Below, in pieces: positions 1 to 64,000 of a DNA stretch of 64,000 nucleotides (position 1 is the first letter of the stretch; the number at the start of each line of letters is the position of its first letter). Below the pieces are notes generated by a model. It did not search any database, was not told the origin of the DNA, and saw only the letters and a list, made by a program, of their open reading frames with translations. Origin of the DNA: Takakia lepidozioides (taxonomy: Eukaryota > Plantae > Bryophyta); assembly GCA_030704615.1 (NCBI GenBank), contig CM060733.1:12648001-12712000 (forward strand), in the 5' to 3' direction. A program made the position numbers and the translations under genes.

Positions 1-1
1 T

Positions 2-226
2 GGAGACACTGTCAAGTTCATCAACAACAAGGGCTTCCCCCATAATGTTGTCTTTGATGAGGATGAAATTCCCTCCGGGGTTAAGGCTGACGCTCTCAGC
101 CACGAGGATTACTTGAACGCTCCCGCCGAGAACTTCTCCATCACCTTCACGCAGAAGGGAACCTACAAATACTATTGTGAGCCTCACAGGGGTGCTGGCA
201 TGGAGGGAGAGATCACTGTCTCTTAG
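2..226 (+). CDS. PETE: Plastocyanin, C-terminal part (5' end lies outside the window)
   Basis: Frame from base 2 reads [74 protein letters not shown]. The copper ligands H (PHNV), C, H and M ([10 protein letters not shown]) are intact. TAG is at 224-226. Confidence 0.97.
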
Positions 227-2029
227 AGGCTCTTAGCTGTTCTTGTGCGATTTTGATATTTAACCTCCTCTTGAGGCTGGGTGTTGTAAAGGGATTGTAT
301 ATGTGTATTTGGCTATTGGAAAGTGACCCATCTTCTTGCTCAGAACCCTTGGGATGGTGCTATCGAAATGCCCTAGTGCAATGGACGATTGTAGTTGACG
401 TAAGTTCAAATGAAATCTCATTTTAGTTCTTCGGCTTGTGTCAATGTAGTTAGTTATCTCTGTTAGCAGCTCAGCAGATGTTTGTCAGAATGCTGCCTTT
501 CTGTGCATTCCTCAGTATTTCATTGCCGTTCAATGCCGATGTCTCTGGGTGCACTTCAAGCAGTGAGTTTGCAGATTTTCCTCCACCTCATTCCAATACA
601 ATGCATGTGTTAGGCATGTACCAGATCTGTTAGACACTTTTCAGCTCACGGATCTCCTTAGTTTGTCACCTACCCAAAATGCGTACCTGTTTGTCTGCTT
701 AGATGCAGCAGCGCTCTAACTCTTCTCATACACCTGGAGTGGCTCGTAAAATGTAGCGTGCTCTCAGACCCCAATTTACCCGCAGTGTCTGTGACCTCCA
801 CATTGGCCATGAAATCAGCCTACAACCAAGCAAGGCCCTCCACTACTAGTCCAATTTGACGCAATTCTTCGAAGCTGAAGTGGTTGGTCTAAAACAATCG
901 TGACAATCTAACATTGTCAAGGCTGAACAGCTTTGGAGCTTTTGCTACTCTTTTATCTTCAAGGATACTTGAAACCCATACAAATGTCCCATGCGAACAA
1001 CACCTTGCTTACTGTACCTAAATCCCCTGATGTCGCATCAAAATCAGGATCTGTGCTTCACAGCCAATGATGCTGCTTCAGATAGCGAAAAGCAAATTGA
1101 GACCTAGGATATCTTTGTGGAATGTTACGTTAAACCCATTTGGTACTCACGCTACATGAATCACATCACATTCGAGGAGTATGCAGTGCCGACTACCTCG
1201 TCTCGAGTGTCACTGTCGGTCCGACCACTTGTTCCGACCACCTACGAGCTGTCATCGTCGTCCCACAGATGCATTTCTCTCGCTGACACTGGAATCTGTC
1301 TGATTTCTTCAGGCCGTTGGTTGGCATTGTCCGTAGTTCATCTTGACTTAATCTTTTGTTTTGTTGATTCTACTTTTATCTCCTCTGCTGGAGACTTCTT
1401 GCTCTCCTGTTCAATCACGCCATGTTCTGGTTTCCAAGGACACATCTATGTTGACGTTCTTTCAATTTTGTCCAGTGCGACACGTTTGGAGTACTTATCT
1501 GGACCTCGCTGGGAATCGAATGGCAAAATGCTGGTGAAGTCTCTCGCGTGAAGCTGAGGGCAGGAAAACCCTAGGAAGCAGTGATGAAAGGACTGATAAG
1601 CACGCCAGCCATGGATTGTTATGGTTTATGTCAGTTTCATCTCATTGCTAGTAGAAATAGCCGATGGCAAACTCTGTCTTTATAAGGCCGGCTGTGAGGG
1701 CTGAGGTTGGTTTTTTAAGCTTACCTTTTTCATTCATGAGCCATGAGGCTGTAAGGGCCTCTTCCCATGTGCCCCCTCACCTGCGGATGAGATGGGTTCA
1801 CCGTGGAGAGGTTTATGCTTTTGCTACAGCAGGATATGGAGCTGTTTGTCACCAGTGGGGCCTAATAGTCCGCTACAAACCCCCCTCACCCCAGAGGGCT
1901 GCAGTCGCTTTTGACAAGAGCTGGGGTATATGATCAACTTGAGGGGACGGATGAGGAGGTGATTAGACAGGGAGCAACATAGGGTTGTTAAGGTTCGGGG
2001 CGTCAACAAGTCAGGCTTCAGCCCTCTCT

Positions 2030-2330
2030 TACACTTGGATGATGTCAGCTGTTGGGCTCTTGCTTAGTTCTTTGCCCTCTGCTGCACAGAGTACCATGTG
2101 GCCCTCCATTTGGAAACAAGGTGACCATATATACAAAGAGCAGGTACCTGCATCCTTGGCGCATGATGTGTATAGTCAAAGAAAACTGGGGAGATAATCC
2201 CACAAGTTTCCAACATACAGCTGTCCAAGGTTTTCCAGGAACTCTGGTCAGACTATATTGCAGTCCCAAATACAAGGCCTGTGTTCACTATCTGCTGATC
2301 AAGCTTGTAGCAAGCTTGTAAAGGTACCAT
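2030..2330 (-). mobile_element. Highly degenerate LINE reverse-transcriptase fragment
   Basis: Minus-strand peptide GKPWTAVCWKLV...HIMRQGCRYLLFVYM loosely resembles the LINE RT motifs KAFDSVxWxFL and GVRQGCPLSPLLF. It is short and eroded. Confidence 0.3.
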
Positions 2331-2503
2331 AGCATACAACTCCAAATGGGTTGAATGAAGAAATGAGTATAACCATTCTCTAAAAGAATGTGACTAGTGG
2401 GCTGTTTTTGTTTTTCAAATGAAGTGGAGGACCAATATAACAAACAGTCTGCATGATCAAACTCTCCACCTAGTTTACTATACTCACATCAACACCTTTC
2501 AGG

Positions 2504-3908
2504 TTACTTGTTACCAGCTCGGGTCCAATTCTCGCGCGCCCTGGCTGCACTGGCCTTTGCCTTGGCAAGCTCCACATTTGTGTATTTGTGCTCTTTAATG
2601 CCTAATGGCCCAGGCTGCAATACCTCTATCACCTTCTCCACTTCCTGAGCCTGCTTTCTACAAACACAAGGAAAGGCATGGGGGCAAAGTGTTAGTTACA
2701 TGTTTATAACCACCTATTCACTTGGATAACCTGTCCAATTCCAAGTATCTGTAAGATCAATCGGTCCCTCTCTTGCTCACAGTTTTGATTAGCTTTGCCT
2801 GCTGAATGGAAATCTTGGCTTAGGTTTCCCATTACTTCTCCCCAACTCTGCATCCAGAACCAGCTTAGGATATAGGCGTAACCAGCACCTAAAGAGTACT
2901 GTACATCCTTCTCTCATACACACAAACCTACATTCATACCAACAAGAAAAGGGAGAAAATGCTTTGGGTTTTAACACAGTTCTCAAACTTTTGCAGCTTT
3001 GTAGAATTGAAACAAGTTACCCTCATATGCACAGTCCAAGGTGTCTAAATATATGCACCAATGAACTAGCGTCAAGAGCTCCTACAATCTATATATCCCG
3101 TTCCACATCTGTAAACCGTCTGGGGTGTTTGACTGGACAATTGCATATTCCAGACAACACGTTCAATTTGCAACACGTGATATATGCAGCACATTCTACA
3201 GAAGCCCAACCTTCACTAAAAGAAGAAGCGCCCGCATGAGCAAGAAGGCTACCATCTTTCAGCATTTCAGGCTAACCCTGGCGATACCATGAACCCCACA
3301 AGTACCTCCGGGATTTCGACCCTCTAGAAGCCAGCCATGGGTTTCATGTTCATTACCAGAAAGGAAGCAGGACATTGATAACAAAACAGCTAGTGTGGCT
3401 ACCATCTCCACACAGTTCTGACATGTGAATTTTTTTGCACTGTCATACTGGCGTTTGTAAGGGCCCCAGAGAGAGAAATGAAATGAAATGGTGCTTTATA
3501 ACGTCCGCGGAAAGCTCGTAGAGCTTATGGGACAAAATGGAAAGAAAAACATGAGAGAAAACAGGAAGCCAGAGAGATAAGAACTATTGTTCTAGTGATT
3601 GTCTAAGGGTGAATGCCTCGTGCAGGTAGGCTGCCAAACATTTCTGATCTTCATAGTGAAAGACCTCAGTGAGAGAGAGAGAGAGAGAGACTTAGAACCC
3701 TAACAGATCGGGTGCTTTCAGGGTCCAATAGCGTGGAATAAACGTTCAGATGCGATATAAATCAATCCGATTGCAACGAATTCGCTCACCACTCCACATT
3801 TCCCGTCCCCATGGCTCAATAGAATTGCTGCATAGCAAGTGCAAGGGAAACATGGCACCTTAGTGAAGAGAAGGCAAGACGTAGCAGCCGTTCCACCACG
3901 GTTTGCAT
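2504..3908 (-). CDS. Small conserved plant protein of unknown function, possibly organellar (~79 aa)
   Basis: GT-AG exons 3908-3859, 3323-3306, 2748-2731 and 2657-2504 join in phase to give MQTVVERLLRLAFSSLRGSKSRRYLELDRKQAQEVEKVIEVLQPGPLGIKEHKYTNVELAKAKASAARARENWTRAGNK*. The VLQPGPLGIxEHK motif resembles an uncharacterised conserved plant family (from recall). Additional microexons are possible. Confidence 0.6.
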
Positions 3909-4142
3909 TTATGCTTGATGAAACAACTATCGGATCACCACCTGGAAAGACCCAACTGGCCCCACACACACAAAAGCCAGCTATGTGAGATACATAGACT
4001 ATGACAAAGAAGGCAGGGGAGATCAGAGAGACACAAGCTTCGGAACAGACGGGTCTTTAGGTACTGCAGTATGACACTACGAGGATGATAATACTGGATG
4101 AGATGCAGCAGTACCTTTGTGGGTTTGAGGGAGGGGCGGCTG

Positions 4143-4157
4143 TTAGGGTTTAGGGTT
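4143..4157. promoter_or_regulatory. Telo-box-like motif (TTAGGGTTTAGGGTT) between two divergent genes
   Basis: Two plant telomere-type units lie just upstream of the OZ/VAR3-like ATG and inside a probable 5' UTR exon of the minus-strand gene (donor near 4113). Confidence 0.45.
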
Positions 4158-4252
4158 CAAGGATTAGCGCCTTCTCCTTTCTTTTCTGCTGCATCGCAGC
4201 TGTGAATCCCTCGCAGCTGCTGCAGGATCGACACAAAGTGTTGGGTTTCTTC

Positions 4253-7200
4253 ATGACACACGAAATGGCGCTGTGTTGTAGCTCCCAATGTCTGCATAGG
4301 TCATTGCGCTCTCTGTTGGGTGCGACACTGTCAAGAGCTCCGCATCGAAGGCTTGGGTCGTCTCGAGCGTATGCAGACCTTCAGGGCTTGTCGTCTGCTT
4401 CGTCTCCATCTGTGCATGCTGTACAGTACCTTTCTTTTGGATATCGTAGATCTTTTCATAATGCCTCGCAATGCGGTCAAGTGGGTTTTCGATCGACTTT
4501 GTATAGGAATGCAGCGGGTTTCACCGCCACCAATACTTGGAGACAGGCGAGGGTTCTGTCTTTTATGAAATTTCCAGCTGCCAGGGCTCTGTCTGTAGGA
4601 AGCCTCGAGTCTGCAGATGCCTCTATTGAATCTGATGTGCCTGAAAGCGTGAGTCAGTATAATGTGTCCTTGCGGGAGATGATCGAAGCCAAAGAACGCG
4701 AACTGGAGGCCAACGCAAGAGAGCTTGAATCTTTGAGAAGTGCGCTTAGGGATAGCGAGAGTAGGACTGAAGGGGGGCATAGGGCAGACGACACAAGAGA
4801 CTTTCAGATTGCAGACAATGGCCCAACAGGGGCTGCTCCTCCGCTGTCAGTAGAGGAAGTTGTGGACAAGCGAGAGGAAGCGATTTCTCTGAATGCTGAT
4901 ATTGAGGAAGAGAGCCAGGGGTATGAGGTCGCATTGTCAGCTGCTGTCGACCAGTCACCCCCGAGTCATCCATGGCCGGAATGGCAATCTTTTTTGGACC
5001 GATTGGAGGCAGAAAAGTATTTTGACTTTAAGGATGATGGAATCAAGAAAAATGAGGACGCTGGTTTGGGTGAGAATGCTGGGAGGATTAAGCGTGCCTC
5101 CATGGGTTTCGCTCGACATCGTGACGACATTCTCAGGTACTAATCCACATTGATCCACTACGTAGTGGAGTAATTCATCCCTGGGCATAGGGCGAGATGT
5201 GTTCTACTGCAGGGTAAGGACTGCATACCGATTGTGATAAGTTAGTAGGTTGAGCCAAAAGCTTTGCGGGTTCGAAAGGAGCAGGCCATGTGGGATTTGA
5301 CAAAACAATACATATTGTAATAGTAAATTCAGCTCAACGGTTTGTGCCATTTGAGAAAGGGCTTAGAATCATAGTTAAAAAAACCCTGCAAACCAGCTGC
5401 CTGCCTGCCTGCCTGCTGGTTTCCTGCTATATGACGATGGTGGTAGCTACAGCAAGTAGTGCTCTGAGTCACTAAAGGTGCTTGCATGCAGCTCTCTGCC
5501 ACGGAAACAGCTGCAGACAATTGCCCTCTTTGGCTGTCCCAGCACGGACAGAAAGGCTGTGAATGCTGGAAAACGACTAAGAGCTTTTCTTGGAATTGCT
5601 GAAGGTTCGGTAAGCAACTCATGCCCACTTTGCTGGAGGACTAGCTCCACAAGTTTGCTGCAGAATCAGTCTTGTACCCTTAAAACTCCCTTTGCAGTCC
5701 AAGCTCGGATACAAGTTTCTTCAGACTGAACTAGTAATGGTAATGGTACCAAGTGACTAGTCCCCTTCTGGGAAACCACTAGTTTCTTCTTGCCTGGGGA
5801 CAGCTGCTTTACTGATTGGATATTTGGGGCTTTCAGGTCTGTGAACCATGTGAAATAAGGACATCGTGCTCAAGAGCATACAATAAGCCAGGCGCAAATG
5901 ATACTTTGGCCACAACAGATGTGATCCGCCTGCTTACACAATATGCACTCAGCACTGGAGCGGAGAAGCGCACATTTCCCAAAGATGTGCAGGAAGCTGT
6001 GCGGAAGCTATTGAGTGAAGTAGTGACATTGAGTGAGATCCCACGGGATCCCTCCTTACCTCGGATTGAGGATGTACGCCCATCTTTGTCCAGACCTGAT
6101 CGCAAGTTGACATTCATGGATGATGACATCAGGAGCCAGAGAAAGGCATTTGATAACCAGAAGAGATCATCTGGTTATGATATTGAAATGAAGCCTGGGG
6201 ATTGGAAGTGCCCTGAGTAAGAGCCTTGGACTTTCCTTTACATCTCGTATCTGTGAACTCTTACTTTGTCAGTGATGGATGTTGAAGATGGCTTCCTTTT
6301 TGGTTGCAGGTGCAATTTTATCAACTTCTCTCGAAACAAAGAATGCCGTGAATGTAACACCATGCGAGCACCGAAGGAGTTGCGACCGGGGGATTGGCAG
6401 TGTAAAGAGTAGGGGTCTTACCTTTCCTATTGATTTCCTCAATGTCATCACTTAGGAGATGTCCTCTTGGAGACTTTTCTTATTTACACAATCATTTGTA
6501 GGTGAGACTGGCAAGTTGTTCAAAAATTTGTTCCTCAAGAAGCGTGACCCTTTGACTCTTCAGATGCCAGTTTGTCAATTTCTCGAAGAATACCGTGTGC
6601 CGGGAGTGCAATGCTCCAAATCCAACACGAGAAATGCGGCAAGGGGATTGGCAGTGTCCTGAGTAAGAATCTTACCTTGTATTTTCTTGAAGTTTAATAG
6701 TTGATGCTGACTACTAAGTTCAAGTCCAGGGAGGGATTATCGAACTGCTGTTACGCTGATCTGGGTGATACAATGTTGAACTCAACAACCACATTGGTTG
6801 GGACCGTAGGTGCAAGTTTGTCAACTTTGCCAAAAATAAGGAGTGCTATGAGTGTACTGCGGACCGGCCAAGAGCAGCGACTGGCTTGTTGGAAAGGGGT
6901 CCTAGAAGATCAAGCACGCGAGGCGGGGGTAATGGATCTACATTTGGACGCTCAGATGACCGTGGCCGTAACAGGTTTGGTGCTGCAGAATTGAGCAATG
7001 GATTTGGTCCTGAAGGTAGACGCTCAAAGCATGAAGAGTGGAAACCTGATTTAAAGAAGAAAGGAAGCAGTAAGAGATGGGATGAGGTGGACGATTTTGA
7101 CAGTGACGACTTTGATAGTGATGACTTTGAAAGTGATGATGAGAATGACCTGGATGATGAAGATGATGGACATATGAGCTTTAGTGGCGAGGATGAGGAC

Positions 7201-7671
7201 AAGCACACCAAAGCATGGAGCAAAGGTGGAGGTGGTAGAGGTGGCCGCGTCAACAGTTTCAGTGATGAAGACGATGATGACACTGATGTCCGTCGGCCAC
7301 CAACATCGTTCAGAGGTGGACTTGGCCGTGGGAGAGGTGGGAGAGGGCGTGGTGGGAGAGGTCGAGGAGGTGGCCGATTTGGAGAGCGAGATTCCAGTAG
7401 GGGCCAATTTGGAGAGCGAGATTCCAGTAGGGGCCGATTTGGAGAGCGGGATTCCAGTAGGGGCCGGTTTGAGGAGCGAGATTCCAGTAGGGGACGGTTT
7501 GAGGATCGAGATTCTAGTAGAGACACCTTCAGAGATTCCTGGACACCCGGCGGGGGCCGATCAATGGAAGGGAGAGGTGGGGGTAGAGGTGACCGAAGCC
7601 GTGGCTCTCGTGGGGGTCGTTCTACACGAGGACGGGGTGGGGGTGGGCGCCGAGGAGGAAGAGGGAGGTAG
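4253..7671 (+). CDS. Organellar RanBP2-type zinc-finger protein of the OZ1/VAR3 family, with 3 zinc fingers and an acidic/RGG tail
   Basis: Exons 4253 (or 4265)-5136, 5492-5609, 5837-6216, 6310-6408, 6564-6662 and 6810-7671 are all GT-AG and phase-consistent. The protein has a transit-peptide-like N-terminus, the family motifs HPWPEW and GCPSTDRKAVNAGKRLR...VCEPCEIRTSCSRAY, and three W-x-C-x2-C-x3-N-x6-C-x2-C fingers. Confidence 0.88.
7372..7522 (+). repeat. In-frame 30-bp tandem repeat, 5 copies, encoding GRFGERDSSR
   Basis: Units of the type GGCCGATTTGGAGAGCGAGATTCCAGTAGG recur every 30 bp in the last exon. Confidence 0.9.
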
Positions 7672-9437
7672 AGTGAGGTCTGTAACTACGGAGTTGTCAT
7701 GCATTAGGTGAGCTTATGCCACACCTAAAAGGCCATGTGAGGAAGCCATGGTAGACATTGAAATTATGTCTACAGGTGCATGTTCGCTTCGGTGGTCAGG
7801 CAAGTCCTTTTGTGCTGTATAGGACCTTATTCCATGGGGAAGACATGGTGAGGCCGGCCATGAACTCACCGAAGCACACATACAGACAAATCTAGTAGCT
7901 TGGTGTGGATGTCCTACTGAAGTAAGTTCTGAAGACATTTTGGAGTGGATTTTATCAGCATCGTTGGGTTGTTTTCTGATGTAATGCCCATGATGTAAAG
8001 CCTTGGAGCCTGATCCATAATGTAGAAATTTGATTGGTCGCTGGCACTCGCCTTACACTGCATTTTCTTCCGATGGTGGCTTATCTCCAGGTAGCTGTCT
8101 GTATCCTTGCCTTTTTTGGTATCTCAAATTGGTTTGCTAGTTTCTTACTGCAAAGAACAGTGCTTATGTGAAGGGAAAGCTTCCAAAGTGACTCCACCTG
8201 CAAAGTGGGAAAATCGAATCTAACGGCGGGAGACCTAGGCAATGTGGATGGGCAAATCACAAAGTGTCAATCCATGTTGCGGGGCCTCGCAACAAAAGGA
8301 AAGATCGGAATTGTATGACCGTCGCGAGCTACCCAGAGAAGAATCTATAAGCAACACTTTACAAAAGCTTTTTTTTCCTGGAAAAAGGCAGAGCCAAAAG
8401 ATCAATTCATAAAGGGGTCACTGAAGGAAAATTATCCACCAGCAGCTTGTAGCTCACTTGGATAGTGCATATTGTATTGTTCCAGTGATTTGGGGCTCAA
8501 ATCCTGCTACCTTGTCCTGCACAGTATGGTTGTGTGGCGGGTCGGTGTGGGGATGGTGTCTCTTGTATTCTTCATGGCTTACTTATTACTCCTCTGTAAA
8601 GGCCCTGAATTGCGAGCTATTCGGGGAAGAAAAAAAAAAAAAAACTCTCTCAAAGAGCTCTAAAAGGGCAGCCAAGACTCGCTTCAAGTATTTTGTCCCC
8701 TGTTACCCAAATATATATATATATATATTTTTTTTGTTTTCTTAAACCAGCAATGCGGATTTGAACCCAAGAACGCACCCTTCAATAATCATCAATAAAG
8801 TTTCATCCAGGGCCTCTGTCCCCTGTTGCATATAAAAATTTATAAAAAAGAAAAGAAAAAAAAGAGCGCATCTAATGCGGCCAAACTGCCCTACCGAAAG
8901 TAGAGCAAACCCTAACGTCGAGTTCGCATTGGAGACCCGGCCCGGGCCTTGCTTTCCACGAAAGCCGTGAGTGTGAGAAAGTCGGGCATGTCTGTGCGGG
9001 TGCCTCGCTGGCGCGCTTGTACGCGGACGGATCGGAGGCTTCAAGAAGTGGCAGGACGAGCACCCGGATCTCTTCCTTTGCCTTCCCAGATCGGGCTTAT
9101 ACTGGGAGGAATTGTTCGTCAAATTGTGACTGCGAATTTTCTGCTTTGAAATCTGTATTCTTAGTCTCTCACGCATGTGGTGGAATTAAGGGCTGTAGAA
9201 TCTGTACAGTTCTGGTGAAATTCTCATGAGCGGCTGGATCGAAGGAAGGTTGCGTCGATCTGCTTAGATCTCGGGGTAGGATTCACACCTTGAGCGAGGA
9301 TAGATTGGATTGTTATATTGGGGATAAGTGAGAATTAGACTGAGGTGAGACTTGAGTGTTAGATCGGGCTAGGTGGAAATCAAGAAAATAAGGCGTTTCA
9401 AGCAGAAGGGGCAGCGGTGGGAGTGCGAATTGCAGCA

Positions 9438-12400
9438 ATGTTCAGACCATTTTCGTAAGGATTTTCGACCTTTACCGCTTCTAGGGTTCAAATATCTTTG
9501 CTCCTTCCGGCTATCCGTCCGTATCGAGTAGAAGTCAGTTCGGAGTCTAACTTCATTTAGGGTTGGCACAACTGTGGTTTCGCTGCTAAGTTAGAGTAAC
9601 TTTGCTATTCACGTCCGTATCAGGGTGTCTTCTTTCAAGTGTACTCGCTAATGTCACGCCCTCAGGGATTGCAAAATCTGATGGGAGTGTACGAGAGAAA
9701 CATTCGTCAAAGGTTTTTTTTAATCCTAGGGTTGAAATTGGCTGTGTTACTCGTCCCATCTTTCTGCTTCTGTTTTCTCTAAAGAGGGTGCATGGAATGC
9801 GGCCACAGCATCTAGTTTAATGCGAGATGTTGTTTCTCTGGCACCTTACCCTTCCTCTCTCCCTCACTAGATGTATGGGTGCAGGGGCGGGCCCCAGCAG
9901 CAGGCACAGACACCTCCACCCTCTATCCAGAGTTGGTACCCACCATCAGTTCTTGGCCCAGCAACCAGTGGCTCATCGCGACCTGATCCATCTACAAGCT
10001 TTGGGAGTTCAACCTCAGGAACTAATCCGCTCTCCCGCTCTCCAAGCTCAGCAACCAATGATGCCCGGCCTCATACATTGTCTGCCTCCCAGTCACAGTC
10101 ATCCTTGCCAGGTGTTGCCAATGCACATCCACAGCTCAGGAACAAGAGGTAAGAATTTATCTATTTCTTCGCAGTATGTGCTCAGAGATTTTGGCAATCA
10201 TAAGGATCCTAACCTTGATTCATGGGAAGAACATGCAACAATTTGACTGATGCCCTAGTCTGCTTATGAAGGCAGAGCGGTGATGCCATGGAGCAGTTAG
10301 TGCTGGGTGATGTAATTGTAGACCCCTGAGTCAAATGGTATGGTTTGGGCCTCCCTCTCTCTGTTCCCCGCTAGCCCTGTTGGGGTCTAATTGCAGCTCA
10401 ACACAGCAGATTGATGCTTATGCAAGGGGCTTTCTAGAGGATGTCTGGAAAGCGCGATATAATTGTTTTATACTAAGGTAAGTCCCACCACCAGAGTGAG
10501 CTCCTCACAAAGGTCGTGTCTGTTCCCTTTTGTTTTGTGCAAACTGGCCATGGGGTCTATGGCCACAAGGCGTCTTATGCAAATGCCCGCTGTGTGGGCA
10601 ACCTGAATACATATCCATTTTCTGATTTATTGTCCTGGGTACTCTCACAGAGAGATACCCTCTTCAAATCTCAAGGGAAATGTTCCTGGAATCTCGATGC
10701 TGAGCCAAAAGCCCAGGCCCTTTTGGGGTCTAGTTATTGGGCAAACCACACAGCAGATTGATGTTTGTGTGAAGGTTTCTAGAGGATATATGGAAAACTC
10801 GGATCAATTGCATGTTTCAAGGTGAGTCATACTAACGTCTTATGAGTACATTCTATCCCTCTGTTGCACTGGACTGGAATTTAAACTCAGGGTAGGAAGC
10901 CTACCTTTGAACAATAAACAGATGCAGCGAGAAAGTGGAGGTTGTAATTGCCCGATGTGCGGGCAGCCTGAAGACAATATCCATTTCTCTCCCTGCCCAC
11001 TAGGAAGCCTATTGCCATTGGGTGGACTGCATATGGCAGCAGATAACACGCTTCATAGTGATATATAGTGATTATGCACTATATTACTAACCTGGAAGAT
11101 TGAAAAAATTTCAGGAAAATGTCTCTGTGACTAACTGCCAGCCTTGTGACCTCATGCCTATGTTTGTTTTGACCTGAAGCACTCTGCTTCAGGTAAGGTA
11201 GTACACTAGAATGGGGCCTCTCCCTCTTTGAGATATGTCTACAGCTCCTTTGGAGTGATGATCTCTGAATGTTAACAAGCGGATCCCAACCCGCTTGGGG
11301 CAGCCCCAAAGTGGGCAGTTGCATGCTCTGTCTGGTATGGTGTCGTGGGCTAGGGTTTGTCCAGGCGTTTAAACGCGTAGCCTGCCAATTATGACAGTTC
11401 ACGTGATAATGCTGTAGATACTGTCCATACTCCCCAGGGTGATTCTCCACAAGGCTACGGCAAAGGACATCTAATGAGTACATTCTCTCTGTCTGTCTTC
11501 ACCCTGCACACCACCAGAGTGATGGGCAGATGCCTTCCCCATGCATGTCATTTCTGTTGTAAACGCAGGGCTCTAAAAGTAAAATCAATAACTCTGCAAG
11601 GGGCTGTCAAGTTTGCATATGGAGAAGTGCCTTTGTCAGCACCTTAACGGCAGTTGCGGGAAAGTAAGTTTATACCTGCAGCTGAGCTGCAAGGATAAGC
11701 TAAAAGTGGTGATTGTGAACCCCACAGAAGGCTCCGTCAGGGTTAGTTTCCGGCAGGGTCAATGGCCCTAAGGCTATGGCAAGCCAACATTCACTCTCTC
11801 TCTCTCTCATCTCATTTCCGCTCAAACTGGGCGCGGGGTCAATGGCCACAAGCCTACGGCAAACAACGTCTTATGAGTACATTCTCTCTCATCTCCCTCT
11901 TGTCTCATGAGTACTTGCTCTCATCTCCCTCTTATGCCTTCCATTGGTTGTATGCAGTGTGGAAGAGCTGTCCAGGCTAATGACAGATCAAGATGCATAC
12001 AATACATTCCTTCACAGCCTCAATGAAGTCAGACGTATGGACAAGGTAATAAATGTTCCTCATCTCGCTGCACTTGCTATACCTGATGCATACTCTAGTA
12101 ACATTGAAAGCCTCAAAGCTGTGGGATTCTAGGGTAGACACTATATCCCACATGGGCTAAGGGCTTGATCCATGATACAAGAAGTATCTAGTGCCTAGTA
12201 TAGCCATGATTACAGGAAAAGGGTCTGACTGGGTTTCTGTCGAAGTCTGATGTGGACAGGCACCTTCAATGGCGTTCACAATGATTTCTTGAGTGTAGAC
12301 TTCTTTAAGTTCAGATTAGTCAGCTCAGCTCATATTGAGTGTGAGGCTGCTCATGGTGAATCACTTGATCATGTGGATTAGTTGACTTCTTCTCAGAGTG

Positions 12401-14070
12401 TTGCAATTTATTCATAAGGTGCTGTAGTAAACAAGAGCATTGAAGTGGGCTTCATTAGAGCCCATGAGATGCCTGTCTGAGCTGATTGCAGTGAGTGGAA
12501 ATGGTCATTCAGCAACTGTCTACAGTAGCCGCTCACATTCAGAAGGGAACAAGTATTTTTAGTATGGAAGCTTTGCAACAACTGAGATTTTATTTGGTGG
12601 TATTTTTGGTGTGATGTGCTTTCAGTTGGGAAGTGAACTGAGAAAAGGCAACATTGATGATGCAAGTATGTTTCTCATTACTCTCTAGTAAAAAGCTGAA
12701 AAAAGTCAGAATGGAGAAGGAGCTCTACCTCATGTGTTTTCTAAGGGCCTCCATAGATTTTTTGGGGAACTACCATGGACTGCCAACAACTATAAGGATA
12801 AGGACTTCAAAGCTTCAGGCAAGCCCACCAAGAGATGGGCAGTCCCAATGTTTGCCAGTCTGGCAAAGGCCAAGAATGGTCAAACATTGGCTCATGGCTC
12901 AGGCCACCGTGCTGGTGCTGAAATTGATTAGTCGCTGATTTGTAATCCAATGACATTGGTGAAAGACATTGGTAATAGTGTTAATATGATCATTGACGTC
13001 CTTCAATTGACAAGGGAATAAGTCGTTGTGTGGGCAGGGACTGCAAGATATCCTATCATGCCCTGTCTTCAGCAGTTTTGTTGGTTCCGTTAATGAATTT
13101 GAATGCTTTAAACTTGTTATTGATGATGAGTAAATGTTGTTCTCTTGCAGGAAATAATTTGGCGAAGGAGTCGCAGATTGCTGAGCTCAGGAATCAGGTG
13201 AGGGCCTGTGATATATATGTGCAATGTGTGCTACAGTTGTCCATTCCCAATCGGGATACACTTCATGGGTAACTATAAGTCAGTGTTTCGTCATGTTCTC
13301 AAAGCTCTATCAAAACCTAATCATGGAGGGTCAGCTATGTATGGCATGTCCCTGGCTGAACACAGCACTGAGCACCAGTTTTCACTGGATTGATCAATTG
13401 TTGGTTTGCTAGACAATATAATACTGTTGAATGATTTTTCCAAACAACTCATTTTCATCTATGTAATCTTGACATTGGACGGTTTGGGCAGTGCATGATC
13501 ATAAGGAACACTGAGTTGGCGGCTGCTCGAGAAAAATTTGAGGAAGTGCAAAAACGTGAGAAGGAAGTGAACTCCTATTGCTCTCAGGCTGCCCTATTGA
13601 ACCGACTTCAGGGTATGATGGCTTCACATTTACTTTGTTTCTGCATCTTTTGAATGTGTTTGGTGTCTGTTGTATCATTCCCTTACTGCCACAAGTTTCC
13701 GCTCCTGTTGTGAGAGAGATGTACTGATGTACTGTGTTGTTCTGTTACATTCATCCTAAGTTCCACAGGATATTTAATACAAGCTGTTTGCGGGTCTTAA
13801 AGTCACCCCTAGAAATTGCTAATGAGCTGCAGACCCAAAAAGTAGAAGAGGTGAGAGGTCAGGGGTTTAGCTGAGTTGCAAAGTTTTGGTGGGGTTGCAG
13901 AGGCAGCAAATGAGGCTGATGAGGAGTCAGAAAACTTGCATCGGAAGCTGCTGGCAGGAGAGATAGAATTGGCAGAGTTTATCCAGAAGTATCGTAAAGA
14001 GCGTGTTATTTACCACAGACGAACTCTAATACGCCTGGCAGCAATGACATCACTGCCCACCCCAGGATAA
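9438..14070 (+). CDS. VPS37: ESCRT-I subunit VPS37 (Mod(r) domain)
   Basis: Exons 9438-9454, 9885-10148, 11958-12045, 12626-12665, 13151-13197, 13492-13612 and 13901-14070 join in phase. Peptide MFRPF...SWYPPSV...KSVEELSRLMTDQDAY...ELRNQCMIIRNTELAAA...EESENL...FIQKYRKERVIYHRRTLIRLAAMTS is collinear with plant VPS37. Confidence 0.93.
10400..11895 (+). mobile_element. Stack of truncated and rearranged copies of the LINE at 30338-35186, in VPS37 intron 2
   Basis: Segments 10400-10570, 10650-10850, 10875-10990 and 11814-11882 resemble the 3' end of the full-length LINE (~34720-35186). Segment 11001-11350 resembles its 5' UTR (30356-30660). The terminal motif ATGAGTACATTCT occurs at ~10842, ~11474 and ~11873. 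Confidence 0.85.
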
Positions 14071-15158
14071 TCCGGGTCTGCACAGTATGCCAGTGCATGC
14101 ATGCATATTTGTACATTGATGTCCAACCCGCCGTGAGTAAATCAGTTTCAGCTTTCCAAGTTTTCTGAGTGACTACTTGAGTCCATGGTCTTGCAATAAG
14201 CCTTCTAAAGAAAGAATTGTAGAGAATTTATGCTTTGATGGGGCTGTAACCCTCCATTATGTGTGCATTGATCAGCTTTGCTGCCAGTAATAACTCAATC
14301 CTCTTCCTCTACTTGTCAGTTGTGAACAGTGATATAGATGTATAGGGGAATGTGAGACTCTGACGGGGGTTGCTGCCTTGCTCTCTACACTTTTGTCTAT
14401 ATAGTAGGACGTTGTGGTGGCTTCTTAGTGCTTCTACCCTGTTCTTGAGGATCAAGCTATGTACTCTGCCTGTTTGTTTCCTCTCTGAATAACTCTATTG
14501 AAGGTGGTTGCCGGCCTGTATCTGTATCCATATGAACTTGCATTACAACTGACCGGCAAGCTTATGGGATCTCTGTTTGGGCACTAGAGAATTTTCATGA
14601 AGAGAAAATTCTGGGTACACTGACCTAGATCCCGTGAATTGGCAAGTAGTACATGAATGACAGGAACTGACATTTAAAATGTCTTTCTCTTAGCAAGAGA
14701 GACCTTATCTGCCTAAGCATTGCAACCATGGATCCAGAAAACGAGGAGGGCTCACTACTGTTGGTCCAACTTGTGGCTGCACAAAGCACACATCACATGG
14801 CCATTTGAAGGTTAACAGCTCTGGATAGCAAATGAAGGAATATGAATAAGGATGTACTGCATGACAGGTTGTTGCAGTTCCAGGCTTTAATGTGAGGTTG
14901 TACCTTACTGGGAAGATACACCTTGCAAATATTTTCCATAATTACTATGTCAAACATCTCTGGAGAGGACTTCCAAGCTTGCAAAAACCTTGCAGGGATG
15001 GTGCAAGAAGCTCAACTTCACAGATTGAAAACCTTGGTAGGTGATACAGATGTCCTCAATAATCTATCTCCCTTTTTCTCCATACATGACCACAATTCTT
15101 TGTAGAAGAGCTTTGCAATGATGAAAAGGGTGGCTTGAAAAAATTTGGAACCTCAGTC

Positions 15159-18100
15159 TCAGTTTTCTAAGATGACGAGGCCTATATAAACTGCTGCCAG
15201 CAGGAATATGAAAGAGATGAAACCCCTGCACATACACAACCAAAATATCATGGAAGTGCCAGTAGAAGCCAGAAACCTTCAAATTATCTGTAGAAGACTA
15301 CTGGATAAATATAAACAGCTTTGACTGGGTGTGACACTTACCAGATTACACCCCATCCAACACCACTGCATGGACATGGAAAGAGCTGAGCAAACTTCTC
15401 GGCATCACTTGAGTTCACTCTTCTTGAGATAAGATCATCATAGATGTCTGGAAAGAAAAGATAGTCAATTGCTCAGTGAGACAACTTCAACAGCAGGGCC
15501 ATAAATGAAACTTCCAAGTCCAAACATACTGACAAAAGCCTAGCACAAATGGAAAACACAGGCTGAAGATGCCCACCATAAACAGAGAACAAGCCATTCA
15601 TTACTCCTGCAAAATACAAATTTGTAAAATTGTGAGATCAAAACATACATACATGAGATAAATTTACATCAAATGTACAAAAACACACCAAAAAAAAAAC
15701 GCTACGGAGTATGGATGAGCAGCATTCCACCTAACCCCCAGTCCTTCTGGTGCAGTAATGCTAGCAAACAATTGCTGACTCTAAATTCACTAGGTACAAG
15801 TTAGATGGATGGATTTAGCTGCCCATTGATGACATACATGTGCTCAACTTCCTGTGCTGAATAATGCAAACTTACTCAAAGCAAGTAGTACTAGGATAGA
15901 GGACCGTTAGGATTACAAGTGGGCATTTAACCAGAAGAAATATATTGACTTGTGCAAATGATAGAGGTTTTGCATATGCATACTGATGAAATAATTTCTC
16001 AATCTTCTGAGTATACAGAGATAAACAAATGACAAGAAATTCATCACAATCAGAATAAGAGGGCTCTCTAAACCTACCAAGGAAGCTGGATAAAAGGGAT
16101 GGGTACATACCAATGAACAAAATAGTGTAACGAAGAAGATGTACTACAGTTGTCTCTTGCAGGACCCATATGATTATCAAGAACGTGAGAAATCCTGACA
16201 TCACCAAACATAGCTCGCGTGGTAAATAAACTAGTCTGTGGACATCAAATTAATCTGCCCACGTCATGTTCAAGAAGTTGCCATCAAAACAGGACCATTA
16301 CCATGTCTTGCAATTGAACTGGCGTTCACCCATGGGACGGGAATCTGAGATTTTCTAGAGTGTTAGAGCAGCTAATCTCACAGCAAGAAATGAAAAAGAG
16401 ATCTCAGAGCTCACCCAAACAGAGGAACCGCAGGAGCCACTGTTGTGCCAAACACAAACCACGAGAACAAACATTTCAGACATGCTTCAACATTAACTGC
16501 AGCTGACTAAGAAGCACTGGTGTGGCACAATAACTCCACCAAGGATGAACCAATGCAATAAAAATAGTTCAACCTGATGAATAAAGCACAAAACCCATCA
16601 AACTAACCACTTGTGATGCGCTTGATTACAAATGATCAGTTTGAAGACAAGTCGATTACCAGGTAAACATAAAACAATTGAAGATGCTGGCCACAATACA
16701 ACAGTGTCCACTTGATCTGATAAGATGGTACCCACTTTGTAAAGGTGGAATCCTAAGAAAACTTCAAATTCTGAAGTTTAGTGATGCTAAATGCTTCATA
16801 AGATGGACGGTTGTTCCATCTTCTTCGTACAGCACTGATATGCAAGGGTGAGCAGACAACTTCTCGAATCTGTTTATAAACAGTTCAGAGGTTTGGAGTA
16901 GGGAGTGCTTTGCTTACATTTTTTGCAATGAAGAGAACAACTAGGAGAGCCGCTATCAGGAGAGCCGCTGCAATCCTCAGTGTTATGGATTGGGTTGATG
17001 CAATCACCAGCACCATGCCCCAGAAGGAGGACCCAAGATCTGTAGCCACAACAATCGATATTCCCACCCAACTAAAGAAGCTCTTTACACCTTCTAAATA
17101 TGGAAATAAAGCATAGTTCTCTGTCTGTCTCTCACTCACTCTACTTCCCCTGGCCCCTACAGTGGGGCTTGGCCACTCATGAAGGGTCACAGAGGGCTAC
17201 ATTCTCCCAATTTTCTGATTGGAAGTGCTCATGCCACCTGTGTAAGGTAGCAGTTTTGCATTATATCCTGACCTGAAATACCAATGCCGGGACTAAAATC
17301 AAAACTCATCCCCAAAACTGACTTGTCACTCGCTCAGCACAAAAAGTAGACCAATTTCAGCCTGTATACCATACATGGGGGATGTAAAACGCGCCACAAC
17401 TTGCTTCAAGATAGTTGGTATCCTGCAAAGGATATGCCTAATTGGAACATGATGGCCACCATTCTCAGGGGACAGTTAATAAACACATCCCTTTCTCCCA
17501 AACAAAGACTTAAATATCACTAAGGACATTTCCACAGGGGCAAGTCCCCCTACAGAAGTTTTTTTTCAACACCTAAAGTGTATCCCTTTCTGCTTTATTC
17601 TCTTCTCACTTGGCCCTCCCTTTCCAGTCCATCAAAAACCTGTCAGGGTGTTGTGGTCACAAAATAGGGCAGGCACAGCCTTGTGAGAACATTCTCTTTC
17701 AGTGCTTCTGCCCTACCTGCCCCTCCAGACCCTACAATGCCGTCCCCAAACTGTGGAACTACACAGAACTATGCTATGCCACTGTTGACATAGCTAGAAG
17801 ATAATGATACTGTAAGCAGCTATCAGACAGACAGAAATTCCACTAAAATTGAAAATCTGCTTCCATTTGGCAGGCTGTGCATTGCTGAGGTGTCCTGGCA
17901 CTTTTGAGGACCTTTGATCCACTGCCTGTTCATTGTTCACTATGAAGTGTGGTGATATCTTGCGCGAAAAAGACAGTCAGGGTCAGAAACAATTGCTTAC
18001 AGCCTGCTGGTAGGATAAACCATTGTTTGCCCCCTCTCGTGTGCGTCACTCCACCCTCATCTGCTTGGACTGCCATGCCTTCCACCTGTCCACACCCAGA

Positions 18101-19226
18101 AGAGCAACGAAGTTCAATGGCAATAATTACTGAGCAGCTCTCTTTTTATTCAACATAGAAGCATTCACAGACAGACATACGGCAGACCACTACTTACTGC
18201 AGAATAAAAAGAAAGGCTGAACTGATTTCCAAACACTAATGATCAGAAACTCATTTGACAACAAGAAGTCAAAATATTCTAACTCAGGGAAGGAAGAGTT
18301 CTCCAGGGCTCTAGCTCCGCGATAAGGTCCTTGCATCCATCGCATCACCTTTGACCACCATGGATGCTGAATTAAATAAAGCAGCCAACAACATGTTCAG
18401 CTTCTATTGTGGTATTGATATGAAGTCTAAACTATTTGAGGAGGCCAGGGAGTTTCCTAGGACTTGCCTTGCCACATGTCAGCTTGCAAGCAGTTGCGTG
18501 GCTTGCTTCATGAAGGAAAACTGTGATAAGCTTGAATGGAAGAAGCAAGGGTGTCCTCCACAACTGCAAAGGGCCAGAACAGCAAAAGGCATCCCCAAAG
18601 ATCACTAGACCTTACAAACACTGGCAAATTCACTCCTCCAGTTGTCTGTGTCTTTTTCAAAAAAATGCTCTCTGTGTATCGCATTGCAATTTCAGCAGCT
18701 GCTTGCAACTCAAAACTCATTTCAAAAGCCCAGGGAGCATTAGAGCGAAACACTCCAACACCTTCAAACACCAGACTTTTGGCTAATGGATCTAAGGCCA
18801 ATCTATTTATCGACTATCCAAACAGCATCACGGTTTGGAACGCACGAGTTTAGACTGAGCTACTGTCATTCATCGTCATAATCTCAGACATTTCAACAAA
18901 GCGCCTAGTCCTGAATACGCATACTGTTTCCATTTTGTCTAGCCAGAGACCAGAAACATAAGCTTAGGAAAGTCAACATCGCATCCACACTCAGCACAGG
19001 CAAACTATCTCCAAATCCATATACGTTCATTTGAATCACAGAGACGGCTAAGCAGCACAACCGACACGCATCCTGAGGCCCTAGCTTAGCATTGTAGTTC
19101 GATACTCGGTCCAGATGGCAGAGGAGAGGAACTCACAGCAAGAATCACAAAAATGAAAGTACCAATGGTGGCAACGAATGCAATCTGGGCAGAGTCGCAG
19201 CAACCTGTCAGCTGCCAGTTCGACAT
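15159..19226 (-). CDS. Peptidase M50B-like membrane metalloprotease (234 aa)
   Basis: Nine exons (19226-19137, 18563-18468, 18085-18001, 17039-16918, 16439-16415, 16194-16111, 15606-15577, 15447-15342, 15225-15159) total 705 nt. Motifs include HEASH (HExxH), GGVTHTRGG, PAGYLGSSFWG and DIYDDLISRRVNSSDAEKFA. Intron 2 has a GC donor. Confidence 0.93.
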
Positions 19227-22200
19227 CTTCTATGATTACGACAGAAAGCTCGCGGTTGCATGCACTTCACAGATCACAGCGACATAACCATTTGCTCATC
19301 CAATCGCATTGCTGGTACACCGTACACCACTGCCAGATCTCTAGACTGAATCATACTCCAGTGAGTATGGCCATGCCAGTGACAGCTCGCACGGCAGCGA
19401 TAGATTCCTCTCCAGACTGCTCACCAAAACCTCGGATCAAGCATTCAACTGCTGGAAAATCTTGCAAATGTATGCTCACTTACACGTCAGGATGAGCTAT
19501 GACCTGCAAATGAGTTTCTCGGCTGGATTGCAGCACAACACAAGCAAAGCAAAACAAGACCCCAAACTCCAAACCCGACCAGGATTTTCTCTCTCTCTCT
19601 CCAATTCCGAGGCTTGACCCGGCGGGGCGACCCGTTGTTCACATACCCGGAAGGGCAGTTTAGCCAGCACTGTCTATGGCCCAGTTTAGCCAACCCCACG
19701 CAGACAAAATTGTGTGCGCTTTTTTAACCAACCGACCGTACCTGCAGTTCTATTGTAAAAACTTTCAAACATGCCAAAATAAAACCCTAGATGTGGTTTT
19801 TTTCCACGTCATATTTTAGTTTAAAATTCCTCAAACAGTAATAAATTAAATTAAGGGCTCTTGTCCCCTTTCCTTTGGAAAAACAAATGGTAGATTGTGA
19901 CTACCTAGATGGACACGCCTACTTGTATGCTAGCCTCTCCACATGGCCGCACATGTCACCCATTCCAACACCCTCCCCATTGGCCTCTCCCTTTTTTTGA
20001 TCTTCAGGAATAGCCCCTGCTAGAATTTGGAACCCTTACCCTTATTTTATAAACTTGAAAGATCAAGTAAACTATGTTTCTTTAAACATGAAACTTCCAG
20101 CTAACAATATCCAATATCCTATATCCAATATCATACTCAGAATGAGTAGCAAGTTCCCCCTTCACTGACGACGGTGAGTGTGCCTTATGGTGTAAACGAG
20201 GGTTTTAATTTTTTCCACTCTAATAATTATTAAATAAAGCTTCAGGGTCTCTGTCCCTGTTATGTTAAAATATATATATCCTGTGCTTAAAAAACTGCCT
20301 AGAAATTTCCTTTGTTAAAATCGTTATCTTCTCAGTCAGGACGTTTTCATCCTTACAGGACGACACACCTTACGTCAGGCATAAAGACACCTAGCACCTA
20401 GGGCCTTATGAAATTTGTAAGATGACGATTTTCTGGTGGGGGGGGATGGTTTTTTCCGCCGTTTAAGAACAAGGGCGGTATTGATAAATACTGATCCAAG
20501 TTTTTTCCATCATGGGGTTTCATAGTGAACTTAGGCTGAAGGCAATTACAGGAAATAACGAGGAGATGTCAGGTAAACCCGTTATATCTAGTAATCAGGG
20601 GGATTACCTCACTTCATTTATGCTTGCAATGAACACAATCTCGGATGAGCGAAGGCATTGTGGAAGGAATAGGAACCTTCAAGGATGTAAGATGCCTTCA
20701 TAGAGGATGGACCTGTCTGACCCTCAATACTTGTTTTAATCTGCATCCCCAAACGAGATCCTGACCATCCAAAAACATCAGATCCGTCCACTTGTAAAAT
20801 TAAGGTATCTCAAGATGAAGCCTGAAGGAGAGGAAAAAACTTTGTAGGGCTTTATAAAGGACCGAAATGAGGTGAGTTAAAAGTGGAGAAATAAAACTCC
20901 ATAAAGAAAGGGAAATGTACAAACAACAAAGCCAATCAAACCAATCTAGTAGCATCACCTACTGCCTAAAGTAGATTAGACAACAAGAAGGAAGGTGGGT
21001 TAAGAAAGAGCCTAGAGGCAAGATGAAGCTAGCCGGCCACTTCTATTCTCCTATTTTTAGTGATCTTACAAGGATCTAATTACATATTCAGTCCAATCTG
21101 GTATAAAATCGGTGAAGAGGCATATGGCGTCGTAATAGAATACATAAAAATGCATCAGAGACGTAATTTCGAGCAAAAAAATCAATGTTGAATACAGATA
21201 TAGTATGACATAATAAAGATACAGGTTGGCATATAACTCGTCAAGTCGTTATACCAGTCACATCATGATGCTAGGAAAATTATTAAGACCTCTTGAAATT
21301 CCCAATGATCCAATCCAACTCCGCAGTCGAACTTTAACAACCATTCCCAATGACACATTCACAAAATAAAAATTCAACTAGGCCATAAAATTCATGGCCA
21401 TTGAGAACAGCACCTGAAACATGTGATTAACGTAGTGACTCCTTCTTTATGGTCCTGCCACTTGCCCTGCTACCACACCTCGCTAACTACGGTGCATCAC
21501 TGCCGCCAACCCCAGCCGCTCTTCCACAAAGTCTACCCACCCTCGCTCTTTGGCTATAGCCTGGCTGGCCTCGCCACAGCTCTACGAAAAGCCTCCCTCC
21601 ATAGCCTCCCACAATTCTAGAACCTTTGCTAACTCCGCGCATATAGTCCAGGTGGGCCCCACATGCAATAGTCCTAAGGCACTCCATAGTGATGTGGGGC
21701 CAATGCAAATAGCCGGCCTTGTTCGAGTCCTGCCCCTTGCTTGATTTTATTTTTTGAGTGAATTGCTGTACATATACAACCTTTCAATTAAGTTCAAGTT
21801 TCTTTGTTTCTAACTATATGATCTAGTTGCAAAGTTGAACTCATGTGAGCACAAACTTGGGTTTCGTCGGCAAAATTGGATTTTGTGATTACATTCCTTT
21901 TGGTTTCATGGATTCTGACATTTTCTCCCTTTCGATGTCATCAAATATTGCATGTAAGGTTCAAATTATCTTTAAGGAGCATATGGATTCTAGTCTTCAG
22001 GTTCTCAGTTATATTCAGATACCATGTACACCCTATTAACGCAGTAAAGTCCTTATGTTCGCCTATTATATGTATGTAGCTGGCATACATATCACCCCCA
22101 TAACCGCGGATCTTGCTCACGCTACGTTTTTCCCAGCTCACGCTACCAATCGTGAGCAGACCCAGAAAGGCGGAAGTACTAGGGCCAGCTACTTCCCCTA

Positions 22201-22437
22201 AGTATACAAAATTCAAATGGATCCAACCTTTTGGTGAAAATGGTCCTAGCATGTGTTTGCAAAAGGGTCAAACTATTAAAACTACCGAGGAGTTGCCAAA
22301 TTATAGGTTGTCTCCAGAGTAGGTCATCTCAAGCTCTACACTAAAACTAGTCTTCCTCTTTTCAGAAGAACAAACGGAGATGTGAAATGTTGAGAGGTTG
22401 GCAGGTGGGTAGTCGCAGTATAATTGGGAGGGAAGCT

Positions 22438-25400
22438 TCAAATGGGACACACAGCATTCAAGAGAATGTGCACAAGCATGTAATCAACGAAGGGGTTGTG
22501 AATGACAGAGTCGATGGAGCGGTATCGACCATAGTGGACCCCATCACTGCAGTTGCGATCGAAATGCCAAGGGAAAGTGAAGTCAAATGCATCGACAACT
22601 TGAAATTTGGGCAGATTCAGCTTTTTGAACCTTTCCACTAGGAGGTGATTGTAGATTTCCATCTTCGCTGGGTTGAATGGGAAGTTGCGATCTCCACTCG
22701 CAACCGTGGTCCGATAGATCACTTTGGGTTGTACTGCCTCTGGGTGTATGTTGTAGAGGAGTGACTCCCAGAATGTGGCTGCTTTTTCCACTCCTTCAAT
22801 CACATAGTCTTCAAGAGTTTTCCAGTGCATTCCGTCGTGCAATCCAGAGTTGAGAATCACAACGTCGGGCACTTGGATGCCATTGAAGAAGCCCTTGTGA
22901 TAATCTCGAAAAGCAGAATCGTTAAGAGAAAAGAGACCTTGATGATTTCCACCTTGAACGGCGTTACCGTTGAAAATGTTTGTGATTCTAAGAGAGCGGG
23001 AAGAGTCATCAGGATGGGTGAAGGTAGTATCGAAGCGGCGTGACTCCTTTAGATGGAGGACGTCATGGCTGGAAGCGGGAAAGCCCAATACGAAGTCAAG
23101 AAGGTTAGTCACTGTATCTTGCGTGTTTGAGTCTCCCCAGAAGAACAACCACTTTCCATTTACACATTGCCAGGCCTCCAGTTGTGTGAAGATCTTGAAA
23201 CTACAGTGCGCAGAGTATACCCACCCGTTGCTTTCCAGGTTCCCTACAGGACCTTCACACCAGGGTGCTTCACATTGCTCTGATCGATCGATGCATACGA
23301 AATGTTCTTCAGCATTTATATTACAAGTCTCATTGTAGTGATTTCGCGTCCAACGCCCACTCCAGGCAGAGAGTTGGTAGTCTTCATCAGCTCGACATCT
23401 TGGCAGAGAGTTTTCCTTGGCAACCGAACTCTTGGGTGGCAAGACAAACTGTATCTCGATTGTGGCGACGGATTCTCCTCGAACTCCTGGTAGTGACTTT
23501 TTCCAGTTTGGGTTTGGCCAGATGTCGAGGGAATCGAAGTTTGAGAAGAGCAAATATACCCTCAACGTGTATAAGCCTGGGGTGCGAGCATCAACTTGCA
23601 AACGTATCGCATATTTTCCGTCCTGCAGATCCACTACTGGTGGACGAGATTTCCACTTCTGATTGGACAAATCCGTTTCGAAATAATCCCCACCTCCACA
23701 TCGTCTTGTCCCATTCTCTGCATATGTCACTAAGTAGATCTCGTGCACCGCACCCGTGGTCAATACGCTTGGGTTTCCAGCACCGACAGGCTCTGGAAGC
23801 CCAAAGATGTGTGCTTCCTTTGTCCTGACTCGCCTACATGGTAGGCTTGGCAAGTCTCTTTCTTTGACTTGACTGAGAAGTGAGTCTGTCTCATTCACTA
23901 TAATGGGGAAGCGCAGCCACCTACTTGTGGTAGCTGGAGCCTCGTACTGTAAGGGGTCATTGAGATCCGCAACGGGAGGCTGCAAGGTTTTTAGTAGCTT
24001 TGTGTCAGTATTTGGTTAGGAGATTGAGGGGATCCAGTATCCACTCTTGGCGGACGGTTTACAACATAAATCCAGGCGAGGTCCAGGAGTGATGGGGGAA
24101 AGATATCCGTCCCTCACAATGTCCAGAGCCATGAACCAATTTGACAGAGTAGACATGGTGGACAATGCCTAAAGCCCACTCGAATGAATTCTAGATTTAG
24201 CATAAGCAGAGCTTGTATTTCTACTCGGGCCAGGAAGCTGAGACCGCAGGTTGCTGTCATGGAACAATAATTCGACCACATGTAAATCCCCTAAACTCAT
24301 ACTGGAGACCACCGACTGCGATCCTTGCTGCAAGTAAGGTCTTTATTCGAGAAATGCATACATAGGTATGCCAACTAATACGTGTGCAAGCCAATCAGAA
24401 GAACACTTGTACATGGGACGCTCTAGAGCTCCTTCAGGAGGAAGCTAGGAAGGTCTGGAAACCGAGTCACGGATTCCTCAATGAAAGTAATGGCAATTTC
24501 AGGTCATGTAGAATCAATGTTGGGGATTGGGAGTTAGATTTCACATGCCAGACTGCCTGAGCTAAGACCTCTTGTTATATTTATATGCACACTTTGCAGG
24601 CTGAGTCGTTTGCCTGACACAGCTCCAGTCTAGTACTACTTGGGAATCAGCAACTTCAGGCCAACTCAAAAACAGAGAACTGAGAAACTCACTGGGTCGC
24701 CAATATTGGTAGAGCGATCGGAGATCCATGGCACTGATCCACCGATCGTCGACGACAGCCAGTCAACGGAGCCTGGTAACACTTGTCTAACGTTGCTCGT
24801 CATCCAAAGTGAAAAGTACCCCAATAGCATACAGAAGAACAGAATGCCGGGGCATTGGACATAAGTGAAGTCTCGTTTTGAATAGGAGGACTGTGCGACC
24901 TTCTGACCATTAACATGCACGTCTGCAGGCACAGCCACAAGCCAAAAGATCAGTCCGGCACAGAGTAGAACATTGACAGTGATGAATCATGATCTCCATC
25001 TCATAGAATAGGGCCTTGTGAAGCAAATTATGCAATTTCGTACGTACTATCTTGATAGGACGGTCCAAGGTAGATTGACCTGGTGAACACTTGAACTTTC
25101 AGGCTTGACTTTACAAGGTGATATGGTCAATCTACTCAGCAAATCATTGATGGTCGATATCAAATTTCTCGTAAATTTCATGTGTACATCACATGTAGTA
25201 TAAGTTCCCAGTGATAGAGAAAACAAGGCTGACATGTGCTTGCGGGAGTATCATGTCTGAGCAGCACAATACCCAGGTACATGCTTGCGAAGACAGAGCA
25301 AGAGGCCCGCAGTTTCGGGTATACAGCTCGTGGTTCTGATCTGTTGTCTGAGGGAGGCCTTAAAAGTTAGCACTGCCAGTATAATCGAGCTACCACGAAT

Positions 25401-25572
25401 GTGATTTCAATATTCAAAATTGGTCAACAACTGGTATACAAGTAGATTGTGGGTCTCCTGTAAGATAGTGGCAAGTTAGTTCGGGACAGAATCGCAATCA
25501 TAAATGTACATTGTACAGTTCTAGATGATGAATCTTCTTACCAGGTGAGATCGACTTGCTGCTGGAGGCCAT
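22438..25572 (-). CDS. Type II membrane SGNH/PC-esterase (NXPE-like) protein resembling the Arabidopsis At3g06150 family
   Basis: Exons 25572-25542, 24922-24693 and 23979-22438 join in phase. There is an N-terminal TM anchor (GILFFCMLLGYFSLWM), then GGDYFETDL, WSGRWTR, ESNGWVYSAHC and the catalytic-type motifs WGDS, NSGLHD and DGVHY. Confidence 0.85.
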
Positions 25573-27599
25573 GTGAACTAAGTTGTCTTCTGTGATTCCA
25601 AGGCTAGCTCCTTGCAATTCATATGTTCAAGTCAGGCGGCAGGAAGCTTTTTGGGAACTGTGGGTATCAGTGGAATGCCACAAATGAGTTGCAATTCGGA
25701 CGTTGATGTCAATAGAATAAATACGTGCTTTTGTGCGCGAGTGCGGAGTCTCAAACATTTAGCACGGTGGAAAGTTTCGACCAGAGTCTTGTGCTTGAAA
25801 GTTTCGAGAAACACAGCTTGGAAACTTTGCGCAGACACTTTCTGATTTCCATCCGCGGATAAGAGCGACCACATGTTAGAACCATCTCTGTGTAGTGCGT
25901 GTGAGATAAATAGAGCGCCATGCGCATTGCTGTGAGAGAAAGAGAACATGGCCGTAATAACAAAAGCGACCAGCCTCTCCGTCGTGGGCTTACACCACGT
26001 TATGAGGTTGTGAGGCAGGTGCTGCTTTTTCTGGGCTTATGTGGCAGACGATGCCCTCTCAGTAAATGTTTCCCTCCCCTTCTTTGCAGTATTAGGGGTC
26101 TCCACTTTTTCATTCTACTCTTTACCAGCCTCTCTCTCTGCCTCCTGTGCCTCTTTGCAAGTGGCTGCCATCATTCCAACCCAACAATGGGTAGTAAACC
26201 AGAAACCCATCTGCAAAATCTGCCCACAACTCAACTCCGTACCCAGGTCAGCAAAAGACTTTCCCTCGTTCCCTATGCGTTCCCAAAAATAGGTGGGTGA
26301 TATTGCTGTGAAGGGGAAGAATCCATGAAGGTGAGGGAAGAAGCCGATCTGTAGAATAATGGGGACGCTGGGTAGAGAGCGTTGCAGTGGTGGTGCGGAG
26401 ACAAGCGCTAGATTATGTGGGGTCGCTATTGTAGCGGCACAAGATGACTGTGTGTATTAGTCTGTGAAGCTGGAGTATGGTTACAGTTGTTCACAGTTCC
26501 TTATCAGTTTATGTTAGCCCTTCACGAGTGCTATTATCCGTGCAGCTAGACCTTTTCCTCATCATGGAGACGACAGATCCATTTTGAGCAAAGTAGCTGG
26601 GACAAGGTGGAGTTCTTTACAGTTGCTTTGCAGATGAAGTGCACAAGTTTTCCCAAATTAGTCAACCCTTAGGAGAAGGCGAGTGGTTTCGATTGGCGTA
26701 GTGGGTGTTTCCACGTCTCAATGGTTTCTCATGTGAAATGCTTTTTCTTTGGGGATTGCGCAATGTCAAGGCATCGAACAATTATGAACCTGTCTGAGAA
26801 GTCCCCTGTGATTGACGATACTGTCGAGTGCGGCAGTCATTGGTGATGTCAAAACTGGAGAGAAATCTTCCATTTGGTAAATGGGGGAAGATCACTGCAG
26901 TAGTGGGGCTCACCATTGAAAATACAGGTGATTCTGGCCTTCCAGTTCTTCTAGGTCAGTTCAGTCCAGTTCTTCCAGTTCTTCACGGCACCGTACTTTG
27001 GAAACTGATTACTTTCACAGGAGGCACATGCTGTCATTGCACTACGGGGCACAACGTAGGGGTCGGAGACCAAAGAGAAGATCTGACATCGCATGTACTT
27101 TCTGCCTGCGTGACTTGGGGTAGGTGATGTGAACAGCATCACTTGGGGGCGGAGACGCGGAGACCAACATCCAGGATAACACACTAGTACATGTTGCCAC
27201 AACCTAACGTTAATTGGCAGTGTTGCTCCCACCACCATTGGCCACAAAGTTATTGTCAGTACGTGCTCTGTACATACTACACACCCCCTTTCTGTTGTAA
27301 ACTTAGTATCTCCTTTTCTGTGGCTCATGGGGGGGGGATGGGAGCAGCACACAATGCTGTGCTGCATGCTTGAACTTTGGAGGATGATTCATTTGTCGCT
27401 ACGGGTGGCGGCACCCTTTGGATGGCGTGGGTGTGGAGACGGGTGCCATGGTTTCTGCTGGTGCTTTGCAGAATACCCTCATACCTGCTGGCCAGGTGTT
27501 TTACTTCCCTCCCGATCCCATAGCTCTGTGGCAGAGATTGAGGCCAAGACTAGTAAGGCTATCAAGAGAATGCAGTTTGCACGTGAACAAGCTAAAGCC

Positions 27600-27960
27600 T
27601 AGCACAAACCAGCTTTACATAAGCTTCTTCAGGGCCTTTGATGCACAAGACGGATCCAAGGTCCACTCAAAGGGCTCCCATGGCCACGAGCAGTCCAAAA
27701 GAGTTTTGAGGAGATTGAAGCCAACAAGGTACAGCAAAAATGAGCCCAACAATCTGACACATCTGGGCATAAACCCATGGACCTTGAATTTCCTCACAAA
27801 ATGGCCTCAAAGGTCCTTCATTAGTTGTAATTGGCTCCCCCTTTGGAGGGGTTTTGGGAATAGTGAAAAGTTGTGTGAACAAGGTACTGTGGGGAATGTG
27901 GTAAGTCAATGGAAGCTTAAGGGAAGGTCTTCCTTTCAAATGAACTCCAGCCCACTTGCT
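27600..27960 (-). mobile_element. Degenerate Ty3/Gypsy (chromovirus-like) integrase C-terminus and chromodomain remnant
   Basis: Minus strand reads KWAGVH...LKLPLTYHIPHS (GPY/F-like), followed in a shifted frame by LYLVGF...SWPWEPFE...CASKALKKL (chromodomain-like). Flanking DNA at ~26000-27600 may belong to the same remnant. Confidence 0.4.
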
Positions 27961-28797
27961 TTAGTGACCAGACCTCCTATTGAGGGCACTCACCAAAATG
28001 AACCAGCCACAGTTGCTGTAATGTACAGTAATAATAGCACGCTTATGAAGTAGCTTGGGGATTTCATCAGCTACTGAAGGGCTGCTCACACTACAAGATA
28101 ATCAGCGCCAATTGGCAGTTTATTGCCGCCAGGCTGCTGCCTCTGTAGCTACTTACAGGCAGCAGCTGCAGCTACAGACAACTAACCACAAACACAAACT
28201 AACTACACTTTGCTGGTTTGTGTCGTGCATCTGTGTGCAGGTCAAAGATGGCAGCATGCGAAACACTAAGTCAGTGGCTGCAACTGCCATGTAGTGTGAA
28301 CAGCCCTTCAGCCCTCCTTCAGCTCTCCTCGTAGTAGTAACCGGACTAGAGTGCACATTGATGATTTGTTGGGATAAAAAAGTCCCAGCTGCTGCAATGT
28401 ATCTTACTGGGGATCTGCACAATTTATTTTTGTGTAATATCTTGTGCACTTTCAAAGACCTAAAGAATTACCAAATCTGCACATTCCCAAGCTATCAAGC
28501 TAGTGAAATTCCACATTTGCCTCCACATCAGTAAGAACATGAGCCCATAATGAGGGTACTTGAAGAAAGAGAAACCCTCTACCTCTGCTGCTCAATAACA
28601 TGCTCAAGGTAAATCTTCTCTCCTCTGAGACAGTCACTGACATGATGTACTGCTTATTATTGTCCCAAGACATGCTTTGCCCCTGTGGTGCAGTAATGAG
28701 TTCCCGTTTCCCTATTAAACTGCTATAAACGGGTGAGTAGTGAGGACAAACTGGAGATGACCTATTTACAAGGGTCACAAGAATAAAAAGCAAATTA

Positions 28798-31700
28798 TTA
28801 GCGCTTTTTCCGGCCAACTTTTGTGGATCTGCTACTGGAATTGTTGATGGACACATTTGCTGGCAAGGCCAAAATCGTCCCGTCCCGAATCTCAGCTCCA
28901 TTTGCACTTGTCTCTAGCGTCCTCTGGGCCTCTATGTAAACCATCAAGTCCCTCACCTGTTGAGCATAAAAATGTAGTACTCAGAACTCACTACAGAAAC
29001 ACTTGTCCACAGTGGAGATTCACTACTCTTCTGTACTTCATTTTTGCAACCCTTGGACTGCCAAATGCACAGACACTTTGGGTTTCGAACCCATTGCTGT
29101 CATTACCATTTTGGCTCTCATGAAATAGAACACAAGTGTAAGGCATCTGTAATCTATTAGAGACTGCACTAAAGTAACCTAGGCTGGAGAACAACTTATT
29201 GGCTCAAATCTTAAAACAAGACACTCCGCGTTGCTGCCAGCACATAATAAACAAATTAAGAAAACGGTCATTTAGTTCTTTGTGATGTTTAGCTTAGGAA
29301 CACAATAAACTACATCAGTTTTACAAGAAAACCCCAGCTTCCACACTGTTCAGTCTACCTGTTCTTCCAGATCCATGATTTGTTCATCACGTTGTTTTAA
29401 TGCAGCTCGCTCCCTGCAAACCCAGTTTTGACAGATCAATGCCCATGATTGAACTTAGATCATTCAAGATAAGATAGAGGGTAGAATATAACTTCAAGGT
29501 GCAGCATCCATGCCAGTGGCCTACTCAATGGTTCCTTAGGTTTGCCACAAATTACTCTTCAAAAGTAGCTCAATGTTACTGTTGGAAAACATGACTCCTG
29601 AGTGTTACACCTCCAACAAAGCCTCTGCCAAGATAAGCAAATGAGAGCGAACCTTTCTTCCAGATCTTTAATGCGCTGCTGGTAGAGCTTCTGGTTGTCG
29701 GTAAGTGACTTATTCAACTGCTCCCACCCACAATAGCGCAAAATTAAGTAACTTCCAACCACGCTTTGCGGATCTAGACCATAGATCACTCAAATGGGAC
29801 GTAATCAGTGATCGAGTACCCTAGGTCTTCAGATTCGTAAAGCAATGTAGTAACAAAAGAGGTAGAGATGCCAGAAAAGAACAACAAAAAACACAAGGGG
29901 ATGGAGTGTTTCCAGATACCTCACGTAGATCCCTGCATTCGCTCTCCAACTTCTCACGACGCTTGCGCAGCTCAAGGGTCACTCCTCTCTCAACTCCCTG
30001 CAGAATGGCTGCTTCTTTTTTCTCCTCCATCTCCGTGAGCAATCCTTCATAATACTGCCCCATGACATTAGGAAACTCTCTCTCTCCTTACGTATGGTTT
30101 TTCACAAGGCAATCTGCCTGGGTTTTGGAAAAGAAAAATGCAGCTAATCACTACGACTAAATTAGGGTATAAGGCTATGCCCAAGCTCTTATCCATGAGG
30201 TGACATGCTATGTATCACATGGATGAATGAGATCCTCATTTATGATCAGTACAGCACCTATAAACCAGATGGGGGTAAACTTGGCTAGAAGCCATCATTG
30301 CTTGCGTGGAGACCTGTTTGCCTATCTCTCTCTCTGAAACCCTCTCCATGCCCTCTAGGAAGCCTATTGACATTGGGTGGACTTGAAACGGGAGTACATT
30401 AATGTTTCTGTGACTAAATGCCGGCCTTGTGACCTCGTGTCCTTGTTTGTTTCGACCTGAAGCGCTTTGCTTCAGGTAAGGTAGTGCATTGGATTTAGTT
30501 GGAAAGCTTGGGGCCTTTCCCTCTTTAGAATATGCCTACACGGGCCATTCCCTGCAACTCCCTGGAGTGTGATCTCTGAATGGTAACAAGCGGACTCCTA
30601 CCGCTTGGGGGCAGCCCCTCCGCCCAAATTGGGCACTCGTATGCTCTGTCTAGCATACTCGGCACTTGGGCTCGGGTTGGTTCCTGTGCTTAAACTTATG
30701 GCCTGCGAACACAATCAAAAATTTAGCTCCTATCAACATCAACACTCCTCAGGGTGATCCCTGGGAATTGGTTACTTATGCCAAATCTAGGGCTTCATGT
30801 GTAGTTTTTGGGGTGAATCCCAGGATGGACAATGTGTCCTTTAAAACTACATGCTCTAGCTTAGGCTTGGATTTCATGGCTAATGGTACCATCTCGAGAC
30901 TTGATAACAGGGGTACGTTGAAGGTTGCAATGACCAAAAGTGCTTCTAATAGAGTCCCGCATCAATTCAATCTCAAAGAAGTTTGTCCCTTGACTGGCTG
31001 GAGAGCGGTCTTAGACATTGGTGATTCAATGGGGCGCTCTAGGAAGACAACCAAGGGCAACAACTTCAACTTGAGAGTTTCTAATCGGTTTGATGCTCTG
31101 GATGAGGTTGAATCCAAACAGCCAGAAGGACAAGATGCCCCTAAGTGTACGGAACCTGAACGTCCTGAATCTGAAGGATTTGGTACTCTGAATGGTTTAC
31201 CAATCCTCAAGGTTTACACAAGACGAACAAATTCTATACATGGGGTAATTGTCCCCAAGCCGTCAGATGGACAATCTGTCCCTAAGTGTGCAGAGCCTGA
31301 ACGTCGTGTAATTGAAGGATTTGGTACTCTAAATGGTTTACCAATCCTCAAAGTCTACACAAGACGAGCAAAATCTATACACGGGGTAATTGTCCCCAAG
31401 CAGTCTGACGGACAATCTGCCCCTCTGTGTGCGGAGCCTGTGCGTCGTGTAACTGAAAGATTTGGTACCCTGAATGGTTTACCAATTCTCAAAGTTTACA
31501 CAAGACGAGCAAAATCTACACATGGGGTAACTGTCCCCCCTTTGCAGAACGGTTGGCCGTCCAGGAGCAATCACAAGCTACCTAGACGACAAACAATTCA
31601 CACGCAAAGGGCTGGCTTGCGGCTGGCCACTTTCAACTTCTCAGGGTTGACCAACCAAAGGAATCAACTTGAAGTGGGACAAGTTCTTCGGACTAATGAT

Positions 31701-34700
31701 ATTCATATCTGTGCTGGGCAAGAAACATGGGAAACGTCGGATAAACTGGTTGGAGATGTCATTGGTTATAAATGGGCAGGTAAGATGTGTACTCTCAAGG
31801 CAGCCTCTGCCAAACGCGGTCAAAAAGGGGTTGGATTCTTTGTCCGTGATTTCTTGTTTGACAATTGTGAAATTATCAACAAGGGTTTGAGGTACGAGCA
31901 TAGTATCTGGCTGAAACTGAATTTGAAGGGCGGCATGAGTACAAAGGACCTCTTTGTTGGTTGTGTTTACATGCCCACAGAGGGGACCCTTAGTGCTGAC
32001 GCAGACAAGGCCTTCGAAGATGTAAAGCTGGACTGTGCTTCGTTCCTTGCCAAAGGTCAGGTGGTACTATTGGGGGACTTCAATGCCCGGGTGGGCAAAG
32101 GGATCCATCAGGACGATATCATTGGACCTTTTGGTGAGGACGAGCTGAATTCTAATGGCAGACGGTTAATTAACTGTCTAGAAGAGCTTCAGCTTTTGAC
32201 CTTGAATAACAGGACAAGAGGTGACCAAGTGCAGTGGACTCGTGAGAAACCCCAAACTGGGGAACGTTCCATTGTGGACTATATCATAATGGACAAAATT
32301 TTGTTCCCCCAGTGTGCCAATGTGTTGATCGACAGAACTGATATTGGTACCTCTGACCACTTCCTGGTTTGGACTGAGATCAAAAGGTGTTTTCCCACCA
32401 CCAAGAGATCTGTGAAACGTTCGATTCGGAAGTGGCGCATAGAAAAATTCCACAATGAGGAGGTCAAGGCTGAGTACGTCCAGGCCTTGCAAGAGGCTCT
32501 CCCTCATTTTGTCCAATCGCTCCAAGAACTTCAGTCACGCTCTGTTAACGCAAGAAATGAAGTCGAAAGAGCAGTGGACTCTTGGGAGAGTTTCGTTTCC
32601 TCCGTGGCCGACAAGATCATTGGGAGGAAACTAATTGTCTGCGGTAGAGCAGTTAATTGGTGGACTAATGAGATTAAACTCAAGATAGCTGAGAGACGAG
32701 CCCTCTATAAAGAGTGCTGCAATTTGGAAACCAACAGAGAATTGTGGGCGAGGTACTACCAGCTCCGTAAAGATATCAATCAGCTTGTTAGGTCTCAGAA
32801 GAAATTATACTGGGACAAGTTATACAGTGAAATAAACTCAAACCACCATGGTGGTAATGACAAGAAATTCTGGTTGGCCCTTCAACGTTTGTACAAACCG
32901 AAAAACGGTCAGCAAGTACAAGCGCTGAAGACTACTAAAGGTGCAGTGGTGACTTCATCGGTTGACATTGTCAAAACCTTTGAAACTCACTACAGTATCC
33001 TTGGCAGAACTTCTAGGTCTAACAGTGAGGGGTCTTCTGCTGAATGGAGGGACACAGTTGGAAAAACTGTTCCTATGATTCAAAACAGCCCTGATGAACT
33101 GGAGTATATTTCAATGGCTTATAATGCTCCCATTAGTTCTTCTGAGATTGTGGAAGCAATTGAACATTTAAATGGATATAAAGCTGGTGGACCTGATGGT
33201 ATTGTCAACGAGCTTATCAAGCACGGTGGTGATCCCATGATAGAGGCCCTAGTTCTCCTCTTTAACCTTATCTGGAAGACTGAAATGATCCCCTTTCGCT
33301 GGCGACAGGGGCTCATTGTCAATCTATACAAGAAGGGTGACAGAGAAGAACCGGGGAACTACCGTGGCATCACGCTCCTCAATGCTGTTGGCAAGACATT
33401 CTGCAGAGTTATAAGTACTCGTCTCGAGGTTGATCTGGAGTCCAGAGGTTGTTTCCACGAAGGCCAAGCTGGCTTTCGGCGAAACAGGGGCTGTGTGGAT
33501 CATATCTTCACTCTAAGCCAGATTATCCAGGGAAGGAAAAAAGAAGGGAAACCCACTTATGTCTTTTTCCTGGATGTCAAAAAGGCTTATGACACAGTGT
33601 GGAGGGATGGCCTATGGTTCCACCTCTGGTCTTGTGGGATCAAGGGAAAGATGTGGAGAGTTGTCCACAACTTGTATGCTCACACCAAAAGCTAAGTCAC
33701 TGTTAACGGACAGAAGTCCAACTTCTTGACATAGACCAAGGTGTAGCTCAAGGATGTACTCTCTCCCCTCTGCTCTTCAATGTTTTCATCAATCAACTCC
33801 TCGAGGACGTGGAAAGTGAGGGATTTGGGTTAAGGGTGGGTGATACCACCATACCAGCCCTTATGTTTGCGGATGACTTCGCAGGCATAGGGGAGACTCC
33901 AACCAATCTCCAGGAGTTGATTGATTGCGCGAAGAGATACTTTGATCTTTGGGGGCTAGAGGCTAATGTCAGCAAATGTGCAGTGGTAGCATTCAACGAC
34001 AGAGGAGAGGGAGGAAGTGATCTTAAGTGGCAGTGGGGTAGCCAAGAGATCCCGGTCCTCCCTTCCTACACTTACCTGGGCGTTGAGTTCTCCAATTGTA
34101 ATTGGGATGCACATATCCGGAAAGTTGTTCAAACTGGCAAGGGCAAAGCTCTGGGGCTCACTAAATTTTTCCACTGCAGAGGGGTCAACTCTGAGGTTAA
34201 GAAAACCATGCTTTGTCGCGTTATTAGACCTGCCTTGGAGTACGGATCTGCTATATGGGTTGATAACTCCAACCAGGCTAAGTCTCTAGAATCCATTCAA
34301 GTGGGGGTGCTTAAGGAGTGTATGTCAGCATGCTCCAAAACAGCCAATGTGGCTGTTCGGGGTGAGTTTGGCATTCCGTCCTTAAGCTCCCGACGAGATG
34401 AATTCAAGGTCAGATGGTGGGGTCAGCTGCAACATATGCCCAACACCAGATATCCTAAATTAATCGACTCTATATCTTGGAAACAGGACCGCCCTGTCAA
34501 ACAGGCTAAGTCCTGGCAGAAGAGAGTAGAAGAGATCCTCAAGGACCTGGACCTGGATCCGCAAGTCTTGACCCTGTAGTGTCCTCAGCCATGTCTGTTG
34601 CCATGAGATTGTCTGATGAAAATGAAGTTAGGCAGAAAACTTCCCTGAACTTGTTTCCAGTCTGTGACATGGGGGAGGACATCTTGGATGACCTCAAGGG

Positions 34701-37700
34701 TCTACCCACTCTCGGCACTAGACTGAAATTTAACTCAGGGCAGGAAGCCTACCTTTGAACAGCAAACAGAAGCAGAGAGGAAAGGGAGAGTGCAATTGCC
34801 CGTTGTGTGGGCAATCTGAAGACAGTATTCATTTTCTGATACACTGTCCGGGGTTCTCTCACCAAAGAGACGCTCTCTTCAAATCTATTAAGGGAATTGT
34901 GCCTGTACCCCTGTTTACCAACTTCGAAAGTCTCGAGGCTGAGCCAAAAGCCCAGGCCCTCCTGAGGCCTAGTTTTTGGGCAAATCACACACAGCAGATT
35001 GATGCTTGTGTGAAGGGATTTCTAGAGGATATCTGGAAAACCCGGATTAATTCTTTATATGGAGGTAAGTCTTACTACCAACGTCAGCCCCTGACAGAGG
35101 TAGGTTCTGTCCCTTTTGTTCCCGCTCAAACTGGGCGCGGGGTCAATGGCCACAAGGCTACAGCAAACAACGTCTTATGAGTACAATCTCTCTCTGATTT
35201 AGCCTCCACAGCCGCCCTCAAAGGGTTTGAAGTCTGTTACCTCTTGCTTAAACATTGGTGACAGAAAGGTACCTTAGTGGATCTATAAACCAGAAATGCA
35301 TGGCAGCTTACCTGCATTAGGCACTTTTACTGCGAGCGACATTTGGAGTCTTCTGATCTGTTTATTTATCATTCTACATGGGCCTCAAGTCCCCCCTAGA
35401 ATGATCTACTTTCCTCCTTAACCATAACCCTCATGGCAATATCTTTCTCTACCTGTGATGCATACCATCTAAAATCTCCTCCATAGCTTTACAGACCACA
35501 CCACAAAGTTGGGACAGCCCCCGTCATCACCCTCAGGGGTGTCATATTTGAGCAGGGAAAACCAGCAGTCTGGCCAACAGTTCATAAATTTGCCACTAGA
35601 ACTTCATAAACTGAGAAGTCCATGCCGGTTCCGGAGGTCTGAACTGTCCTCTCCACCACTGTCGAGGGATGATAGGTGCTTGTATTTGAAACATTATTTT
35701 GAGAGAGAAAGAAAAAAATAAAGACAAAGTCCAAGGGAGGGAACAGAAATTGTATACCTGTCGCTGAGTTTCCAACAGTGTTATTCTCAGATGATCATAC
35801 TCTATGCTTACCTGCAGACAACCACCACAACTTCAAAAACCTTTCTACATCGTGCATTCTCTGGTTCAAACTTGATTGCAGATTGTGGTGCCCCTGATGC
35901 TTAGGGGCTCAGAAGCAAAGATTTGTGGTAAACATTCCTCTTATCTCTCCTTGTTCCCCCTAAAGCAAGCACAACAGAAGGATCAAAGAAATTACTTACA
36001 GCCTCCAATTTACTGTTGTAAATGGCCACATCCACATCTTCTCGCTGGCTATATGCTTCACAGCTGCTGCAATCATCATTGCTGTCCCGGCAAGGAGCAG
36101 GGAGCTCCACAAGTTTTCCATCTGTCTTGGACTGAATGAGCCGATGGACATAGCCATCACCAACATAGTCCCATACACGCTGGGTCTCTAGGTCCAGTGA
36201 GTAACAGTGCTGAGTTTCCTTCCAATGGTTCACCGCATGCCCCTCTTTATACCTGATACCAAAATTAGTCATCATGAAGCTCAACTATCCCTCATTGTCC
36301 CCGTAGTCTAAGGCGGCACCATGACAGGAGCCAAAGGAGAAAGCAGTGGAGGGCATATAACAAAGGAAGTGTCTGTGAGCTGAAATGATTATCCATTGTC
36401 CGATGTAAGAACGGAAATTGGGAGCTCAGGTCTTGGCACTTGTATTTCTAGGCAATTCACTGTTGTACTTTGCTATCACTGCCATTTCCCACTCAAGATC
36501 CGAAATTGGCACAAAGTGGCAATTCAGGAATTAAAAGAGCAAACGTCCTCTTGGATCAAACAATGACTTACCTTCCGCAGCCCACGAACCCACAAACCAC
36601 ACAAATCCACAAATTCTCTGGAGTTCCACATACAGAGCACGTGGACCTTTCTGACTGCTGTTGGCAGTACCGACACACCTGTCCCCAACCACCAGCAATA
36701 GTGATCCATTATTTCCACAGCACAGAGGGAAAATGTACTTCGAGTTTGTGATGGCTGTCCACTTGGTCATTACTGGATAAGGTACCGCAAAGTTAGGAAA
36801 ATAGTACGGAAAATAGCTCTCTCAATCTTAAAAGCATTCTGAAGCACTACTTCAGGCTCTCAAGTGATGTAGTTAGTGACCATGACCTCCACATAATGGC
36901 TTGCACAATTAAAATGAAGCTTACCGGACAGGAAGAGTCGGTCCATTTCGAAATGCACGAGCTATGGAACGAATGGTTACATACAGTAGTCAAAATGCCA
37001 CTAATATGTTGATCCAATCTCTCTGCCACCAAACCAAGTACAGAATTAATATACTATATTAACATTCAGGATTCTACCTGTTGCTTTTGCATCACAACCG
37101 TGTGTATTCAAGCACTATCTCCATTGATAAACTCTCAATGTCATCGTATTCAATGTAGCACAACTCTTTGTAACATCTTCTAACTTCAAGCAATGATAGG
37201 TTGGAAATTACCCAGACAGACAGGGCATGTGGGCAGTTCTGTAAGCCCAGAAGGAGGTATTGATGCTAGCTCTCCTGATTCAGTATATTGGACATCAGCT
37301 GTAAATAAGACATGGCACACTTCTGCCTGTAAACGCCCGCCCCAAGAAAACAGGGAATTACCAGAGGCTACTAAATCAAAGCATCAGAAGGACAACCTTA
37401 TGAGTTACTTGTGGGGCTAACAAGATCTCTCCCTCGCCCTATCTCTCACAGACACATACAAGTGATAGGAAGTTGTCTGAAAGCTGACTACTACGTAAAC
37501 AAGTAACAGCATAATACATTGCCATGCTGACTCATTATTCAAACCCACTTTTAAAGTTGCCGGTCTAGATTACACCAAAGAAGTGACACTAAAATGGTAG
37601 AACCATCATAGTATCTTCATGACTAACCCACAGGGCCTCCCCACTCTCATCTATTAGACACCTCCTTTCCAAACCCTTGAAGAAATTCTGTCTGTGAACA

Positions 37701-38949
37701 CTTACCTCCATAGAAGAGAAAGGCTTCAAATTATAATGGCAGTAAAAATCATCAGCTGTAGATTGCGAGTCAAACTTCATAAGGACACTGTATCTGTCAC
37801 TCACACCATCATTTCTGCGCCACCAAAAACCCCATGTGAGCTGCAACTACTTCTCACCTAGAGTGTCAAGTCCTTCCCGTCTTCAATTGATTCTTTATTG
37901 CTTGAGTGATGCATCCCTAAAGCCCAAATTCAGTTCTGATGGTCAGTCAAATACTATGGAATCAGCTTGCCATAAGGTAATCTGGCCAACAGATGTAAAG
38001 AAACTGTGATGCATCTCTCTTCCTGACAGTGTAAACAATTCTCATGGCCAATACAAAATTAATACCTCACAAATCGCATTTCTTTGATGTTTTGGATGAA
38101 GGACCCTGTAAATTGACAGAAATCTGCCCCCGTCATATGATTGGGAACAGCCAGCACGCACAAATGCTCACTGCGGGTGACCTGCCATGAAGCCAGAAAC
38201 CAACACCTCGAACTCATAAGCCATCTCCTGGACACTGCTGAACATTCAGAGTTACGCTGATGCGTTCGCACGCTCCCCGCAACTCTTAACACTAAATGTT
38301 TTAAGGGATTATGCCACGTTAGACGGAGACACAATCCAGCTTAGGTGCACTTGGTGCACTTGCAGAGGGTGAAGAAGGGCTTCCTCACAGTTGAATTCTA
38401 TTGGAACGAACGAATCTTTGTGAAGTGAAAAAAAACTGCGTAACCCCCACGTTGAAGAATTGGTGGTGAAGGACCTACACGGGGGTTCAGTGGGCATTTC
38501 AAGCTGTGTACTTTCTTCTTGAAATGGGATTTTCTCATGGGTACAACCACTGACCTGAATTGAATGCAGATATATGGCCTAGATCTATCCAAATGACCAA
38601 GTACATATGTAACAATTCTCGTAATGCCAATGGTAGAATGGGAAGACTGCCACACCGGGAGGTGCTCCAAAGATCCGGGATCAGCACTTGTGTCACGAAA
38701 CAGATGCATCACTCCGTGCGTGGCCTCCACCCTCGGATTCCCTGAAGAAAATCGGATTGTCTTCGTGTCTGTCTCTGTGGATTTCTCCTCGGTGGCGGGG
38801 CCACCTGTCTCCACCTCGTCCGATGCTTCAATACCATCTTGGGACCCATCAATCCCGGGAGCTTTGTTGAGCATCAAAGCTAAAGCTTCCTCAACACCGC
38901 CGGGATTTTCGCATGGGTGCTCCAGTGCGTGCACTTTCACACTGAACAT
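28798..38949 (-). CDS. BRIZ1: BRAP2 / RING / ZnF-UBP E3 ubiquitin ligase (BRIZ family), 519 aa
   Basis: Twelve phase-consistent GT-AG exons (38949-38656, 38181-38066, 37814-37706, 37326-37212, 37022-36925, 36678-36572, 36252-36000, 35811-35758, 30054-29920, 29717-29653, 29413-29359, 28956-28798) total 1560 nt. Motifs are FSSGNPRVE, ELPTCPVCLERLD, CNHSFH, LWICVVCGFVGCGRY, RVWDYVGDGYVHRL, a coiled coil and VRDLMVYIEAQ. BRIZ1 versus BRIZ2 orthology is unverified. Confidence 0.93.
30666..35180 (+). pseudogene. LINE polyprotein ORF (APE-RT-CCHC), disrupted
   Basis: A 1009-aa open stretch ends at TAA 33693-33695. A frameshift near 33725, TAG at 34577-34579 and further lesions precede 34755. Confidence 0.9.
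31121..31540 (+). repeat. Three in-frame 141-bp (47-aa) tandem repeats in the LINE N-terminal region
   Basis: TTTGGTAC.CT.AATGGTTTACC occurs at 31179, 31320 and 31461. The peptide FGTLNGLPILKVYTRR appears three times. Confidence 0.92.
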
Positions 38950-40277
38950 GTGTGTGTTTCTGTGCGCTCTTTCGCCTTTTACTTACTAGCAACCAATCCT
39001 ACTCTCTAGCTGCGATCCAAACGTATGAAGCTTGAACACTACTCGCAATTCTATCTCTATCTATTTTCCCTCGGCACAAATTTCCACGTTATCCCTGTTC
39101 AATTCCACCTCTCTTCTCTTCAACCCTAAAATCAACCCGATCCAGATCCTATGAAACCTAAACACTGAGTTGAGCCCTGCCTTTCTCTGTGTCTCTTGAT
39201 CCAAACCTCAACAAACACTAGGACAATTCCGCATCAATCTCAAGCGTCTCACGCAGGCACGCATACACAAAAGAAGACGATCAGAGCACAATTTAACCCT
39301 AATGGCCTAGAGCTTTGTTGGCCCCGCCTTCCTAGTAAGTAGGGCCTTTACCACATGAGCAGCAGTCCGGCACGGGAACAGATAGTTGAGAAGCAAAGGT
39401 GTCCACCTTCCTAACGGAGGACAATAACCCTTGGGGGTAAATAGGCTTCCTGGGGAGGCGTCAAATATTATTAATATTGGTATGAGAAGCAAAAATGAAT
39501 GACTCATATGAGCTCCACGGCGGGAAGGAGTAGATCGCGACAAAGAAGTTCCCTAAGAGCATGCCCAGCAGGCGCTCTATTTGGGGTGCTATCATCAAAA
39601 TAGCGCGGCCGCCGAGATCGCGCGTCCCTAACAGCACAATCTGGCGCTTCAAAATGGTGAGCCTAGCCAAGTTTGGTCCGGCAAGTGATAAATGAGGCCC
39701 GGGAGTTCAATGCTCCCTCTGAGGGCCTGCCTGCGTGGCCCCACCCCCGCCCTGCAGCCCGCGGTCGCCGCGCCTGCCGCCCCCCCAACACCTCCACCCC
39801 CGCCCCCGCGCCGGGTCCATCCCTAGCCATAACACTGCCATACATTCTCACCATTGTCATTATTGTATTGCACGCAACCCTCATGCATGCCCCATGAATG
39901 CAGGAAATACAACCATCGCATGATGACTTTTCGATCATACACGCACATGACTACTCAAACATACATATGACTACTCAAACATACATATTCGAAATTTGAA
40001 CGAGTCCTAGAGTACAGACACACTATATTGGAGTCCGTGAACATTCAAATTTGAAATTTTGAAACAGCATCCAATGTGCCTCCAAAACGGATGGACGTCA
40101 TTTAGTGAATGACAGCTGATTGACCACCTGTCCCCACTATCTTCGGCCGTCATTCTGTGTCTCCGAACTTCCGGACCTCCTTCATCGCTTGCCCTAGTGT
40201 GATCATCAGTGTGTGACGAATTTGAAACACGGTGCCTCTTGCTGTCTCAGTGTGGTTTCACCTGCTTCCCAACAGAC

Positions 40278-43200
40278 ATGTTTGCGAATGAGAGAACTGA
40301 AGAGTTTCTCCCTCCTGTTGTGCCCCATTTGATCTCCATGCTTCGAAACCAGGTGCAATCTCCGGCGCTTGGTGCTTTCAATCACACAACGTTACATTGG
40401 CGTCACCAATGGCATGGAATCCCCGATGGAAGCGACAACGCCTACATTCCATGGGGGCGTGTGATTGATTTCATAATTGGGGAGTCTTCTCGTCTTGATG
40501 GACCTTGCACTTTCCAGAAACATCGTCAAAGAGGGCGCTGTGCACAGGGATCCCTCCAAGCTCCACGCACCAACAGCGCCCTCAGTATTACAAGGTACGA
40601 CGTTAATGAAAACAGTTAAAGTATTGTTTTACTTTAAATAGTTTCCAGTGATGCTGACGACCTTGGTGAAGGAGTTCAAGCTGAACGCAGAAAAGTACAC
40701 CTACCATCATGCTTATCACCTTCTTCATGCAATGCGATCGTTCATCCATAGATGCATGTACGACCCTTTCAGAAACCTCCATCTCACAAGCTGCGATTCT
40801 CCAACAAATAGTCATTGTGTGTTGTCATTTAACCGAATGTGCAGTTTCCATGTAGTCACAGTCATGTGTACTGCCCACGTCTATTTTAGGCCACTTTTTC
40901 GTCATAAACTCCATTCATGCATGGTTGTATGATCCTCTCATAAATTTTCATCTGGGAACATGGGGTACTCATGGAAGCATACCTGACTGTACATTGTAAT
41001 TTGCTGCCAACACTGTCTCATTTACCTGTTCGGGTGTAAAAGTGTTGTTAAGGGTTGAAGGATTATGTCTTCGTCTTTGCTTTCAAGTTTGTATACAATA
41101 GTACTATCCCAATTGCATGCCCCTCTATTGTCCACAACTCTTTTAGGCGCTCCCCCCTTTTATTCCATTAATGCAAGGTTCTTTCTGTTGTAGGTACCAC
41201 TGCTCATCCGGGCCAGAGGACAAGACTTCTGTTGTCTTGCAGGTTACATCCGCCATGGCAGCGAAGAAGTGGAAACCCAAACCTCCAAAGAAGAAGGGTA
41301 GAAAGGCAAGAGTTGTTGCAACCGTTAAGGAGCAAAAACCAAAAGTACTAAGGACGTCCAAAACGAAATCTAGTGAAGGCATCAAGTGGGGATGTGTATG
41401 CCGATTTGCAGTCAAGCAATGCTATTTGGACCCAAAAATCGCAGAGGTTGTGTACTACGAGAAGAGGCACGTCAATCGTGCTGGAGACATATCCCATGGG
41501 CCAGCACATGATTGTGGTCGGGTTGCATTGGCCCCCCCACATCAGAGAAGAAATGAAAGCCTGGGTACTGCATAACTTGCGCCTTGGACTAAGCATCAAC
41601 AAAATCATTGCAAAGCACATGCAGCGGGTGAAGGAAACTATGGAAGTTGGATTGGAGGCAGATCGTGACACTTTCCTGCTCTCCTAGGACATCTGCAACA
41701 TTGCCAACAAGTGTGATGAGGAAACGTTTAAAAAGCACCCAAATGATGCTCGCAGTGTGTGAATGTGGGTGGAGGCCAACCATGACAGTGTTTTCTACTA
41801 CCACGAAGAGTCCAATCACCCTGCCTGGTTCGAATAGCCGTAAACTGGACCTTCTTTTTGTATTGGGCATACAGACAGAATGGCAGAAAAAACAAATGAT
41901 GCATCACGGACATTCTCGAATAGTGGCATGCGATGCAACATTCGGGACAAACGAGAAGAAGGTTGGTTTGGCCAAGATCACCATCTGGCTGCGGACAGAG
42001 CTCAACTATTTTCTGCATGGTCACAATTTTTCGGTCCCCTCGCTCCTCTGTATTCCTGATCAATTCTGTTGCATGCTTGTTCTTGCAGTATCCTTTGTAC
42101 ACCATGATGGTGTTTGATGAGTGGCTGAATGGTATTCTAGTCGCGTACATAATCACGGCAAGGTACAAAGCCCATGGATCTGCGATCTTGGATGCATGCA
42201 CTAAACCAGCAAATGCAAGCCGTCAAGGCCGAATGGCGCCCTAACGCCTTCATTGTCGACGACGCAAATGCGGAAATCGTTGCTATCAGGTAGCTCCGCC
42301 TCCTACACTGCTGATCCTTTCACATATCCAACGTGCACACATGTGTTACAGTCATTCAATCTCACAACAAACAGCTCTGTGTGGGGGGGTTGTGCAATTT
42401 TCCTGTGCTTGTGGCATGTTCGGCGAGCCTGGCAAAAAGAATGTGGTCTCCAAGATCAGAGATCCAGAAGTACGTGCCGCAGTGTTGCAAGATCTTGCAA
42501 AGATCATGTACGACAGAAAAGGCACATCTGGGGATGCAGGTGAGGCTTGGGCAGTATACCAAATCATCTCTTTAATGTAGGAGAAGTACCCCAACGAGAC
42601 TATATTCTGCGACTACATGGACACCGAGTGGCTTCCGAAAACAAAAATGTGGATGAAAGGTTCTAAAAACATACCACATGCCTCTCAAGATACTAATGTT
42701 GCCATACAAGCTTATCATGGCAACCTCAAAGCGCAATTGAAGTGCACCAAAAGTGTTTTCACTAGCAGAAAGGTAGATTGGCTCATCTCCGAACTCACTG
42801 GTGATGTCCTCGTCCATTACTGGTACATGTTTCATGCGAAAGCGTATGGATTTGTCAGAGACAAGCGGTTGGAGGGGTTTGTTTGCAGTTCCATATTGCT
42901 TGCCAAGCACATTCCAGATGACAACGTCCAACTGCCGCAGACCCCTGGTGGCCCTACACTTGTTCAATGCGCACGGGAATTGGGTAGGACATTCACAATT
43001 CACAAACCTGAATCAAACTGGGCTTGCTAGGATTGCTCTTGGGCCCAGAAGGGGAATATGTGCACACACCAAGTGAAGGTTCTGCAAATAATCCACCCTC
43101 ATCTCGAGGATGGCCTCATCGCAAAGTTCTGTGGAACTCTGATGGGCACATCTAAAGGTGGCCTTCACAATTTGGTGAGAGGTTCTCAATCCCCGACTTG

Positions 43201-43577
43201 TATCCGTTCATCTTTGCAAACTCCTCCACATCAGAGGTCCCCTTCTTTATCTCAGTAGAGTCCATTGCAGAACGTGCAGGCCCAGATTTCCACAGAAATG
43301 GCAAACCATTCTGCAACTGACAGAGTCTAGTGACTACCTGCAGCAACATCTCTTTGCCTTGATAAGAGCTGCAAAAGGAAAGATTCTTGAGTTGACTGCC
43401 ATGATGGAGGAGGGTGTTCAGTACCCTCGTGAGGAACCAGTTATGACTGTTGTCGATGATGGCAAAGGGAAGTCCCTCGTCCGGTTCAAAGACTTTTTGG
43501 AGAGAAATGGACACAGCAGGAAACGCCCACCCTTGCCCACTCGAACCACACCAAAGAAGAGATTGTACAGTGACTGA
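40278..43577 (+). pseudogene. Decayed MULE-type DDE transposase with SWIM zinc finger (At1g60560/At4g13970-like family)
   Basis: Multi-exon gene with motifs AYIPWGRVIDFIIGE, YHCSSGPED, GCVCRFAVK...HVNRAG, FVLGIQTEWQ, DATFG (41932), IVDD (42252), CLWHVRRAW (42406), IQAYH (42704), RKVDWLI and SWIM DCSWAQKGNMCTH (~43031). It contains several stops and frameshifts. Confidence 0.88.
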
Positions 43578-44749
43578 AGGTGTGTACGTGTTGCAGAAAA
43601 CAGTGTCACAGCAATGTCAATCAGTCCTTTCTGATCCTCAGCATGTCACTCACATTGTGTTCATCCATCTTCCAGGGTCAATGAGCCTATGTATCACTTA
43701 CTATGTTGTTCACACGATGGCACCGTCACGAGTCCGCTGAAGGCGTGTGCTTGCATCCCAAGCTCCTCCACTGGCTTTTCCAGGGAATGGGCTTCGCACA
43801 TACGGTACAATATTGTTTTGAGGAGCTTCTGCCTCTGCAGTCCCTTCATATGCTTGCCTCATTCGCTTAATTGCTGGTGTTCTCTTATTAACGAATTTTT
43901 CATGTACCCTTCAACTGACAGCACCTTGTATTCAGGTAGCATCAAACGTGCTGAAACATGACAATCCAAGAAGTTTCAGCTTTACAACATGGTAGTATGT
44001 ATAGTTTCCTCCTCTTCTTTCTTGGCGACACGGATTTCCATTCGGACTCATTGTATTCACCCACCATCGAACGTGCTGAAATATGACAATCCAATAAGTT
44101 GCAACTTCACAACAGGGTAGTATGTATGGTCACTAGAAGCATTCGTGTCTTTTACGAATCGACTGCATGTCCAAAACCACTGAGGGAACAACTTTGAGAT
44201 GTTTGTTACTACTGTACAGTCGTAACGGATAAATTCGCACTTCTAATGGCGGATAGAAGTTGCATCAATGACTCCGCAGTCGGCGCAATATTCGCGGCGA
44301 TTTAATTCAATTATGTAAATTGTTTTTTTTTTTTAAACAACAATTACAAGTGGTTTTAAGCACTAGAGAACGACTCTTAACAACTAGGCATTCATTGCAC
44401 ACCCTATTCAAAAATGGAATTTTTATAAGTGCTCCACATGGATCATGACGTGGCATATTTTAATGTATTTTAGGGCTTGTGTGGCTTGTAGAGATTGTTC
44501 TAATCGTCGGATGTAAAGTGATCTAAGGGTGGAAGAGTAACTTTGTCCTTTGCCTGAATTTGTCTAAGTGTTGGGAGAGGGATGGAGGCTTGAGAGAGAG
44601 ACGAGCAAGTGATGCGAGAAGGATGAAGACCAAATCGAGGCCCATGTCCTGTTGTTGCAAGCGTTTATGGCGTCAAGGGCGCATTATGTGCAAATGTGGG
44701 CTCTTGGCTCCCCTTTGTACCATGATTTGGTATTCTTCCTGATGATCAC

Positions 44750-47700
44750 AAGGTTCTTGGGGGAATCAGCTTGGTCTTAGCAGCCCATATTTTAATCTCT
44801 GCCCGCTCAGCTGCACCGTGGTGGTTCTTACGAACCAATCCCACATTACCTGACTACAGATACAAGCAACACGCACAAGAGGTCTTCTTGGGTTCATGGT
44901 CAGTCTAATCCGCAATGGGTCATGACACAAGGTAGAGGACAATGTGGTGAGGGCACCTTCTTCTTCAGCTATTTCAGCCTGTTTTGCCGAGATGTAGTGT
45001 CGTGGAGTGCGATGCTTGCAGGGTATGCATAGCAGGGACGTGGGATGGAGGCTTTGGAGACCTATGAAGTTGCGAAGGGAGAGTTTGATAACATGGCTGA
45101 ACGAGATGTTGTCTCAAGGAACACGCTGAATCTTGCAAGATATGGCCAGCATGTGTGCGGGATGAGGGCATTGGAGACATATGAGCAAATGTTGCGAGAA
45201 GGGGTGCAGCCTAACCGGGTCATGTTCATTTGTGTTTGCAATGCATGTGCAAACTTGGCAGCCCTGGAGACTTGGTAAAGGGCAAAGAGGTCCATTGTGA
45301 CATCGTCAAAGCTGGAACTGTACCAGATGTAACAATACCTCGTCAACATGTATGCCAAACGTGGGAGCATTCCCTTGTGGACAAGGAGTGTTCAACAATA
45401 TGGCTGAGCGAAATGTGGTGTGGTGGAACGTGATGATCGCAAGACATGCACAACATGGGCGGGGATTGCGGGTTTTGGAGACCTATGAGCAAATGATGTG
45501 GGTCTAGGGGGTGAAGCCCGAGCACATTATGTTTGTTTGTGTTTGTAGTGCATGTGCGAGCCTGTTGGAGAAGGGCAAAGAGGTCCATGGTTGCATCGTC
45601 AAAGCTGGAATTGAGGTAGATGTCATTCTGAACATGAATACCCTTCTAGATAGGGAGTGTTCAACAATATGGCTGAGCAAAATGTGGTGTCGTGGAAAGT
45701 GATGATCGCAGGACATGCACAACAGGGGCGGGGATTGCAGGTTTTGGAGATCTATGAGCAGTTGATGTGGGAGGGGGTGAAGTCTGACCACATTATGTTC
45801 AGAGAGTTCAAATGCCTCTCCACCATGACCTTGCTTAGCTAACCATGCCTTGCTGATGTTGTTGTCTTGCACTTGAGCTATTTTTGGACACTGGCTGGAA
45901 CATCCACAAGGCGGCTTTGCTCGAGAGAGAAATCAGCTTGAATGCAGGGGCAGATTTTGAGATCACAATCACCACTCAGAACGTTGTTCTTTGCACCGGC
46001 ATGGCATGTCAGCATGCATATCAGCCCAAACTCATTATTCCGTGAGCCTTCCACTGCCAGAGTGTGCCCATTCAAGCCAAATCTTCGAAACGCAGGGATG
46101 GAACGGGGTTTTGAAACCAGCATTGCCCAACTGGATACCCAATTCAGCTCCGCATCTTGGTCCATTAATCTGCTGCACATTGTGAAGTTTTCTGCCCGTT
46201 CACCGCAAGTTGAAGAAGGAGTATTCTTAAAACACGGGTACTCATAATCTGAAAATGGCTCTAGCTTATGTTGCTTGAGTGCGAATATGAGTGTGGTTGG
46301 CTTGGCAGCTTTACATCTGTCCATCCCACTCGATATGATGAGCAGGTTCAGTTTGACTTCTCTCACACAAAAGACGCTGCCAAGATGGGGTTTGTTGCCC
46401 TAGATGACTTCCCGTCGTTGTTCTGGGCTGCAACATACAATTAATCTGGCCCATGGCGAGGGGCCTTGCCTTCCACCAATCATCTGTAAGTCCTGTGAAA
46501 CTGTTTTTGTGGCAGTTTGTAAGCAGTGGGCAGCGATGGTGGGCTGTTGTAGGATTTGATGAACTCAATGTCGTGTACTGACAGCAACCCCTCATCTCTT
46601 ATGCAAGCATTCAACAAGCCAGGTTGACTGCAGAGCATATTCAGCCCCCCACGTTTCTAGTTGCCTAATGTTCTTCATCTCTTGGGCAGAGCATTTTCCA
46701 GGGTCTCCATCTGTGATGACACACTATCTTCTCATGTGGTGCAGCTTCTGGTCTTGCTCTTGTTTGCACCACCCCAATGAAGGGCAGTTCCCACCTGCTT
46801 GATTCTCTCCATATGGTTGTCTTGGCAGGGTTTCCCACAACCGCCTTTCCTTTTTAGACTGCCAGTCATCAGCCTCGTTCTCCAATGCTTCACTTTCTTC
46901 CCAAGTGAAGTGCTCTCCTCTTTTATGCTTCAACGTCCCTGCAGGTGTTTTTTCCTTCATCTCCCGTGGTGCTTTCGAATGAATGAGCACTGATTTGCAT
47001 CTGTTGGCAACACTTACGGTGTCCCTTTCCTTGCATGCCACTGCAGGCCCGTCATTGACTTTCTTGGCAGGGAAGTCTCCTCCTTCTCCCTCATTTTCTG
47101 GCTCTGTTGGTGCCCCACTCACCATGCTATCAGGGCTGCATTTATTTCGTGGTGTTGCGCCAGCCAAGGACGATCTTTCACTAGTCCGATTGTTGGCAAC
47201 AGCTGATTGGAGTCTTCTTGGCAGAGTCTCCCACGAGCTCCCATCAATTTCAGGCATCAGGTTTTCTACCCTGCCCTTCCACTTTTCATAAGCGAGGTGC
47301 CTGTCTTCCTCCCTTTCACTCTTCAGCCTCTCAGGCAGATTTTTCTTCATGCGATTGCTGCTCCCATACTTCCAGTCCTTGTTTAATTTTCTCCAGCCAT
47401 CACCCTCAGATTTGACAAGGTATTGCTGCCCTTCCTTGTGTCTTTCCTCACTCCCAGCTGCTGGTTTTATCCCAGATTCACCTCTCATCCTTGCCTGGGG
47501 TTTTGCTTGCCAAACAGCCCTTGTGTGGGGAACTTCAATGAAAGGCAACATCTCATTCTCAGCTCCTGTCTTTGTACCTCTTTGCAGCAGTCCAGCCTCG
47601 GATGCCTCACTTTCTGATTGCTAGGTTGCATTCTTCGACCGCCAACCTTTGACAAGAAAGTGTGCTCCATCTTCCTCATCTTCTACTGGTTCCCTTGATG

Positions 47701-49750
47701 CTTCACCTCGTATGTCTTCCTCCTCATGTTTTAGCAGCAACTCCCATGCTTGAATTGCTACTTTTCCTCGTAGTTGATTTTGTGCTTTCCTTTTTCTCAG
47801 TAGCTTAATCAACTGTTTTGTCTTGGCAGCTCCCTTGCCATGAGTGCCTTGTCTCACTGCATCTCCCTTGGCTGCCCACCATCCGTGGAGTCTTTCTTGC
47901 ACCATTTTGACCCTCGTTGGCATGCACTTTGCTGTGATGCCCCACATGTATTTGCTGCTCCCTTTAATCATCAACATAGTGCTCTAGAGCCAGTTCCTCA
48001 TTGTTGACTAGTTGACCTTCTCAGCCCTTGGACCCCATTTTCCCTTCTCCCATGTTGCCTCGTCTTTCTGCTTCATCATTTGCTTTACTTGCACGATGTT
48101 GCTTCTTCCCTACAGCTCATCATGTGTTGTGGCTCTTTCCCATGTTGCACTCACTCCCATCACACGTTGTGCAGTTGATAAGACTGAGATGAATTGATGC
48201 AGGATAGGGGGAGGGCTTGCTGGTGTATGTTGTCCGATAGGCCCCACGCACAAAGTCAAAGCTGGAAGTCAGCCTTGCAAGGACCCAAGTGAGATAAGTC
48301 TGGTGGGGGTAGCATCTTGGGGGATGGCAGTTAGGGCAATGTGTATCTAGGGCAATATATGTCATAGTAGCGGGTGATGTGCTGCCAATTTTGAGGATAG
48401 AGACAGCCTGTAAGCTGTAGATTTGTATCAGTGGTTTCTTCTGACACATATTGCTCCCAGTTTGCCACAACCAGTTTTGTTTGCATTTGTAGTGCATGTG
48501 CGAGCCTGCTGGGGAAGGGCAAAGAGGTCCATGGTTGCATCGTCAAAGCTGGAATTGTGGCAGATGTCATTCTGAACAATACCCTTGTGGACAGGGAGTG
48601 TTCAACAATATGGTTGAGCGAAGGATAGAGTGTAATGACTACTAATGAAGGTACCTTCTTCAATTTCACCTTGTTGTCCCCTGTTATCAGAATCGCCCCT
48701 AATTATTCATGTCTGAATTCTGCAAGTTAGCTGGTTGAGTGAAGTTTGATAGTTTGGAGTGACTTTGACATGATTCTGCCAATGTGACAACAGGAAAGTA
48801 TCAGAAATAGGTAACACAGACCAGGAGAAGTTGTGGAATGAATACTTTTCTGACCCCAGTCAATGGTGGGACAATCGAGGCAAGAAGGTGAATGTTTGTT
48901 GGATTATAGAGAGTAGCAGATGCAATTGAGCGTAGGAACTAGTGTGATAAGTTGAGTTGGGTGCTTCCTAGAACAAGTCTAGGCTGTCATCGTCAACTGC
49001 TAGCAACAAGGCAAGGTTGTATGCTTGATTCGTGCGAGGCATGGATAGCTGAAGGAGCAAGGATAGAGTGTGGGTGCAGATTCACCCAAGAGGGCCGGAC
49101 TTCAAGCTCCAGATTAACTATGAAGCTACAAGAAACCTGCATGGATAGATGGTCAACTGGCAGCATCGGCACAATTGATAAAATCAGACATTGTTAATGA
49201 AGGCATCTTCTTCAGCACATTTCACCCTATTTTTCCCTCTTATCAGAATCGGCCCAAAATTTCCATGTTGAATTCTGCAAGTTAGCTGGTTGAGTGAATC
49301 TAGTTTGGAGTGACTTTGACATGATACTGCTATGTGACAACAGGAAAGTATCAAAAAACAAGTAACAGACATGAGGAGAAGCTGTGGAGTGAATACTTTT
49401 CTGCCCCCAGTCAATGATGGGACAACCGAGGCAAAAAGGTGAATGCCTGCTACATTTCAGAGAGTAGCAGACGCAATTGAGCATAGGAACTAGTGTGATA
49501 AGCTGAGTTGGATGTTTCCTAGAACAAATGTAGGTTGTCATTGTCAGCTACTAGCAGCAAGGCAAGGATGAATGCATGATTTGTGCAGGGGCATGGATAG
49601 CTGAAGGAGCAGGGATAGAGTGTGGTCCAGATTCATCCTAGAGGGCCAAATTTCAAGCACAAGATTTATCTATGATTCCCTGTGGATCAATAACTACAAG
49701 AAACCTCCATGGGTAGATGGTCTATTCTGTGGAACTCACTGAAGTCTTGC
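44750..49750 (+). pseudogene. Captured chimeric cassette A: OSB-type PDF motif, PLS-PPR repeats, two more PDF motifs
   Basis: A PDF-like NPTLPDYRYK lies near 44835. Frameshifted PPR P/L/S motifs occupy 45030-45800 and 48476-48620. Two intron-split PDF units lie at ~48825-49120 (EKLWNEYFSDPSQWWDNRGKK|IHPRGPDFK) and ~49375-49720. Confidence 0.78.
45801..48475 (-). mobile_element. Secondary insertion into the PPR tract; probable LINE-derived remnant
   Basis: It splits the PPR L motif HIMF|VCIC. Minus-strand RRFGLNGHTLAVEGSR resembles the LINE C-terminal RFRLGSHxLxIExGR motif. Charged low-complexity ORFs lie at 46724-47977. Confidence 0.45.
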
Positions 49751-52700
49751 ATTATGAGGATCATAACTGCTTGACAGCTTACTTGCACGAGGCCTTGACC
49801 CTTAGGCAATCCCCAGAGCAGCAGTAGCTTTTGGGCTGCTTTTTTACTTTGTGTTTTTCATTTTGTCCCATAAGCTCTTTGAGCTTTCCGCAGATGTAAT
49901 AAAGTACCATTTTGTTTCATTTCATTCATTTTCATTTCATTTTGTTTCATGGCATGTCTTTCATCGTTTGTGCATTTCTAATGCATGATTAGTTCTCTTG
50001 TATGGCATTACTAGTCGACTCACTACAAACACCAAAACTCCAAAGCATGAATCACTATGAATGATTGTTCAAGTAATTTTGAGCACTTCATGTAAAGTAG
50101 TAAAGCAGTGGTTGCGCCAACTTCCGCAGTCGCAATTGCCACTTGGGCATGTAGCATTGCAAGTTATGTTTTCTACTACCACGTGGCGCCCCAGGCCCGT
50201 GGCCACATGGCAGCAATGCTGCTCGTTGTGGCGCCGCCACATCGTCGTCCATGTGTCACCGCGCTTCGGTGAGTCGGTCCACTCATCCGGAGGGAAAAGT
50301 CAAAGTCAGCCCAAAAGGTCAGACACACGGGCGGCCCGCCTGGTTACGCCACGTGGTTCTTCAGCATTAATCGCATTAATCGCTGAGCAGTTGTTCGCGC
50401 GTCTGCGTCCTTTACCACTCCAATCATTGGATGTCCAACCCAACTACCACGTCTGTTGTAACTAGTCTGTTGTAACTTCCAGTCGATCCCAGTTTTTTGA
50501 CTTTTACGACTCAAAATGAGTCGCCCCAGTGGTAAATGACACGAATGCTTCTAGTGGGTGTACTCTTTTTGTTGCTTGCGACAAAAGGATGTATCATATT
50601 TCCCAACACTGCTTTGATTTGTATTTTACCATTGTCAGGTTCATTGTTTCATTTTATGCAATTATGATGTTTCTGTGTATTGAATCTCGTTTGTACGCTT
50701 GTTTGGTATAATATTTGGTGCACGCTACTTACAGCCTCCCTCCACCTTTTGCTTTGAACATGCCTTATGACTCATTTGTGCTAGAGGAGACGCACATATT
50801 CATCCACAAATGCCTGCTGAATGCTTCCTCATAACGTTGCAGTCTATACACAAGAAACATTTGACTGGCTTCCTCTTTCCTTGGCCACTGCCATGACTGC
50901 ACCTTCCATCATTCATACATTTATTCCATGAAGTATTCGTGGAAGTGGAATTGAAAACAGTGTCCCAGAGCCCAACAAAACTCTCCATACAATGAAGTTT
51001 GGGACAAACGTCACCAATGTCTCCACTATAATTCCGAAGCAGGAAATGACAGTGTGTTCTGCGACATTGTCTAATATATCTGAGTCGCATGAATTCGCCG
51101 ATGGTTAGTCGGTGGTCACTAAGAATGATCAAGGTCAGAGTGGTTAGAAAGGAGCCAGGTCGTTGCTGCATTCAGATTTGCAACAGGGTGCACACCTCGT
51201 TGTAGATAACAGGTTGCATCTCGGAATTAAGGAAATCCATGCTGAGCTGAGAAGATTGTCTGAGCAGATGAAGTGCCTTCAAAACATTTCACCCTGTTTT
51301 CCGGTCTCATGGAATTCGTGTTTCATGTTGATTTCTGCAAGTTACTGGTTTAGTGAACCTTAGATAGTTTGCAATGCGTGTGCAAAGCCGGCAACTCTGG
51401 AGAAGGCTGCTTGTGCATGTCATTCTTAGGCATTGCTTGGATTTGTTTTTCATTATTGTTCCATGCCACTCCATACTTGGTTTTGTTTTGTTTGCATTGT
51501 TGTTCCACGATTGTTGCGATGGTGGTTGCGATGCTCGTTGTGATGGTGGTTTTCATTCCGATGTTGGTTCTCACAATTTTTGGGGATGACAGAGTGACGA
51601 CGAGTCCGACACGCTGGTGGTATCATTGATAGCTCCAACTGCTCGAGCAGTGACTCCAAAAGCCGCTACTCATCGCATGTTTGGATCGCCCAACTTGGGA
51701 CGGGAGGGCAAACTAAAACCTTTTGTTGGTGGACGGGAGGACCTGCAGCGAGAGTACGACATAATAGGCATTGGGGAGGTTGGTGCAGGCGGCATGGCAG
51801 GTGAAGGGCGTCGGATGAGGACAGTAGATCCGGTAATGGAGGATGTTGATGCACATGCAGTAGGGCCAGCCCACGCAAAGAAGAAGAAGAAAGCCAAGCA
51901 CATGCAATCCCCGGCGAGAGAGCCGTCACGGGCTGCGGAGGGGGCAGTGAGCAGGGCGCGCGAGGGTGTCAGTTCGCCTCACTCAAAGGTGGTCGTCGTG
52001 GAGGCCTCCCCTGCTGCTACCCCTAGTAAGAAACAGAAGGCCCGTGAGAGGGCAAAAAAGAGGGCAAAAGAACATGCGAGACAGAAGGCTAGCCAGGAGG
52101 CAAGAGAAAAGGCCACTGAAGAGGCCAGGGGTGTCGAAATGACAGATGCCCATGTAAGCGAGGGACGCACAGAGACGGTGGATCCCTCCAAGACACCACA
52201 AAGAGGCAGTAACACACCGGTTACACCATCGCGGGCAGGAACAGCCCCCGCAATTACCCATACGGTGGAGACTGGAGGAGGTGAAAGAACACCACAAAGA
52301 ACACGGATTGTGCAAGTTTGAGGTGAAGCTGGGGAGAGGGCAGTAGAGACGGAGAGAGTGCTCCAGGTGCTTCCTCCGAAGGATGACCATGTTGAGGACG
52401 ACGAGAGGGAGCTTTCTGACCAGGATGACATCCTCCCGGACATCCCCAGGCCCCAAACCCGCAGCATACAGGTTGGATTTGGCGGTCCGGGTGGGCTGCC
52501 GGAGAACCCCCCTGCAACAGACGTCATGTCGGAGGCGGATATGAAGTTGGCCGCTGCCAAGATGTTGGAGGCAACCCACAGCAACATTGGCAAGGTCCTG
52601 GGGGGCATGGTGTACCCGGCCAAGCTTCGGATTCCCCTTTGCCACTTGGTTTCATTGCAGGTGGTGAGACCTGCCCTCCCAGACGATCGACAAGCTGAAA

Positions 52701-54343
52701 TTCTCTTTCCGGGAGGGATATCGAATGGGGTCTGCCGCGTTTTATGTTTCTATGGAGAACGACCACGGAGCTTCTCGTGCCCACACTTTCGATGAGGTGG
52801 ACAAATGGAGTCCCCATTGGCAAAGGCGAAATGAGGAGTTCGAGAGATTGATTGCTACTGATCCTCTTTTCCAGCACTTGTCCGGAAAGATGTTTTACGT
52901 GTGGGACCGCAATCATCGCCTCCTGGCATGGATGGAGTACATAGCCCAAGCCCACCCCAACGACCTGGATTGGCATTTCGCCGTGGAGTGTGTTGTGCTC
53001 AAGGTTACGGGGCCCAAAGATCGCAGTCTTCTCAAAGCGGCAATGGCAAACATCAACTTGTAAGTTACAATGCTTCTTGCTTTGGAACTTTGAATTTAAA
53101 ACAGTCATTTCATTGCCAATTGTCATATTTGTTGCAAATTCTCATTTCTGTATTGTTTAATGGAAATGTGGCATTGCAGGGTGACTGAGAATGCCTTCAT
53201 TGCCACCAACTTGTCCCATATGAAGGATGTCGGGAAGCAGGGGGTGCAAGAGTTTGCCAATTCGCTCAGTGCCGACCTCCTGCGCAAGTCGGAGGCAAAG
53301 GCAGACAGAACCTGGTATAAGCTGAGCATGGACGCCATGGTGGACTACATATTTTGGGTAAAGCTCCTCACTGTTTTGTTGAGCTAATCTGTCTCTCCTC
53401 CCCCAATAGAAGAAAAATGCTGAGCATGATCTCTAATTTTATGTGCGCATTCTTGACAGACGAAAATTCAGCAGGATTTGGCACATGCGCGGAAGTTCTA
53501 CATGGAGTCAGAGGAGAAGAAACTAACCCTCCCGGCACTGGAATAGTATCTCAAAACTGCGGAGGCAAAGGCCCGCATCAAGTACAAGTCGCGGATCGTA
53601 AAGTACGTGGCCATAGCTGATCCCGCCCTTGGTGCCGATTTTCTGGTGGAGGTGGGGAAGCACTACTCCCGCGCTCTGAAGCCCACGATGACATTGGAGA
53701 AGCTGCATCGTCTAGCCACATCATGTGTGGATGCAACAGAAAAGGTTATACATTCTTAACCAAATTGTCATGGCAGCAATTCGTTTTTGTGGTGTTTGGC
53801 ACTTACTAATATGCTGGGTGGTTGGACATACCCGGTGGCTCCAAATCTGGAATGGTTCCCAAAGTACAAGGGACATGTGGAGCTTCCCCAAACCCGACAA
53901 ACTGTCTGACCCCACATTCGACATGTGGATGAACCGCATGACATGGTGGTTTCCCACGCTTCATTTGGCGCTTCTACGCTTGTATCCGATGGATTTATTG
54001 TATTTTTTGAGGAAAGCGGTCTGATGGAGAATCTCCACAGGTGACGACGAATGCGCAAGAGCAGCTTGACACACAAGCACATCAGTTCAAGCTAGAGATT
54101 TCTGGTGAAGCAGAGAGCCTACGCGACTATGTGACGAGGTACTTTCTGCTCTACAAAACCGACCTATTCTTTCGAGAGATACCCCATGCCCGCCGGAGCC
54201 ACGAGTTCACCGACCAGCCGAACGCGGACAAAGCGGCAATGCGCCTTCTGTACAGATACATACGCTGTGCCTTTCTTTTTAGTCCCAACATTTCCAGGAT
54301 GTAAGAGGCCTTATGTGGTGCATGAAAATTAGTTGTGGTCCTA

Positions 54344-55330
54344 GGAAAAATGGCGCCGAATTTCCGAATTCGGGCCCTGGGGGATGGCTGTCCAGGGGGT
54401 GGCTGGCACTCAGTCCGGAAATTCGGCGTCATTTTTCCAGTTGCAGGCCTAGTCAGATCTGGGACTTACCCATTCTCGGCCCCAACCTGGGAAAATGGCG
54501 CCGAATTTCCAGTTGAGGGCCACGAAAATGGCTAAGTCCCTGGGGTGGCTGGCACCGAATCCGGAAATTCGGCGCCATTTTTCCAGATCCGGGCAAAGAC
54601 AGCTCTGGGACTTAGCCATTTTCGGGCCCAACCTGGGAAAATGGCGCCGAATATCCAGTGCAGGGCCCCAAAAATGGCTAAGTCCCTACAGTGGCAGGCA
54701 CCGAAACCGGAAATTCGGCGCCATTTTTCCAGTTCCAGGCCCAGTCAGTTCTAGGACTTAGCCATTTTCGGGCCCAAAATTGGAAAATGGCGCCGAATAT
54801 CCAGTGCAGGGCCCCGAAAATGGCTAAGTCCCTACAGTGGCAGGCACCGAAACCGGAAATTCGGCGCCATTTTTCCAGTTCCGGGCCCAGTCAGTTGTGG
54901 GACTTGGCCATTTTCGGGCCCAACCAGGGAAAATGGCGCCGAATTTCCAGTGCACGGCCCCGAAAATGGCTAAGTCCCTTTAGAGGCAGGCACCTCAACT
55001 GGAAATTTGGCGCCATTTTTCCAGTTCCGGGCCCAGTGAGTTCTGGGACTTAGGCATTTTCGGCCCCAACCTGGGAAAATGGCGCCGGTTTTCCAGTGCA
55101 GGGCCCCGAAAATGGCTAAGTCCCTAGTGTGGCAGGCACCGAAACCGGAAATTCGGCGCCATTTTTCCAGTTCCGGGCCCAGTCAGTTGTGCGACTTAGC
55201 CATTTTCGGCCCCAATTTGGGAAAATGGCACCAAATTTCCAGTTGACGGCCCCGAAAATGGCCAAGTCCCTAGGGTGGCTAGCACCGAAACTAGAAATTC
55301 GACGCCATTTTTCCAGTTCCGGGCCTAGTC
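54344..55330. repeat. Intronic tandem array of ~6.8 copies of a 146-bp internally inverted unit
   Basis: TGGCGCC anchors at 54351, 54496, 54642, 54788, 54934, 55080 and 55226 (last one TGGCACC) give a period of 145-146 bp. The array lies within GT-AG intron 54301-55393. Confidence 0.95.
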
Positions 55331-57254
55331 ATTTTCATTCCCTAAAATTTACCTCGTTCCCGGGACCTCATTTTGTGTGTTTCTTGAATTCAGGTACTGC
55401 AAGTTCTCACTTTTGGAGAAAGGACATCTGTCCTTTGAGCCGCCATTCTTCCTCGCATGGAGGAACCCTGGGGCTGACTCCATGTACACTAACGTTATCG
55501 TGATGGAGTGGCATCTGGAACATTTGCGCGATTGCCCTTGGTATGTGGACCTTCCGCCCGGCTCGCTCGACCCATCCGAGTTTCAATTGAAGCTGGATGT
55601 TGAGGCTCGATGAAACCGGGCTCCGCTGCCTCCGCTGGGTCCAAAGGAGGCGAGAGCGCTTGCCCAGTCCAGGAAAGCGGCAGAGCGTGCTCAGGCAGGT
55701 ATTCAAGAGAAATTGAATGAGAAGAATAAAGGACAAAAGAAAAGGACACGGAAACAGGGGAGTACAGTAACCCCCAAAAAACAGAAAACCACCGGGGCAT
55801 CAGAGGAGGCGCAGGAGGGGCCCCAAGGGAGTGACTCCAACGACGACTTTGTGCAAGGTCCTGCGACTGCTGCTGCTGGTACCAAGTCACCGGTCGTCCG
55901 GGTTCCCAAGTCAGTTCAGACTGGGACTAGCTCTGCCAAGAAGTTGGCATTTGAGGGCGAGCCTACACGGCGGTATTCGGCGGTGACGTTTCCGAAGAGG
56001 CCAAAGCTAGAACCCCCAACCATCATCCAATGTGTCAATGAGAGCTTCCTTGACGCTCTGGCTGCCAGGGCGAAGAAGGTGGCACACAGCAAGTCTGTGG
56101 AGGAGCAGAAGGGGAAAGCCAAGAAGAGGGCTCCCAATACAGAGCCTAAAGACACCCCTGGTTTCGAATCCATGATGGAATTCTTCACGGCTGTGAGCAC
56201 GGATTGCAAGAGCACTCGGGGGGGGGGTTGAGGTGGAGAGAGCCTGCGATATGATTCCCTTGATATTCCAGATGGGGAGCTGCTGGAGGGCCTGGATGGT
56301 GTGCCCACCTAGGACAGGTTTACTGAGGATTACTGGAGAGCCAGGTTTGGGCTGGCGGGGATGCTCCTGGATGACGGTGGATGTATGGTGGTCCTTGCCA
56401 CAAGAGGGAAGACCACAGACAATGATGTGGCAAGGTGGACACCGAAAAGTGTCACCCCGGTCCTCCTCAAAAAATGGTTCTGCATCAATACGCAGAGGTT
56501 GCGAACAGAGGGCCAGAGTGTAAGTTATCAATCTATTGCATTCACTTCATATTGTGGTGTATTTGAACTAGACCCTGGAGTTGATCCCTCTTTTGTTGGA
56601 TGTCACTAGAAGAGAAACCGGCTTTTTCCATGGTTTTTTTCACACTTTTTGTTGTGGAATCAGCCACAGTCCACACCTGCCGTGGGTGTAAGGAACGACT
56701 AGTGCTTTCGGACACCCCGTGGACGGCCTGGCTCTCGGGTGGCCCTGTGGAAAAGTCCACGGGTGGCTTTTTCCACGGGAGGCTTTTTCCATGGGTGGGC
56801 TTTTTTCACGGGGTGCATGGTGACATGGCCGCTGACATGGCCGATGGCATAGCTGACATGGCAAAGTGTGAAAAAGGCCAGTGTGGCATGTTTCACGGCG
56901 GATTTCACACCTTGAACAAGCCACTATGCGACACATGTCATATTTCACACCTTCAACAAGTCACTATGCAACACGTGTTCGTTCCTGTGTGGTGGTACAC
57001 ATTAATTAATTATTATTTGCTTTCCAGTATTAAGTTTGAATATTAATGGATTTCATTTATTGTTATTATTATTATTATTATAGGAAAAATGGACAGTGGC
57101 CTGGATGAGAACATTATTAAATAACAAAATATTGAAATTATGTTTTTAGAAATTATATTTATTCGCTCAGATACCAAAACACACCCTTTGCAGGGAAGGA
57201 GAGTTTGTCTTAGTGTCTATGCTGAGTTGCGTCTCCTAATCTCTGTAATCTAAT

Positions 57255-60200
57255 AGACATTAACCTTTTTCCCTCGGTTGTCCCACCCTTCACTGCGGTC
57301 AGAAAAGCATTCATTCCACAGCTTCTCCTCATCTCTGTTACATGTTTCTGGATACTTTCATATTGTCACTTTGGCAGTATCATATCGAAATCACTCCAAA
57401 CTATGTATCATCTACCCATGCACGTTTCTTGTAGCTAAAAGGGAATCATAAGTAATCTGGAGCTTGAAATCTGGCCCTCTTGGATGACACTCTATCCCTG
57501 CTCCTTCAGCTATCCATGCCTCTGCACAAATCATGCATACATCCTTGCATTGTTGTTAGCAGCTGACAATGGCAGCTTAGATTTGTTCCAGCAAACACCC
57601 AACTCAACTTATCACACCAGTTCCTATTCTCAATTGCATCTACCACTCTGTAATCCAAAGGCATTTACCTTCCAAGACAGTTGTCCCAACATTGACTGGG
57701 GTCAGAAAAGTATTCATTCCACAGCTTCTCCTCTCTGTTACCTATTTCTGGATACTTTCCTATTGTCACTTTGGCAGTATCATGTCAAAGTCACTCCAAA
57801 CTATCAAAGGTTCACTCAACCACCTAACTTGCAGAGAATTCTTAAAACATGAAAATTTAGGGCGATGGGTTGAAGAAGGTGCCTTGATTAGCATTGCCTG
57901 ATTTTATCAATTGTGCCGCTACTGCTGCGGCTTCCAGTTGACCATCTACCCATGCAGGTTTCTTGGAGCTATTTTTCCACGGGGAATCACCCCTTCCCGC
58001 ATCATTGCTCATAGGTCTCCAAAGCCTCCATCCGCGCCCTTGCTATGCATATCCTGCAATCATCGCACTCCACGACACCACATCTCGTTCAGCCATACTG
58101 TCAAACACTTCCTTTGCATCCTCGATGCACCCACATTTGGCATACATGCAGTCCACCAGGGCAGTGTTCAGAATGACATTGGGTACAATTCCAGATTTGA
58201 CGATGTCACCATGGGCCTCTTTCCATTTTCCAGAGCTCCCAGGCTTGCACATGCATTACAAACAAATGTGATGTGGTTGGGCTTCACCCCTTCACGTAGC
58301 AGTTGCTCATAGGTCTCCAAAGCATTCCTACCACACCCATGTTAAATCCTGCCAACATTATATTCAACGTGATCAAAGTTCGTTGAGGCATTCTGTTGAA
58401 CACTCGATGTGCATTCATGATGCTCCTGCACTTAACATACATGTTCACAATGGGGTTGAGGAGAAAAACACTTGGTGTGAATCCACTTTGGATAATGTGA
58501 CTGAAATGCTCCTTGGTTTAAAGGTTGTAGAGCCTCTTTCAGTCTGCCTGCCTCACAAAGCATCTTCACATGCCCAGAAGAGCAAGAAGAGGCATTATGG
58601 ACTCCCTCTCTTGATCCTCTTTTAGAAGTTGTGGTATGGTTGAGGTGCCTAATTTAGATCAGGGCTGCCAGGCCTGCAATGCACACAAACATGATGTGGC
58701 CGGGCTGAACCCCTTCCCCCATCATTTGCTCATAGGTCTCCAAAGCCTCCATCCCACGTCCCTGTTGTGCATACCCTGCAAGCATCGCACTCCACGACAC
58801 CACATCTCGTTCAGCCATAGTGTTGAACACTCCCTTTGCATCCCCGATGCACCCACATTTTGCCTACATGTCCACTAGGGTATTGTTCAAAATGACATTT
58901 GGTACAATTCCAGCTCTGAAGGTGTCACCACGGACCTCCTTCCCCTTTTCCAGAGTTGCCAGGGCAGTGTCTCGAATGACATTAGGTACAATTCCAGCTT
59001 TGATGATATCCCCATGCACCTATTTGCCCTTCTCCAGGGCTGCCAGGCCTACAATGCATACAAACATGATGTGGCCGGGCTGAACCCCTTCCCCCATCAT
59101 TTGCTCATAGGTCTCCAAAGCCTCCATCCCACGTCCCTGCTATGCATACCCTGCAAGCATCGCACTCCACGACACCACATCTCGTTCAGCCATAGTGTTG
59201 AACACTCCCTTTGCATCCCCGATGCACCCACATTTTGCCTACATATCCACTAGGGTATTGTTCAAAATGACATTTGGTACAATTCCAGCTCTGAAGGTGT
59301 CACCATGGACCTCCTTCCCCTTTTCCAGAGCTGCTAGGACAGTGTTTCGAATGACATTAGGTACAATTCCAGCTTTGATGATATCCCCATGCACCTCTTT
59401 GCCCTTCTCCAGGGCTGCCAGGCTTGCAATGCATACAAACATGATGTGGCCGGGCTGGACCCCTTCCCCCTTCAGTTGCTCATAGGTCTCCAAAGCCTCC
59501 ATCCCACGTCCCTGCTGTGCATACCCTGTAAGCATCGCACTCCACGACACCACATCTCGTTTAACCATAGTGTTGAACACTCCCTTTGCATCCCCGATGC
59601 ACCCACATTTTGCATACATGTCCACTAGGGTATTGTTTAGAATGACATTTGGTACAATTCTAGCTCTGAAGATGTCACCACGGACCTCCTTCCCTTTTTC
59701 CAGAGCTGCCAGGGCAGTGTATGGAATGACATTAGGTACAATTCCAGCTTTGATGATATCCCCATGCACCTCTTTACCCTTCTCCAGGGCTGCCAGGCCT
59801 ACAATGCATACAAACATGATGTGGCTGGGCTGGACCCCTTCCCCCATCATTTGCTCATAGGTCTCCAAAGCCTCCATCCCACGTCCCTGCTGTGCATACC
59901 CTGTAAGCATCGCACTCCACGACACCACATCTCGTTCAGCCATAGTGTTGAACACTCCCTTTGCATCCCCGATGCACCCACATTTTGCCTACATATCCAC
60001 TAGGGTATTGTTCAAAATGACATTTGGTACAATTCCAGCTCTGAAGGTGTCACCATGGACCTCCTTCCCTTTTTCCAGAGCTGCCAGGGCAGTACAATTC
60101 CAGCTTTGATGATATCCCCATGCACCTCTTTGCCCTTCTCCAGGGCTGCCAGGCTTGCAATGCATACAAACATGATGTGGCCGGGCTGGACCCCTTCCCC

Positions 60201-61150
60201 CATCAGTTGCTCATAGTCTCCAAAGCCTCTATCCCATGTCCCTGCTTTGCATACCCTGCAAGCATCGCACTCCACGACACCACATTTCGTTCAGCCATAG
60301 TGTTGAACACTCCATTTGCATCCTCAATGCACCCACATTTTGCATACATGTCCACTAGGGTATTGTTCAAAATGACATTTGGTACAATTCCAGCTCTGAA
60401 GGTGTCACCATGGAACTGCCAGGGCAGTGTTTCGAATGACATTAGGTACAATTCCAGCTTTGATGATATCCCCATGCACCTCTTTGCCCTTCTCCAGGGC
60501 TGCCAGGCCTGCAATGCATACAAACATAATGTGGCCGGGCTGAACCCCTTCCCCCATCATTTGCTCATAGGTCTCCAAAGCCTCCATCCCACGTCCCTGC
60601 TGTGCATACCCTGCAAGCATCGCACTCCACGACACCACATCTCGTTCAGCCATAGTGTTGAACACTCCCTTTGCATCCCCGATGCACCCACATTTTGCAT
60701 ATATGTCCACTAGGGTATTGTTTAGAATGACATTTGGTACAATTCCAGCTCTGAAGATGTCACCACGGACCTCCTTCCCCTTTTCCAGAGCTGCCAGGGC
60801 AGTGTTTAGAATGACATTAGGTACAATTCCAGCTTTGATGATATCCCCATGCACCTCTTTGCCCTTCTCAAGGGTTGCCAGGCTTGCACAAGCATTGCAA
60901 TGCACACAAACATGATGTGAGAGGGCAAAACAGGTTGAAATAGGTCAAAGAAGAAGATGCCCTCACCACATTGTCCTTGAGGTTGTGTCATGACTTGACC
61001 GACCATCAACCCAAAATGACCTCTTGTGTGTGCTGCTTGTGTTTGTAGTCAGGTAATGTCGGATTGGTCTGTGAGATCGAACCACCACGGTGTAGTTGAG
61101 TAGGCAGAGATTGAAACACGGCCTGCTATGACCAAGCTAACTCTCCCAAG
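57255..61150 (-). pseudogene. Captured chimeric cassette B: PDF motif, expanded PLS-PPR array, two PDF motifs
   Basis: Segment 61150-60920 is homologous in reverse to 44755-44990 (NPTLPDYKHK). PPR motifs span 60910-57985. PDF remnants lie at ~57735-57670, HPRGPDFK at ~57485-57463 and EKLWNECFSDRSEGWDNRGKK at ~57327-57265. Confidence 0.8.
58660..60915 (-). repeat. Six near-identical ~375-bp tandem units, each encoding an S-P-L-partial L PPR block (125 aa)
   Basis: The AAACAT(G/A)ATG anchor occurs at 58687, 59062, 59437, 59812, 60168, 60522 and 60908 (periods 375, 375, 375, 356, 354, 386). Confidence 0.95.
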
Positions 61151-63934
61151 AATGGCAAGCTTGCAAGAATGTTGCGAGCTTCTCCTCGTCTCATCTCCTC
61201 CTCCTCTCCTCCTTCCTGCATCATTTGCTCAACGCCTCCATCCCACGCCCCTGCATATCCTGCGATCATCGCGTTCCATCCCTCGGCTACATGGTGTGGT
61301 GCAGGGAACCAAAAAAAAGGCCAAGTCCCAGCCCTCCTCTGTGTTCAAGATTACCCTAGTGGGCAACCTTATTAGCAACTTTTTGACTTTTTAATCTTTT
61401 GCACTTTGATTCATTCTAGGTCAGAGGCTAAAGTCCTGCTATCAGACTTGTCTAGAAAACCAAAACACCACGTAGACAAACATTTGATAATGGTAATAAG
61501 ATATATTACCATTGGGCTGGTTTGAACACTTGTTAGTAAATTTAGGTTAGGATTTTTAGGTTAGGATTTTTTCAAAATATTCTGGGTTTTTCTTTGATGT
61601 GTGAGATGACAAAGTCCAAGCATGTCACATAAACAAGGAGTTCAACGTAAGGATGATGCAAGTGATTTGTGGCAAAAAGTGTAAATCATGCCTATGCCTA
61701 TTTGTCCTAGTTGTGTCATAGGTTGCAACGGAATGGGGCCACCTTTGAATGCGATCCCCATGCTCATTTCACCAAGGGCATTATAGACTTCATAATGTAG
61801 AGATTGACAATGGGGTGTATTCTTCACTTGCTAGTACCATCGTGCAGATTTCTAAACATGAACATGAAGTTCATAATCATTTTCCAAGGGCATCATTCTC
61901 AAACTCCCCATACACCACAATCAGTGGAAATAATTGTATGTTCCCATTTCACACAGGTGTGTAACATGCCATGTAAACTAAGCCAACCCCTGCCACGGTC
62001 ATGGCTGTTTTCACACCGTTCTTGCCTGGGGTGTGGACCACATGTGAGACACCCCACAGTTAGGGCATATTTAGACCCACACCTTGGCTCAGTGTACAGA
62101 CCCGTGATAAAAGCCGTGGAATGTGCCAGGTGTGAGATGGCAGAGCCGTGGAAAAAGCCGGTTTCTCTTTTAGTGTGTGCAGACATTGGTGTTTGAGGCA
62201 TATTGTTTTGTGAAGAGAGGGTCTACGTTCAAATTCCGCAACGACGGTCGTCTTGTTGATGCCGCTGTGAACCCTGTTACCTACGATGTCCTCTACAACT
62301 ATGTGCCCCACTCCAGTATGCCGAAGGACACAAAGACAGGCAAACCGTGGCGGTACAGCCGGACCCGGAGCCTGCTTTCATCCAAACCCTCATGGAGACG
62401 TGCTCGGATGTCCAAGGGCAGATTCTTGACCTCACATGTGGCACGAGTAAGCCTTCACGTGCACATTTTGTCCCCTGGCCCGATTGCAATTGTATGCCGC
62501 ATGCTACTAACCGCCCGCTTTGTCCCTCAGGTGCTTCAATGTGGGCAGGGACGTTGTCCGATAGGCATGTCTTCGCCTTCGAGCCAGATACTGCCCTCCA
62601 CAACTCCGAACTTGCAAAGATTGAACGTCTGCCGAAAGAGGAAGAGGCATCCTTGGAGGATGAGGAAGAATCCGACAAGGAGCAGGGGGAGGTACAAGTT
62701 GGGATCGAGACCGAGGAGCCCCCGGTTTACGAGTGAGTGGTTGCATTGTAAGTTGCCTCCTGATTTTGTGAGGCACCTCCCTTCGCTCTCTTATTTCATT
62801 GAAAGACCTTTTTTTGCTTCTGCTGATATTGACATTTTTAAAGTGGATTTGTTCTTACTGCAGGATGTCAAGTACTGCAAGAGGGACGTCTACACCGCAG
62901 TTCATGGGCAGGAGGAACGTGCCTTTTTTTGCCAGGGGGGATTTCATGCCTAGTCCAGAAAGGGACTACATCCTTCCTACTTATGCTGCCCGGCTTGCTT
63001 CGGTGTCCATTAGGAGGTCTTCCAAACCTAGTTGTGTACAACAGATTTTAGACGAGGCAAGCCTCAAGAAAATGAAGATGAGGGAGGAGGCAACAGCTAT
63101 TAGAGCCCGTCAGGCTCGTAGATTTGTCTTGGATTCTGCTGAGGAAAGTGGGGGAGAAGAGGCAGAAGATTCCCAGGAGGTGAGGTGGACAGTCCCCCAA
63201 GGAGAGGACGGAATTTTTGAGAGGCATAGTGGAACTGATGCATCACAGAGCTCGGAGGATGGGGGGGATGAGGGGGATGAGGAGGAAGGCAGGGCAAGTT
63301 CCTCGGAGGGTGTATGAGAGTAGTGCCCATTCCGGCTATGACAGTTACGACACACTTGTATGATGTGGCTTGCCACAAAATTTGCAATAAAATGTTGCAT
63401 TTCATTTCTATGACGAGTCCACTGGTGCCAAATTCCAACTTGATATGACCCTATTTCCGTGCCTCCTAACCCTATTTCCGTGGACACACAATGGTCCGCT
63501 CATGTTTTTTTTTTTTTTTTTTTTTTTTTTCCCGCTCATGCTCATGCCGCTCATGAAATAGCAACCCCCGGCTGAAGCACCCTTGAGTACCCAAGGCACT
63601 CAAGGAGGCGGAGGCGCTCACTAGGTGGAGCCCCGCACACCGGGTTGCGGTGGGGTGGGTCCACGAGGGGTGGTGGTAGCTTAGTGGGTCTTAGTGGGTC
63701 TTAGTGGGGGTGGCATAGGACTCACCATGGGGCGGAGACCTTGTGGTGGGAGTCATGGGGAGTCTTGGGACTCATCACGGTCCAATGGGGCTGTGGTGGG
63801 TGGGCCAAGACTCACCGCGACTCATCACCGGGAATCGAGGGTCTTCGTGGTGGTTCGCCATAAAAATGGCATGGTTGTTTGTGAAACCCCCGCGGACAAT
63901 CACAGAAGTATATATAGGGAGTAGTAACCCCGAG

Positions 63935-63967
63935 AACGGTGCAAGCCCGTTGGTGACCAAAAACTAG
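63935..63967 (+). mobile_element. Helitron-like 3' terminus (hairpin, spacer, CTAG followed by T)
   Basis: Hairpin AACGG-TGCAAGC-CCGTT at 63935-63951, a 12-bp spacer, CTAG at 63964-63967, then T. No 5' TC terminus was identified, and the stem is short. Confidence 0.4.
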
Positions 63968-64000
63968 TGAGTAAGCGAGCGAGCCGGAAAGCGACCAAGG

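Follow-up and report, generated by a model that had tools for sequence, protein, structure and literature searches.

Whether three decayed genes that lie side by side in Takakia lepidozioides belong to one transposable element, or were brought together from separate ones, is the question raised by this locus. The window, meaning the whole 64,000-nucleotide stretch analyzed here, is a nest of elements: two CACTA-ended insertions, a decayed MULE/SWIM-like transposase, a PLATZ-like gene, and a spliced gene encoding a ParB-methyltransferase (ParB-MTase). A preliminary description had read the three genes as one ancestral mobile unit hidden by the insertions. Spliced or broken genes were searched in profile and homologue databases piece by piece, each piece separately, and Pfam was blank for the window pieces of all three genes.

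Results

The two insertions have CACTA...TAGTG ends with terminal inverted repeats (TIRs) of about 20 bp, subterminal DNA, and 3-bp TSDs. CACTA1 (44131-50556) has a 19-bp perfect TIR (26/30 matches) and the TSD GGT at 44128-44130 and 50557-50559; it contains PPR gene fragments, and no transposase was recognized inside it. CACTA2 (56604-62175), with the TSD TGT, carries tandem PPR fragments and lies in an intron of the ParB-MTase gene just ahead of the 3' splice site. Both insertions are confirmed, and their removal leaves 11,757 bp between 39557 and the ParB-MTase stop, in line with the compact module of about 11 to 12 kb originally described.

The left side of the locus opens with a candidate terminus on the + strand (39557-39580) that reads TAA and then GAGCATGCCCAGCAG and resembles a Harbinger terminus. 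No inverted partner was found for it in the window within 4 mismatches, and no Harbinger transposase or Myb protein genes were recognized in the window. A TAA-flanked Harbinger element spanning 39557-51118 was considered and dropped because its two ends are not inverted repeats. We note that the candidate terminus lies about 600 bp upstream of a host zf-UBP (BRAP2-like) gene and that host genes and a LINE are found upstream of 39557.

The frame at 40278-43577 on the + strand has many stops and frameshifts and probably encoded, as first described, a MULE-type transposase. Motifs seen by eye, Atlas features, and a fern MULE motif suggest a decayed MULE/SWIM-type DDE transposase gene of a non-GCM type, with Gln at the third catalytic Glu and a stop at the first SWIM Cys. 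At the second-Asp motif the frame matches a fern MULE (E, 0.009), and an Atlas feature search with MULE-type pieces gave clusters at 0.92 to 0.95, one of which bears SWIM (0.92). The individual broken pieces of the frame had no Pfam match. Word-based homologue searches with two MULE pieces and with the PLATZ half were also blank but mean little, because the method finds only proteins of similar length.

Either side of CACTA1, on the - strand, lie the halves of a PLATZ-like pseudogene. The 3' half (43700-44130) holds a CxxC-x10-SLGC motif at 43729-43845, which occurs once in the window versus 0.017 times per shuffle, and an internal 80-bp duplication (43926-44005 and 44051-44130; 85%). The 5' half (50560-51120), present in about 2 to 6 copies, holds a Cys/His core at about 50790-50990. 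The second zinc motif of PLATZ, C-x2-C-x10-11-C-x3-C, is matched except for one Cys changed to Arg, and the N-terminal motif (CHC4H2) is recognizable if loosely spaced. The gene pieces gave no PLATZ match by Pfam, Atlas, or homologue search, and an Atlas feature search with the PLATZ half gave no usable match. We call the gene PLATZ-like because its identity comes from motifs, with no PLATZ match from Pfam or Atlas. The Cys/His-rich gene stands as first described, but canonical spacing of motif 1 and a Pfam or Atlas match are absent. Its proposed 5' end at 51171 was not confirmed, because 51121-51171 falls within high-copy PPR-derived DNA. The possibility that the gene is a remnant of a GCM-type MULE was rejected, as it did not match the transposases of related loci L003 and L008.

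At 51117-51121, the low-copy PLATZ side meets the high-copy ParB side. Takakia lepidozioides contigs from runs X1 and X4 and the independent run X5 were compared over 50250-54300. In X1, contig depth was 276 to 428 for 50658-51065, whereas the ParB gene had a median of about 313,000 and single-locus contigs were at about 55 to 80. The ratio of the ParB gene to the PLATZ half was 730 in X1, 840 in X4, and 98 in X5, with the step at about 51120; in all three runs, summed contig depth is uncalibrated as copy number, and a filter drops some records. Two contigs of PLATZ paralogs (X4 #18 and X5 #25) end their match at 51120 and continue into unlike sequence. Among the matches listed, the only record to cross 51120 into the ParB side is the window locus itself (X4 #17, no differences). 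No TSD of 8 to 11 bp was found near the junction (51095-51135), the right side held no counterpart of the 39548-39556 flank, and 51117-51121 had no clean TSD partner.

Immediately beyond the junction, 51121-51406 on the + strand appears to be PPR-derived, an E/E+-like fragment recognized by eye and from loose ends, and 51277-51406 is 73 to 90% like pieces of both CACTAs. Short pieces of the segment were blank in Pfam. In other copies, 51121-51178 is joined to 51227-51447, and 51403-51639 is unbroken, so this leader of PPR origin is part of the ParB family. The ParB part diverges by about 5 to 7% from deep consensus-like contigs and the PLATZ half by about 3.5 to 4%, so for these two parts the similar decay first described holds only in a rough sense.

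The ParB gene was compared among 17 distinct related loci from liverwort, fern, and peat-metagenome sequence. It lies head-to-head with a different, GCM-type MULE in nine of them, a type that was sought upstream of 39557 in the window and was absent. PLATZ was beside the ParB-MTase gene in none of the 17, and a scrap of the window-type MULE occurred in one (metagenome locus L003, about 8 kb upstream of the ParB gene). Recurrence of the three genes together, on which the preliminary description had staked its proposal, was seen at none of the 17, which largely undercuts it. On the right side of the window, candidate CACTA-type ends at 63680-63969 (63686 and 63696, each followed by GGT, and 63969, followed by AGT) were not convincing; those at 63686 and 63696 match 51117 over 7 to 8 bp. 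A check of the one-unit model found no shared termini or TSD around all three genes inside the window, and a right end may lie beyond 64000.

The decayed ParB-MTase gene (51617-63317, + strand) is spliced by five GT-AG introns, and its protein comprises, in order, a low-complexity N terminus, a ParB/Srx domain, a helical middle, a beta-class amino-MTase fold, and an acidic tail. In the ParB/Srx domain (52619-53060, + strand), the GxxRxxA box begins RNHR in the window copy and is GNHRxxA in the homologue alignment and in other copies, where it is intact. The predicted model (pLDDT 88) indicates that the ParB/Srx fold is present: its best eight structural matches all belong to the ParB/Srx family, at modest Z scores of 3.6 to 4.9, and Atlas structural comparison gave TM scores of 0.46 to 0.56 to ParB_N/DndB. 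A PDB sequence search and Foldseek with the ParB model returned nothing significant, and no HTH was identified in the protein. Scans of viral and bacterial genomes turned up nothing closely related to the ParB domain, so the remark that such fusions are typical of phages is unsupported for this family.

In the MTase-fold domain, motif IV (about 56232-56300, + strand) precedes motif I in the SAM-binding half (62400-62620, + strand), as in beta-class PF01555. Window pieces match the homologue alignment at E values of 2e-6 and 3e-4, and the homologues match PF01555 at 1e-5 to 2e-3, which falls short of the curated cut-off. The divergent ParB-MTase gene of the earlier account is upheld. Motif IV is DIPDG in the window and DLPTG, DMPED, DMLED, DIPEN, NVPGN, DVPFG, or DFPIG in homologues; the catalytic (D/N/S)PP(Y/F/W) motif was found in neither, with DxPxG or NxPxN in place of DPPY. 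A structure model of the domain (pLDDT 40) was left out.

An intron of the gene contains 14 quasi-palindromic 21-bp sites (54345-55313). The sites are spaced exactly 73 bp apart and alternate in orientation to give a 146-bp repeat, and the site does not occur elsewhere in the window. A Riccia copy shows terminal inverted repeats as well as its own pair of palindrome arrays. Among related loci, arrays are clear in L008 and weaker in L009 and L050, L003 has a 145-bp tandem, and none were seen in most of the decayed Sphagnum-type loci.

Discussion

How the three genes came to be neighbors is probably explained by a join at 51120/51121 between a low-copy segment and a decayed copy of a very abundant ParB-MTase DNA transposon. 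The low-copy segment would consist of the MULE/SWIM transposase and a captured, decayed PLATZ-like gene. Contig depth, uncalibrated as it is, suggests about a thousand or more copies of the ParB-MTase element, whose own transposase and left end appear to be missing here. An insertion and a subsequent deletion probably produced the join, and the two PPR-carrying CACTA elements likely inserted after it.

Alternatively, the ParB-MTase gene may lie within an intact nonautonomous CACTA element (51117-63696, TSD GGT) whose insertion site was immediately upstream of the PLATZ gene. This reading is compatible with the preferred one and specifies the ends only. CACTAAG sits at the depth step with GGT before it, an 8-bp inverted match at 63696 is followed by GGT, and the leader is common to the PPR-CACTAs. 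Pairs of 7 to 8 bp with a TSD occur by chance, however (nine others among about 11,000), and CACT at 51117 looks native to the PLATZ side because the PLATZ paralogs match through 51120. Moreover, the real CACTAs of the window have long TIRs and subterminal DNA, whereas the end at 51117 enters a PPR reading frame directly. We consider such an element fairly unlikely.

Also unlikely is a rare chimera that moves as a unit, in which a MULE and PLATZ element captured the ParB-MTase module by Pack-MULE-like gap repair, leaving a handful of three-gene copies with a right end beyond 64000. The TSD-less junction fits capture, the partnerless left terminus and the few copies of the PLATZ side are consistent with it, and accessory genes of this sort in red algae reportedly pass from one transposon superfamily to another (10.1101/2025.02.11.637652). 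Yet the PLATZ paralogs that reach the junction depart from the window sequence there, and among the matches listed no second record crosses it. More doubtful still is a broader proposal, that non-seed land plants carry a mobile ParB/parS and amino-methyltransferase module swapped among transposon superfamilies, in thousands of copies in Takakia lepidozioides, which evades silencing by placing or imitating a mark other than 5mC on phased palindrome arrays and was captured here by a second MULE with PLATZ to form a rare mobile three-gene element. Finally, an ancestral Mutator with all three genes (transposase, PLATZ-like factor, and ParB-MTase) is highly improbable, for despite tight gene spacing, comparable decay, and the MULE scrap in L003, it conflicts with the roughly 700- to 800-fold depth step, the breaks in the paralogs, the lack of PLATZ and frequency of another MULE type at related loci, and the PPR-derived DNA that separates PLATZ from ParB.

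The interesting part of the locus is the ParB-MTase gene with its own palindromic site array. The gene is supported as transposon cargo, and our best functional guess is self-binding or self-marking. The protein would bind the 14 intronic sites as ParB binds parS and then spread or oligomerize on its own element, where the MTase-fold domain may mark or occupy the DNA. Marking or occupancy could confer resistance to host 5mC silencing or a license to transpose. Methyl transfer itself is the least certain step, somewhat short of an even chance, because motif IV is DxPxG or NxPxN and mostly lacks an aromatic residue. As a decayed junction, the window locus is a poor specimen and falls short of establishing a new three-gene element. 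Cargo of this kind with a family-specific palindrome array occurs in liverworts, a fern, and peat-moss-type metagenomes and is hugely amplified in Takakia lepidozioides. It is a directly testable candidate for another anti-silencing system of land plants, the second, and might also supply 6mA or 4mC on transposons. We found no land-plant paper on ParB-MTase transposon cargo, a type published for algal transposons (PMC12477816; 10.1101/2025.02.11.637652).

How the genes compare with known systems differs from gene to gene. The PLATZ-like gene resembles PLATZ transcription factors (PMC11768212) in its second zinc motif, save the one replaced Cys, and in a recognizable first motif, but it has deviant motif 1 spacings and no Pfam match, is decayed, occurs in several copies, and adjoins a transposase. 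As described, the Marchantia 4mC methyltransferases MpDN4MT1a/b (10.1101/2021.02.12.428880) also come from an early land plant and share the prokaryote-type amino-methyltransferase fold of the beta class; they have intact TSPPY, no mention of ParB, and a role as host sperm genes, whereas the window family has DxPxG and is transposon borne. Arabidopsis VANDAL elements are likewise Mutator type, and their accessory protein VANC is thought to target motifs of its own element, which form tandem repeats (PMC5735166). VANC has unrelated domain content and experimentally shown hypomethylation, while the window system is known from sequence alone; VANDAL/VANC is the only system for which binding and modification of its own sequence are stated to be experimentally shown (10.1101/2025.02.11.637652).

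Closer parallels come from algae. In red-algal Plavaka (EnSpm/CACTA) elements, a ParB accessory gene of the PAG2/PAG3 cassette adjoins tandem inverted-repeat arrays alongside PF01555 methylase cargo, and the cassette is mobile among Plavaka, Mutator, and Zisupton elements (10.1101/2025.02.11.637652). ParB domain, repeat arrays, and methylase cargo all recall the window, but in those elements one gene fuses ParB with a 2OG oxygenase and another fuses the methylase with SET, whereas here ParB and the MTase fold form one protein. The accessory gene of Ectocarpus Sola1-1_Ec32 does combine a ParB-like domain and a predicted N4C/N6A methyltransferase in one gene (PMC12477816) and, likened by description, is a single-gene fusion carried by a DNA transposon, with binding and modification of that element as its proposed role. 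Unlike that brown-algal gene, the window family resides in a land plant, is paired at related loci with MULE-type rather than Sola transposases, numbers perhaps a thousand copies or more, and carries its site array in the gene's own intron.

Results

The locus holds one decayed representative of a genuine land-plant transposon cargo that is very abundant, a ParB-methyltransferase (ParB-MTase) gene with its intronic site array, and this copy abuts a rare segment that carries a MULE transposase and a PLATZ-like gene. A three-gene element, as proposed in the preliminary description, is not supported.

The ParB-MTase gene (51617-63317) has five GT-AG introns and, like the other broken genes, was searched piece by piece. 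Its exon at 52668-53060 had 375 relatives (best, 46 to 48%), with named ones from Riccia sorocarpa and Adiantum nelumboides among them. A model predicted from an alignment of these relatives (pLDDT 88) had ParB/Srx structures as its top eight structural matches, at modest Z, and matched ParB_N/DndB clusters by structure in Atlas, a protein cluster database. The GxxRxxA box has its Gly in other copies and a private Arg in the window copy, which also bears a frameshift at 52685, a 12-bp deletion at 53220, and a stop at 53545, all absent from other copies. The C-terminal pieces align to homologues that themselves match N6_N4_Mtase. Motif IV reads DIPDG in the window and DLPTG, DMPED, DIPEN, NVPGN, DVPFG, or DFPIG in relatives; the family retains one proline and the acidic or amide residue at the first position, and the aromatic residue is mostly absent. 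One intron holds 14 quasi-palindromic sites with an exact spacing of 73 bp and alternating orientation, and the site was found nowhere else in the window. None of the RNA runs searched contains the window stretch, which says nothing about silence. Between the window copy and other copies, C-G transversions were in excess over 50250-54300 (53 in sequencing run X1, compared with 31, 27, and 22 in the three remaining classes of transversion), alike in all four runs.

Whether the three genes travel together was addressed with the species' own contigs, placed on 50250-54300 at 80% likeness with depths summed. Summed depth is not copy number, some records were filtered, and the values serve only as a contrast: X1 gave 276 to 428 over the 5' half of the PLATZ-like gene (50560-51120, minus strand), a median of ~313,000 over the ParB gene, and ~55 to 80 for single-locus contigs. 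Read likewise as a contrast, the ParB/PLATZ ratios of 730 (X1), 840 (X4, same sample as X1), and 98 (X5, an independent run) indicate a few copies of the PLATZ half versus roughly a thousand or more of the ParB gene. Depth steps at ~51120, where two paralog contigs, matching from 50885 and 50939, continue into unlike sequence. One contig crosses to 51130 with zero differences from the window and is probably the window locus itself. From 51121 on, the DNA is PPR-derived (E/E+-like as judged by eye and by loose-end letters), is 73 to 90% like pieces of both CACTA insertions at 51277-51406, and as a leader (51121-51406) is joined to the start of the ParB gene in other copies. The step, the divergence of the paralogs, and the leader argue against a single mobile unit. 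A rare three-gene chimera is unlikely; at most a handful of such copies could exist, because any whose divergence equaled that of the ParB part (5 to 8%) would have matched.

Two CACTA insertions with target site duplications (TSDs) are present as first described, except that the right-hand TSDs had been counted within the insertions. CACTA1 (44131-50556) begins and ends as CACTA...TAGTG, with a perfect terminal inverted repeat of 19 bp and TSD GGT; CACTA2 (56604-62175) has TSD TGT. With both removed, the distance between 39557 and the final stop is 11,757 bp. Both contain PPR fragments, and no transposase was recognized in either. Amplified PPR gene fragments fill them, with a 375-bp tandem unit in CACTA2, and the two are mutually related in inverted orientation; they are Pack-CACTA-like. 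Both proven TSDs (44128-44130 and 56601-56603) end in GT, as do the candidate-end flanks at 51114-51116 and 63970-63972, and these CACTAs possibly prefer NGT targets.

That the ParB gene lies inside a further CACTA (51117-63696, TSD GGT) is possible but weak. Comparable end pairs arise by chance, and the similarity to PLATZ paralogs extends through 51120, so that the CACT appears to belong to the PLATZ side originally. For these two reasons we favor a deletion or capture junction at 51120; the ends of the ParB element were not located. The left candidate end at 39557 is preceded by TAA, ~600 bp upstream of a host zf-UBP gene, and has no partner within the window; it is reminiscent of Harbinger ends.

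The plus-strand gene at 40278-43577, full of stops and frameshifts, looks like a transposase of MULE/SWIM type: it matched a SWIM-bearing Atlas cluster by feature search and, over a short stretch, a fern MULE, with the remaining support at motif level and Pfam blank for its pieces. The minus-strand Cys/His gene does show PLATZ-like motifs, the second with one Cys replaced and the first loosely spaced; its claimed start codon at 51171 falls in the foreign PPR-derived leader. PLATZ identity was named by no tool applied to the gene pieces (Pfam, Atlas, homologue search). The zinc motif searched for as the second motif follows PMC11768212; with an SLGC tail added to it, the pattern has 0.017 matches expected per shuffle.

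Elsewhere in the window, a run of 26 T between copies of a 9-bp direct repeat (63496-63540) has the appearance of a poly(A) tail inserted on its own. The host zf-UBP (BRAP2-like) gene has a LINE among its exons (30654-35180); this LINE contains a long endonuclease/reverse-transcriptase frame, and its 3' end is duplicated at ~10877-11890. A host-like frame of 525 codons (22441-24015, minus strand) weakly matches NXPE4_C (E 0.017).

Of 89 related loci retrieved across species, 17 distinct ones extended 6 kb or more beyond the ParB gene on its upstream side and were scored; most peat-metagenome loci were too decayed to reveal a partner or array. A different MULE transposase stood head-to-head with the ParB gene at 9 of the 17, with a SWIM domain confirmed in the fern copy, and a PLATZ-like match occurred at none. 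The window-type MULE appeared once, as a decayed scrap in a peat-metagenome locus (L003:1309-2359), truncated by the 3' end of the head-to-head MULE/ParB element. The three genes recurred together at none of these 17 loci, and an ancestral three-gene element is highly improbable. In the same peat locus, the interval from the transposase to the ParB gene holds a tandem repeat with a 145- to 146-bp unit (8417-8847), the period of the window's intronic array. A two-gene Riccia sorocarpa element (L008:2138-16022) has inverted ends, a nearly intact transposase, and a 1,207-amino-acid ParB-MTase flanked by two palindrome arrays, whose cores differ from each other and from the window's. It is a better specimen for experiments.

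Discussion

How the ParB-MTase protein might serve its element is suggested by ParB-parS biology and by the algal and VANDAL precedents. We think it somewhat probable that the protein would bind its own palindrome array and, once bound, would mark or shield the element against host silencing. Actual methyl transfer by the MTase-fold domain is more doubtful, as motif IV is mostly without its aromatic residue.

Within an incomplete coverage of the literature, we found neither a land-plant ParB-MTase transposon nor a PLATZ-bearing MULE. In red-algal Plavaka elements, ParB genes adjoin inverted-repeat arrays, and the cassette shifts among superfamilies, Mutator included (10.1101/2025.02.11.637652). 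An Ectocarpus Sola transposon encodes a ParB-like and N4C/N6A methyltransferase gene for which self-modification was proposed, and similar proteins occur in green and red algae (PMC12477816). The window gene resembles that of Ectocarpus both in its ParB-like and methyltransferase cargo and in the self-modification proposed for it.
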